A stretch of 64,000 bases of DNA from Diplonema japonicum (GCA_964019335.1 OZ025692.1:310001-374000); one strand, 5' to 3'; shown: positions 1 to 64,000, counted from the first letter of the stretch. Numbers and translations: made by a program. Notes: a model not told the origin generated them from the sequence alone.

Positions 1-12
1 TTTCCCCCTTTG

Positions 13-47
<35 letters not shown>

Positions 48-210
48 CATTTCTTTTTCTCTTTTTTTTTCTTCTTCTCTGCTTTATGCTTTCGTTTCTG
101 TTCCCCCCCCCCTCTTTTTTCTTTTTCAAATTATCATTACATAGTTTCTTTTTTTTTGAAGGTCTCTGAAAATAAAAAAAAAAAAAGCACTTGTCGCTGT
201 TACGTTGAGG

Positions 211-249
<39 letters not shown>

Positions 250-559
250 GCGCTGTCTTCTAACCGTCACACCGAACAAGCAAACACGAACGAATTGTTT
301 CTACTTAAAAAAAAACCTTTTTTTTTAATGGAAGAAGTTCGTTTAGACCAAATGGCTTGTTTCTTCTTGTTCTTCTTCTTTTTTTTTCTTTTTGTTTGTT
401 TCCCTCCGCAAATTTCTCACTCTTCTTCTTTTTTCCTTCTTTCCTTTCTGAAGCACCTGTATCAAATCGCGATGATCGGCTGAACTGATATTTGAGGAGA
501 TTTTGCTGATTAAAAACTAATTAACTGCGCTGCCAATGAATGGTCAAAAAAAAAAAATC

Positions 560-655
560 TTTATGACTATATGTCTTTGTTGTTCGCACGAGCAAAAAAG
601 GTTTTTAAAAAGCTGCGAAAGTTTTTTGCTCGGCACAAGTTGCATATAGTTATAA
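560..655. repeat. Degenerate hairpin repeat, homologous to 35827-35970
   Basis: ttatgactatatgtctttgttgttcgcacgagcaaaaaa ... ttttttgctcggcacaagttgcatatagttataa. Both arms recur at 35827-35970 and are imperfectly complementary to each other. Confidence 0.7.
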
Positions 656-684
656 AATTATTTTCTGAAAGATAAATATTGTAA

Positions 685-721
<37 letters not shown>

Positions 722-1186
722 AAACAGCTTAACTTATGCTTTCATTTGTAAAAGAAGAGGAAAAAAAAAAAAGAGAGAGAAAATAAAGGAGAGTAGCGTT
801 CATTGGCAACATATAAAACGTTACCTTGTAACAGGAAGCAGGGCCACCCCCCTCCCCTCTGTTTCCTTTTTGGCCAATGTGATGTTGCGGGCAACGAAGT
901 TCATCTGCCTTTGCAACAATGGGGTGGGGGGAGGGGGGGTGGCGAAAGACCCTCTCTGCACACAACAGTGTGGAAGCGAGACTACGAAGGGAGCAAAACA
1001 ACACGAAGCACAGGAAAAAAAAGCTGGGTTTTCTTTCTTTTTTTTTTTTTTTTTTCGCGTGCTGATGGGATATGGAGTGCAAACAGAATATAAAGATATA
1101 AAGGAAGAATTGGAAAAAAAAAAAAAAAAAAAAAGATTTTTTTTTTTCCCATCGTACTACTAGGGAAAAGGGATGTTTTGAAGTGG

Positions 1187-1219
<33 letters not shown>

Positions 1220-2397
1220 AGTGTTCTGTCGCGAGATGGGCGGCAATTCTCTCCTCAAGGTGCCGAAGGGTACACCCCTCAGTGCGCTTGGCGGGGAAGA
1301 CTGACCTTCCACATTGTGTCGAAAATTTCCACAGTTGATGCAACCCAAGATATATGGCATCATAGCCTATGTACGTACCTGGGTACCACAGTAGGCCCTT
1401 AGCCATTTTTTGAGGAACGAAAAAAAAAAAAAAAAAAAAAAAAAAGAAAGAAAAGCGGAGGGGGTAGTAAAAAGGACACCCTCCCCCCTCTTTTTTTCCT
1501 TCTGTGTCGCGCCAACAGGAGGCTGACTGGGAAAGAATTGAGTTGAGAGGCAACTACCAAAGCAGCCAGCGCCACATCGAGAAAAAAAGAATAGAAAGAG
1601 ACATAGACCGAAGTCATTATGAGTCATAGAGTCATAGACCTGGGGTTTGGGTGGTGTAGTTCAGAGGTTAGGGGAAGGACAAATGTCCACCGGGTAAAGC
1701 CTGTGGAAACCTGTGCATATATTTGCAACAGGACCAAACGGAAAAATTTCTGGACGCGAAAAAGACCAAGCCTGTGTTGTTTTGTGCCCCAATTTTCCTT
1801 TAGATGCCCCAATGAGATAATTTTTTTTTTTTTTTTTTGGCAATCGGCCTATGACTCACATAATGACATCGGTCTATCAGAACAAGAAAAAAAAGAGAAA
1901 AAAAAAAAGCGTTAATTTTATTTCCTCACAAAATCCAATAACAAGAGTAACGGTAGTACAAAGGTGGTGAAGAAAAAAAAAAAAAAAAAAAAAAAAAGAA
2001 GAAGGAAAAAGCATAACCCACCCTGTGGGTTGCTTTCCAACACACTGGACTGATTTTCTCCTTCTTCTCTCTCTCTTTTTTTTTTTTTTTTTTTCTTTGC
2101 CAACTACTTTCTACTTTCCCGTGAACGAATACAAAACACAGTCATGCCAGTAGCTTTTTTTTCTTTTTTTTCTTTTTCTTTTCTTTTGCTGAAACAAGAA
2201 TACAAACTTTTGAAAAGAATTTGTGATTGCGAAAAAGAGTAGGCGTATCCGTTTAATCCTACCGGAGGTTCAAACGGCTTGCACAACAGCAATCAGCCGA
2301 CACTTTTTTTTTTTTTTTTTTTCTTCTTTCTGGGTTTTTTTTCTCTTTTTTTTTTCCCAGAAAGAGGGGGAAGGGTACAGTATTCAAAAAAAAAAAA

Positions 2398-3129
2398 AAA
2401 AAGCTATTTATTAAATGAAAATCAGATAGCCTGATTTCACGCGTGGGGTCCCCTTTTTTTGACGAGTGATTTTACTTCACTCGCTTCGCTCGTGAAGTAA
2501 AAAAACGAGTCAAAAAAAGGGGACCCCACAAGTGAAATCATGCTCTGATTTTATTCAATACTGCATTTTATTTAATGATGAGCTGCTCTCGAAAAGAATT
2601 TAGGTGCTAAGTGTGGCTTCGCTGCTGCCTGCTTGTAGCGGCGCAATGCGCGAGTCTTTACTGAACACGGTACTGGGTTTGGTATGATCAATTCGGCGAA
2701 TCGATGTTGACGTTTATGTCAAACGTGATTCTGTGCACTGCTGAAGAAGTGGGCTGTGTCGAAGGGGGCAGGGCTGAAGGGGGCGTGGGTTTGATCGAGT
2801 GGTAGGTGCAAAACCTCTCCCACTCCTTCTTGTAGGCTATTTTGCTTGCCGTTGGAAGCGTGTCTTCCATCACAGCTTTGGCCTCTTTCTCGAGGCTGAT
2901 GCCCTTGGCTCGCTTCCCGGTCGCCTTCGGTTTTCTTCCCATTTTGCTAGAAATGACTGTGGGCGTGAAATAAAGTACCTGATTTTCACGCCCAGCAAAA
3001 TCAGCAACGTTTGGCTTAAAAACATGAGGAAAAAACCAGATACTTTATTTCACGCCCGTGAAATAAAGTGAAACCTGATTTATATCTTCCCGGCCTAAAT
3101 TCTTTGAGAGAGCTGCTCAGAATTAAATA
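2398..3129 (+). mobile_element. Non-autonomous Crypton-like (tyrosine-recombinase) DNA element, family 1, copy A (722-bp body 2403-3124)
   Basis: Near-identical inverted copy at 61560-62281 with unrelated flanks. Begins GCTATTTA, hairpin 2415-2557, internal inverted repeat 2571-2604 matching the end 3094-3127. Sits in a poly-A tract and carries an 84-aa remnant ORF. Confidence 0.85.
2688..2942 (-). pseudogene. Internally deleted recombinase remnant in element family 1 (84 aa)
   Basis: EAKAVMEDTLPTASKIAYKKEWERFCTY resembles the LPxxSxxxYxxxWxxF start of the core-binding region of Crypton-type tyrosine recombinases. It runs directly into a P/S/T linker and a ITFDINVNI tail; no catalytic domain. 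Judged by eye. Confidence 0.55.
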
Positions 3130-3134
3130 AAATA

Positions 3135-3191
<57 letters not shown>

Positions 3192-4101
3192 GCTCTTTTT
3201 TTACAGTTCTTCATACTAGCCGTGAGCCTATTGTACTCAGTGAAAGAATCGTAGAATCTCTTCGCCTTTTTGGCCGAAATGCTCACGTGTACTTAACTAC
3301 TGAACGGTACACTTTGAAGCCGACAAAGAATTGTTTTTTTTTTTTTTTTTTTTTTTTCGTTACGTTTTTTTCTTCTTTTTTTTTTCCTCTCTTTAAGTTT
3401 TGTCTAGAAAAAAAAAAAAAAGGTTTAAGGCAAATACCCTCGAAAATCAGGCAAAGAGGTTGTGGAAGGGTCCCACAGGAAAAAAAAAGAATAAGAACAA
3501 TAGAAAAAAAAAAAAAAAAAAAAAAAAAAGAAAGAAAGAACAAGAGAAGAAAAGAAAACTCGATAAAATTTCAGTTTGCATGGGGGTGCTCACTGTTCAG
3601 GTAGAAATTCACACTAATCGGTCACCTAGAAAAAAAAAAAAAAAAAAAAAAATATTTTCTCTTACCCTTCTAAAAGAAAGACATCGCTCTATAGTAGCTC
3701 ATGCTCACAAAGGCAACAAATAAGGCAAGAAGACAAACAGCAAAATTTACTATCTTATTTTCCTTACATCATCATTCCAGGTTAAAGAGAGACTATGGTT
3801 GTATTTCTTTTTCTCTTTTTTTCTTTTAGATATTGGGCAAAAGGGGAAAAGGGGGGGGCAGGAATTTTGATTCCCCCCCCCCCCCCATTTTACTAGCATT
3901 TACTTTTGTGCACGACGGCTACAAAAGTAATCTTTTTTTTCTTTTTTCATTTTCTTTTTTTTTTTCTAAATATATTTGTTCCCGCGTCGTCCGACGCTTG
4001 CCGGAAAAAAAAAAAAAAAAAAAAAAAAGGAAGGGAGTAACTGTTTGGGAGCAAACAGTTTAAAAAAAAAAAAAAAAAAAAAAGAGAGGGATGAATACAT
4101 T

Positions 4102-4849
4102 TCAATAAGATTCCTCGACAGTGTGCTCTTCCTCTTGGTAGAGCACGTGCTGCGTTCGGTAAATGGTTATCCTCCTTTTTTTCGGAGTCGAGGGCACAGC
4201 TGGCTCCTCTACCTCTTCAACAAACTCCGGCTGCTCGTACCGTTCCAGCGACTGCGCCTTTTTCAAGACCCCCTCTTGCTCAGCCAACCTGATGCGTTTG
4301 CCAGAGGGTACTCCCAATATACTCTCCGAGTTCTCATTCCTGACGGAGTGGGAAAACCGACATTCCTGTTGAAGTATGGAATTTTTTTTTTTTTTTTTTT
4401 TTTTGAAATCATACCTCACCATAGGAACACCGACCCATGGTGTGGTGCCTGCAAATATTCGAGTAGATTTTGGGGTTGAAGCTGTGTTTAAATCGGCACT
4501 TTTCACCATAGGAGCATCGTGACAATGCCCAGTGCCTGCAGATACTTGGGTCCAGGGGTACTTGTGTTGTGGGAGGGATTGGTGCGGATTGCCGCTCGCC
4601 TTGTTCGTCGTGTCCAGGGACTCCGTAGGGGTAGCCGAAGACGATGCCTTCCGGGCTCTTCACCTCTTGCACTTTTTGTTCAATTTCTTCTATTTCCTCG
4701 TTTTTTTCTTGGTGGTAGAAGCGGCACTCATCCCCGAACGTGCACTTACTGTGCATCCAGTGCCTGCATACCCCTTCGGTTTCCCGTGAGACCCGTGGGG
4801 GCCGTTCATCTCCCAACCCCGTGAGGTTTTGTTCCAAGGTCAGTCCCAT
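4102..4849 (-). CDS. Triple CCCH zinc-finger RNA-binding protein (exons 4415-4849, 4102-4365)
   Basis: Three C-x7-C-x5-C-x3-H motifs. The third (CRHHTMGRCSYGE|ECRFSH) is completed only by removing the GT-AG intron 4366-4414. Confidence 0.85.
4366..4414 (-). other. Spliceosomal intron, 49 nt, poly-A core
   Basis: GTATGA...CAACAG; removal completes a CCCH finger. Confidence 0.85.
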
Positions 4850-4990
4850 TTTTTCTTTTTTTGAACTTTTGAAGAAAAAAAAATTGGTCGGGGAAGGAAA
4901 AAAAAAAAAAAAAAAAAAAAACCACAAGAAAAACGAAAACTCTAGCAAGGAAGGACTGAATAGGAGAGAAAACAAAAAAAAAAAGTGAAC

Positions 4991-5021
<31 letters not shown>

Positions 5022-5041
5022 CCCATCCCATTTTCTCACTT

Positions 5042-5744
5042 TCACATCAACAATTTCCTCACTTTTGACACAGGGTGCGTCTCGACACCACCGTCGGAGA
5101 ATCGGACCGAATATTGCGATTCTGGATTTTTTTTTTTTTTTAAATATAAATTCCATACCTTCTGGGAAGAACGTGACCACCTCTGCTTGCCTGAACCCGT
5201 CCGGAAGGTCAACCACGATCTTGGTACTTGGGGAAAGTGCTTGATGTGCTGTTTGGCTTGCGAGAAGCGGTACCTCACATCGCGCCATCGAAGGTTGGTA
5301 GTGGAGTTCCCCGGCTTCCCGTTGGGTCATCGACACCCAGTGGGAAGCTGTTACATCTGACGGTGTTGGTGCCACGGTAGGCCGTGTAACCGTTTCGTAG
5401 GGCCGTTTTTCACCCACGTTATGGATTTTCCCTCCGGTGGTCACCCTGGCACCCACGTCCCCCCACATCATTCTTCCCATCCATGCTCTTGTCCATTCTA
5501 ATGTTGTTTTTTTCCTGATTTTCTGAGGTGGAGGCAATGGTGCCTCGCACTCTTCGCTGAGCACGCTACCGGTCTCCGTTACTGTCTCGTGTGTTTTTAT
5601 CAACCTGTCTACTTGATCGTCCGTCCACTCCTCACCCATTCTCACCAGCTTGTGCATGTAGAAGGAACTCTCTTGTTTTCTCATTTTGTTTTCATGAGGC
5701 TGTGCCTGTTTGAAGTCAGACCTGGCCATGTGCTTCGCTGCCAT
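5042..5744 (-). CDS. Hypothetical protein with C-terminal Tudor/SH3-like barrel (exons 5159-5744, 5042-5121)
   Basis: Removing the 37-nt GTATGG...CAG intron 5122-5158 gives KIVVDLPDGFRQAEVVTFFPEESQYSVRFSDGGVETHPVSKVR, a Tudor-like pattern. Confidence 0.65.
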
Positions 5745-6255
5745 TTTATGTTTACCCTCCGCCTTTTTTTTCCCCCCTTCTTCTTTTTTTCTTCTTTCCT
5801 CGGGAAAGAAGGGTGCAAGTATATATATATAAGGAAAAGCGAAAGAAAAAAAAAAAAAAAAGGGTTATTTACCTCTGTTCCCTCCCCCCTTTCCTCCCTT
5901 TTTTTTTTTTATTTGGCACAAATAGGGGGATAGGATTTCTTTTTTTTTCTTTTTTTTTCTTTCTTTCTTTACTAGTATCGTCGTGTTGCGGTACCTCAAA
6001 AAAAAAAAAAAAATAAGCAGTTTGTAAGTTAATGTGTTCTCCTTATCTTTTCTCTCTCTCTCGAAACGTATAGACACCACATGCAAAAACACGGGTAGCT
6101 TTGAAGCTTTGAGTGTGATGTGGCCACATCACCTTTTTACCCCACTGAACGGGTCAACTGGGAAAGGGGCAGGGGAGGTACTTAAAAAAAAAATGGTGCT
6201 TCTCAAGGGTGATATTTTCTTTTTCTTCATCTCTGAGAGCTTCTTCTTCTTCTTC

Positions 6256-6289
<34 letters not shown>

Positions 6290-6337
6290 TAAAAAAGAAA
6301 TTCTATTTTTTGTTTTTTCTTTCTCTTAAATCGCTTC

Positions 6338-6889
6338 CTATCTCCGTTCGTCTTCTTCTTCTTCCTCTTCGATGACGGTTGCCCCCGATGCGTACTGCAT
6401 GAAAATGTTTTTGTCCACATCATTCACCTTCTCGCTGAGGTAGGTAGGCAGGAGGGCGGACGACATCCTACAGGGCCTGTTGATCCAGAGGGGGAAGGCC
6501 TGGGGGATATGAGGAAGTAGCTCCCGACACAAAGCTTCACTGAAATCGTTACAGTTGGTGTGGACGAGGTGGTACTTAGAGCTGGCCCACGTCACATCTC
6601 GCATTGTGGCCACAGCCTTGCCCACGTCTTCTCGCGTCAGTGAGGTGGTGCCCAGGTATAGAGATTTTTTGAATGTGTGTCCCTCGTATGACCTTGGTGG
6701 TATCTTGTATACCCCGCGCTCATCAGTGCTTCTGCCGAAGCCAATTTCTTCACCGTAAATCTCCACCCCTGTGTGGTACGCCCCCCACCCCACCATGCCC
6801 AGGACATTATTCGCCCATGTGATGTCGTAAATATTCAGGTACACGTTCTCGTCTCGTGGCTCGATCATTTCTTCGCCTCCGCACCACAT
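6338..6889 (-). CDS. PPPDE/DeSI-family deubiquitinase/desumoylase
   Basis: VYLNIYDI, GAYHTGVEIYGEEIGFG and YHLVHTNCNDFS motifs with catalytic His and Cys. Confidence 0.92.
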   Translation of the reverse strand: MWCGGEEMIEPRDENVYLNIYDITWANNVLGMVGWGAYHTGVEIYGEEIGFGRSTDERGVYKIPPRSYEGHTFKKSLYLGTTSLTREDVGKAVATMRDVTWASSKYHLVHTNCNDFSEALCRELLPHIPQAFPLWINRPCRMSSALLPTYLSEKVNDVDKNIFMQYASGATVIEEEEEEDERR

Positions 6890-7374
6890 CGTTGTTATAT
6901 TCTTTCTCTTTTTTTTTTTTTCCTCTTTCCTTTTCGTTTGTGTGGTCGAATCGACAGAAAGAAAGGGAGGCAGAATAACAAAATTTCAAAAGGGGAAGAA
7001 CAAAAAAAAAAAAAGAAAGAAAGAAAAATGGGATTCACAATCTAGGGTGTGTGGGTGGAGTTATAATTTTAAAAAAAATCAGGGAAAATTACAAACAGAA
7101 TTGGGAGGGGAAGGGGGGGTAGTATAACAAGGAGAGAAAGGGGAACATCACAATATGATGGAGAGAGAAACGAAAAAAGAAGAAGAAAAAAAAAGAAAAA
7201 AAAAAAAAAAAGGTAAGAGACAACAAAAACAGCATTTCTTCCTTTTTTTTTTCCCCCCCTTCCTTTTTTTATTTGACAAACATTTTTAAAGACCCAATAA
7301 TTCCCCAATAACAAACAAACAAGTTTTTTTTTTTTTCCTCCTCCCTATTTCCTTTCTTTTTTTCCGCTAGAGTC

Positions 7375-10300
7375 TCAATTCAATACCCGTGGTGCCGGCA
7401 GGGGGTTCGGGAGTTGCGACGCTGGAGGTGGCACAACAGAGGCAAGAGCAGCCTCTTTCGCACGCAAATCGGTACATTCAACGGTCAACTGGGAGAGCTC
7501 TGTCTCGAGTATAGCCTTCTGTTCACATAGGCGGATGAGCTCACCTGCGATGTGGTTCTGCCCCTGTTCTGCCTTGACCAGCATCTCAGGCTTCTGCCGC
7601 ACAAGCGACATCAGGTCCTCTTCAGTCTGGGCAATACGTGCCCTGCACTTGATGGCCTCCGCCTCGATGCCCTGTGTGTCGTACTTCACCAACTGCTGCC
7701 TCCAGTAGTTCACATTGTTCAGCAGCGACTGCTGCTGCCCGTCTATGGTGGCAAGCGTTTTTTCCCTGTGCTCCACAAGTTCCACCTCTTTCATCTTCAT
7801 CTCCAGAATTTCCTTGTTCAGCCCCCCCAGCACTATCCTAAGTTCCTCTGCTTTTTGCTCCCTTCTCAGCCTGCTCTGCTCATGTGCCTCTAGCAGCGTC
7901 CTCACCTTCGACTCATTCCTTGGCGACATGCTCCCTGTCGGCATCCTCGGCTGTGGCGGTGGCGGTGGTGGTGACATGTCCCTTGCCTCGTGGTGCTCCC
8001 GGCCACCCCGCGCACGGATCGGGCTCACAGTCCTCAGCTGCGTTGGCAACGGCTGGTTGATGAGGCTCTCCATGCTCTCCAGCATCTGCTCGATCTGCTC
8101 CACTGAAGGCCCTGCCTGCGGACGCGGTTGCTCGACTCTCGGGGCCACAGGCGAGGGAGACGGGATGTCGTGGTGGAACAGCGGCGGTGGTGGGGAAACC
8201 TCAGTCCTCCTGGGGCTGTGGCCTCTCCTTCTGGGTGGGCTGACGCGCTTGGGGTCCACGGGTACGACGGACTTCGTCGGGAGAGGGATGCGTGCACGTG
8301 CGGGAGAGTTCGTCCTTGAGATGGACGCACTAGGGGGCTCGCTCTTCCTTCTCGGGAATGCAACATGGCTTACTTCCCTGCTTGCGGGCTGCATGCTAGC
8401 AGCGGACTGTACGTGTAGTGGCATCACGGCCGGCTGTAAGGGTGTGGCGGGGAGCAGTTCCGTCACTGTTGCTGTCATGGTTGTGCTGGCGATCTGTGAG
8501 TGTCGCCCCCGCAGGTGCAGCTTGGACAGCTTCTTCTTCAGCAAAGCATTGGTCCTCTTTAGCATGGCAGCATTCCGCTTCAACTGCTTTAAGTCTTCGA
8601 TCTTCTGCATTGCAAGGCCCAGTTGCGCGTCCTTCTTCTTCAGCAGGTTTACTTTCGCGTCTTCTTCAGCAAGTTTTGCAGAGATCCATGCCTTCCATTT
8701 CTGCACCTTTTCGATTGCCCCAACAACGGGATCGCTGCTGAGGTCTGGGTCGGGTGCGATCTCGTCTATCAGTGTCGTGAGCTTGTTGCGGAGTGCCTCT
8801 TCTTTCCGATCCTTCATCAGCAGCTGGTCAGTTTTTGTTGACAACTGCTGCCGCAGCCTTTCCAGCTCCTGTTCGGCAGCTTCTGCTAGCGCACTGGAGG
8901 CCACAGCCTTGCCCTCAGCATCCTTGTTGCTCTTGTCCACAAGTGCGTTCTGCAGACCGTCAGCGTGCTCTTTTTGTATTGCGGCCTCCCTCTCGGCAGA
9001 GAAGGCACGCCTCTCAAGGGAGTGCGATTCGTCCCTCAGCCCCTCGAGCTCCTTGCGCAAGAACTCCGTTTTCGTGGCGATCTCCTCTCTCAGGCGCTGG
9101 TTCTCCGCCTTCAACACATCAACATCCTTCCGCACGGCCTGTGCTTCGAGGGTTGCACAGTCAAGTTCCTCCTGTCGCTTTTGAAGCATGTTCTGCAGTG
9201 CTTCTAGTTGTGACTGGTGCTGGTTGCACTCGTTCTCGAAGAGCTTCATGGTCTCCGCCTGCCTCTTCGCTTCTACTTCTGACAGCTCTGCCTGCGCCTT
9301 GACGAGAGCGTCCCTCTCAGCAAGGTTTTTGCACAGCGCGTCTATTTTGTCGTCGGCATTGGCGACTTGGCTCTGCAGCTGCAGAATCTCCGACGTTTTG
9401 ACAGTCAGCTCGCCCTGCGCTGCAGCAAGATCCACAGACTTCGTGGCAAGCTCCTCCGACCTCCTTGCCAAGTCGGCACGTAGTGCGTTTACCTCAGCAT
9501 GCAGTTCCGTAACCTGGCACCTCAGCTGCACTTCACTCGTCTTTTGCTGCCCTGCTGCACGTTCCCTCTCCATTGCCAAGTCCCTCTCGGCGCTTCTTTG
9601 GTTATCCTCAGCTTCTCGTAGGGCATCTTTCAGTCTATTCACCTGGTTTTCCAACTCATGCTGCCTCTGTTGGTTCCTCTTCAGTTCGTTTTGGTACTTT
9701 GCTCTCAGGTCTTCAAGTTCCTGTGAGGCTGCACGCTCTGCCTTCTTCGCTTGGAGGTTCTGTTCGGTGAGAAGCATGTTCGCCTCGCGCAGCTTCCTCT
9801 CGGCATCGCTCTTCGCGTCCTCTAGGGAGCCCCGTCTGGACCTCAGCTCGGCTATTCTGATATTGGCTTCTTCAACTTCGCTGGCAATGCGTTCCTTCTC
9901 CCTGCGCCTGATGGCCTCTAGTTCGTCTTCAAGCTCCTCAACTCTCTGCTTGAGGTTGTTCCTTTGTTGCTTCATCATCTCGAGTTCCCTCGCCAACGAC
10001 CTGGTGCGCATGATCTCTTCGTCCTGAGGCTGCGTGGCTGCTGTCGCTGCTGGCGGCGGTGCAAACGGTCTCCTCATTGGGGACTCGTGCGAAGGAGGCG
10101 TCGGTTGTGGTCTTGACTGCGACCTCTGCAAGGTTTGGCTGCCCTGACGCCTGATCACCGGCGGCGAAGGTGCAACCAGCGACTTCGCTTCATCAAGCTG
10201 GCCCCGCAAAGCATCGAGGCTGGCCTTGTGGGCCTCCTCCATTTCCTGCCTCAGCCTGCCCAGCTCCAGTTCCATCACCTTATTCATGCGGTCGCGCTCA

Positions 10301-11877
10301 GCGTTCAGCTCAGTCTCCCACTCCTGCCGCTCAGCAAGCAAACGCTGCCTCTCTGCCGACAGTGCGTCTTCAAGGGACTTACGCATCTTTTCCCACTCTT
10401 TGCGCTCCTCTTCGCGGCGTTGGTTGGCTGCATCGGACTCTGCTTTTTCAAACACGCCATCATTCTTTGCCCTGCTGATAGTGTGCTCAGCGTCGGCTAG
10501 CTGCTGCCTGAGGGCTGCCTCACGCTCCAAGGCCTCCCGTTTGTTCTCAGCGATTTCGTTGCGCAGTGCTGTCTCGATCTGCGAAGACTTCTGGAGCTTC
10601 TCGCGGTCGGACTGGTCCCAGTTCTCCCGTACTTCCTGCAGCTGCTGCCTGAGCTTCTCAACCTGGTCGCGCAGCTCTTGCTCCCTGTTGGCAGCCAACG
10701 CGTCCCTCCTCTGCTGCTCGGCGTTGAGCGCATCCTCACGGTCTTTGAGCACCTTGCGCTCCCTTTCAATGGCTTCAAGCTCCTTGTTGCGTAGCTGTTC
10801 CTCGCGGGCGCGGAAGTCAGCGTTCAACTGCTCCTCCCGCACACGTGCGTCGTTCAGAAGCTGCTCTTCACGTGCGCGGAAGTCTGCATTGAGCTGGTCT
10901 TCAAGAAGTCGCTTCTCGCGTTCCAACTCTTCCTTTGCAACAAGGAGGGCTTTCTTGCAGTCGACAACCTGGTTGCCCAGCTCGTGGTTCTCCTGGTCCC
11001 TCTGCAGGGTCGCATCCTTGGCCGCCTTGCGCTCAGCATCGAGAAGGTTTTTTATCTCCCTTATGCGCTCCTCGCACCGCGCCTCGTCTTCCTGCAGCTG
11101 CTTGCGGAGCGCCTCCTCTCTCTTGCGGGTCCTCTCGTCGGATATCATGCGTTCCTCGTCAAGCTGTTTCTTCAGAACGGCTTCGCGTTCCTTGTTGCGT
11201 TCGATCTCTTCTTGAAGCTAGTTTTTTTAAAAAAGTTTTTAAATTCTTTTCTTCCCCTCCCCTCCCTAATACCATTTTTTGTAGTCTCTCCTCGCGGCCT
11301 CTCATATCCCCAAGGGTTGCTTCCTCCATCTATTTTTTTTTTCTCCCCCCAATATTTGTTACTTATTTTCCCTCCATACCCGTTTCTGCCTCTCTGCCTC
11401 ACCCTTCCTCAGCATATCGTCGTGGTCCCGTGACTTATCGAACTCATCTTGTAGTTGTGCTCTGATCTGTCTGGTGATCTCAGTTCTGTCCAGCTCAGGT
11501 GGGGGCGCGGACTGGTCAGGGTGCGAGGCAAGGGAAGTGTTCAGCCTCGAGACCTCCTCCTCGAGGAGCTTCTTCTGGGCTTCTGAGAACTCCAGAGAGG
11601 CATTGAGTTCTTTGAGGTGGTGCTTGTTCCTTATGTCCATTTCATTGCACTCCCTCTCCTTCTTGAAAATCATCCCCTGTAAATGCTGCAACTGCGTCTT
11701 GATGTCCATTGGTGCTTCCGGGTCCTCTTCCCAGCTTGATGTCACCGAATTCACATCTGAATATCCGTCTTGCCCTCTGTACCCATACACCCCAGGAGGG
11801 ACTACCCCTGGCGACCCAAACTGAAACATCGAAGGTGAACTAATGGAAGGAATCTGCGTGTTTTGTGGCAACGGCAT
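7375..11877 (-). CDS. Large coiled-coil protein, about 1446 aa (exons 11380-11877, 7375-11217)
   Basis: Two ORFs join in frame through the GTATGG...AACTAG intron 11218-11379 (EAERQKR|LQEEIER). Long heptad-rich segments and Pro-rich linkers. Confidence 0.85.
11218..11379 (-). other. Spliceosomal intron, 162 nt
   Basis: GTATGG...AAAAAAACTAG; joins two coiled-coil ORFs in frame. Confidence 0.85.
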
Positions 11878-12424
11878 GTGTCTCAGTACATCTCTTTTTT
11901 TTTCTTCTTCTTTTTTTTTTTGTTCCCTTCCTCTTCTCCCCTTTTCTTTGCTTCCCTCCTGTTTGTTTTATAATGAAACATACGGGGGTGGAAGGGGTAC
12001 TACTAAAGATGTGGGGGTGGCTTTTTTTTTTTTTTTTTTTTTGAAAAAGTAAAAATGTGGGACACAATTTCCCGGACGTTGGGAGAAGAAGAAAAAAAAA
12101 AAAAAAAAAGCTCAGGGGTTTTGTCAGTCCGGCACTTTTTCTTTTCTTTTTTTTTTCTTCCTATTTCTTCTCATTTTACAGTAAAGACAGGAAATTTTCA
12201 ATCTAAAACAGAAAAGAAGGAACAAGAAAAAAAAAAAGCTCGATTTATTTTTGCCACGCTGGTTGGTGCCCACCGTGTGAAGAAGAAGAGAGACAAAAAA
12301 AAAAAAAGAGACAGACTCGAATACAAAAGTAAAAGATAAAAAAAAAAAGTTAAAACACATCCAAAAGTATTTCTTCCTTATTCTTCAAAGAAAATGACCC
12401 CCCCCCCCCCCCCCCCATCTTCCC

Positions 12425-14197
12425 TCACACTTCGTCATCGGCGTAAGGATCGCTAAAAGTAAAGTGGGGGAAAGTTGGCGGGTGCACTTGTTGTTGCTGG
12501 TACACCTGTGCCGAGAACTCATTCGGTGCATTATTGTGATGGGAAACAAGGTTGCCACCATGCGAGTGACTCTCTTGCTGGACGGGATGCGAGTTTACCG
12601 GCACCTCTTGTATGCACTCCAGGGCGTAGTGATCATTACCCCGCATTTCTTCAGCAAGTGAGGTGTTCGGAGGGACCCATCCGGTTGTGGTAGCCGACCC
12701 GTGTTTCTCTTGGTAGAACACCTTCCCTTTGTGCGGGCCTGAGGGGACAGTAACGGCTCTGACATTGGGAGGACAAGCTACAGCACAAAAGCCTCGGAAG
12801 CACCGAGGCGGGTCCCATTGCGTCTTCGATGGATCATCCTCAGGGTAAAAATACAATAAAGCACCTTTCTCACCTCGATGTTCGGGCAGTGGAGACACAC
12901 GCGCACACCACATAGGAGGGAGCATAGGGGGCGCTGTCCATGTCACCTCACGTGACTCCGGGTGGTGGTCCCTGAAATAGTACGAGACCTCACCAGTAGT
13001 GGGGTTTGTGAACTCATGACACGACCAGTCTTGTGGAAGGGGGTACTTCTCAAAGGGACGGAGATACCACGCTTCGTTGTACATCTCAGCCACCTTCAAC
13101 CCGTCTTTCCGCACGATTTTGTAAGGCTCGTTGTTCTCATCCGTCGGTATCGGGAAGCCCCACACCAACGGTGCGGGGTCCTTCGCGTCGTACCAGTACA
13201 ATAGGTTTCTCTGGTCCGTGCACGGCCATGTCATGCTCGGCTCGCCAAACGCTTGGAAATGTATCATCAAACCGCCTTCGGAATCGTGCGTTAGAACACC
13301 CGACTTCATCTGAGTGTACTTCGGGAGGTTCAGAATCTGAAGCTGGAGGAAAACCCAGCAGGATTTCCCTCCAGCAGAAAGCTCAACGGAGAATGCAGTT
13401 CGAGACTCTGGTTTTCCTCTGTACGATGTGGGGCGTGTCCCGTTCAGCTGTGGTATCGATGTGACATACTCCCCAAGGCTGACTTTCTTCCACAAAATAT
13501 CACTCCCATTGTACATTCTAACGGTGAAAGGAGTATCCAACAAAAGGTCGATGGATTCACCTTTGTTGTAGATAGACCCCCGTCCGTCAGCAAGGTCAAT
13601 GGGATCATCGGTGGGGTCGTTGTAAGGGTCGATCGTGATTTCCGGGGTTTGAATGGAATGCCCGTGCCAGTCCCATTCACCCTTGACAGGCCCTGCGGAG
13701 AGATTGTGGGAGGCAAGGAGTGCAAATTTTTGGAGGCTGATGGTTAACCCCTCACCGGCAGCGCCTTTGTGAAGGGATTGCGCCATGTAGTAGACCACCC
13801 CACATGGCCGTGAACCATCGAATAGTTTCAAAGCGTGGCATCTCGGGCCTGTGATCATCAGGAATAAGGGGTATTGAACTATGCCGCTTATGCCATTTCC
13901 TGAAACGCATATTGTGACAGTTTTGGCGAGTAGTCCTGTGTCTGTCTCGGCCCAGCCGTGGTTGTGGGTTGTAGAGCAGTATTTAGTTTCGTACATCATG
14001 TCGATGTCCCAGCTGCTCCACCATGCTCCCACTACTTTTGACTGCAGCTCGGCCTTGGAGGATTTCTTCCTTGTGTGGCAGTTGTCCCATTGTCCTTTTG
14101 GGTGATCTATGTACACTTCTAACCTATATGTTCCGCCCTGTTCCATGCCCACCCAAAAATTGTGGAGCCGGATGTCAAATACCTGCGTCTGCGCCAT
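12425..14197 (-). CDS. Protein with three degenerate WW domains and a beta-rich (possibly C2-like) N-terminal region
   Basis: LPQDW...YYF...VTWTAP, LPPMW...LYFY...TQWDPP and CPPNV...VFY...TGWVPP. Confidence 0.75.
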   Translation of the reverse strand: MAQTQVFDIRLHNFWVGMEQGGTYRLEVYIDHPKGQWDNCHTRKKSSKAELQSKVVGAWWSSWDIDMMYETKYCSTTHNHGWAETDTGLLAKTVTICVSGNGISGIVQYPLFLMITGPRCHALKLFDGSRPCGVVYYMAQSLHKGAAGEGLTISLQKFALLASHNLSAGPVKGEWDWHGHSIQTPEITIDPYNDPTDDPIDLADGRGSIYNKGESIDLLLDTPFTVRMYNGSDILWKKVSLGEYVTSIPQLNGTRPTSYRGKPESRTAFSVELSAGGKSCWVFLQLQILNLPKYTQMKSGVLTHDSEGGLMIHFQAFGEPSMTWPCTDQRNLLYWYDAKDPAPLVWGFPIPTDENNEPYKIVRKDGLKVAEMYNEAWYLRPFEKYPLPQDWSCHEFTNPTTGEVSYYFRDHHPESREVTWTAPPMLPPMWCARVSPLPEHRGEKGALLYFYPEDDPSKTQWDPPRCFRGFCAVACPPNVRAVTVPSGPHKGKVFYQEKHGSATTTGWVPPNTSLAEEMRGNDHYALECIQEVPVNSHPVQQESHSHGGNLVSHHNNAPNEFSAQVYQQQQVHPPTFPHFTFSDPYADDEV

Positions 14198-14448
14198 CTT
14201 GCCTTTTCTCTTACACTCTGTTGCCGCGGTTCTGAAGCTGGGCTTCGCGTCGGGAGGTATGAGCGGGCACTGCAGGTGCCCTAAATGCTCTCCCTTGGTT
14301 GGCTGGTGGCCTTCCCCGTACGTTTTTTTTCCCCCCCCACCCCCGTGTAATGCGCACTGAGAAAAAAAAAATCAAACAGAAACGAGGAAACAAAAAAAAA
14401 AAAATCACAATATGAAAAAGAAGGGAAATATGGGGTGGTGGTTGGTGG

Positions 14449-14482
<34 letters not shown>

Positions 14483-14544
14483 GGGGGGAAGGAAAGCTTA
14501 GATTGAGCAAAAGTGTGGGGGGGGGGGGGGGGGGGGGAAGTATG

Positions 14545-16679
14545 TCACGGTGGGTAAAAACCTTTCAAACTGACTTGCTCTGCGGCAGACAGCTGGAGTA
14601 GGTCGGAGAGGAGAGGAATGAGCGCAGTCTGGACATCACAATTCCCCTTGGCTAGGCAGAACTGCAGAACCGTGTTCTTGAGGTAGTCGAGAGAGCGGGC
14701 AGAGTCACGCCTAGAAATAGATCTTTGCAGGTCGACTATAGTAGCCTGGAGTTGAGGTAGATCTTTGAGTCGCGCGCTTGCTGACTCGAGTTCTCGTCTT
14801 GTATCAGCGAGTTCTCTTGTCATCCTGAGGAGTTTCCTCTGGGTGAATTCGTGCTCTTTGTTCGGATGCGAACCAAGCTCCGCAACGCCAAGCACGTCAT
14901 CAAAATCAAAGGCAAAATCGCTTGAGCGCAAAGGTTGATCGTCCTCAGATGCCCCGTACTGGTCTTCTGGGAGCTGTACTACTGTGGCCACCGGGGTTGG
15001 CACTCTTTCCTCTATTTCTGACGGTGTGGATGAAGCTTCTTTCGCGCGAAGCTCGTCGGTCACGCTCTTCAGCGTTTGTCTGCATGCGTCCAGTCTTTCT
15101 TCGACACCTTCTTTTTCCGATTTCAGCCTTTTGATTTCTCCCCGCAGCGTCCCCACCTCTGCTTCGTACCTCCCTTCTCTTGACTCCGATATCGTCACCT
15201 CCTTCTTTGTAGGTGTTGTCACCTTTTGCTGTTGTCGTTGCAATTGTTGCTCTTCAAGCTGTTTTTTCAGCTTCTTCGCGTCCGCGGCCAGCTCGTACCT
15301 TAACCTGTTCGACTCTTCGGCGTTCTCGAAGGCAGACTCCAGTTTCTCACCCATGGCTTTCTGCGTTTTTTTTTTTTTTTTTAGAAATGGTTTAAAAAAA
15401 AAAAAAAAAAAATACCAATCTCTCTTCTTTATCATTGACAAGAGCCTCCAACGATCGGATGGTGAGTTTACACTCATCGATTTCCTTTTTTTTTTTTTTT
15501 TTTTTTTGTGTTGTTAGTTTCCCTGTTTACCTTTTGCAATGCGGTGTTCCGCGCCTCAAAGGAAGCATCGGTGGAAGTTGACGAAGCGGGGGCGGTCGGG
15601 GCAGCGTCCTCCGTCTGGCGCGACAGAGCAGCTTGAGCGTGCAATTTGTACTGTTTGAACTCCACTCGGAGTTTAGTGTTATCCTCCGTCGCGCTCTTGA
15701 CCTTCGCTGTCACGTGGCTGAGCTCAGCTTGGAGCTCTGACAGCTGCGATTCGTATTGCTTAATAGTGTTTGAATCCGCTTCGAGACGCCACTGAGAATT
15801 ATTTATAAAGAATAATTTAATAAAAAAAAAAAAGAAAAACCTTGTCCCGCGAAGCTGCTTCGTTCTGCTGGTGCTTCTGCAGTGTCTGGCTATGTTGAGT
15901 CTGCAGGGTTTCCTAGATTTTTTTTTTTAAATCTTTTTTTCTCCATTTTTTTCGCATACAATCCTCCGGACCAGCATTTCAATCTCCTGTTCCTTCTGCT
16001 TCACGGTGTGCTCTGCTTCGGTTTTTAAGCTCTTCACTGTGTCCCGCAGGATTGAGATTTCCTCGCTGTGCTTTTCCGTGTATGATTTTACAGCTTCTTC
16101 CTCGTCGGTGCTTGGCAAGGGTGTGGGCCCGACAATGGCGACAAGGTGGTCCTCTGCAAACCACCGTGGGGAGTGTTCTGGAGTGGAGCACAGGCAGAAC
16201 TTTGAAGATGTGTGACTTGTCCTTTTGAGGACTTTAAGCTTAGGGTGTGTGAGGATGGGTGTGCCGTCGATTTGAGCTTGCAGCTTGTGGTTTAACGATT
16301 CGAGCTCGAGTACTCTCTCCTTGAGGTTTTCGGAGATTGCCAGGGATTTCTTTTCATTTTCAACATGTCCTGCTATCGTTTCCGCCATTTCACGGATTTT
16401 TTGTTCCAGGCTCTTTGCTCTGACAACTCCCAGTTCGCCATCTTTAGCGGTTTCGCTGAGTTCATCGTTCTTCTCTCTTACCTCTTTTATAATGCCGTCT
16501 TTCTCTTTCAGCATCACCGCCATCGAAGAGAGTTGGACGTTGAGCTGCTCTACCTCTTCCTTCTGTCTTGCGATCTCTGCCCTGTCTCGCAGTGTCATCT
16601 GCTTCACCTTCACTTTCCAATCTTCCATTTTCCGCGCTTGAGCGTCAAAGTCGGCTTTAAGTTTTTCATAGTCAGACAT
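14545..16679 (-). CDS. GRIP-domain golgin, 5 exons
   Basis: C-terminal SLDYLKNTVLQF...LIPLLSDLLQLSAAEQ GRIP motif after coiled coils. Introns 15913-15959, 15792-15840, 15485-15530 and 15361-15415 restore one frame. Confidence 0.85.
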
Positions 16680-16952
16680 TTTTTTCCCCCCCTCCCCGCA
16701 CCTTGAGATGGATAAGAGGAAGACAGGGTGGATTTGAAGGTAAAGAAAAAAGGGGGGGGGGAAAGTAGACAGTTTTTTTTTTTTTTCCCTCCCCGAAGGG
16801 GGCCACACGCCGTCGATTTTTTAATTTCGTTCACATTTTTTTTTTTCAGGTAAAAAAAAAAGGGGGGTTGAAAAAAAAAGGGAGAGGAGAAAAAGTTATT
16901 ATTATTATTTTTTTTTTTTTTTTTTTTTTTTTGCAATAAGGCATTAGAATAA

Positions 16953-16984
<32 letters not shown>

Positions 16985-17026
16985 CGTTTTCACTTTTTTT
17001 TTTTTTTTTCTTCTTTTTTTTTTATT

Positions 17027-18204
17027 TCACAAAAAATCAGGATATTCCGATTCGATCTTGGTAAACTCCACACATGCAGTGGTGGGGCTGCTTCTGTCTC
17101 TCTGCCCGACCATCCATTTCCCGACACTGCTGTTCAGGCACTGTGTGTATCCGTCCTGCGCGAAGGGCGGGTTGGGGGGCAACGTCTCGATAGCAGTCCC
17201 CCCGAGCCACGAGGGCAAGGGAAAATGATTCTCCGGAAGCAAGCCAAATGTTTCCCAAGCAGTGCCTGACTGACCAGCATACGGCTCACCAAGGAGAAGG
17301 TACTCATGGATATGTTGCTCTCTCCACACCGAGGACCAGTCTGTTCCTTCAGGCATCCAAGAGCAAAGTAAGATATGAGGATTGTACCTCGCAACCACCT
17401 CTTCATACCCTGCTTTTTCAACAGGGAATTTTTCGGTGCTGTATCCTGCTATATATCCCTCGGGGTTGGCGTCGGTAGCGACAATGTTGGGGACGTTATA
17501 CTGTTTGAGAAAATGTGTAAGTCGGCCGCTTCCGGCGCCTACCTCCACGATTTTGTTTTGGTGTTTTTTTTTTGTTGGGGGCAGGGTCAGTCTTTCAGCG
17601 AGCGATTCGATCATTTCCCGGTTTAGCACATTGCAGAATCCGTTTTTTTCACAGAAAAAATGCAGTTTTGTAAACGTTTTTGTGTCGAACGGGTCCAACA
17701 TAAGAAACACTTCCTCCACACTGATGTAGTCCGGATCCAATAGTTTTTCGGTGTCGAAGAAAACGTCAAATTTTGAACCGCAAAGCCGTGCTCTTTCCGC
17801 TGTTTTGTCATACGGTAAAGGGGGTTCTCCCCATCCGTTGTTCGCAGGGGTTTCTGTTAGAATAGCCAGTTCGGCATGGCTTGGTAGATAGGAGTGGTCT
17901 TTTAGCTTCATTGGGAGTGATTTTTCCCACTCCCCGTGGAGGCGCTCGCAGTAAGCCATGTACAGCATGTGGCTGGTTTTCCGGAACTCTTTGGACCATG
18001 TCCCATGCATCAGGGCCGACATCACCAGGGTGCCCTTTACGGTGGTGTCGTCCCCTGCGTTTTCAACCTTGCCGCTTACCTTGTCGAATTTCCCCATCAT
18101 CGGTGCAACGAGCTCCATTAAAATCTCCGGTGCCAGCCCGTGGACCTGTCTTGAGACTGGTGGGGCCAGTATCTTAAGTATTTGTTCCATTATGTCAGTC
18201 CTCA

Positions 18205-18205
<1 letters not shown>
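17027..18205 (-). CDS. Class I SAM-dependent methyltransferase-like protein
   Basis: IVEVGAGSGRL motif I, IVATD motif II, SWMP. ATG at 18205 follows a poly-A run. Confidence 0.7.
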
Positions 18206-18236
<31 letters not shown>

Positions 18237-18315
18237 ACGTGCGCCCCTCCCCCCCACACACGTTCTGTTTTTTTTTTTTTTTTTTTTTTTTCTTGGGAAA
18301 AAAAAAAGAGAGAAC

Positions 18316-18346
<31 letters not shown>

Positions 18347-18868
18347 GGAGGGGTATTTTGGAGAATCATTAACAATAAGGGGGAAGGTGGAAGAAGAAAA
18401 AAAGAAAAAGGAGGGGGGGTTTTTTTTTTTATTGCGTTCCCCAAAAACACTCTGGTGTTTTTTTTTTGGGGGGGACAGGTGGACCCTTTTTTTTTCTCTC
18501 TTTTTTTAATTTTTTTTTTTTGCTCTCAAGAGAGCATAAAAAAAAAGAAGAGAATTTAAAAAAAAAAAAATCTATCAAAAAAAAAAATCTATCTAGCAAA
18601 AAAAAATTTTTAATCTACCCTTTTTCTATTCCCCCCCCCCCCCCCATCCACCCTTTCTTTACTATTTTATCAAAACGGGTATTGAAACTCCAAGGGCCTT
18701 TCCACGAGCTTTTTTCTCTTCTTTTGAACAAGGGGGGATTTGGTGCGTGCGCCCGGCGGAGTTGCGTTAAGAGTAGCCGACGCTGTGAGGGGCTTACGCA
18801 ACGGTGTTTTCGGTGTGTTCGTGCGCACCTGGGCAATAACAGCCTGTTTTTTTTTTTTTTTTTTTTTT

Positions 18869-20680
18869 TCAAACCTTTGCTTTGCTTCTCGGGGTCAGTA
18901 ACAACTTCCCTTTCGGCGTAGCCGGGCCCTTTAAAGGAGAAGGGTTTCTAACTACACTCTTCGCACTGCTGGTAACCTGCCTAGCCGTAGCGATATTTTC
19001 CTTGACAGACGCGGACGAAGAAACTGCTTCTTGAACAGCATCCTCGAAAATTTTGATCTTCTTAACTTGTTTCTTCCCGGTTGCCGCGGGCCCTCCCGAC
19101 ACCCCCTCTCCTAATTTCATGTCGTTACACATTTCTGAATGGACCCTCTTGAGACCAGACAGTTTATTACGCAGAGCGTTGATACAAGGATCCATCAAGG
19201 AAGCTCCGGAGAGACTTGTTTTAAGATCAGCCTGCATTGATATGCATTGTGCTGTGAGGATTTGGTTTTGTTCCTCGAGGCGTTGTGAAGATGCGACGGG
19301 TTCGGAGTTTAGAAGCTTTGTTTGTTCCTCGAAGTCTTGGATCACGATTGCGAGCTCGTCTATCCTCGTGGTCTTCAGGGTGTTCTCCTTCCGGAGCTTT
19401 TTGTTTTCCGATTCCAACCGTCTTATTGTGTCCAGGTATTTTGAACGATCACGTTCCACACGTTCATGTTGAAGCCGCATAGCACTGCATGCATCTTCGG
19501 AGGACTGTCTTGAAACCTTCTGTGACACGTAATCTGCTTCGCACCATAAAAATGCTTCTGCGTCGTGTTCTTTTGCCATGTGGCGGACGACATCGTGAAG
19601 AGAGGCTTTGAACTCGGATCGTAGTTCCTTCTCCCGAGCGTGTGCGGAGGATATCTCGTCTTGGTACACAGCGAGCAGCTCCGAAACCGTCTCAAGAGGA
19701 ATTGTTTTCGTACCATCTATCTCGTTGACCTTTACAGAGTTGAACACAACCCTTGCTCTGTCTGAAAAATGCAAAGTTTGCAATGTTTCGTCCATGTGCT
19801 GACGGGACGGCGAGACACAGCATATAATACGCGTTCTTGCGTTTCCTCCTAACGAGTTTTGTAGGATTCGAGTAAGCTTCGCGTCTCGATACGGCGTGTG
19901 CGAGGACTTCGAGGCTAAGCTGAAGATAACATTGGTGAGAGCGAGGAGGGACTTGTTGATGTTGGCTCCCTCACGCATTGCCTCACCGGATGTTCCAGCG
20001 TGTTTTGAATTCTCCGAACCTGCTAGATCGACTAGCCGAAGCTGTCCTTTCACAGTGTGCCCTGACGGATCGGCCCTCACAATATCAATCTGAAATATGG
20101 TATGCGATCGTGAACTGTGTTCGTTTAAGTTTGTCCGTGCCTTCCTGCGGTTGTCTTGTCCTCTTGAAATAAGCCCGATGCCTTCTGAAAGAGTTGAGAT
20201 GTTGTGTACAGTCAACCCTGGTATGACAACGTCCGTGCTGCCGTCCGTTGCCGTGGTAACATCGAGCTCCCGTTTGTCATTTGAAAGGAGATCGAATACA
20301 CGTTCTAAGTAGATTTCAAAATATGAGATTTTGAGGGTGATATTTGCGGTTGATTTGGAGTCGATTAGGTAATCTACTGATCGAAGGATGACACCTGGTT
20401 CGTCAGGGGTTCCAAGCATTGTGTGTGTTTTGCCAGCGGATGTGTGTCCGTAGGCCAGGACGGTGGCATTGTAGCCCCCGAGAACACCTTCCACAGCGTC
20501 TTTCACTTCGTTGTAAGCTTTGTTATTTCCCTGGTCGGGTGTGATGACCTTTTGAAACAGGAAGCCGCTGCGTTCTTTTTCCTTCCCCGCAAGGCAGTGC
20601 ACCCTTCGGTCGCTCCACGCGAAGGCGTCCTCTCCTTTGCTCGGGCGAACCCTGCATAGTACTTTGATTCTGTCGGTTGA

Positions 20681-20683
<3 letters not shown>
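18869..20683 (-). CDS. Kinesin with N-terminal motor and coiled-coil stalk
   Basis: RVRP, P-loop GHTSAGKT, switch I NEHSSRSH, switch II LVDLAGSE, HTPYRDAKLTRILQNSLGG. Confidence 0.96.
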
Positions 20684-20713
<30 letters not shown>

Positions 20714-21458
20714 TATTAATACACCACGCCCTCCCCCTCCCACCCCTCTTTCTTGTTAGGAGTTTTTTTTTTTTTTTTTTTGGTTATGACAAATTTGTCA
20801 TAAAAGCTGGAAAAAAAAAAGAATACGGGGTGGATGGGGGGTGCAACCACACTTTTTTTTTTTTCTCTTCCCCCCACTTGCAAACTCTTTTTTTTTTTTT
20901 TTTTTTTTTTTTTGGAAAATATTTTGTTTGCCTCTGAGCAGGTATTGTTTTGATGGAACGAATCAGATGGGAGAACTACAAAAAAAAAAAGAGAAATTTG
21001 TAAAGTTTTTTGTGTGCGTGCGTGCGGGAAGGGGTTTTCTTCTTCTTTTTTCTTTCCCCCTCCCCCCCCCATAGCTTTTTTTTTGGTTACCATGCGCTTT
21101 CTTTGTCCAAAGTAATTTGTAGAGAGCATACTTAATGAAAAAGAATGAAGAGAAAAAAAATAGACAAATAAATGGTTTCTACCAAGAGAAAGTAAGCAAA
21201 GTAAGTAATTTTTTAAAATAAACCCCCCCTCTCCCCCGGTTCCATTTTCCCTCTTAAATATCGAACTCCGTTATAGAGCTCCTACCCCTAAAAAAAAGGC
21301 CACAAAGGCCAAGAAAAGCAGAAAAAAAACAAGAAGAAAAAATTGTTCTGTTTTTTTTTTTTTTCTTTTTTTTTTTTCTCTTGTTAAAACCACATCGTCT
21401 GTTAAATCTTTTTTCAAGTGGAGTTTGAGCAGGAAACAAAAAAAAAAAATCAACGTCT

Positions 21459-21978
21459 TTAGAAGTCCTCACTCTGTGTATTATTATTATTATTTTTTTT
21501 TTTTTCAAAAAAAAAAAAAAAATCAACAAACCTTCTTGCCACGCGACAAAAAAAACACAAACGAGGACACAGTAATGCCAAGCGACTGGACCAACATGGC
21601 GTACCCGGGCCACTGCCCGTTTCCCCCGTCAGCCCCAGTGTACTTGGAAGTGAGGAAGATGATGGCGAGCGTGAGGGAAGTAAAAAGCACCAGAACCGAG
21701 AAGAAGAACCAAATCTTATTAAGACCCACCTCCCTTTCGTCCAACATGCCATCGCTCTCAGAAAGGCTCTGTGGGCTCAGTGCATTCATCATGCAAAAGG
21801 CAACACATGCAACTAGACCCGGGGTCCAGTGCTTAAAAGTATACGAGTCGTTCTCCGGTTCAGAAGCAATTACAACACCATCCACAAACCACACCCACGC
21901 CGCACCAAATAGAACCCCAGCGAAGAGGGCCCCGAGAAACCGCTTATCAAAACCCCCGTCGGAATCGTTAAGCATCAT
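21459..21978 (-). CDS. Vps68/TMEM50 (UPF0220) membrane protein (exons 21532-21978, 21459-21473)
   Basis: AGVLFGAAWVWFVDG and MMNAL signature with four hydrophobic segments. Probable last intron 21474-21531 gives ...SRGKKSEDF*. Confidence 0.75.
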
Positions 21979-22039
21979 TTTTTTTTTTTTCTTTTTTTTT
22001 TTTTTTCTTCTTGCTTTAATATGTTTTAATGTTTGGGGG

Positions 22040-22073
<34 letters not shown>

Positions 22074-22088
22074 GTTGAATACACTATC

Positions 22089-23805
22089 CTAACAGTCCTC
22101 GGCTTTCAGTGTGCTTGCGGAGCCTTCAATGGAAAGGGTGACGGAGCGTTGGGTTTGCTTGCGTGCTGCTCGTAGATTTCTCTCCATCACGCGATGAGCT
22201 TCGGATTTCAGCTTAGCCTCCACTGGGACAAAGGCGGGCCTTGCAGTGAAATCGGGCATCATTGTCTTTGGTAGCCTGCAACGCTGTGCAGCGGCTTCAC
22301 CATCAGCATTACGGTCAGCTACGAACTTCTGCCCGTCGCGGGTGTACTTTACAACGTCAGCTGGGATCACGTACACATCAGGCTTGAAGTTGGATCGCCT
22401 CCCTGTTTCCTTCTCCAGTGTGGCCAGTTCCTTGTAGTTCTTCGACAGCCCGAATATGATTCGCGACCATTTTTCCATCAGTTTTGTCGCGAGTTTCCTG
22501 TTTTCTTGTGTCTCGCTTTCGTGCGCTGCGAGCATCTTCACCTGCTTCCCCAAGGACGTCTGGATGATCTGTTCCCTGGACACACCCTTCCATTGCGTCT
22601 CGTAGGCCGCCCGGACACGGCCTGGATCGCCTTCGTAGGGTAGCTGTGGGGTTTTTTTTTTTTTTTTTTTTTCTTTTCTTTTTTCTTTTTTTTTTTCCAA
22701 ATACATCGAAAAGTATTTTTAGAAGGGCTGATCTGATTTGGTAGCTCGCAAGCTGGCCGGGAGGTGCCCGGAGCCACCTGTGTGTGTGTTTTTTTTTTAT
22801 TCTTTTTTTTCTTTTTTTTTTTATTTTATAGTTCCATACGATTCTATGCTCTTCAACAACCCTGCCTTGACCAAGGCTTCCTGCAACCCGGCCCGTCTGC
22901 AGATGTTCTCTACCTCCTTGAGGATCTGAAGCTTGTGCGTAGCGGGTAGCCTTCGCTTCCTTTTTTTTTTTCTTCTTCTTTTTTTTCTCTTGTAGGCATC
23001 CATACATCATATTGAGATCGTCAATCCTTGCTTGGTCCATCTTTAGCAGTAGGTCTTCTGCTTTTTCCGTGGCTTTCTCTGTGTCGTAGGTTTGCGCGCT
23101 GTTTCGCACAGGGGCTAATTTTTTAAGAAGTTTTGTGAATTTGTCACCGCCTAGCTTCTCGTTGAGTTCCTCTCTGTGTTCATCGCCTTCAATCTCCTGC
23201 CGCTTGGCCTCGGCGATTCGCTGTTCGAGGTTTGTGATCTTTGCCCTGAGCTCGCCAAGCTTGTGTTCCTTCACCCAGTTTTGTTTCCATTGTCTGTAGC
23301 CTTCGGAGTCGAGTTCTTGGCGTTTCACTTTTCCAAGCTGTTTCAAAGCAAGGGTGAGGTGGGTTACCTGGGATTGGTGCTGATCTTTTTCCGCTTGGAG
23401 CTCTTTTATCTGTGCTTTTTGGTTCGAAGTTGTTTGGTTAATGTAGTTCTCGGAGGGGGGCTTTGCTTGGGAAGACGGAGCTTCGTTAATTTCGCTCTTT
23501 ACTGTGACGTCATCTGTTACATCGATGTCGTGGTCTTGCAGAAGCTTCATGCGCTTCGCCTCGTTGTCGTCGTCGTCGTCGGGCTCGTTGAACGCAACGC
23601 GCTTTTTGCCTTTCTTCTCTTTTTTGTCTTTTTTGCTTTTTTTCTTTCTCTTTTCCACCAGTACGTCATCGTCATCGTCGTTGTCGTCCCCACCCTTCTC
23701 CTTCTTCACCTCATCCTGCACTTCTGCAGAGCCCTGCTCCGCTTCGAAGAATTTTAAGTCATCTTCATTGAAATCACCGAAGTCCATCTCCTCAATATCG
23801 TCCAT
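22089..23805 (-). CDS. IWS1: Transcription elongation factor IWS1/Spn1-like (TFIIS N-terminal domain), 4 exons
   Basis: Spliced product LPATHKLQIL...SWLRAPPGQLASYQIRSALLKILFDLP...LGKQVKML...KLMEKWSRIIF, with an acidic N-terminus. Introns 22960-23005, 22778-22839, 22644-22704. Confidence 0.85.
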
Positions 23806-23870
23806 CTTTATTTATTTTTTTTTTTAAACTTTCTTTTGAAAAAAAAAAGTGCTGGAAAAAAAAAAGTTAG

Positions 23871-23910
<40 letters not shown>

Positions 23911-24013
23911 ACAGCAAAAAAAAAAAAAATAAATAAATAAAAATAAAAAAAAAAATTGTTTCCTCCTTCCTTATGTAAATAAGGAAGAGGAGGTGGTGGA
24001 ATCTATTCAAAGA

Positions 24014-24661
24014 CTAGTTCAAAGGAAGCCGAGGGTCGGCGTTGGCGGTGACAGCTTTCGCATAGTTTTTATCAGAATTCATCTGGACTTTGTTGAAATC
24101 GACACCCATAAGGTGGCGTGTGTTGGGAATGTGTCCTGTATAGCCAACGACACGTGGTGGGGCAGGAACTGTTTTGCGTCTTGTGAAGACGCACGGCGTG
24201 GAGGCCCGTCTTTCCAACGGGGGGACGAATCTCTTCGGCCTGCCAACACCTGCTTCCATGTCGATGTCGTTGGTGTTGTGCAGCGTCGACAAGTACATGT
24301 TCGCTACCTTTTGAATGGTGGTCATGTCGCTCTTCTTCATGTTCCCCCAGTCGTCAATCAGCCTAGGCGGCAAAGATCTCTGATTCATTAGCTTTCTGTT
24401 CTGATTGTGCATCTCGTACGCGAGCTCGGCCGTCTTCAGCGTTTGCTGAAAATTCAGCCCAAACACGTTTTTCGTATTTGGGAAATACGTTGTGCACCCG
24501 CATATCTTATCCATGGCCATTCTCTTTGAAACCCATTTCTTCGGTGGGTCCTGTTCCCCTGCAAACATCTTTGGCTTCGGCCGTCTATCCCGAATACGCA
24601 CTACTGGTGTCTGAACCTGTCTTTGAGGGGTGCACAACTGTGTGTTATCGGGAATTGTCAT
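24014..24661 (-). CDS. Probable ciliary microtubule-inner protein (FAM166/CIMIP-like GYxGHIP motif)
   Basis: PRVVGYTGHIPN and a related ICGCTTYFPN repeat. Confidence 0.55.
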   Translation of the reverse strand: MTIPDNTQLCTPQRQVQTPVVRIRDRRPKPKMFAGEQDPPKKWVSKRMAMDKICGCTTYFPNTKNVFGLNFQQTLKTAELAYEMHNQNRKLMNQRSLPPRLIDDWGNMKKSDMTTIQKVANMYLSTLHNTNDIDMEAGVGRPKRFVPPLERRASTPCVFTRRKTVPAPPRVVGYTGHIPNTRHLMGVDFNKVQMNSDKNYAKAVTANADPRLPLN

Positions 24662-24796
24662 TTCTTTTTTTCTCTTAAAAATATTCCCTCTTGGTGCTAT
24701 AAGTTACGAGGGTAGAAAAAAAAAAAAAAACAGAGGGTTAAAAAAAAAAAAATGGGGGGGTACAAGGTACTGTAAAATACCAGTAGTGGATTGATG

Positions 24797-26039
24797 CTAC
24801 AAATCGTTGTTCCACACCCATGAAGCGTAGTGCTCTTTAATGGGTGGTTGTGTCAGGCACCGCGGGTCTACAGGTGGGGTTTCGTTGTTGTCGGGGTCCG
24901 ACAGCCACGGAGGCACGGTGTAGACTCCTGTTATCTCGGCCGTTGCCTTCCATGTTGCCAAGGCCTGTCGCTTCTTTCTGTCTTGCTTGTTCAACTCCTG
25001 CTGGCTTTTCCGTATCTTATCCTTGATTTGAATGAGCGATTCTGTGCGTGCGGCTTTTTTTTGGAACTTCATGTTCGCTCGTTCGCGGCGTACGTCTTCC
25101 AGCCTCTTTGTTTTCTCCACATGTTCCTGTACAGCCAGGTTCTTGAGCATAGTTTCCCCTGCGCGGTCAATGAGTAGTTCCGCACGCTCCGCGAGCAACC
25201 GGTCAAGTTTTTTCTCGGCGAGGCTTTGTTTTTCCAACAGTAAAATCTGCCGGTTTCGCGTTTCAGTTGCGGTTTTGATTTGTTTGTTGCAGATGTCTGC
25301 TTTCTTCGCCTCGGCTTTCACGCTGCGCTCGTTGGCTTCGTTTTCCCTGCGTTCTAGAAGCCGTGCCTGTGACTCTTCTATGATCTTCTCCTTCTGCTGC
25401 CGTTTCACCTTGCTTTCCTCCAAAGCTTTTTGGGACGACACCCGAACAGCTTCCAGTCGTTCTTCAGATCTGGCTGCTTTTTGTTTTGCGTTTACCTTCA
25501 TGTTCTCGTTCATCACTGCCCTGCGCTGCATCACAACTTCTTCCTTTTTCCTTACTGTTTCTTGTGCAGTGGTTTTCATCTCTTGCAGCTTCAGTTGGTC
25601 CCGCACGGTTTTCTCGATGATTTTAGTCTTCGCCGCCTTAAGCTTCTGCGCCTTCTCATTTTGGTTCTGCTCCCTCTTCTTCAGCGCTTCCGCAGCGGGG
25701 TCTCCGTGCTTGTTCAGCTCCTTCTCAGCGGCGGTTTGCAGTTCCTTAAACATGGCAACGCACTGAAACAACCTTTCCTTCCGTTGCTGCTTCCATTGAT
25801 CGAGCCGTTTCTGTTGGTACTTCTGTTTTGGGTATTAGGTAAGGTTCACACATCCATACTTTACAGCCCGCCAGCTCTTCAGGGGGGCGTGACATGAACT
25901 GGTTAGGGACATACCCCGCAGCACGTATCGCCTCCAGCGACCGTGGGCTTGTGATGGGCTCGTGACCGTCGGAGTTGAACAGCGATGTTGTGGAGTGGTC
26001 GCGATCGCCCTGCAAACCTTGGATGAATGGGGCAAGCAT
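24797..26039 (-). CDS. Coiled-coil protein (exons 25860-26039, 24797-25822)
   Basis: The 37-nt intron 25823-25859 joins the ITSPRSLEAIRAAG N-terminal exon to a long K/E/R-rich helical ORF. Confidence 0.75.
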
Positions 26040-26122
26040 TTTGAAGCCCAACACATGCTGTGGAGGCGTTTCTTTCGAAAATAGAAAGCGAGGGAAGGGG
26101 GGGGGGAAAGGAAACGAAAACA

Positions 26123-27331
26123 CTAATCATAAAGCACCTTGAGAAGGTCATAGCACGCCGCCAGCGGATGGTACAAGTCGCGCACGTTGTACCCCACACA
26201 CAGACGGGTGTTGTCCTTCGTCAGACGGCTGAGCCACGTGGACCCTTTTATGAAGTGTTTTTCGGAGTATGTCCAGATCTTCGAAGCTGTCGGTCCGAAC
26301 TCTTCCTTGTAAGCAGGGTAGCTGGCGAGGAGTCGAGCTGCGGCGAGCCCTTCCGCGAGTGGCCACATGAACTTTCCATCGTTCATAGGTTCCAATGCTT
26401 TTTCCGGCGAGAGGCAGTAGTACAGTCCGCCGTCTGCTTCGTCCCAGCCATGCTTCATGACATCGCGCATCATAACTGCCGCTCGCTCGACGTACCACCC
26501 TTCCTCCCCCTCCACCAAGGCAAGGAGCAGGAGCAGCTTGGCCCATTCAGCCACGTGCCCGGGAAGGTATCCCCAAGGGCGGTACTCCTTGATCCCCATT
26601 TTTGTGGGATCGGCATCGTCGTTGGTCCACTCCTCGAGGTCTGTCCTGTTGTAGTCCCAGTCGTGGTTCCACTCGGACGTGTAGTGTTCCCACACCATAT
26701 TGCAGCCCGCCCTGTCGGGGAGGTCTTTGCACAGCTTTGTCGCTATCAAAGAAGCTTTTTGCAGGTACAGCTTGGTGCCAGTTGCTTTGTACGCGGAGAT
26801 AAGCGCCTCGCACAGGTGCATGACACCATTCTGGCCTCTGTAGGGGTCCGTTGTGGACCAGTCTTCAGAGGTGAGGTCGGAGTACGCGTTTTCGTCTTCT
26901 TTCCAATACTTAGCTTCGATGAGGTCCCAAATGGCTGTGACATCTGCTGGCGGGACGATGCCTGCCTTGCAAGCCTGGCTCGTGGCGAGGAGGACGAAGG
27001 CGTGGCCGTACAGAAGCTTCTCGCGCATTGGGACCTCGCCCGTTACCACATCGATTTCCCAGTAGTACCCGCCGTGTTTCTTGTCCGCAAGGTTGTCGAG
27101 CATCGCCAGGCCATGCTGCACACCCTTCACGCAGGCCTCGTCTTTCAGAACCTCGGCGCCCACAGCAAGACAGAAGACACCCCGGCACGTGTTCACAAGC
27201 GTTTTCTTAGCATGGTTGTGAGAAGGATCATCCGTGATCTCATAGTACCCCCCAAGCTTGGTGTCAGGGGTGTTGGCAAGCCTCCAGGACATCAGGTCCG
27301 AGAGGTGTGTGTGTAATGTGTCTTTGTCCAT
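26123..27331 (-). CDS. AGE-family sugar epimerase/isomerase (YihS / D-mannose isomerase-like)
   Basis: YGHAFVLLA, YRGQNGVMHLCEA, RPWGYLPGHVAEWAKLLL and DLYHPLAAC motifs with catalytic His residues; intronless. Confidence 0.9.
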   Translation of the reverse strand: MDKDTLHTHLSDLMSWRLANTPDTKLGGYYEITDDPSHNHAKKTLVNTCRGVFCLAVGAEVLKDEACVKGVQHGLAMLDNLADKKHGGYYWEIDVVTGEVPMREKLLYGHAFVLLATSQACKAGIVPPADVTAIWDLIEAKYWKEDENAYSDLTSEDWSTTDPYRGQNGVMHLCEALISAYKATGTKLYLQKASLIATKLCKDLPDRAGCNMVWEHYTSEWNHDWDYNRTDLEEWTNDDADPTKMGIKEYRPWGYLPGHVAEWAKLLLLLALVEGEEGWYVERAAVMMRDVMKHGWDEADGGLYYCLSPEKALEPMNDGKFMWPLAEGLAAARLLASYPAYKEEFGPTASKIWTYSEKHFIKGSTWLSRLTKDNTRLCVGYNVRDLYHPLAACYDLLKVLYD

Positions 27332-27552
27332 TTTTTTTCTCCTTTTTTTTTTTTTTTTTTAATCCCTCCCTTCTTGGGAAGCGTCTCAGGGAGGGGGAGG
27401 AAAAAAAATATATATGAGTGAGAGGAGGAAGTCTTTGTGAGACGCCCCCTTGTTCTCATCCTCTACCTGCACCTATCCCCTTTCAGCAGCGGTTTCTCCT
27501 CCTTTGGTGGTCTTGCCGGCCTTCTCTAAAAAAAGAAAGAAAAAAAGAAAAA

Positions 27553-28938
27553 CTACAACCAACCCTCGATATCAGGTGGATTCGTAGCAAGGGAGGCGTC
27601 AGAGTCGGCGGGCGTGGATGGGTCATTCACGACGCCACCCCAGGAAAGGTTTGGATCGGTCTTCGCTTTGTGAAAAGCAGTGCGAAACGTCTCGCTGTAA
27701 GTAGATTTCTGCATAGTCCGGATCCTGGGGAAGTTCTCACGAAAAGAAGAGTGGGTGAGGTGCACGGAGAAAGAATCTCGGAGGCGCTCGGATCGCGTGA
27801 CATCTCCAACCTTAGCATAGCACTGCATGAGACGCGCAAAGCAAGCTTGCGTCGTGTTATAAGGCGGTTCTTTAAGAAGATCCCTTTCGAGGATCTCAAG
27901 CAGGTATCCCTCGGCTGCATCCAGTGCCTCTGGTGACTCAGCACAGAGGTCGATTTGAGATGCGATGAGAGCGGTTAAACAGTTTCGTGTGGGCATAACC
28001 GATGGGAACTTACATCGCAAGTCGTTCGTCAACTGCCTTGCTTCGACACCCATTCCATTCTTGGAACAAATTGCAGCAATGATACCTAATGTGTCGGGGT
28101 CGATCGAGAGCTCGTAAGTATTCATCATTTTAAGGGTTTCTTGGATGTTCCCCATTAGAATCTTGCTGGAATTATCACGAGTGTCGCGTTGACGAGTCAT
28201 CGTGAGTAAGAGACTGTTTGCGACCTTTGAGGTGAAGGGATAACCTGCGTCAAGATAGGCGTGATGGATTTTTTGGGCTGTTGAGAAGTCTCTGCAGTAC
28301 GAGATGTAAACGTTGAAGGCGGCGCCTGTCACCATTTTGTTCCGCAGGCATTTTTCATAACTTTTCCATGCTTCCCGTTCGCACCCCATTGCTTGCAGTG
28401 CTATGTAGATGGAAGCTGCCGTATGCGGGCACGTGACGAGATCTTGATTGACGCTGGAGAGTATTTTCCGTATTTTCGCTGACGGGAGGATGGTTTCAGA
28501 TAGCTTATGAGTTGCACGCAGTGCCAATGAGAGTGGTTTGTCCGGGAGGCGCTCCCCCTTGAGGACGTCCATTAAGCGGAGGGCAGTGTCTATTAATAGA
28601 AGCCGTGCTGCGTCTGAGTCTTCGTCCCAGCAGCTTTCCATCAGTGCGATGTGGCTTTCTTCTTTCACGATGTGAAATGCTGCCAAGGATGTTTTGAGGA
28701 CTCTTATGCCTGTCCCTACGGGTTCGCCGCTGATCACCCCTGCTACGTCGTGGTCTTTGAGGACTCCTCGGCTCCGTCTCGTGGCGTCGGCGAAGCATGT
28801 CAGCTTGTCCGGTGCGCCCTGCAAGCCGCATAGTGCTTTGAACCCGATTCTTCCCTTGTCGAATTGTTCCAGGCCTGTTTCGTACGGGGTGCTAGGCGGC
28901 CCAGAGCGCGTTAGAATAACGCGGCATCTTCGGTGCAT
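27553..28938 (-). CDS. Helical-repeat (PPR-like) protein, possibly mitochondrial
   Basis: Arg-rich N-terminus MHRRCRVILTRS; PPR-like segments AFNVYISYC, PTRNCLTALI and CFARLMQCYAKVGD. Confidence 0.6.
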   Translation of the reverse strand: MHRRCRVILTRSGPPSTPYETGLEQFDKGRIGFKALCGLQGAPDKLTCFADATRRSRGVLKDHDVAGVISGEPVGTGIRVLKTSLAAFHIVKEESHIALMESCWDEDSDAARLLLIDTALRLMDVLKGERLPDKPLSLALRATHKLSETILPSAKIRKILSSVNQDLVTCPHTAASIYIALQAMGCEREAWKSYEKCLRNKMVTGAAFNVYISYCRDFSTAQKIHHAYLDAGYPFTSKVANSLLLTMTRQRDTRDNSSKILMGNIQETLKMMNTYELSIDPDTLGIIAAICSKNGMGVEARQLTNDLRCKFPSVMPTRNCLTALIASQIDLCAESPEALDAAEGYLLEILERDLLKEPPYNTTQACFARLMQCYAKVGDVTRSERLRDSFSVHLTHSSFRENFPRIRTMQKSTYSETFRTAFHKAKTDPNLSWGGVVNDPSTPADSDASLATNPPDIEGWL

Positions 28939-29174
28939 TCTGTGGGGGAAATGGAACAATTTTTTGCTTCTCCTTTCCGTAAAAAAAAAAAAAATAAATA
29001 AATAAATAAAACAAAATAAAATAAAAAAATCGAATAACACAAAAAAAAAAAAAAAAAAAAAAAAAAAGGTGGGAAATACACGCAACTAAACAGAGGAGGG
29101 TGTGCAAACAATCCGGAAAGGTTAGGGGGGGGGAGGGGGGAAGGAACTGAAAAGAACAAAAGAAAAAGAAAACA

Positions 29175-30146
29175 TTAAGGCGTGGATGGAGCCTGCCACG
29201 GATTTTCAGCGTCAAGCTGATCGGTCCATTGCAGGAGGGCAGCGACCTCAGCCTCGGGGGGCATGAGAGACGACGAAGGTGGAGAGTTGATTTCACGAAC
29301 CTGCGTGGCCATCGTGTGGGAGAACCGGAGGATGGCATCGTCCTCATCGATATGATTACGGTGGGACGGCTGGTTCTTCATTGGAGGCGGGGTAGTGGGA
29401 CGGGGGACAGCACCCACAGGTGACAGGATGTTGCCTTCAACAGGTCCGGGAACCACAAGGTTCGGATCTAGTCTTATCGGCACTTGAACTCGTTGTTGCT
29501 TTGTATTATTCTCTACTTGCTCAAATGGTATCTTGTCCCTGTCCCGCGCTTTCATCAAGACGGCTATGGTGTTTGTGTTCAAAACAGTCTCTTGCTGGTG
29601 GCCTTTGACGGGGCTTTCCTTTTTGTGAACAATCGGTTCGTCAGCGAGATTTTTCACGACAGTATTTTGAGGTTCTTCGTGTAGTCGCCCTGTTCCACTA
29701 CAGTACCTTGTGTCCGGTGCAGGACAGTGGGGACACGGGGGGTTCTCCAAAACGGAGGTAGTCTCGCTGGGCTTGTTGGTATAAAGGCTCAACATGGAGT
29801 TGATGTGTTTTCGCCGAGATTCGATGGTGCCTTTTGCAGGCGCTCCTCCGGCTGTCTTCTTTCTCGCCCCAGGTCTGGGCTTTTGCAGTTTTTTTCTCTG
29901 CCACACCTCTACATCTGTTAAAACACTTCGACTGGAAGACGCTAGGGTGGAGCCCCTGGGTGATGGTGGTGGGTGCCGGGCGGTGGCTACCGATAGCTGT
30001 GGGTTTTTTTTTCTTCTTTTTTTTTTTCTTTTTTCCCATACTATGGATCCTTGGCTCCCTCTGCTCCCCGGTCTCCGTTTTTGCTCGCTTTTATATAACT
30101 GTATCACCTTTGCCAATTTGTATTCCTGCCATGCCCCTACATACAT
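29175..30146 (-). CDS. Hypothetical protein (probable intron 29997-30041)
   Basis: Begins MYVGAWQEYKL, ends ALLQWTDQLD, and carries a CPHC...RYC motif. Contains an in-frame A-rich GTATGG...CAG segment. Confidence 0.7.
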   Translation of the reverse strand: MYVGAWQEYKLAKVIQLYKSEQKRRPGSRGSQGSIVWEKRKKKRRKKNPQLSVATARHPPPSPRGSTLASSSRSVLTDVEVWQRKKLQKPRPGARKKTAGGAPAKGTIESRRKHINSMLSLYTNKPSETTSVLENPPCPHCPAPDTRYCSGTGRLHEEPQNTVVKNLADEPIVHKKESPVKGHQQETVLNTNTIAVLMKARDRDKIPFEQVENNTKQQRVQVPIRLDPNLVVPGPVEGNILSPVGAVPRPTTPPPMKNQPSHRNHIDEDDAILRFSHTMATQVREINSPPSSSLMPPEAEVAALLQWTDQLDAENPWQAPSTP

Positions 30147-30246
30147 GTATTTTTTTTTTTTTTTTTAAACTGCCCCCGTCTTCCTGGGGGGATTTTTTGC
30201 TTTTTTTTTTATTTTTTTTTCTTCACGGGAGATCTTTTCTAGATGC

Positions 30247-30286
<40 letters not shown>

Positions 30287-31442
30287 AAGGAAGAAGAAGA
30301 AGAAAAAAAAGGAAATAAAAAAAGAAAAAAAAAAAAAAACAGAAATAAAAAAAAAAAGGAAAGGAAATTTTTTTTGTGTGTGAGACATCAGAGAGGGGTG
30401 GAAAAAAAAATTGTGGGGGTGAGTGTGGTTTACGGAGTAATGAAAATGAAATGTAAAAGAAAAAAGAGTAAAATATAAAGAGAGCGGAGAATGGGGAGGG
30501 GAGGGGCAAAAAAGGACTTTTTTTCTTAATTCCCCCCCCTCCCTTCCCCTCTTTGCTTTATTTTCCCTCTTTTTTTCCCTTGCTCCTTCAGGGAGGAGGG
30601 TGGAAATAAAAGGATCATTTCTTCTTTTTTTTCTAAACAGAGGTGACGAAAACATCTACAGCCTCCTATTTCCCCCCTCTCCCTTTTTTTTTTTTTTTTT
30701 TTCATCTTCAAATTTTCTTAGGGGTTCCACCATAAAAAGGGGAGGGTGGAGAAAAGGCTTTTAATGGAATTTTCCATGAACAGAAGGAAAGTAGAACAAA
30801 AAAGAAAGAGGGGAAAAAAAAAATACAAAAAAAAAAAAATACAAGAGAGAAGGGGCAAACCATCTTTTTGTTTCTTCCCCCCACTCCTTATTTATTTTTT
30901 TTTTTTGTTAAATGCTCTTTACTTCTTGATTTCATTTCACTTTTTTTTTTTTTTTTTTTTTTTTTTTTGAATTCTGTTTTTTCTTTCATCTTCCCCGCAT
31001 ACTCCCGCTAAGGGTATTTTCTTTTTTTTTTTTTTTTTTTAAATAGATTTTTTAATAAAGGGGAGGCAGGGAAAAGTGGGGGCTTCGAACTAAGGAATAG
31101 TAAACACTAAGATGTAAGAAAACGGGAAGGGGGAAGAAGTGGGATAGGGGGTATGTTTCCTTTCTTCTTCTTTTATAGCTTCAAATCACTGGAATGCTCA
31201 GAGGATTCCTCCATAAAAAAGAAGAACCGTGCTTTTGTTGATTTTCTTTTTTTTGATCAAATTCCAAATCTAAAGGCGCACACTTAAGAGATATGAGACG
31301 ATATTTTAATAAAGTTTTTTGTTGGGAGAGGCCCCCCCCACACCATTTTTAGTCGCGGGACATATCACGCCTTTTTTTTTTTTTTTTTTTTTTTTGCGAA
31401 AATAGTGTTTTCAATTAACCCCTCCCTTTTTTTGCAGCATTC

Positions 31443-31478
<36 letters not shown>

Positions 31479-32006
31479 ACCAAAAAAAAGAGGAAAAAAA
31501 ACCACTCCTTATAACGAAATTACGGATTTTCTTTTCAACAAAAAAAAAGAGAAAAAAAAAACCTTTTTCTTTTTAAAGTTTCCGAAGTAAAAGTCTCGCA
31601 CATAGGGGGAGAGAGGGGGGGGGGGGGATGGGGATGAAAAAGGTTATGTGGCGTGAGTGTCTGGGTAAATAAAAGGAGGAGAGAGAGAGAGAGACTGGTG
31701 AGAGACGCCGGGGAGAGGGTTGCGCACTTCTTCTTCTTTTTTTTTTCTTTTTGAATTTCTCTCACCGCCCTCTACTATCTCTTCCCTTGTCAATGAGGAT
31801 GTGTCAAATAAAAAAAAAAACAAATAAAGGCACCCACAGGGAAGAAAAAAAAAAGAAAAAAAAATACATTGACTATTTTGATTCTACCTTAGAGTCTTAA
31901 AAAAAAAAAAAAACTGGGAATGAAAAAAAAAAAAAGAAAAAAAAAATTGATGTGATCTGATTATCTGACTTGCTTATAAAAAATTCAATTCTCTTTCCAC
32001 TATATC

Positions 32007-33980
32007 TCAGTTCCAGCCGCCCCTACCCTTACCTCCCTTGAAGCCACCGCCCTTGCCGCCTTTCCCCTTTCCATTGCCGTTTCCGTTGCCGAAGCTGTCG
32101 AAGCCACCTCCGTTGAAGTTGTTCTTGCCACCCTTCCCACCCTTGCCGCCTTTTCCACCACCACCGCCGCTACCGTTGGGGCGGCCTTCAATGCGGAGGC
32201 CTGGGGTGTCCTTGAGGTTCATCTTACCAACAGTCTTGGGCTGCAGGTAAGGGATCTCCCTAAGGTGGCAGCATTCTGTGATCCAGTGGTTGCCCTGACG
32301 CACAAGCTCTTCTCTCGACCACCCGAGCTTACGGAGGTTCGAGTTGTAGAATCCAAGCCATGCTTGGTAAGCAGCACACATGGTGGCGTGCGGCACACGT
32401 GACAGCCCGCTGTCCACCTTGCTCTGATGCTCTGCAAGCATGGCAGGGTTTGTCCGGGGTCTCTCCTCAACAGACTGGTCCTTCAGCTGGTTCAGGAAAG
32501 TCCTCTCGAAGTCGCATAGGAGCAACACACCGTTTCCGTTCTTCCCTGCCCTCGCTGTCCTCCCCAGCCTGTGGGTGTACTGTGCCTTGTCAGCAGGCAG
32601 CCCTACCTGAACCACCTTCGACACATCGGGGTAGTCCATCCCCCTCGCCGTCACGTCTGATGTGAACATGATGACCCTTGTGTTGTCACGGAACTTTGCT
32701 GACGTTGCCGTCCTGACAGGCTGTGTCTTCCTGGAGTGCATCTCGAGCACACGGTAGCCGATCTTGTTGAAGAGCTCTGCGAAGGCCTGCGTCAGCCTCG
32801 CCGTTGTGAAGAAAACGAGCATCTTGTACTCGCTGTCCTCTGCGATACCTTCGTCGAGGACCGCCACGAGCTCCGCAAACTGCGTGTCGACGCTGTGCAC
32901 GGTGCAGGACTGCGGGACGTGCACGTGGGTGTCGGCGTCCTTCCCGACGCAGTCGATGTGCTGGAACTGTTCCCGCAGTGCGAACCTCGCAATGTTCATA
33001 ACGTCGCCGGGCATGGTGGCCGAGAAGAGCATCGTCTGCCTGGTGTCCTTCGGGGGCAGCATGTTGAGCATCCTGGTGATGTCGGGGCGGAACCCCATCT
33101 CAAGCAGCTGGTCGGCCTCATCGAAGATAAGACACCTCAACGTGGACGTCATGGCGGCAAGCCCGTTGTTCTCAAGATGGTCATTGAGCCTGCCCGGCGT
33201 GCCGACCAAGATGGAGGGCACCTGACGTCTGAAAGCAGAATTGTCGGCCCTAATAGGAGTGCCACCAAAGACACACATGAGGCTGTGGGTGTTGAAGGTG
33301 TTCAGCTGCTTGGCTTCATCGGAGATCTGCTGAGCGAGCTCGCGGGTGGGGGACACCACGAGCACGCCGACCTTCCCACGCTGCACAGGGTACTCCATGG
33401 CAGGGATGAGGAAGGCAAGGGTTTTGCCTGTACCAGTTTTGGCCTTAGCGAGGACATCGTGGCGGGTAAGGGACACCTTGATGGTCATGGCCTGCACTCG
33501 GGTCATGTGCTCGTAGCAGAAGACCTCCTGCATGGCCCTCTTGGCGCTGGGCGAGATAGGAAGATCGGCGAACCGGTCCGTTGTCATCTGCGACATGGTG
33601 GTTGATGTTGTCCTGCTGTTAGGGTTTGCCCTCATAGGCGCAGTGTGCACAGGCTGTTGGTGTTGATGTTGGTGTTGGCCGTTCATGCCGTTCATTCCAT
33701 TGGTGTGGCCGTTCATTCCATTGGTATGGCCGTTCATTCCATTGGTGTGGTGGCCGTTGTGCCCGTTCTGGTTGTAATGGTTGTTGTGGCCGTTACTTTT
33801 CCCACCGCCTCTCCCGCCCACGAATGAGCTGTGCGCGGCGGGCGGCACCACGTTCAACTCATCCTGCTGGTACGGGAACTGCTGCTGCTGCTGCGAATAA
33901 CCACCCCTTCCCCCCCTTTTGCCTCCACCACCAAACCCTTGGGATTGCTGCTGCTGCCCTCTGCCGCGGCTGTACTGCAT
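32007..33980 (-). CDS. DEAD-box RNA helicase, Mss116/CYT-19-like
   Basis: Q motif, AKTGTGKT, SPTRELAQQ, DEAD, SAT and HRLGRTARAG, then an AYQAWLGFYNS C-terminal extension. G/K-rich tail and RGG/N/H-rich N-terminus. Confidence 0.95.
   Translation of the reverse strand: MQYSRGRGQQQQSQGFGGGGKRGGRGGYSQQQQQFPYQQDELNVVPPAAHSSFVGGRGGGKSNGHNNHYNQNGHNGHHTNGMNGHTNGMNGHTNGMNGMNGQHQHQHQQPVHTAPMRANPNSRTTSTTMSQMTTDRFADLPISPSAKRAMQEVFCYEHMTRVQAMTIKVSLTRHDVLAKAKTGTGKTLAFLIPAMEYPVQRGKVGVLVVSPTRELAQQISDEAKQLNTFNTHSLMCVFGGTPIRADNSAFRRQVPSILVGTPGRLNDHLENNGLAAMTSTLRCLIFDEADQLLEMGFRPDITRMLNMLPPKDTRQTMLFSATMPGDVMNIARFALREQFQHIDCVGKDADTHVHVPQSCTVHSVDTQFAELVAVLDEGIAEDSEYKMLVFFTTARLTQAFAELFNKIGYRVLEMHSRKTQPVRTATSAKFRDNTRVIMFTSDVTARGMDYPDVSKVVQVGLPADKAQYTHRLGRTARAGKNGNGVLLLCDFERTFLNQLKDQSVEERPRTNPAMLAEHQSKVDSGLSRVPHATMCAAYQAWLGFYNSNLRKLGWSREELVRQGNHWITECCHLREIPYLQPKTVGKMNLKDTPGLRIEGRPNGSGGGGGKGGKGGKGGKNNFNGGGFDSFGNGNGNGKGKGGKGGGFKGGKGRGGWN
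33676..33760 (-). repeat. 21-bp coding tandem repeat (GHTNGMN) in the helicase N-terminus
   Basis: ccgttcattccattggt(a/g)tgg repeated about three times. Confidence 0.85.
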
Positions 33981-34490
33981 CTTTTTTTTTTTTTTTTTTT
34001 CCTCTTTTTTTTTTTTCCCTCCCTTGAAATCGCACCAAAAGATAAAAAATAAAAACTTCAAAAGAAAAATAAAGAATGGGGGGGAAAAAAAAGGGAAGGG
34101 AAGAAAAGAAAAAAAAAAGAAAAAGAGGGAAAAGGGAGGGGGAGAAAGAGAGAAAAAATCACTATGATGGGGGGGAGGAGAAGTGTTACGCAACAACCCA
34201 CAAAAAAAAGAAGAATTGGAGAAGGGGTGGGGGGGACAAAAGAGGCTACTAGGACTGGGAGAGAAAAAAAAGGGGGGGGGGACTTCTCTCACTGGTTTTG
34301 AATATAAGCTGGCAGCTAAAGGGCGACAATTCAAAGGATGCAAACCCATACAATACTATAGAAAAAAGGGCGGGGAAAGGAGAAAAATATCGGGGGTGGA
34401 AAAAAAAGAAGGAAACACGTTGCAGCAAATGCCAGGTTTGCGTAAGTACACAACGAGGAGGAGGGGGCAAACAAGGGGGGAAAAAAAAAA

Positions 34491-34992
34491 AAATAGCTAT
34501 TTACTGCCAACAAGTAATGACTTTACCGTTACCTCGAGGTTCCGAATTTTACCGTCGAGGGCCCGCAGGGCCCGAGATGGTAAAATGCGGAACCGAGAGG
34601 TCGGTAAAGCATTACTTGGCGGTAGGTAAGTGGTTTTATTTCACGACACTCAGAAATTACTTCACCACGAGGGGCACAACAGGGTGACAAGGGGTACAAC
34701 AAGAGAGGGGTTACAAAGGTTACAATACAAGTTGTTTTCCCTCCTTTGCTGGAGCCGAGGCAAAAGTTGGCCAATTGAGCTGAACCTGGGGGGAAATAGC
34801 AAACTGAGAGGAAAAAGTAGCCCCACTGGGAACCGAACCGAGGCAAAAATTGGCCTACCGCAGGCATATTATTTAACGGAAATCCCCTATTACTTCACGG
34901 AAAACAGGCCATTATTTCACCGTGAAGTAATGAGATTTAGCGTGAAGTAATGGGCCCCCCAGTGCGTGAAGTAACTTCTGAAGAGTGAAATA
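34491..34992 (+). mobile_element. Non-autonomous hairpin element, family 2, about 500 bp
   Basis: AAATA-GCTATTTAC start, hairpin 34500-34630 with GCA loop, inverted repeat 34634-34665 matching the end 34966-34995, CGTGAAGTAA repeats, GAGTG-AAATA end, poly-A on both sides. Confidence 0.75.
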
Positions 34993-35662
34993 AAAAAAAA
35001 AAAAAAAAAAAAAAGATTCTCTCACACCGCACAGTGCAGCACCAACGACTATAGTTTAATATGGACAACCAGGTAGCGGAGAGGAAAAAAAAAAAAAAAA
35101 AAAAAGGCAAATAAACAAACAAGAAATAAAAAAACCCTGCCTCTTCTATGCTGTAACAAAATTTTCTGATGATGGCACCATAAACATAGTCATCTCAAAT
35201 CAATTCTGAGGGGGGGAGGGGAGGGGAACACTGTTTTTTTTTTCATCCAACACAAAATAGCCCCACGTTGTTGCTTCAGAGGGTGGGTGGGGGGAGGAGG
35301 AGGGAGAAAGCCTTACAGAATGGCGGTACTGCTCAAAATGATTGCAGTTAGAACCAAGAGGGAAAAAAAAAAGGGGAGGAGGCAGTTCACTAGAAGGGGA
35401 AAAAAGGGGGGGGGGGGAAGTATATAGAACGTTGAGGGACAATCGGGTCCCTAAAGAAAAAAGAGGGGGGGGTGGGGGTGGGACTCATTCTTTCTTTTTT
35501 ATTCAATATCTTTTCCCATATGAAGTCGAAGGCCACCAAGTGCCAGCCTTATTGGGAAACCTAAGGGAAGGGTGTGAGTGAGGAGAGGGGGGGGGGAGGA
35601 TGCATTGCTGCTGCTTTGGTGGACGGGGCAAAGTTGTGATAAACTAATTCAAATCACGAATT

Positions 35663-35701
<39 letters not shown>

Positions 35702-35826
35702 ACTGGCCGTTGTTTGTACGTGCCGGGTAAAACCTGGAGAAGTTTGTCAACCCGAAACACGTTGCCAACGTTCCCCTTTTGTTTAGACAAGTCAAAGACT
35801 CGTTCTTGCAAAAAAACCAAATTCTT

Positions 35827-35970
35827 TTATGACTTATGTCTTTGTTGTTCGCACGAGTATCAAAAAAAAAGAATAAAGAAAGAAAAAAAAAGAAATTTAG
35901 AAAAAAGCTTCAATTTCTTTTTTTTTTCTTTTTTTTTTTTTTTTTGCTCGGCACAAGTTGCATAAAATCA
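35827..35970. repeat. Second copy of the degenerate hairpin repeat (see 560-655), centre expanded by A/T runs
   Basis: ttatgacttatgtctttgttgttcgcacgag ... tttttgctcggcacaagttgcata. Confidence 0.7.
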
Positions 35971-38412
35971 TTTTTTTTTTGAAAAACAAGAATTAAAAAA
36001 AAGTGGGGGGTGGAAATTGGACCCCCTTTTAAAGGCCTATAAAAAATTGTTGGAAAATAAAACACGTTAATTTCATATAACCTAAGACGGTATTTAAAAA
36101 AAAAAATACTTGAAGGGTATGGAGCGCAAAACCCCATTGATGTCGTTCTATAAAGTGGGTTTTTTTTGGGGGTCAAAAGAAGCCAGTAAAACCTGGCTGT
36201 TTGTGTGAAGTATGCATCTAAAAAAAAAAAAGAAAAAAAAAAAAGAAAAGAGGCTCGTTATAAATCCCCGTTAGTAGAATTCATAGACTAGTGGTAGTTT
36301 CCTGAGGTTTTTTTTCTTTTTTTTAACCAACCTGGTGCTGTTGGTTAAATTTCTTTTTTTTTTCTTCTTTCTGTTTCTTTTTTTTTTTTTTGTTTCTTAT
36401 AGGTTACGATGGGGAGGGGCGAAGAAAAAAAAAAAAAAAAAAAAAAGAGAATCAAAAATATGAGTTAAAGGAGGTCGTTCTGCGACGCCCATCAAAATTA
36501 GATTTCTTTTGCATTTTTTTTTTTTTTTTTTTTTTAAACTACCGCCTAGAGAAAAAAAAAAAGAAGAAAAAAAAACTTTTTACCCGTACTTTTCCTGGGT
36601 TCCATTGTTTCATCGCTGGCCCTCGATGGTAGATGTGGGACCTCAAGGAAATAAAAAAAAAAAACGGGCAAAAAGGGTTTAGAGGGGTTTTGGGGCAAGA
36701 AATGAAAAAAAAAGAACCTCCCCTCCAGAATTAAAACAAATACATCAACACACATTACTATCATTCTTTTCTCTCCATAAAGGGGGGGGGGGGGGGGGGA
36801 GGCAAGATTCTTTTCCCGAGAAATTTAGTTTTTTCTCCTTTTTTTGTTTTTTTTTTTCCTTCTTTTTTTCCACTCATTGTCTTTTTTTACGATTTCTTTT
36901 TCCCCTTCCTCGTTTTTTTTTTCTTTTTTTTTTCTTCCTGATGCCACCCCACTTCAATAGCCTATGTGGCAAAGGAAGCAGAATGGCTCACAAGAAGAAA
37001 AAAAAAAAAGAAAGAAAAAAAAAAACAGACAATCAATCTGGGGAGAAATGCATAAAAGCGACCCGGAATAGGAAAAATAAGAACAAGAAAAAAAAAAGAA
37101 ACGAAAAGAAAAAAGGGCGGAGTGCATTAAGCAGTGTAGCAATGGTGTCGCCAGTTTCCCTCTCCTTCTTTTTGCATTGGAAAAAAAAAAATTTTTTTTT
37201 CAAATTAAAAAATATGACCACAGTGAGAAGAGAGCTTCAGAAGGATCAACAAAAAAAAAAATTGAAAACCATGATGATACATGGAAAATACAAAAAAAAA
37301 AAGAGAGAAAATAAAAAGGAGGGGGGCAAAAAAAATTAGATAGATCCCTTCCTCTCTTTATTTTTATCCCCCTCTTTTTGTTGTATTCCTTGTAAGTAGG
37401 GTTCTTTTTTTTTTTCTTCTTTTTTCTCTTTTTTTTATACATACTGTAAATCTCTCAATTCTGTTGGCTTGAGGGGGGGAAAAAAAGATGAAACTTCTGA
37501 CGAGAGTCTCCGCGAAATGCGGGGCTCGGGTTTTTTTCTTTTTTTTCTTTTTTTTTTTTCCCTCCCAGAAATGCAACGGATATAAATTGAGATATTACAG
37601 TGACCTTCTTTTATGCAACTCTTCTTTTCGTTCCTAATATAATAATATACCCATAGAAAACCAAGTAAATAAAACCAAGTAAATAAAAGAAAAAAAAAGA
37701 AAAAGAAAAACGGCGTAGCAAGGTGCGGGCGTAACGGGTGAAGAAAAATCAGATGCCTGACAGATGAAAAGGGTCGGTCATTGCTTAACTGGGTTCTGTC
37801 ACGGATCCAAAAGCTTAGATGGAGGAGTTGAACATGCAACTGGTTTTGCCTCAGTTTTTTTTTTTTTTTTTTTTTTTCATTTTATTAAAAATCATAAGCA
37901 CTGTCAGCAGGAGTCGTCATAAAACCGATTAGCAACAAAGCGGAAATGCAGATTTTTTTTTTTTATTTTTATTTTTTTTTTTTTTATAAAGCTGGACAAA
38001 CAACGTAGGGGAAAAAAAAAAAAGAGAAAAAAAAAAGAAAAAGAAAAAAACTATTCAACGAGAATGAACCGAGTACCTTTATTGACTCAGCTGCATCTGG
38101 GGGCAGTCCAGAGGAAAAGAAAAGGTCTCGGTAATCACCCCACGATCTCCTGATGACCTCGGCTTATGTAGAAGAAAAAAAAAGGGGGGGGGAAGGAAAT
38201 CAGTCTCTGGAAGAACAATTTTCGACTTTGATTTTTTTTTAATAATAAGAACTAAATAGTAGGTAGTGGTAGTGGTAGTGGGAGGGGGGGGGGGGGGGGG
38301 GAGAGGGGCGGTAGGCACAAGTAGTAGAAAAGAAACGAACAACTTGTGGAGATTCACACCATTTTTTCTTTTTTAAAAAGACTATTAGACCCTATTTCTA
38401 CTTACAGTGTCC

Positions 38413-38443
<31 letters not shown>

Positions 38444-38801
38444 CGCGTGTTCATTTCTTTAAAAAAAAAATAATGATAACAAGAAGAGAATGAAAAATAG
38501 GGGGGGGGGCGGGGCGTGTGTACCTATTCAGAGCATAGCAGTAAAAGACAACTGTGCTAGTGAAATAATGGTTATGCTTGGCGAAGCCATTTCTTTTTTT
38601 TTTTCAAGCTTCTGAATAGGTTCAACAAAGAGGAAAAAAGGGGTGAAAAAAAAGAGCAGAAATTCACTTCGATGGGGGGGAGGGAGGCGATGGCAACAGA
38701 GGGAAATAAAAAAAATAAAAAAAAGATCAGGGGCTAAATAGGCCGCCTTTCTTTCCTTTCGATTCTTTTCTTTCAATTTCAATGTTTCTTTCTTCCCTTT
38801 A

Positions 38802-38837
<36 letters not shown>

Positions 38838-39400
38838 CCCCAGTCTGCAGGGGAGGGAGGTCGATTTTTTGCCTACGATAATTTCTTATTCCGAAAAATA
38901 TCCTCCCTCTTTTTCTTCCTCTGCATAGACATAAATGGAATCATCGAAGCCACATAGAAATGGGATACGCGAAAAAAAAAAAAAATATATGAGTTAAAGG
39001 AGGCCGGTGTTGGCGGCGCCCTGCACAAGAACTGTCTACTTGATTACAGGGGGCGCACCGCGGCCGAGTTGTAGCTTCTTCTGCGTTCCGCGTCGTGTCC
39101 TTAATGCGTGCGGTGTACAGCTCAACCCCAGCCGGTGCGTCCCGGGTAACCAAGATTCTGCGCTCGTGCAGTTTGCTGCCTGTTCGTCACCCTGAGCATC
39201 TGCATTATGTTCTTCCACTCGGGCGCTACCGGTGATGACCGACGAAGAGGTCAACAGCGAACAACACATCTGATGTACTTCTTATATTTCCATGTTATCC
39301 CCACCACCTGAAAAAAAAAAAAAAAAAACCAAAAAAGATAATTTTTTTTTTGACCATTGCTTGCGAAAAGCTGCTGTTTCCGTTTTTTTCTTTTTCGCGC

Positions 39401-39431
<31 letters not shown>

Positions 39432-39876
39432 TTTTTTTTTTCGTCTTCCCTTTCAGCCAAATCCGCCTTTCCCTTTTCAGCAAAACATGCGCATTCTGGG
39501 TGCCTGCAGGAATGGACGAAATAAAAAAAAAAAAATCTTCAGAGTTGTTTTCAGCACACCGAGGTGAAATAACTAAGATTTTCTAACGGCAGTTTATGTG
39601 CGCCTTAATGTGCATTAGGTTAAAAGAAATGGGGGGGGGGGGGATATTGGAGGGAGAAAACGGACAAAGGGGGACACTATTTTCCCTCCTCATATTGCGG
39701 GAGTGCAAACAAAAAACAAAAAAGGAGACTTGGAGATAAAGCGAAGACGAAGACGCACCCAGCGGCTTAAACTAATGGGGAACAAAAAACCCCCCCCCTT
39801 TTTAATATTTTTTTTCTTTTCTTTTCCTCCTTCTTTGCAACACTTATTAAAAAGTGCGCGCAAAAATCGCTCTTGG

Positions 39877-39915
<39 letters not shown>

Positions 39916-41720
39916 GGGACGAGCGGAGCTGGGAGAAAAAAAAAAAGAAGTTTTCTTTTTTTTTTTGAGGGAGGGGGCGGCAGGCGAAAGGAAGAATGGA
40001 GAAAAGGAAGGCAGAAACGAAGAGCTTGCGTGCAACCACCAAACCAAGCAATCGTTGGGACCACCATCTTTCATGTGCTGTATCACTCCCTTTAGTGAAG
40101 CTTTTTTTTTTTTTTTTGTTCTCGCAAAAAATGGAGCAGGTGTCCATACTTCTTGTTTAGGGGGGAGGGGGAGAATACTCAACAAGAAAGAGATTTCCTG
40201 CCAAGTCACGTTGTTCAGAAAGGAGGGTAAAGAACTAGGTGTCTTCATCTTTCTGGTTACACAGCCCATGCACGCAAAAAGAAAAAAAAGGGAGGGGAAG
40301 AGAGAGGGGGGGTGGGGTGAAAACTATTGTGTACAGAGACAAAACTGCTTTTCCCTCCCTTTTGTATTCCCTTTTAATTCCTCTTCTCCTTTCCTTTTTC
40401 TTTTTTTTTTTAAAAAAAAAAAAGGGAAAATTTATTCTTTTTTTTCCTTCACTTCCCCTCAACCCAGAGGAGAGCGGAGCGAAGAAGAAAAAAAAAATAT
40501 TTGTACAAAATCATCCGGCAATGTAAAGACTATGACTTCCTTTTTTTTTTGTTTGTTCTGTGAACCTTTGAACCCCCGCTTTTCTATTTTCCTCCATTTT
40601 TACAAAAAAACAGATAAAAAAAGGAGAAACAAAAAAAAAAAAACAAAAAAACAAAAAAACGGGGGGGAAAAAAAAAAAGAAGGGGTTTTCTTTTTTTTTT
40701 CTTTTGGTAAATATTACTACAATACCACAGCCTGTAGCAATTCCTTCCCCTCCCCCCCATTTTTTCTTTTTAATTTGCCATTTCCCTTATTAGTGATACG
40801 AAAAGAAAAAAGAAAAAATAATTTATAGTATTAATGCATTTCTCCTGATTACCCCCCCCCCCCCTTCCACCTCCATTCACTTTATTGTTTTCGTTCCACT
40901 CACGAGTTGTTTGCGTGTTTTGTTCTCCTTTTTTTTCTGGCGTAACATTCTGCTGCACGCGGCACGCAAATGAAATATTAAGCACAAAAGTCCTTTTTTT
41001 GCCGACGCTCGCTAAAGGGCCTTGCCCCCCCCCCCCCCCCCCCCCCCCCCAACAAAGCAAGAATTGAATCACTTATCTCACAAAAAATTTAAATTTTTTC
41101 CAAAAAAAAAAAAAAAAAAAAAAAAACGAAGAAAGAAAAGGGGGCGATAAGAGGGAGAAAAATCCGAAAAAAAAAAAAAATATAAAATAGATATAAAGAA
41201 AATAGTCGGTTTTAAAGTAGAGGAAGAGAGAAGGGAGAGAGAAAGAAAGAAAGAGAGAGAGGGAGAGAGAGAAAAGATGGCTTGGAGGGTGGAAAGAAGG
41301 GATAAATGCTCTAAAAGGGGGCGGGTTGTTCCATTTCTTTTTTTTTTTCTTCCATCCCCTCAGTTGATTGCATTGGCAGTGGCAGGGGAGGGGGACTGCC
41401 ATTTTCTCTTTTTGGTTTTTTGGATTAAAAAATATAGGACGGGGTAGGGGGAATAACTTTTGGACCATCATATCTCGCTCTCCCTCTGTTCCTCTCTTTC
41501 ACTCTCCTTTTTAGGGGGAGGGGGAGGGGGGGGGCTTTTTTTTCCCCCCCATTTTTTTCTCCTTTCTCCCGCTAGCTCGGGGGGAGAAAAAAAATTTTTT
41601 TTCTTCTTTTTTTTACCCCCTACAATATTTCATTATCCCCCCCCCCCCCCCCCCCACACCCAATATCTTTCTACCCATTAAAGTGTTTAATGATTATTAT
41701 TTAAAAAAAAATTTTCCCCA

Positions 41721-42494
41721 TCACACAGCACACTGCGCGTTTTCATAAAACTCTGCAGCTAGCATCCTTGCATCTAACAGCTTCTGCTTCATCGAGACGC
41801 GGGACTCTGTGGAGTGGGTGGGTGAAGACCTGGATAGGAGGGGAGTGCTTAACAAAGCGCCCCAATTAGCATAAAGCCGCTCGTGTTGCGGGATATGCCT
41901 CGCAAAGTTTTGCTGCACATTCTTGATGTGGGAGTGTGTAACCGAAAGGTTACCCGAGAGAAGGTTCGTGAGGACCGAGTGCATTTCCTCCATGTCGCCT
42001 TGAGTCACACCTCCTGCTGTGCACAAAGATTTACTGAGCTCCCGGTCTGTTGACGCTGCATAACATACCAGCACTACTCGGTGAACATTCCATGGGGTAA
42101 GGGGAATAGCTCCTTCTTTACATATTCTGTCAATAAGGATGGTGGTCACCACCCAATCCCCCCCGAAGGCGTGCAAATTTTTTATGAAGGTCCATATGGT
42201 GATGGGTGGAACTGATATGCATTCAAAAACGCTCCTTTGGTCCTCCTTCTCATGGACGCCCCTTCGCCTGTTGAACTCGGAAGTTGTGGCCAGAAGCTCA
42301 GCCAGCATAGGTAGGCTGAAGTCTTTTTCATAGTCGCTTCCTTGTGTTCTGCTCCACTGCCCGCAAGTTTCGCTGGAGGAAACCGAGCTTCTTGACAGCC
42401 CTTCCAGGTCCAACCTAGGCACCCGGATAGGCAACCTTCTGTCTGAGTTATCCGAACCGTTACTCCACCTTGGAACCTGCATTTTTTGTCTCAT
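41721..42494 (-). CDS. Divergent PHO80/U-type cyclin-like protein
   Basis: SVFECISVPPITIWTFI...LIDRI...LTPWNVHRVVLV...AGGVTQGDMEEM cyclin-box pattern. Confidence 0.75.
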   Translation of the reverse strand: MRQKMQVPRWSNGSDNSDRRLPIRVPRLDLEGLSRSSVSSSETCGQWSRTQGSDYEKDFSLPMLAELLATTSEFNRRRGVHEKEDQRSVFECISVPPITIWTFIKNLHAFGGDWVVTTILIDRICKEGAIPLTPWNVHRVVLVCYAASTDRELSKSLCTAGGVTQGDMEEMHSVLTNLLSGNLSVTHSHIKNVQQNFARHIPQHERLYANWGALLSTPLLSRSSPTHSTESRVSMKQKLLDARMLAAEFYENAQCAV

Positions 42495-42979
42495 TTTTTT
42501 TTTTTTTTTTTTTAGCCCTTTTTTTTTTTTTTATTGTGGTGAAAATTTTTGGGAAAAAAAATGAAAGGGGGGGAAAAAAAGGGGGAAGAAATTAGGGGAG
42601 GGGGGGGGGGGGGGGGGGGGAGGGGAATTTTTTTGTTGCGCACTTATTGAAATAAAAAAAAATTTCCCCCCCCTCCCGTATGTAGTCCACAGGGACAGAA
42701 TAATAAAAAAAAGAAATTCAGCGCAGACTTTTTTTTTGTTGGCAGTGATCTCTCTCTCTCCCCGCCTTTTCGCTACTTTACATATTTGCCTGGCCCTTTT
42801 TTTTTTTTTTTTTTTCTTCTTTTTTAGATAACAATAGGGAGGGGATACCCGCAAACTCAGGTAAGATACAGAATCCCTTTCCACCATTCGTTCCTTCACT
42901 TTCGTTCGCCAGCTGTCATCTTTGTGCTTTTTTTTTTTTTTTTAAATCCTCCAAAAGAGGGGATCACGAAAAAAGGATT

Positions 42980-43021
<42 letters not shown>

Positions 43022-44922
43022 TAAAGAAAACAACAGGATCAGGAGAGCGAAACGAGATAAGAAAAATAAAAAAATACTATTTTTTTTTTTTAGGATTCTG
43101 GAAGAAGGGCGAAAAGAAAAGTAGGGAGGGGTGGTATATTTATTTAAAGGCGGTGTTAAAGGGCAAATCCCACTTGAGGACCACCCTTAGGGGGAGGGGT
43201 CTTTTTAAAAAGAATTTAAAAAAAAAAAGAGGAACGGATAACGGCATGGAGAGAAGGACATCATTTTTGGCCCGCGAAAAATCTGCACGAGGGGGGGAGA
43301 AAAAAAAAACGGTAAAAAAAAAAAAAAAATCGAAAGAATGCTGACTTTATTTTTATTAAGGAGGGGGGAAAGAAGCTGACCAAAAGTTCTGATGATTTCT
43401 TTTTTTTTTTTAAATATATATTACTTAATTCCTGTTTCTGCCTCTTTGGTAAGATTTTTTTTTCTTTTGCAGACTTTCATTCAATATAGGCGAAATTAGA
43501 GTTGGAAAAGCCATTCTCCTCATTTTTTTTTTCTTTTTCCCTCTCGTTTCTTGCAGTATTGTAAATACCTTATCTCAAAAACTACAAGGACGAGAGGCAA
43601 CTCGATGGGGAACAAAGGAGAACGAGCCCTTCCAGAAAATTGGGTTCATGAATGTGCTAGGTATTTCTCAAGGTGGGGGGAAGGGATGGTAGCTGCGTGG
43701 CTTAAGAAAAGGACCTTAACAAAACAGTGGTGATAAAAAAAAAAAGAATTGATCAGATAGAAAAAAAAAAAGAAAAAAATGAACGAAATAAAATACAAGT
43801 CGACCCCCAAAAGGGTCACTTTTGTACTTGCCTACAAAAAAAAAAAGAAGAAGAAAACCCTTTATTTGTGTGCAGGTTGTTTTAAAGTCAAGAGGTGCAA
43901 AAATATACAGACTTTTTTTTTTTTTAAACACCTGCAAAACAACAGCTTATTTTAGTTCAATTTAAATATTGAAACTATGGCTACTTTTTTTTTTTTTTTT
44001 TTAAATTCCTTCCCACTCAGAAAGGCAAATTCCCAAAGGCAATGCAATGCTACACCAGCTTTCACTAAACTCGTTTTTTTAAAAAATTTTCTTTTTTTTT
44101 TCCCCCTTCAAATTTCAAAAAACAAAACTAAGAAAAATACCAAAGAAAAAAAAAAAATGTTCACGTTTCTTTGATGACTTAAATACCGGGATATCTGGTC
44201 ATAAAAGAGGAGAGGACCCCACTTTTTTCAGAAGATCACGGACCTCAGTAAGGGTGTGAGTATTCGGTTTTTTTTTTTTTTTTCTTTCCCACCAGCCCTT
44301 CTTGTTTAAATCAGTTCTTTTTTTTCCCTTTTTCCTCCCCCTTCATCAACATGGGTTGATACCCCCCCCCCCCCCCCCCCCCCAGCTACTTGAACGCTAT
44401 TTTTTTTGCACGATTTCACTATTAGATATTGTATTCCCTAATTGTCAAAAGTACAACAGGCAAACCCGGTACTGGGGCTGGGTGCGAAGAAAATCAACTA
44501 TGCCACCTTTGCACACACACACACACACCCTCCCTTAAATTGGGAAATCTCTTATTGCTCTATAAACGGAAAAGGGAAACAAAAAAAAAATTATGGAAAG
44601 ATAGAAGAAACAGAGTCTTTCCAGAGAGATAGGCAATAAAACAAAAAAGAAAAAAAGAGACATTTAAAAAAAAAAGAAAAAAAAGCCCTCCCCCATCGGA
44701 AACCCGCAACTTTATTCTCAGAAACCTCACAAAGCGGGAGAAGAGAAGAAGAGAATAACACACAAGAAGAATACCTTGCCAGCAGCTGCCTACCTTATGA
44801 TGGTTTTCACCCTCCCCACCGTCGTGTCTTGCGCTAGAGAAAGGGTTGTTGCCTCTTCTTCTTCTTCTTCTTCTTTTTTTTTTTTTTTTTTTTTTTGTTT
44901 GGAGGGTGGAATTACATTCTCA

Positions 44923-44975
<53 letters not shown>

Positions 44976-45068
44976 CAAAGGGAAAGATGTCAAGATCACT
45001 TTGTCAGCACTAAAAGTTCTTTTTTATGCAAAAAAAAGAGGGAAAAAGAGGCAAGAAAAAAAGAGGGG

Positions 45069-45110
<42 letters not shown>

Positions 45111-46290
45111 GAAAGAAGAGAAGAAGACGACGAAGAAAGGCGCAACTTTACTTATGGTTGTTTTATTCTCTTTCATTCGTTCGCCTCGCTCTCCTTGAGT
45201 GGGGAAGGAAGGAGGGAGGAGGAACAGGGACTGAACGTACCACCTTTAGGTGGTCAAACGTCAAATAAAAAATCTTTTTTTAAAAAAAAAAAACCAAAAA
45301 AGAAAAATTGATACTTACATTAACAGCTGTGTTTCTGGAACCAGTTTACTTTGCGTTTGCTCAAAAGGAGGGGGGAGTGGGGTGGGGGTGGACTTTTCCT
45401 TTTTTCTTTCTTTCCCATATTGCTCTTTAAAATTTTGCGGTTTTCCTTTTCTTTTCTTTTTGTCCGTGTTCCTTTTTTTTTCTCCCGATTTTACAATCTT
45501 ACGATTTACGTTCAAAGAAACCTTGATATTTTCCCGCCCGTTAGTAACTTGTGGCGGACTTTGGAGGAAAAAAAAAAAGTTCACAATAACCAGTATCTAC
45601 AGAGGGACAAACGCAAGTATTAAAAAAAAAAAAAAAAAAAAAAAAAAGGTGTGACGATAAAAGGAAGGGGAGAGGGACTAGGATTCGGTGGTACCGAAGA
45701 AAGAAAATATTTTTTTTTTCCCCTTTTTCTCCTCTTTCCTGGTTTATGAGAGAAGTGTTTGTCAACTGCCCTCCACAGCTTTCCTTTAAAGAGAGAAAAA
45801 AAATTCCTTTTTTTTTTTTTTTTTTTTTCCGCTTGCCGGAAGAAAAATAAAATAAGTTTCTACTTTTAAAGGGGCGAAAAAAACAGCATTTCACCTCAAG
45901 TATCATCACCAGATCTTCAACAGCAACAGAAAAGAATAATAAAAATATAAAAAAAAATCTCTGAAAGCAAAATACTGAGGGGGGTGCTGGAACACATCGT
46001 TCTCCTCTCCTTTTTTCTTCTTATTCTTTTTCTTTTCTTTTTTTTTTTCTACAATGGGCAAAATACCACTAAACCTGGTAGCACATGGGCTGAACACCAC
46101 ATTTTACTGACTGCAAGCAGAATTTTCAAAGCTCACTGGAAGAAAAAAAAAAAAAAAAAAGAAAAAAACTTCCCTTATGCATCGATTTGGCTGAGCACTG
46201 AGTTCATTGAATCAAGCACCAAGCTAATGAATTGTCAACAAAGAACAAAAAAAGAAGGGGAAAACATAAAAAGGAGGCTAGGAAGCAGGA

Positions 46291-46321
<31 letters not shown>

Positions 46322-46680
46322 TTACTACCAACCTGAAGAAGACAGGGAGCCAACTTTGAATAGCAGTGTTTCTGAACCCCAAGGACCTTATGACATGTAG
46401 AAAAAAAAAGCCCTCAACGGAGGGAGAGAAGAAAGAAGAAAAATAGAAGGAAAAAAAAAAAAAAGGCCATACGCGCACAAAAAAGAAGAAAGCAACGTTT
46501 TTTTTTCTTTTTTTTTTCCTTCCCCCTTCTCTCTTTTGGTTTTTTTTTTTTTTTTTTTTTTCTCTTTTTTTTTCTTAGCTCATATGGCTCATCTTCTTTG
46601 TTTTCTTTTATAGGAAAAACAACAAAATCATATTTTTTTTTTTAATTTCTCATCCCCTCCCCACCCCTTCTTCCTACATC

Positions 46681-47512
46681 TCATGCTGGGGTCAAGGGTG
46701 TGTGCACACCGCCAATCGTGCGCACTTCCTCTTCCTCTTCTTCTTCTTCTTCCTCGTCGCCTCGTTCTTCAGGAAGGCGAAGGAAGCTGTTGACTGCCTT
46801 AGGAATGTGTGGGCGAACGATTAAGGGTGACGCAATACTGTGCATAGGCCGTCCTCTCCCCATGGGCCAGGGAATGGCTTCCGGGTCAGTAGGGCACAGG
46901 GCCACCACAGGGCGTAGCATCCTTGTCTGCTCGTACTGGTTGTATGTCCCCCTTGCTGCTTCGAACCTCTTGCACTGTTCTAGCCACTCGGGGTCTTCTT
47001 CGTCTCTGTCTTTGTCTTTCTCCTTGTCACCCCCGTTGAACCTCTTCCTGATGGCCCCTAGCCCACGCATAGCTGAGTGCGATATCTTCTTTCTGTTTTT
47101 CTCTTCTTTTTCTACTAGTCCCCTTATCGTCACTGCCTCTTCGTCCTTCGGAGTCTCTACAGCGGCGCCTTCCTGCACCACCGCTGTTGGCATTGACCTC
47201 CAGTCGGCCACGCTCTTCCAGTCCCGCTCCTTGTTTGGGGTACTGGTGGTCGGTGTCTGCACCCGTGACGGCTCGCTCTCTTCCTTCACAACTTCCTGCA
47301 TGTCATCCACACGCCATGAGCTCACGTTCTTGTGTTTGTCCTTCTCCTTCGCTGCTTCCTTCTTACTCTTGCGCTCCTTCACACCCGCCGGGGCTGGGGA
47401 CAGCACAGGCGGCGTTATGCTCTGTTGTGCCACCCGGTTCAAAGGCTTCGTTGGTGTGCAGGGGTTCGAGGACGCACCACCACCACCTGTAAAACCTTGG
47501 CTCGGCTGTTGG

Positions 47513-47549
<37 letters not shown>

Positions 47550-48606
47550 GCTGCTGTGGTAAGCGCTGCGGCACCATTGCCATGAGGGACCCTTGCATCT
47601 GAACCACCTGCGCGCCTTGCGGAACGAGAACCGCCAGAGTTCCATTGGGAAGAGTTGTAACGGGAAGCTGGCTCATCTGCTGCTGCCCCACAAACTGCTG
47701 GCCGGGCACCTGCTGAACTTGCTGCTGAGATACTTGCGATACTTGAGACAGCTGCGGAGTGACCTGCTGCACCTGGTGTACCTGCTGGTACCTTTGCTGC
47801 TTCTGGTACATTGGCATTCCTATCGAGGCGTGGTGGTTCTTAGGGATCGTGCGCACCCATGACGCGTACTCCTCGATGATCTTGCTCCTGCTTACCTTTT
47901 CCTCGTTGTGCAGGTCGCGCATGGGAAGTGCTGCGATGAGCTTCATGAGCCTGTCGGCTTTAGGCTCCTCCTCTTTAGGGGGTAGTTGGGGCAGCTGGGC
48001 TTGCATTTGGTTTTGACACATGGCAGAGCCCCACATCTCACGGTCAGCGTTTTGAAGCTGGCCTGGCAGCTGGAGCTGCTGCAGCTGCTGTTGTTGGAGT
48101 TGCTGTTGGAGAAGAGGCTGCTGTTGGAGAATGGGTTGTTGCATGATTGGTTGCTGCAGAGATTGTTGGTATTGAAACTGCTGCATGGGCTGCTGGGTTT
48201 GGAATTGCTGTTGTTGCTGAGTTTGCATCAGCTGCTGCTTCAGCAGCGCCTGCTGTTGCTGCTGCTGTTTCAGTAGCTGGAACTCCTGCTCGAAGACCTC
48301 CTGGTACCCTGAGCCAGCCGGCATTGCAAATGCCTCGCCGCCCCACCCGTTTGAGGGCATCATCTGACCCCCAAGCGCCACAGTAGGCGAACCCGGTGCC
48401 AAGTGCTCACTCTCGACCTTGTGCTGCACGGCGTGACTCTTCTTCTTCGTCGTCCTCTGAGCCGGACCGCTCCCGTCCCTCAGAACCCCCCAATTCCTCT
48501 CCTTTTTAGGCCCCGTACTCCTGCTGTTGGAGGGTTCGGTGGGGGAACCAATGGCAGCACCCCAAGACCCCCTCATATCCCCCTGTGACTCATCGAGTAG
48601 CGTCAT
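46681..48606 (-). CDS. Glutamine-rich low-complexity protein, 641 aa
   Basis: Long uninterrupted ORF with polyQ tracts and a charged C-terminal half; no domain recognised. Confidence 0.8.
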
Positions 48607-48672
48607 TGGTTAGGAGGGGGAGGGGAGGGGTCGCTGTGGTGGTTTATTTTTTACCCACCCCGTTTTTCTTTT

Positions 48673-49245
48673 TATTTCACTCTTCGTCATTTTCTTCACT
48701 CACTAGGGGCCTCATAATTTAACGCGAAACGGCCATAATTTAACGCGAAAAGCTCATAATTTAACGCGAAATCGCCATAATTTAACTAGTTAAATTATGA
48801 GATTTTGGAGTTAAGTTATGGGGCTTCAGAGTGAAAAAATGGGTCTTGTCGTGGAAAAAAATGTACCCAACCCCTTGAAAAATTTTTTTGGGGACGGGGT
48901 ATTTTGACTATTTTTGGCCATTTGAGGCCATTCCAGCCCTTAAAAGTGGGAATAAGTGCTTTACTTCCCCTTTAAATGCCACGGCGAAATAGCAACCCCA
49001 TATTACCTTAGGAAAATCCCCAAAAAGGCTGACCTGCGTGAAAAAAAACAGCAGTGAAAGCAGTGAAGAGTGAGTGACTCAAATGACGAAGAGTGAAATA
49101 AAACGACTTACTTGCCGCCAAATGAGCCATTATTTAACTCTTGTTACCGTTTTTTTGCACGAGGGCCCGCAGGGCCCTCGTGCAAAAAATTCGGGAACTC
49201 GAGTTAAATAATGGCTCATAATTTGTTGGCAATAAATAGCTATTT
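48673..49245 (-). mobile_element. Non-autonomous hairpin element, family 3, 573 bp
   Basis: Minus strand starts AAATA-GCTATTTATTGCCAACAA (family 2 has GCTATTTACTGCCAACAA). Hairpin 49108-49235 has a perfect 18-bp inner stem; inverted repeat of about 35 bp at 48670-48704 and 49070-49103; 21-bp-period CATAATTTAAC repeats. Confidence 0.8.
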
Positions 49246-49564
49246 TTTGATGCAACCAGTAGGGGCCAAGGAACAAAAAAAAAAGAAGCAGAAAGAAAGA
49301 AGGAAAAAAAAAAGGAGAAGAATAAGAAACCAGAAATTGCGGCGGAGAGAAAAAAAAAATGCAAATGCGAGTCAAAAAAAAAAAAATGCTGCTGCTTTCT
49401 TTTTTGAGGGGGGGGGGGAGACGATACCCGCTGAGAATTGAAAATATTCCGGGAAAAAAAAAAAAAAAAAAAGAAAACACGCAAATTGTTGATAAACATA
49501 ACAGTGCATACAAAAAAAAAATTCGGATTCTTGCAAAGGGAGGTCTTGTAAAAGAACCCTCAAT

Positions 49565-50542
49565 TCAAGGTTCAATCAAAGTAGCATGTGATACCAGAAA
49601 AGGCAGGTGTATCTTCGGGGGGGGTATTGGGGGAGGTTTCTTCGGCAAATGTGGCCGGGAAGGCGGCGGAGGAGGCGAGGGAGGGGACGGGGGGCCATGG
49701 GGGTCCAAATTGATAAACGTCAACTGCGGCTCCCTCCCCTGCTTCGACATGGGCAGCGAACTCGGGAGGCTCGGAAGCGTGCCCTCGGGCGGGGGTCTCT
49801 TTTTCCTCCCCAAAACCTTCTCGTTCCCCAGAAAGGTAAACATATTCTCAGTTAGCTCCAAGGACGGAAGCCAATGCCCTGTCTTTTTTGGTGGGCTGAA
49901 CCCTCGCTTGTATGAGCCCCGCGCGGCTTCGTAGCAATCGACTCTTTCAAGCAATTTTAAAAGCGAAAGCTCGCTATTCTCCCGTCGGGTGGGCTTAACA
50001 TTGGAACAACAATTTGGTTCCCAAGGTTCTTCAGGACGTTGTGCCTGTAGATGGACTGGTGGGGGTGGTGGTGGAAGTGGAACTTTATTGGCTGGTTTTT
50101 TTAAATTACTAACGGGCGATCTCGGAGGTGTCCATTCCCCCCTTTCTGTCCAAGTCACGTCATGAAGGGACGGGTCCGGGAACGCTCTTGCGTGCGTCCA
50201 AAAGTTCCCAGCCTCCATCGGTTTGAGCTTCTCGATTATCTCTCTTGAAACACTGTCTAAACTGTTCATTGAGATTTTTCCCTGTCTCCAGTTAACCTCA
50301 ATTTCCTCGACTGCTTTTTGTACCCACTTGCTGTTCTTCTCTGTGCCACCGACATAGTAACCCCCCACCCCGCTAGCAAGGCCTTTGTTCGTGATGACCT
50401 GCATCACTTTCTTCTCACAGCAATCCCGTCTTACAAGCTTCACAACCAGCAAGCCCAGCATTGGACACACGTCCTTGTCCCACAGTTTCGCCTTCTGTTT
50501 CATTAAAGATTTTATTTCGCTTGCGGTGTTCGGTTGGGCCAT
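49565..50542 (-). CDS. Hypothetical proline-rich protein
   Basis: ORF of about 325 aa in non-homopolymeric sequence on the cluster strand; first ATG at 50542. Confidence 0.65.
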   Translation of the reverse strand: MAQPNTASEIKSLMKQKAKLWDKDVCPMLGLLVVKLVRRDCCEKKVMQVITNKGLASGVGGYYVGGTEKNSKWVQKAVEEIEVNWRQGKISMNSLDSVSREIIEKLKPMEAGNFWTHARAFPDPSLHDVTWTERGEWTPPRSPVSNLKKPANKVPLPPPPPPVHLQAQRPEEPWEPNCCSNVKPTRRENSELSLLKLLERVDCYEAARGSYKRGFSPPKKTGHWLPSLELTENMFTFLGNEKVLGRKKRPPPEGTLPSLPSSLPMSKQGREPQLTFINLDPHGPPSPPSPPPPPSRPHLPKKPPPIPPPKIHLPFLVSHATLIEP

Positions 50543-50929
50543 CCCGCCACCCACTACCCTCTCCCCTTTTTATTTTTTTTATTATTAGATTTCGAGATTT
50601 TAGGAAGATGGAATATAGAGGGAGTACATACACAGAAGAGAAATGGGGGGGGGGGGGGGAAGAAAAGGAGAGAAAAAAAAAGAATAGTGACAACAATGAA
50701 AGAAGGAGGGAATACTGAATGAAAGGGGGGGGTTTTTTTTCTTAAAAAAATATAAAAAAAGAAAGAAGGAAATGGAATGCCGTGTGTGGACACTCCTTCA
50801 CACAAAAAAATAGATAAAAGAAAGAAAAAAAATTCTTTCTCACCTTCCTCCTCCCCTCTGTAATGAAAATCTAAAAAAAAATATTAAAAATATATATCGA
50901 AGGCAAAATCTAAATTTCTTACACACAAA

Positions 50930-52434
50930 CTAAATTCGGGTGACGGAAGCCTGTGGGGGGGAGTCGGGTACCGCCCAAGCAGCATCAAGGTAGTTGTCCG
51001 TGGTCAAGTCCGTGAAGTTTCGCTGAAACCCGTTCCCAAGGTGCTCCGGCATTCGGGACGAATAACGCTGCGCGTTCCGGACACCGTTCTCTTTGAGGAA
51101 AACATTGTTTGGGCCGGTCGCACGGCCTATCTGCGAGGAGGGCGACCGCCGCGGCCTCACATCAATCGTTCTCAGATCTGAAGAGAAAAAAAAAATTTTT
51201 TTTTTACAATAAAAAGCATACATGTAGTACCACCCTGTCCTCTTCTCCTGACGGTGAACTGCACAGACACATCAGGCTCTAAAAGGTGCACCGCCTTCTT
51301 GAAGGACGCCAGGTTTGAGACAGACGTGTCGTCAATTTTCACAATGACATCACCATCGGTGATTGCTGGTGCTGAAGGACGTTTGGAAGAGACAACCCTC
51401 ACACCATCGTACCGCACCTCGGTTCCTAGTCTGTTAACATGCATTGAGTCGGCTACTTCTAAACCAAGTTTTGCGGTGGAAGGTTCCGTGGGGAACACCC
51501 TGCTTTGTGCGCTTGTTCTGCCGGTGGACGGGAATCTTTGCGGGTTCGATCCACGGCGTGAGGCGGGCGATGCCGACCTTCCGCGTGATCTTGATCTTGA
51601 TCTCGATCTGCTCCTCGCCCGTTCCCTCGCCAGGGTTTGCAGGACCAAGGCTTCTCCTTCGAGCTGGTCCATTCTTTCACTGAGCTCCCGTGACAAAGCG
51701 TCCTTTTCAATGGTGAGGCTTCTGCATTTGTTTTCCGATTCGTTAAGTTTCTTTTTGAGCTTTGTTACCATCTTGACAGCCTCGTTCAGATCCCATTCCA
51801 GTTTTCCAACTCTGTTTTCAAGTACGTCATCTGATGCTGTGACAGCTCGTTCAAAGGTGTGGCGTTCATGTTCGTGGCTCAGTTTTACGTACCCTTTGGG
51901 AAGAGGGGTTTTGTTCATTTTCTCGGTGAGTTCTGCGAGTTGCGATTCTGCCAGTGCTGCGCGTGCTTGTTCGCGTGCTAACGCCGCTTCTCGTCGTCCG
52001 ATGTTTTGGATTTGGTCTTGTTGTTTCAGGTTTTGTACCTGGGTGGTCAGCTCCTCGATTTGTATGTGGAGTTGTTCGTTGTCATGTTGAAGCTGTTTTG
52101 AAAGAGGTGTGTCGGTGTTGTGTGTTGTGGACCCGCTTCGTGTCATCACTGCGATTGCTTTTTTCAGTTGTACCTCAGTTTCCATGCGTTTTCCTTCTGA
52201 TTCTTTCACATTCTCTGCGGCCTCCCGTCTGACGTCGTCGCTGGCGCCCCCTTCGTGTTCAAGCTGCCACCATTGTGCGATGTCCCGCCTCTCCACCTGC
52301 GACTGCCGCACGTACCTCATGAACATCCTCCCCAAATCCTCCACTGTGTTCCCTTGGCTTGACGAAAGTGTTTTAGTTACGGCGCCCGCAGGGGGCGGGG
52401 GGCTCAGCCCCCCTTCGTCCCACGCTGTCTCCAT
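50930..52434 (-). CDS. Coiled-coil plus PDZ-domain protein (exons 51222-52434, 50930-51177)
   Basis: KLGLEV...GVRVVS...AITDGDVIVKIDD...VQFTVRR PDZ pattern; intron 51178-51221. Confidence 0.8.
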
Positions 52435-52509
52435 TTTTTTTTTTTTTTTCTTGTTTCCCTTTTTTTTTTTTTTTTTTGTTCAGATATGATATGAAAAAAA
52501 AAGGGAAAG

Positions 52510-52546
<37 letters not shown>

Positions 52547-52581
52547 TGGGAATGACAAAATAAAAAAAAAAAAAAAAATTA

Positions 52582-53730
52582 TCACGCACACCCTACAACG
52601 TTCGGAAATTGTTTTTGTCCGGTGAAAAACAAGTGGCATCCTGCGACCGAGAGCACAGGGATAGCCCAGAAGAGCTTGCTGAGCACCGGAATCAACCGCA
52701 CGGCCCTCCGCGGGTACTTCGAAGGATCATGCCGGAAACTGTAATCGGACAGCAAACCGGGCCTCTTGTGCGACTTCAGAATGTACCAACCCCCGTTGCT
52801 CGGGTCGTAATTCGCTTCGTCATACTCAGGGTAGAGGAAGAATATCGGCGCGGTGCCATATTCAGCAGTGTCTAACTGCCCACCTTGTTCGATTGATCTG
52901 ACTGCAGTGGTGGAGTAGTACTTAACCAATGGCTCATTGAAGTATTCCGGTACTTCGGAGATAAATGTGAAGGCGAGAGAGTTCAGGACGATATCGACCG
53001 CGTCGGTGTATCCACAGATAACACAACAGCTTACCGAGGCTACCATGGTGTTCAATGTCCATTGAAGGAGCGGGACGAGAAGAACCGCGTTTTCATTTCG
53101 TACTGTCTCGCCCTTCAGCGGCAGGAAGTAATTGTTGAAATCGGCAAATGCGAACATAGCCGAAACCCGTTCGTTGATTCTGTAGTACACGGCGCACAGA
53201 ACCCATGTACAGCATATTATTTGAAGGATTACAGTGTAGAAGCTTTCTGCTGAAAACACACCTTGGTAATAAAACTGTTCCCACTCGATACGGTGCAATG
53301 TTTTGTTTAGAATTTGAAACTCCACAGCAAATGACGTACAGTCGTATGGTGTAGATAGTTCCGTGAATTTTTCGTAAGAAGGGTCGGTTGGGTCGCCGCA
53401 TTCTACAAGGAATGATTCTGCACGAACGACCGGCGGGAACAGGACCGATATGGCTAGCAATGCAAAAACCTGGCTGAACGCGATAAAGATCAATGCCGCC
53501 CACACCAATGCAATGTCTTTGTTCTTCAATGGGTTGAAGGTGTACATTCCGGGAGTAGCGTTCTTGGCTAGTAAGAAGGCTGTTGCGTAGACATCTTGGG
53601 AGAGTTCTCCGTCTTCCCATTCACCATCCTCCTCTGCTTCTGTTTGAACCGCTTCTAATTTATCGATCCGTTTGGCAAGCTCGTGGATGTTATGTTCAGG
53701 AGGGCGTCTTACGATAACAGGTTTCCCCAT
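52582..53730 (-). CDS. Multi-pass membrane protein of unknown function
   Basis: Several hydrophobic helices and a DIVLNSLAFTFISEV motif; ATG at 53730 follows an A-run. Confidence 0.75.
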   Translation of the reverse strand: MGKPVIVRRPPEHNIHELAKRIDKLEAVQTEAEEDGEWEDGELSQDVYATAFLLAKNATPGMYTFNPLKNKDIALVWAALIFIAFSQVFALLAISVLFPPVVRAESFLVECGDPTDPSYEKFTELSTPYDCTSFAVEFQILNKTLHRIEWEQFYYQGVFSAESFYTVILQIICCTWVLCAVYYRINERVSAMFAFADFNNYFLPLKGETVRNENAVLLVPLLQWTLNTMVASVSCCVICGYTDAVDIVLNSLAFTFISEVPEYFNEPLVKYYSTTAVRSIEQGGQLDTAEYGTAPIFFLYPEYDEANYDPSNGGWYILKSHKRPGLLSDYSFRHDPSKYPRRAVRLIPVLSKLFWAIPVLSVAGCHLFFTGQKQFPNVVGCA

Positions 53731-54562
53731 TTTTTTATTTTTATTTTTTTTTTTTAATTTTTCCTCCCTCCTCCATAAGGTTTCGAAATTTATAAAAAAA
53801 AAAAAAAAATGGGAGAGGATAGTGTGTGTGTGGAAAGGAATGGGGAGGGGGGGTTTTTTTTTTAAAAAAGAAGGGATGGGGTAATAAATAAGAAAAAAAA
53901 AATGGGGCTTTGGTTGCAGCACTATTTGGCGTTAAGTGTGCAGCGAAAAAAAGAATTTTCAAAAAAAATATAAAAAAAAAGCTTTCTTTTTTTGTTTCCT
54001 TTTTTTTTTTTGCAATCTCTGTTCCCCTCCCACCAACCCTTAGAAACTTGGTTACCATGTATGGTAAAAAAAAAAAAAATGTTCTTTTTTTTGTTTCCTT
54101 TTTCTTTTTTTTTTTCCTTTCGCTTTTCAGTTTTTTTTCTTCTCTTGGTTCTTCCTTAAAGGAAAGTTAACGGTGGTAAGGAAAAAAAAAGGGCGGATGG
54201 GGGAAAAATTAGGGGGGGGGGGGGGGCAACTGCTATTTCTCTTTTTTAAAATTAAACGATGGGGGGAAGGGTTTCTGTTGAATTCTTTTCTTTTTTTTTT
54301 TCCTCTCGAAGCAAAAAATAAATAAATAAAAAGGAAATGTCTTTAGCTGCCTCTAAAAAAAAAAAAAAAAAAAAATCGTTGACTTATAAATAAAAAAAAA
54401 TGTTTTTAAGGACCTTTTAAAAAAAAAATTATTATTTCTTATACGAACACATTAAGAAAACCGCATCTGTGTCAGCAGTGATGGTGTTAAAATGATCAAT
54501 AGGGACAAACCTGCAATTTTTTTTTAAATCTTTCCCCCCCCCCCCCCCCCCCCACCCCTTTT

Positions 54563-56677
54563 TTAAAAATCCTCATACATAAATTTCCCAGCTGCAACCT
54601 CGACCGTATTCCCCCCTTTGTAAGCAAGAGGAGATTCACTCTGACCCCAGTTTACAGGCAGCGCACCAGTAAACACGGCCGCCCTGCAAGCAGGATACGA
54701 CGGTGTGATAAGACTGTAACAAGACCCAGGGAAAATTGTCACACGGATCGTCCCTGACAGGACGAGATACGCTGTATGCTTGTCCTCAGAACGAAGAGAA
54801 AACTGCACGGACGCAGGCACAGTCTTCAACGTCACCCTGCACAGGGAATACCCTTCAAGCATCTTCTTCTCCGGATCCGGGATGACACTTTCCGGAAGGA
54901 GGCAGTCAGAAACTGTTAAAGCTGTCGGTTTTGCCTCGTTCCACGACTTACCCCGAACGACGTAGTGGGTCGGCATCACAGGACCGCTTGCACCGTCTTT
55001 CCAAGCAAGCGAACCATCAACCTGAACAATTGCTTCACCATCCTCGCTTCCTATCACGCCAGAAGGACTGATTAAATGTCTAAATGACGATTCTGAAACA
55101 TGTGATAACGACGGCCAACCGTCTGGAACTGCGACACCATGGTTACCGATAAATGGCCGGCCCGGCTGCATTGACGTTCCGACCTCTGCGGTGGTGTGGT
55201 CGGGGTTTGCATTTTGAGCAGCGCCATCAAAGATAGAAATCCATTTCGCAAACGCTGGTTTACTGTCGCACCAGATGTGAATCGGCGGGGAAAAGGGATT
55301 GTACACTGCAAACACCCACGGATGCTCCGGCTGCGGTGCCTTTAATATCCGGGAATACCTCAGTCTATGAACATCCAGCCCTGCAGTATCTGTTCCCTTT
55401 GCGTCTCTAAACGTGTAAAAAGTATCGTGAACGGTAACCCATCTACGCTTCCAACCGTCTGAAAGCCAACCTCCACTCTCAACCTGAATAATAACGTAAC
55501 CAGATGCAACGCACGATGGGAGATCATCCGGTACCTTTCTGAAGTCCACACAGGGAACAGGTTTCGCAACGTGAACTTGCGTGATTAAACGTTCGTACAC
55601 CGTCATGCGCTCCTCGTGGATTCTTCTGTTGGGGTTCATTTGCGCGGTGGTGATGTCGATCAGAGCGCACCAGATGTCCCTTTCGAGCTCCGTGTAGAAT
55701 GTCAAACTGAGCAGGTCACCCGATTTATTTTTGATTTTCAATGGGTGCTGCATCATCCTGTTGGGTCCTATAATCATAGAGGCAGTTTCTACTGAAACGT
55801 TGTTCAGATTGAACTCTTCGTAAGTTTCGGCAGATGGGGTTGGAGCGTGGTACAATTTCCTGTCGTGTAGAACAAACCATTCAGGTGTGTTTGAAGCTCC
55901 CAACCAACCTTCGGAGATAACCCACGCGTAGCAGCTGTGCCCTAAAGCCTTGTTTTGTAAAAACTTCGGGAGGGTGATGTTTACAGACGGCTCGTCTTGT
56001 TGTTGTTGTTGTTGTTGTTGTTTTTCCTGTTTTTCCTCTTTCCACGGAACGTTGGCAGGCTGGTTCATCACACAGCATGCGAACGGTTTTGAAGAGTAAT
56101 CTGTAGGTACCGCTGTTTTTCCTTCTTCCTCCTCGGAGATTTCATTGAAAAGTAGGGTTCGCTTGCCCATGCATGAACCATTTGCTCCAAGGATTGTTTG
56201 AGTTAGGGCGAGAATTCTGCCAGGGGATTCTCTTTGCAGCCAGTGAATTTTGTTTTGTCCAATTGCCACCCATGTGGGTTGGAAAAGCTCGGGTTTAGGG
56301 AATTCTGGTGTTTCTTCAACGCTTTTAATTGGAAGGATCTCGTCGTTGATTTTTAATGTTGGCCGTCCGTCTTCTCCAGAGTCGTTGATTTCCCATGCGG
56401 GGTCGGGGCTTGCGTTTACTTGTGGGGTTTTGGACCTTCTTATCGTGAAGGATAGTTCTTTGCACACCCATGTACCTTCTCGCGGCCTCTCCACGGTGTC
56501 CGGCCATGGGTTTTTTATCAACACTGGTGGGGTCTCGTTGCCCTCCACCTTCTTTTCCGTTTTTTCCTCTCCGCTCACCACTTTCACCTGTTCGTTTTGC
56601 TTTTCTTGTTGGGCTGCTTTTTTCGGTTGTTGTTCCTTCTTCTGCTCCTCTTCACCGCCTACCAACCATGAAAACAT
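54563..56677 (-). CDS. Tandem PH-domain protein
   Basis: WFVLHDRKLYH...ERDIWCALI and SGYV...WKRRWVTV...AFAKWISIF. Confidence 0.8.
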   Translation of the reverse strand: MFSWLVGGEEEQKKEQQPKKAAQQEKQNEQVKVVSGEEKTEKKVEGNETPPVLIKNPWPDTVERPREGTWVCKELSFTIRRSKTPQVNASPDPAWEINDSGEDGRPTLKINDEILPIKSVEETPEFPKPELFQPTWVAIGQNKIHWLQRESPGRILALTQTILGANGSCMGKRTLLFNEISEEEEGKTAVPTDYSSKPFACCVMNQPANVPWKEEKQEKQQQQQQQQDEPSVNITLPKFLQNKALGHSCYAWVISEGWLGASNTPEWFVLHDRKLYHAPTPSAETYEEFNLNNVSVETASMIIGPNRMMQHPLKIKNKSGDLLSLTFYTELERDIWCALIDITTAQMNPNRRIHEERMTVYERLITQVHVAKPVPCVDFRKVPDDLPSCVASGYVIIQVESGGWLSDGWKRRWVTVHDTFYTFRDAKGTDTAGLDVHRLRYSRILKAPQPEHPWVFAVYNPFSPPIHIWCDSKPAFAKWISIFDGAAQNANPDHTTAEVGTSMQPGRPFIGNHGVAVPDGWPSLSHVSESSFRHLISPSGVIGSEDGEAIVQVDGSLAWKDGASGPVMPTHYVVRGKSWNEAKPTALTVSDCLLPESVIPDPEKKMLEGYSLCRVTLKTVPASVQFSLRSEDKHTAYLVLSGTIRVTIFPGSCYSLITPSYPACRAAVFTGALPVNWGQSESPLAYKGGNTVEVAAGKFMYEDF

Positions 56678-56967
56678 CGTGTCTTTTTTTTTTTTTTTTT
56701 ATAAAAAGAATCCCCCGCCCCTCACGTCTTTTTTTTTTTTTAAACCCCCGTTTTGGGTACTGAAAAAAAAAGAAAATAATAATAAAGAGTAAAAAAAAAA
56801 AAATTGGAGATGGGGAAAAGTCATTAAAAAATATTTTAAAAAAAAAAAAAACTAAAGAAAAAAAAAAAAAAATAAAGTCCCCTTTTCAAAAAAGGGGATT
56901 TTTTTTTTTTTTTTTTTGTGACACTTTTTTTTTTCCCCTTTTTTTTTTTCTTTCTTGTCCTCATAAT

Positions 56968-57891
56968 CTACCTTCTCCTCTTTTTGTCGCGGTCGCGGGA
57001 GCGGGTGTACGAAGAGGATTCGGACGAAGACGGCGAGCGGCGCCTCTTGCGCCGCCTCTTTCTGTCGCCGTAGCTGGACGATGACGAGCTGGGGGAGCGG
57101 CCTCTGCGGATGAACCGACGGCCGCGGGAGGAGCCCCAACGGGACCATTCCCCACGCTGCCCACTGTATCGACAGACCCACGTGCACTCACCATCGTTGA
57201 GCGACACACCAAGGTCACGGAGCTCATCACGAAGCTCGTCTGCACGAGAGTAGTCTTTCGAGTTCTTTGCGTTCTGCCTCTGCTGACACAGGTCATCCAC
57301 GTCCATGCTGTCCACAGACTCGTTACGCCTCTTTCTCAGATGCCCGTATGATCCCCGCTTCCCGCATTTTGAACGCCATTCGCAGTTGAGGTCGTTGGTG
57401 TCGACGCCCATCCTCTTGAGTTCCCGTTGTATGCCGTCTGCTTTTTCGTAGTTTCTCACCTTTCTCAATGCCTGCCTTGCGTCACACATCTCTTGCACCT
57501 TTTCTTCATCGACTGATGAGTAGGAGCTGCTTCTTCTCCTTCTTCTTCTCGGGCTGCGTTTTGGGCTTCTTCTGCTTCTCCTTGACAGGCTTTCCGATCT
57601 TTCCCTCCTCGGTGAGCGGCTTTCCCTCCTCGGTGAGCGGCTTACTTCGCGGGCGTGTCTTTCCTTCCTCGGTGAGCGGCTTTCCTTCCTCGGTGAGCGG
57701 CTTAATTCGCGAGCATGTCTTTCCTTCCTCGGTGAGCGGCTTTCTTTCCTCGGTGAGCGGCTTACCTCGCGGGCGTGCCTTTCATTCCTCGGCGAGCGGC
57801 TTTCCTTCCTCGGCGAGCGGCTTACTTCGCGGTCGCGCCCTCGTTCCTCGCTCTTGGGTTTCTTGGCGACCTCTTGCTCCGTGTCTGACAT
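56968..57891 (-). CDS. RS-repeat protein with two CysRS anticodon-binding-like helical domains
   Basis: SRSPR repeats and an SR tail flank RQALRKVRNYEKADGIQRELKRMGVDTND...W and RQNAKNSKDYSRADELRDELRDLGVSLND...W. Confidence 0.75.
   Translation of the reverse strand: MSDTEQEVAKKPKSEERGRDREVSRSPRKESRSPRNERHAREVSRSPRKESRSPRKERHARELSRSPRKESRSPRKERHAREVSRSPRRESRSPRRERSESLSRRSRRSPKRSPRRRRRRSSSYSSVDEEKVQEMCDARQALRKVRNYEKADGIQRELKRMGVDTNDLNCEWRSKCGKRGSYGHLRKRRNESVDSMDVDDLCQQRQNAKNSKDYSRADELRDELRDLGVSLNDGECTWVCRYSGQRGEWSRWGSSRGRRFIRRGRSPSSSSSSYGDRKRRRKRRRSPSSSESSSYTRSRDRDKKRRR
57600..57835 (-). repeat. 60-bp coding tandem repeat, four copies (EVSRSPRKESRSPRKERHAR)
   Basis: Four aligned 60-nt units, each containing two 21-nt subrepeats. 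Confidence 0.9.
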
Positions 57892-58319
57892 TTAAATGTT
57901 TTTTTTTTTTTGCTTTTCTTATTGTTATTTTGATACCAAAAAAATAGAGCTGTTGTGGTTTTGTTTTGTTGTGAGGGGGGGCTTGTTAAGTTGTCTTTTT
58001 CTTTATTTTTTTTTTTTTCCATTTCGCCATCGAGCATCGGAGGTCGAACAGCGTGCATCCTGTGGCCGGCCGACTAAGCTGGCAATTCAGAAAAAAGACA
58101 AACAAAAAAAAAAAAATGGGGTGTCGCCCTTGATAAACGTGATACCAGGCATTTATTTTCTTTTTTCCCTCAAGACCCACACACGTGGTCTCCTCGAATT
58201 CGTCGCGTGTCACGTGGTTCACGGTTCTGTTGCCCGGTCCGCAAGAAGACCGGGGTGGTGGGGGATGGGGGTTCTTGGCTACGAATACCGCCCTTTTTTT
58301 TTTAAAGTCGTGTGTCGCA

Positions 58320-60540
58320 TTTCTGTGTGCTGGACCCAACTTGCGGAAACCATAGAAGAATAGGGGGGAAAGAAAGAAAGAACTCAGACGGGCAGCTCAC
58401 CTGTGCGCCAGTCCAACTTGTGGAGACCGGCGTTGGCAGAAAAAGGAGACACTTGTTCTTCGATACCACCTTGGGGGAAGCTCTGGTTTCGTATCGGGTC
58501 GGGTGTCGGGGTCCTTCCCCACAGCTCTGTGATCAGTCATAGTGAAAAGAGGACTGGTGTGTGCGAAGAGGAACAAGATAACGTTTCATTATTTCATGAT
58601 ACCACCTTATCCACAGAAGACAAAATATCGCTACGTCTACACAAACGACTCCTGTGTGCCAGCCCAGCTTTGTGGTGACCAGCATGAACAAGAAGGGGAA
58701 AGAGAGGGGGGGGGAAACAAAACGACAAGTTTATACCACCTTTTATTGTCGAAAAACTGCAAGGAAGAATGAAAATACATTTCGTGTCCTTTAATACATC
58801 CTCATTGACAGCTCACCTGTGTGCCAGTCCAACTTGTAGAACCAGCATTGGCAGAAAGGGAGACACTTGTTCTTCGATACCGCGTGAAATTCTGATTTCG
58901 TATCGGGTCGGGTGTCAGGGTCCTTCCCCACAGCTCTGTGATCAGTCATAGTGAAAAGAGGACTGGTGTGTGCGAAGAGGAACAAGATAACATTTCATTG
59001 TTTCATGATACCACCTCACCACGAACAAAAGGACCCACTCACGATACCGCGGTGTCGCCACGGGGCCCGGTGTTAATTGAAAAGGAAGAGGAAGCATCAG
59101 CTCACCTGTGTGCTAGTCCAACTTGTAGGACCAGCATTGGCAGAAAGGGAGACACTTGTTCTTCAATACCACCTAGCTCCGGGTGAACATCTGGTTTCGT
59201 ATCGGATCGAGGTCCTTCTGCAGGGCTGTGATCAGTCATAATGAAAGAGGACTGGTGTGTGCGAAGAGGAACAGGATAACGTTTCATTATTTCATGATAC
59301 CACCTTATCCACAGAAGACAAAATATCGCTACGTCTACACAAACGACTCCTGTGTGCCAGCCCAGCTTTGTGGTGACCAGCATGAACAAGAAGGGGAAAG
59401 AGAGAAGGGGGGGGGGGGGGGGGGGGAAACAAAACGACAAGTTTATACCACCTTTTATTGTCGAAAACTGCCTCGAAACACAAAACGAGCCCTGTGTGCC
59501 AGCCCACTTGGTGACCAGCATTAAAGACAAGAGGCGGGGGGGGGGGGGGGGAGAAGAATGAAAATACGTTTTGCGTCCTTTAAAGCAATACACCCTCATT
59601 GACAGCTCACCTGTGCGCTAGTCCAACTTGTGGAACCAGCATTGGCAGAAAGGGGGACACTTGTTCTTCGATACCGCGTGAAATTCTGATTTCGTATCGG
59701 GTCGGGTGTCAGGGTCCTTCCCCACAGCTCTGTGATCAGTCATAGTGAAAAGAGGACTGGTGTGTGCGAAGGGGAAGAGGATAACATTTCATTGTTTCAT
59801 GATACCACCTCACCACGAACAAAAGGACCCACTCACGATACCGCGGTGTCGCCACGGGGCCCGGTGTTAATTGAAAAGGAAGAGGAAGCATCAGCTCACC
59901 TGTGTGCTAGTCCAACTTGTAGGACCAGCATTGGCAGAAAGGGAGACACTTGTTCTTCAATACCACCTAGCTCCGGGTGAACATCTGGTTTCGTATCGGG
60001 TCGGGTGTCGGGGTCCTTCTGCAGGGCTGTGATCAGTCATAGTGAAAGAGGACTGGTGTGTGCGAAGAGGAACATGGCCATGATACATGTGCCACCTTAC
60101 AAAAATATCGCTACGTCTACACAAACGACTCCTGTGTGCCAGCCCAGCTTTGTGGTGACCAGCATGAAGGGGGAAAGGAAGGAAAAAAAAAAAGGCGACC
60201 TTAGAAATAAAGGGATATCACCTTGCCTCTGAGTCGGGTGTGGCCCTTCCCTGCAGCGCTGTGATCGGTCATTTTTGAAGACGACCGGTGTGTGCGAAGA
60301 GAATGGTAGAACATTCATTTCGGAGACACTTGTTGTTCAATACCACCTTGCTCCGGGTGAACATCTGATTTCGTATCGAGTCGGGTGTCGGGGTCCTTCT
60401 GCAGGGCTGTGACAGTCATAGTGAAAGAGGACTGGTGTGTGCGAAGAGCAGGAATGAAGGGGAAAGGAAAGAAAGAAAATACGATTCTCCTTCGGCTCCA
60501 GACCGAATCCACTATTTCGCTGTCACCTGTGCGCAGCCCG
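58320..60540. repeat. Modular degenerate tandem array with a 794-bp higher-order period
   Basis: Module A (cagctcacctgtg...) at 58393, 58809, 59098, 59603, 59892. Module B (ctgtgatcagtcat...gaggactggtgtgtgcgaag) in 7 copies, module C (cctgtgtgccagccc) in 4. 58809 to 59603 and 59098 to 59892 are both 794 bp. Confidence 0.9.
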
Positions 60541-60681
60541 TCTTAGAGAGGCCAGCGGGTATCAAAGGTGTTTGTTTTGATTTTGAAAACAAACAAGAAA
60601 TGACAAGAAGCAAACCTTGCCAACAGCACTTTGCTCTTTTGAACCGTTGCTGTGCACACTCCAGCCACAGGAGTGGTGTGG

Positions 60682-60682
<1 letters not shown>

Positions 60683-60721
<39 letters not shown>

Positions 60722-60722
60722 T
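60683..60722. repeat. (TTA)n microsatellite
   Basis: About 13 tandem TTA units. Confidence 0.9.
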
Positions 60723-61068
60723 GTCAATGCACGTGAAAACCAAATATAAAATAACACAGTAAAAAAAAAAGAAGAAGAAAAAAAAGGGAGGCGAAGGGAG
60801 AAACTTATACACACTCTTACTTTTTTTTTTGTTTGTTTTCTTCGTACCTCAGCCTTGTCTCCTTTGTCGCTAGGAAAGCAAAGCCTACAACCCTCCCCCC
60901 CCCTCCCGAGTGAGAGGAGAAAAAAAAAAAGAGAACTATGAAAGGAAGAAGAGGGGGAGGGAAATAAAAACTCGTGCGACTTTCTCTGTATCCCTTTTTT
61001 TCTTCTTCCCTAAAAGGCCATGTTTCTGCCTTTTCTCTCCCTCTCTTTTCACCTCGAACTAATATTTC

Positions 61069-61108
<40 letters not shown>

Positions 61109-61243
61109 TGTGTGTCCCTCTCTCGTTCCCCCTGGCGGCTTTTTTAATATGTGGTTAGAACTTGCCACCAAGATGGGTCTCATTTTTTTTTTTTTTTTTT
61201 TTTTCCATTTTTTTTTAATTTATTCCCGCGCAAATATTTTGTT

Positions 61244-62897
61244 CTAATCGCCGAGTCTTCTACCAGTTCCCCACCTGTGAGGTGCTTGGGCCCCAGGAAC
61301 CTGCTGGCCCCTGTTGTCCGGCATGAAGGTCTGTTTTTTTTTTTTTTTTTTTTCCCTTTTTTTTTTTCTTCCTTCTGTCTTTCAATTATTTGACACATAC
61401 CTGAGCCCCCGCAACAGATGTCACAGCAACTTTCTGGGGAGGGAAAATATTGTACATGAACTGAGGAGTGTTCATGATGGAGATGTTGTGAGTGTTGGGG
61501 AAGACATCCTTGGTGCAGACATAGAAGTGGCCCGCTGTTTTTTTTTTTTTTTTTAATTTAATTCTGAGCAGCTCTCTCAAAGAATTTAGGCCGGGAAGAT
61601 ATAAATCAGGTTTCACTTTATTTCACGGGCGTGAAATAAAGTATCTGATTTTTTCCTCATGTTTTTAAGCCAAACGTTGCTGATTTTGCTGGGCGTGAAA
61701 ATCAGGTACTTTATTTCACGCCCACAGTCATTTCTAGCAAAATGGGAAGAAAACCGAAGGCGACCGGGAAGCGAGCCAAGGGCATCAGCCTCGAGAAAGA
61801 GGCCAAAGCTGTGATGGAAGACACGCTTCCAACGGCAAGCAAAATAGCCTACAAGAAGGAGTGGGAGAGGTTTTGCACCTACCACTCGATCAAACCCACG
61901 CCCCCTTCAGCCCTGCCCCCTTCGACACAGCCCACTTCTTCAGCAGTGCACAGAATCACGTTTGACATAAACGTCAACATCGATTCGCCGAATTGATCAT
62001 ACCAAACCCAGTACCGTGTTCAGTAAAGACTCGCGCATTGCGCCGCTACAAGCAGGCAGCAGCGAAGCCACACTTAGCACCTAAATTCTTTTCGAGAGCA
62101 GCTCATCATTAAATAAAATGCAGTATTGAATAAAATCAGAGCATGATTTCACTTGTGGGGTCCCCTTTTTTTGACTCGTTTTTTTACTTCACGAGCGAAG
62201 CGAGTGAAGTAAAATCACTCGTCAAAAAAAGGGGACCCCACGCGTGAAATCAGGCTATCTGATTTTCATTTAATAAATAGCTATTTTTTTTTTTTTTTTT
62301 TTTTCCCCATACCAACAATCCCGCAAATATCCCCGAAGGGGGACGAACCCATCAGCACGTGAATCAGGGTCAAGATCCAGGGGAAATACCCGGCCTTGAA
62401 CGCAAAGCCGTAGAACACCAACTCCTGCTGTTCGTGACGCTTGCACCAGACCCACACAATGCCCATAATGAACGACAGGGACAGGACCTTGAGGCTGAAA
62501 AACACCGCCAAAGGAACAAGAACCAGCACGATGGCCAACATCATCCAGACGTGGTCTGCCGTCCTCCCCATGAAGCCCAACGGGTAGTCCTCTTCTTCCA
62601 GCCGCTTCTGGTAGATCACAAAGAACACCAAGTTGAACATAAAGCTCATCGAAAAGGGCCCCAGAAAGAACGCACTGGTGACCAGCCTCCATGGTTCGGT
62701 CAAGAGCAGGGGGAAGACGAAGAAGAAGTGCGTGAAATCAACCAACTCGAACGAGGCCGCGGCTCCGAGCGCCTGTTTTTTTTTTTTTTTTTTTTTTTTT
62801 TCTTTCCTCCTCCCCTCTAACACACCATGCAAATAACCAACGTGAATTTTGTAATAGGGCCGAGCGACGACCACCAAGACTCAAAGGTCTGCGCCAT
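61244..62897 (-). CDS. DER1: Derlin (Der1-like ERAD protein), 4 exons
   Basis: Spliced product MAQTFESWWSSLGPITK...EPWRLVTS...GIVAGHFYVCTKDVFP...HRWGTGRRLGD* (WR motif, GxxxG, SHP box). Introns 62773-62825, 61535-62312, 61331-61400. Confidence 0.92.
61555..62286 (-). mobile_element. Crypton-like element family 1, copy B, inside Derlin intron 2 (body 61560-62281)
   Basis: Reverse complement of 2403-3124 with one substitution noticed. Flanked by the two halves of the intron's poly-A tract. Confidence 0.88.
61742..61996 (+). pseudogene. Recombinase remnant ORF of copy B
   Basis: Same 84-aa translation as 2688-2942. Confidence 0.55.
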
Positions 62898-62955
62898 TTT
62901 TTTTTTTTTTCTTCTCTTTTTTTTCTGAAAATTATAGAAAAAATCGGGTGGAAAC

Positions 62956-62990
<35 letters not shown>

Positions 62991-62997
62991 TTAACTC

Positions 62998-64000
62998 CTA
63001 ACTCAGACGTGGAAACGCCTCATTTCCCCGCAACTGCAACTCGGTGGCAGCCCACCTTCGCAACCCCTGCAGCTTCTCTGCTTCGGAATGCGGCGGCGCC
63101 AGCATATCATATAACACCACCAGAAAATCTGTTTTCGGGACGTTGGGAGGCAGGTCGAGGACGCTGAGCGGCTCTTCAAGGCTTTCCAAGGGCTCGGCAG
63201 ACCTTAAAAACCTGTGAAAAGGTGTCAGAAAAGGCAGCAACGAAGTGTGCAGCGTGTACAGTAAAAGGACGTTCGGGATGACCGCTCGAATTTCCTTGAA
63301 GATATCGGACCGTGTCGAGGTGACTGGGTGCTCTGAGTCTTCAACGGCAACATCAAGAGACAGGTGGACATGGTCCGAAAAAAACTCTTGAACGGGTTTT
63401 GTTGTAAGCCACGATGTCAGTTCGAGGTTCCCCGACTTCCCTTGTTCGATCAGATGGTATTTGACCTTTTGAAGCAAGAGCGTGACCCCTCTGTCACGAA
63501 TGGTCCGTTCGACGCTGGGCATGAACTGCGGTTCTTGTAGAGTGTCTGCTAAGCACCGTCTTAGGTGTCCGTACAACTCCATCTTCCTCTCTTCTGGTGC
63601 GTCTGAAAGTTGTTTTTTTTGCTCGATGTTTTCAAAATGTTGCAGCTCGGTGTCGATCTGTCCTGTGAAAACCCCCGGCACTGCAATCTTGATCTCCTCC
63701 GCGTTCCATCCATCGTCCTCTAAAAGATACGCTAGCTTTCCAAGCAATGCATCGTACGGTGGTGGAGTCCTGGGAGGTGGTGGAGACGGTGGTGTGCTGC
63801 ATTGTTTTTCCGTGTCAACGATACTCTCGGAATTCCTCCGTTTCAGTTTCGCGGCGATTCTATTGAGGAAGACCGGGGGGATCCCGGTGTGCGACAGGTC
63901 CAACGATTTTATCGTTGTGTTTGTAGTCAACAGGTTGCAAAGAAGCCGTCCTGCGGAGTCAAATAAACATTTGTTCCATGAGAGGTCTAGGGATGTTATG
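62998..64000 (-). CDS. RNI-like leucine-rich-repeat protein, 5' end outside the window
   Basis: Frame open to the window edge: ITSLDLSWN...LLTTNTTIKSLDLSHTGI. Confidence 0.75.
   Translation of the reverse strand, partial: ITSLDLSWNKCLFDSAGRLLCNLLTTNTTIKSLDLSHTGIPPVFLNRIAAKLKRRNSESIVDTEKQCSTPPSPPPPRTPPPYDALLGKLAYLLEDDGWNAEEIKIAVPGVFTGQIDTELQHFENIEQKKQLSDAPEERKMELYGHLRRCLADTLQEPQFMPSVERTIRDRGVTLLLQKVKYHLIEQGKSGNLELTSWLTTKPVQEFFSDHVHLSLDVAVEDSEHPVTSTRSDIFKEIRAVIPNVLLLYTLHTSLLPFLTPFHRFLRSAEPLESLEEPLSVLDLPPNVPKTDFLVVLYDMLAPPHSEAEKLQGLRRWAATELQLRGNEAFPRLS

What the first reader, a model, noticed from the sequence alone, without database searches (positions are those of the whole stretch)
2398..62286. 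Three families of poly-A-targeting hairpin elements share one architecture: a probable Crypton-like tyrosine-recombinase transposon system
Seen: four insertions (2398-3129, 34491-34992, 48673-49245, 61555-62286) in three families with unrelated interiors. All have (i) an A-rich 5-bp core plus GCTATTTA at one end, (ii) a 130-150 bp imperfect hairpin just inside it, (iii) right after the hairpin, a 30-35 bp sequence complementary to the opposite terminus (an asymmetric inverted repeat), (iv) repeated short motifs near the far end, and (v) A-run flanks with no conventional TIR/TSD arrangement. Known: Cryptons are tyrosine-recombinase DNA transposons lacking TIRs, with short terminal direct repeats and presumed circular intermediates. 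Inference: these are non-autonomous members of a diversified, active Crypton-like lineage in a euglenozoan, adapted to this genome's homopolymer tracts. I do not know of such a lineage being described in this group.
Basis: partly seen in the sequence, partly recalled or inferred. Interest (0 to 1): 0.85.

Follow-up and report, generated by a model that had tools for sequence, protein, structure and literature searches.

The report
Hairpin-ended tyrosine-recombinase transposons in a diplonemid
The four repeats are real, cut-down copies of very small jumping genes moved by a Cre-like tyrosine recombinase in a marine protist, and their ends are built like those of rolling-circle Helitron2 elements, a combination I found no report of.

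Summary

- **Copy number.** All four insertions sit at the stated coordinates (within about 4 nt). They belong to families with dozens (family 1) to hundreds (families 2 and 3) of candidate places in the 62.5-Mb genome.
- **Coding.** Family 3 is an ORF-deleted derivative of a 1.66-kb autonomous element. That element's only gene is a 378-aa Cre-like tyrosine recombinase with the R-K-H-R-W-Y residues. Family 1 keeps an 84-aa remnant of such a gene. Family 2 is non-coding but shares about 75% identical ends with family 3. No HUH, DDE or RT gene lies in the autonomous copies.
- **Shared layout** (ORF-sense strand): T-run, ATTT, 5' segment X, family-specific motif array, ORF, X' (complement of X), about 150-nt hairpin, AATAAATAG(C/T)T-ATT, T-run.
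- **Joined ends.** They fold into one long hairpin, z -9 to -17 against shuffles, with compensatory changes between families.
- **Head-to-tail joints.** The genome holds 38 exact joints reading tip-ATTATTT-X (control 0), including a tandem array of 1650-bp units.

Best reading: Crypton-type elements that move as circles and cross over at ATT^ATTT with T-runs. Circles, empty sites and any single-strand step are not shown.

This scan has reported the same element group in other windows of this genome.

The parts
2398..3133 (-). Family 1 copy, non-autonomous, 732 bp. Sub-parts on the + strand: tip 2402-2412, hairpin about 2413-2560, X' 2565-2604, ORF remnant 2691-2942, motif array 2961-3069, X 3094-3133.
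   Evidence: It is 99.7% identical to the copy at 61555-62286. Its 3' core reads TTTT instead of ATTT.
61551..62286 (+). Family 1 copy, 732 bp. Sub-parts: X 61551-61590, motif array about 61616-61720, X' 62080-62119, hairpin about 62124-62271, tip 62272-62282 followed by ATT.
61742..61996 (+). 84-aa ORF. It is a remnant of a tyrosine-recombinase gene: the N-terminal S..Y.K.W..F region fused to a C-terminal tail.
   Evidence: A profile of non-self homologues hits it at E 8.7e-8 and E 3e-6 in a six-frame screen. It is 38-45% identical to N-termini next to Phage_integrase hits elsewhere in the genome.
34491..34992 (-). Family 2 copy, non-coding and internally deleted. Sub-parts: tip 34493-34503, hairpin about 34504-34632, X' 34636-34665, motif array 34886-34954, X 34966-34992.
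48667..49245 (+). Family 3 copy, an ORF-deleted derivative of autonomous family A. Sub-parts: X 48667-48704, motif array 48711-48841, X' 49069-49106, hairpin 49122-49219, tip 49231-49241 followed by ATT.

Best explanation
The four insertions are MITE-like, non-autonomous members of a diversified group of very small DNA transposons that encode only a tyrosine recombinase. That makes them Crypton-type in the broad sense. The host is a diplonemid, probably Diplonema japonicum.

Shown here:
- the shared end architecture;
- its conservation through compensatory change;
- the recombinase gene in full-length relatives;
- high copy number and recent activity;
- orientation-specific insertion in T-runs;
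- recurrent head-to-tail joints reading tip-ATTATTT-X.

Inferred mechanism:
- The recombinase excises the element as a circle whose joint reads AATAAATAG(C/T)T-ATTATTT-X.
- It recognises the tip, which all families conserve, and the family-specific roughly 10-nt motifs. These motifs lie on both sides of the joint, in the hairpin arms and in the 5' array.
- It exchanges strands at ATT^ATTT with a T-run (TTT^TTTT). The asymmetric 7-nt core fixes the orientation and leaves ATT(T)/ATTT at the two ends without a true target duplication.
- X, X' and the hairpin make the joint part of a roughly 250-nt imperfect palindrome. It may bring the two ends together or be presented as a cruciform or folded strand. 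Which of these happens is open.
For: **Recombinase**
- The family A ORF (L043:4285-5418) scores 36.7 bits on PF00589, and family C scores 64 bits.
- phmmer against 1.84 billion representative proteins gave 1549 relatives.
- The catalytic hexad is kept: R142, H249, R252, W275 and Y284 are invariant and K169 is nearly invariant (at least 90%) in a 50-sequence alignment.
- The profile of that alignment hits Cre at E 2e-18 with the catalytic residues aligned.

**Derivation and age**
- Family 3 is family A minus its ORF.
- Family 1 holds a recombinase remnant.
- Two family A copies are 99.7% identical over 1679 bp with intact ORFs. Only 3 intact family A ORFs exist genome-wide, against hundreds of family 3 places.

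**Architecture**
- Joined ends fold at -68 to -87 kcal/mol, against -26 to -31 for shuffles.
- An element's own 5' end gives 30-41 pairs with the 3' module. Foreign 5' ends mostly give 0-13; the exceptions are families 2, 3 and A among one another, and family C's module, which pairs 21-31 with the 5' ends of families 1, 3 and A.
- Compensatory pairs number 9 of 39 and 9 of 48.
- Family-specific motifs lie in both the 5' array and the hairpin arms.

**Joints and orientation**
- 38 exact tip-ATTATTT-X head-to-tail joints, reversed-pattern control 0. They include joints between different families and a tandem array of at least 9 junctions spaced 1650 bp apart.
- The A/T alternation at the core falls exactly at the two junctions.
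- All sampled copies have T-runs, never A-runs, on the sense strand.
Against: - No circle, excision footprint or empty site was seen. The public runs offered are kept only as short contigs broken at the homopolymers.
- A canonical tyrosine-recombinase core site has inverted binding arms around the spacer. Here the tip and X are not inverted repeats of each other.
- Most junctions look like a fixed crossover point inside the 7-nt spacer. They do not show the whole-spacer exchange expected from two staggered strand exchanges.
- One copy (L042) is flanked by a 17-nt direct repeat, which a recombinase does not explain.
- Autonomous partners of families 1 and 2 were not recovered.
- Head-to-tail arrays are also what rolling-circle read-through gives.
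Confidence: 0.8

Rival explanations
1. Non-autonomous Helitron2/Helentron-like rolling-circle elements. An HUH Rep/helicase encoded elsewhere nicks at the T-rich ends. The asymmetric inverted repeat and the 3' hairpin mark the termination point, as described for Helitron2.
For: - The layout matches Helitron2: a 5' repeat at the very end, its partner just upstream of a 3' hairpin, insertion after TTTT without a TSD, and compensatory changes (PMC3627910; PMC10288648).
- Head-to-tail tandems are present.
- One copy has a long flanking repeat like the variable TSDs of the Chlamydomonas CRe elements.
Against: - Full-length relatives with the same ends encode only a tyrosine recombinase.
- A Helitron_like_N search of the whole genome found no candidate, although the control genomes could not ring for this family.
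- The repeats here are 30-40 nt with a 150-nt hairpin, against 8-15 nt repeats with the 3' one only 20-30 bp from the 3' end (so a much shorter hairpin) in Helitron2.
- Many tandem joints link different families, which read-through does not give.
Confidence: 0.04
2. Derivatives of tyrosine-recombinase retroelements (DIRS/Ngaro/VIPER/TATE type). They would be copied through RNA by the reverse transcriptase of the 4-kb family B. In that case X' acts like a DIRS internal complementary region that splints the two cDNA ends.
For: - The same genome holds a recombinase-plus-RT element (family B) that also sits in T-runs.
- VIPER and TATE are the known tyrosine-recombinase elements of Euglenozoa, and VIPER has a short derivative, SIRE (PMC12278014).
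- X' is complementary to the joined ends, which is the logic of an internal complementary region.
Against: - The family A recombinase shows no pairwise similarity to that of family B. A profile of family A's homologues scores family B only 20 bits.
- The autonomous 1.4-1.7 kb elements have no RT, no gag-like ORF and no split direct repeats.
- Closest named relatives are recombinase-only proteins of wasps.
Confidence: 0.04
3. Same recombinase elements, but the substrate is a folded single strand or an extruded cruciform, as in integron attC sites or CTX-phage integration by XerCD. One strand is exchanged at ATT^ATTT and replication resolves the junction.
For: - A junction-spanning hairpin of about 250 nt is kept by compensatory change in every family.
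- The apparent single fixed crossover point inside the 7-nt spacer fits this better than whole-spacer exchange.
- The tip of the family 1 hairpin is the very stable GCGAAGC mini-hairpin on the sense strand in 20 of 22 copies.
- Pyrimidine-pyrimidine oppositions outnumber G.A by 26 to 9 on the sense strand. These read as G.A on the other strand.
Against: - Sense and antisense strands fold equally well.
- The two strand signals point to opposite strands.
- Copies within a family are not independent.
- Covariation is also expected if both arms bind the same protein, or if palindrome arms homogenise each other.
- No source of single-stranded DNA is encoded.
Confidence: 0.25

Closest known systems
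Crypton DNA transposons (Goodwin et al. 2003; Kojima and Jurka 2011, PMC3212892)
   Same: - The only gene is a tyrosine recombinase.
- There is no RT and there are no terminal inverted or long direct repeats.
- Short direct repeats sit at the two ends (here ATT(T)/ATTT).
- A circular intermediate is presumed.
- Nearest named protein relatives are eukaryotic recombinase-only proteins.
   Different: - Neither Crypton paper I read mentions a hairpin. These elements have a 150-nt subterminal hairpin, a 30-40-nt asymmetric inverted repeat, motif arrays and an 11-nt tip conserved across families.
- They target homopolymer T-runs.
- They are only 1.4-1.7 kb long.
- They have large MITE-like progeny.
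- The host group (Euglenozoa) is new for Cryptons as far as the held library shows.
Helitron2 / Helentron elements (Bao and Jurka 2013, PMC3627910)
   Same: - Asymmetric terminal inverted repeats, with the 3' one just upstream of a 3' hairpin.
- Insertion after TTTT without a TSD.
- Compensatory changes that keep the pairing.
- Head-to-tail tandems.
   Different: - The enzyme is a Cre-like tyrosine recombinase, not a RepHel HUH protein.
- The repeats and the hairpin are several times longer.
Cre/loxP and Xer-type site-specific recombination; integron attC and CTX-phage folded substrates
   Same: - The protein profile matches Cre over nearly its whole length with the R-K-H-R-W-Y residues aligned.
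- A 7-nt asymmetric spacer fixes orientation.
- The joint lies within an imperfect hairpin.
   Different: - It is a eukaryotic transposon.
- There are no inverted binding arms directly around the spacer.
- Folding of a single strand is not shown.
VIPER/TATE and DIRS/Ngaro tyrosine-recombinase retroelements
   Same: - They use a tyrosine recombinase and occur in Euglenozoa.
- An internal segment is complementary to the ends.
- A relative (family B) lies in the same genome.
   Different: - No RT/RNase H, no gag-like ORF and no split direct repeats.
- The recombinase is not close to that of family B.

Membership tests
Crypton (tyrosine-recombinase-only DNA transposon) | Encodes a tyrosine recombinase with the catalytic residues | tested here: met
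   PF00589 is above its cut-off for families A and C. R, H, R, W and Y are invariant and K is kept in at least 90% of the 50 relatives, and these residues align with Cre's catalytic residues.
Crypton (tyrosine-recombinase-only DNA transposon) | No reverse transcriptase or other transposase in the autonomous element | tested here: met
   The 1664-bp family A element has one long ORF. Its two short antisense ORFs hit no Pfam family.
Crypton (tyrosine-recombinase-only DNA transposon) | No terminal inverted repeats and no long terminal direct repeats | tested here: inconclusive
   There is no symmetric TIR and no LTR. There is, however, a 30-40-nt inverted repeat between the 5' end and a segment about 190 nt inside the 3' end.
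Crypton (tyrosine-recombinase-only DNA transposon) | Short (4-6 bp) direct repeats at both termini, taken as the recombination substrate | tested here: met
   The element starts with 5'-ATTT and ends with AG(C/T)T-ATT(T)-3' in nearly all copies. A/T swaps are confined to this core. The tandem joint reads ATTATTT.
Crypton (tyrosine-recombinase-only DNA transposon) | Excision as a circle and reintegration | not testable with these tools
   Only indirect evidence: 38 head-to-tail joints and a 1650-bp tandem array. The reads offered were short contigs.
Crypton (tyrosine-recombinase-only DNA transposon) | Recombinase groups with a named Crypton clade (F, S, A, I and others) | not tested
   No reference Crypton sequences were on hand. 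Leads only: Trichogramma proteins, and ESM Atlas clusters with PF00589 with or without DUF3504.
Helitron2 / Helentron | RepHel (HUH endonuclease plus helicase) protein | tested here: not met
   The autonomous copies encode a tyrosine recombinase only. PF14214 found no candidate in the genome, but its control could not ring.
Helitron2 / Helentron | Asymmetric terminal inverted repeats plus a 3' hairpin; T-rich target; no TSD | tested here: met
   compared with PMC3627910.
DIRS / Ngaro / VIPER / TATE retroelements | RT/RNase H next to the recombinase; split direct repeats, or ITRs with an internal complementary region | tested here: not met
   Families A and C have no RT. Family B has RT and 150-bp direct repeats, but its recombinase is not close to that of family A.
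Folded single-strand recombination sites (integron attC, CTX-phage attP) | Imperfect hairpin that works on one particular strand | tested here: inconclusive
   The hairpin is present and covaries. Both strands fold equally well, and the two strand markers disagree.

The most novel reading that the evidence does not exclude
These would be the first eukaryotic tyrosine-recombinase transposons whose recombination site is a folded DNA hairpin, either a cruciform or a single strand. The hairpin spans the joined ends, with a single strand exchange at ATT^ATTT into homopolymer T-runs. That would be a convergence with integron attC and CTX-phage integration, and with the end design of Helitron2.
Probability: 0.25. 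Interest if true: 0.9.

Novelty: new variant of a known kind. Interest (0 to 1): 0.7.

Why it matters
**For transposon biology**
- Cryptons are the least understood class of eukaryotic DNA transposons. Their ends are poorly defined and no mechanism has been shown.
- This lineage has sharply defined ends, a conserved 11-nt tip and a 7-nt joint.
- It also has family-specific binding motifs, three intact source genes and hundreds of young progeny copies.
- Together these make it a tractable system for testing how a eukaryotic tyrosine-recombinase transposon moves.

**For the host group and for mechanism**
- It adds a class II element group to Euglenozoa. The known tyrosine-recombinase elements there are retroelements, and DNA transposons have only been reported as Merlin elements in Bodo saltans and Perkinsela (none is confirmed in trypanosomatids).
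- It shows that the 'asymmetric repeat plus hairpin' end design is not tied to HUH enzymes.

**Practical**
- Repeat annotators that key on structure would call these Helitrons.

Tried and rejected
- **Word-indexed protein search.** The family A recombinase gave nothing at E 1e-3. Only the exhaustive phmmer search found relatives.
- **PDB with the single protein.** Only a weak XerC-like hit. The profile was needed to reach Cre.
I therefore could not read the 1.3-2.0 kb contigs that carry the closest homologues, and do not know whether they have the same ends.
- **Metagenome scan with the protein alignment.** The first alignment was too diverse; the second found no relative.
- **Metagenome scan with the tip plus a T-run.** 120 or more chance matches, none with a hairpin or a recombinase.
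- **Reads**. All runs are kept as short contigs broken at homopolymers. They give no information on empty sites or circles, only about 100-fold excess depth over the element.
- **Genome-letter allowance.** The C69 recombinase copies (possible family 1 partners), the C36 tandem array and the family 2/family 3 heterodimers could be located but not read.
- **TSD test.** No consistent duplication. Near-equal T-run lengths on the two sides in four copies are unexplained, but long runs are common here.
- **Strand-polarity tests.** Inconclusive.
- **Second covariation alignment.** It failed when degenerate copies were included and was repeated without them.


Full report
**Observation**

The four stretches were read directly. 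On the strand that carries the recombinase ORF or its remnant, each has the same order of parts:
- a T-run and ATTT;
- a 5' segment X of 30-40 nt;
- a cluster of short repeated motifs;
- an interior;
- X', the complement of X;
- an imperfect hairpin of about 150 nt;
- the tip AATAAATAG(C/T)T followed by ATT, and then usually a T-run.

The repeat finder gave the hairpin arms and the X/X' pairs:

| Family | Hairpin arms | X/X' pair |
|---|---|---|
| 1 | 53 nt, 87% | 40 nt, 88% |
| 2 | not listed | 16 nt, 94% (seed) |
| 3 | 35 nt, 86%, plus a perfect 18 nt | 38 nt, 89% |

The tip occurs only four times in the window, once per element. The two family 1 copies are inverted relative to each other and 99.7% identical.

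**Copy number**

- Family 1: 216 first-look candidates, with full copies at 85-100% identity.
- Family 2: 621 candidates. Most are a 745-bp form 98-99% identical to the window copy, which lacks about 245 bp.
- Family 3: 547 candidates. About 40 scored full copies have near-identical scores, which points to a recent burst.
- Contig depth over the family 1 copy is roughly 100 times that of its flanks in four public runs.

**What full-length relatives encode**

A Phage_integrase profile search of the genome found 30 places. A Helitron_like_N search found no candidate, although its control genomes could not ring. Comparing 15 fetched loci with one another gave three repeat families.

Family 3 positions 1-345 and 350-573 align to L043 3936-4238 and 5368-5599, so family 3 is family A minus its ORF. 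Family A's only long ORF is 378 aa and passes PF00589. Its two short antisense ORFs hit nothing.
- *Family C* (about 1.4 kb) has the same architecture with different sequences and a decayed recombinase ORF. It is 24% identical to family A over the full length, E 7e-16.
- *Family B* (about 4 kb) is different. It has a recombinase plus RT and 150-bp terminal direct repeats, so it is a VIPER/TATE-like retroelement. Its recombinase shows no pairwise similarity to that of family A.

Family 1 holds an 84-aa ORF. A profile built only from non-self homologues recognises it (E 8.7e-8; E 3e-6 in a six-frame screen). It is 38-45% identical to N-termini lying a few hundred bases upstream of Phage_integrase hits on another contig. 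Families 2 and 3 have no coding remnant.

Genome-wide, family A has three intact ORFs at 99-100% identity, one copy with a stop, and fragments. At least four more diverged lineages at 27-40% identity exist.

**The protein**

- The word-indexed search found nothing. Exhaustive phmmer found 1549 relatives, the best full-length ones at 34-40% identity on contigs of 1.3-2.0 kb.
- In a 50-sequence alignment R142, H249, R252, W275 and Y284 are invariant and K169 is nearly so. All 50 members hit PF00589.
- The profile matches Cre at E 2e-18 across both domains. LR..E, K, H..R and W...Y align with Cre R173, K201, H289/R292 and W315/Y324; the Cre numbering is from my own knowledge.
- Named relatives are recombinase-only proteins of Trichogramma wasps.
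- ESM Atlas neighbours are eukaryotic PF00589 clusters, some with DUF3504. This is a lead only.

**The host**

All long ORFs of the window lie on one strand. A DEAD-box helicase is 66% identical to those of Diplonema papillatum and Rhynchopus, and 80% identical to an unnamed EukProt transcript. The assembly size (62.5 Mb) fits the published D. japonicum YPF1604 genome of 62.3 Mb (PMC13598402). Earlier notes of this scan name the same species.

**The end architecture is selected**

- I joined the 3' module to the 5' end with one copy of the core. Each of five families then folds into one continuous hairpin, at -68 to -87 kcal/mol. Shuffles give -26 to -31, so z is -9 to -17.
- An element's own 5' end contributes 30-41 pairs. 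For most pairings of distinct families, a foreign 5' end gives 0-13 pairs and costs about 20-30 kcal/mol. Exceptions are families 2, 3 and A among one another, and family C's module, which still pairs 21-31 with the 5' ends of families 1, 3 and A (family C shares part of X with family 1).
- Subfamilies of family 1 differ by compensatory changes at 9 of 39 pairs. Family 2 against families 3/A differs at 9 of 48 pairs.
- Each family has its own roughly 10-nt motif, 5-8 copies against 0.01-0.24 expected. The motif lies in the 5' array in both orientations and once in each hairpin arm. Motifs of unrelated families are absent.
- The 11-nt tip, by contrast, is shared by at least eight hairpin lineages.

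**Ends, target and joints**

- In 22 family 1 copies the 5' end reads TATTT (16), AATTT (3), TTTTT (2) or CATTT (1).
- After AGCT, the 3' end reads ATTT (15), ATTA (4), TTTT (2) or another sequence (1).
- The variation is therefore A/T exchange confined to the core at both junctions. Families A and C behave alike.
- All sampled copies have T-runs, never A-runs, on the sense strand, so insertion is orientation-specific.
- The genome is extremely rich in such runs: 382 runs of 8 nt or more in this window, 8.2% of its bases.
- I found no consistent TSD. One family A copy has a 17-nt flanking repeat.

Pattern searches of the whole genome found 38 exact head-to-tail joints reading tip-ATTATTT-X, with 0 in the reversed control. 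Among them:
- homologous dimers;
- 12 joints of a family 2 tip to a 5' end beginning CAC, mostly of family 3/A type. These may be copies of one composite;
- a family 1 joint that I also read directly;
- a run of at least 9 joints spaced exactly 1650 bp near one end of contig C36.

The 7-nt spacer ATTATTT has the length of a tyrosine-recombinase overlap region; that length (6-8 bp) is stated in PMC3212892. In single copies it appears split as ATT| at the 3' end and |ATTT at the 5' end.

**Mechanism**

The best-supported reading is excision to a circle whose joint is tip-ATTATTT-X, followed by recombinase-mediated exchange with a T-run. Resident tips followed by ATT and T-runs would be especially good targets. 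That explains both the heterologous tandems and the arrays.

Shown: the coding, the architecture, its selection, the joints and the orientation. Inferred: the circle, the binding sites and the crossover point.

Whether the long palindrome acts as duplex, cruciform or single strand is open:
- the two strands fold equally well;
- the GCGAAGC tip favours the sense strand, in 20 of 22 related copies;
- the mismatch spectrum favours the other strand, with 26 C.T against 9 G.A on the sense strand.

**Comparison with known elements**

- By the published definition these are Cryptons: recombinase only, no TIRs or long repeats, 4-6-bp terminal direct repeats, presumed circle (PMC3212892 and PMC13465315). 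Neither paper mentions hairpins.
- The asymmetric repeat plus 3' hairpin plus TTTT target is the published signature of Helitron2, which uses an HUH enzyme (PMC3627910).
- In Euglenozoa the described tyrosine-recombinase elements are the retroelements VIPER and TATE. No DNA transposon is confirmed in trypanosomatids (PMC12278014).
- The D. papillatum genome paper lists TATE, MULE and Helitron-like ORFs but no recombinase-only element.
- No held paper joins Diplonema with Crypton.

**Limits**

- The reads were only short contigs.
- The metagenome scans found nothing.
- This scan has already reported the same element group from other windows of this genome. My results agree with those notes on coding and architecture. 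They do not settle the single-strand idea.

Noticed in passing
L045:3530-7494, L047:3675-7593, L046, L054 (other contigs of the same genome): A roughly 4-kb retroelement with a gag-like ORF, a tyrosine recombinase and an RT. It is bounded by about 150-bp direct repeats that each hold a small hairpin, and it also sits in T-runs. It looks VIPER/TATE-like.
   Followed up: partly
G000:C36:574828-588061 (not fetched): At least 9 head-to-tail joints spaced exactly 1650 bp, that is a tandem array of one element family near a contig end. The same joint also occurs on C12, C14, C75 and C81. Matches to the N-terminal part of family 1's 84-aa ORF remnant lie about 200 bp from the C12, C14 and C81 joints.
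   Followed up: partly
L042:2125-2160 and 3800-3835: One autonomous family A copy is flanked by a 17-nt direct repeat (TTCTCAAGTCCCCCTTT). No other sampled copy shows such a duplication.
   Followed up: partly
12 places genome-wide, e.g. G000:C5:229325-229358 and C43:244755-244788: A recurrent joint of a family 2 tip to a 5' end beginning CAC (mostly family 3/A type) through ATTATTT. It is either a composite element that moves as a unit or repeated integration next to family 2 tips.
   Followed up: no
window 59237-59604: A segment with about 100-fold excess contig depth in public runs. It holds two poly-G runs of 18-21 nt and three copies of a roughly 35-nt motif (CTGTGTGCCAGCCCA...GGTGACCAGCAT).
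   Followed up: no
whole window: Extreme density of A/T homopolymers: 382 runs of 8 nt or more, 37 of 25 nt or more, 8.2% of all bases. All ORFs of 400 aa or more, apart from two that overlap longer ORFs on the other strand, lie on the - strand, as in polycistronic euglenozoan gene arrays.
   Followed up: partly
window 34491-34992 compared with L050:4133-4871: The window's family 2 copy lacks about 245 bp between its positions 257 and 262 that nearly all other copies carry.
   Followed up: no
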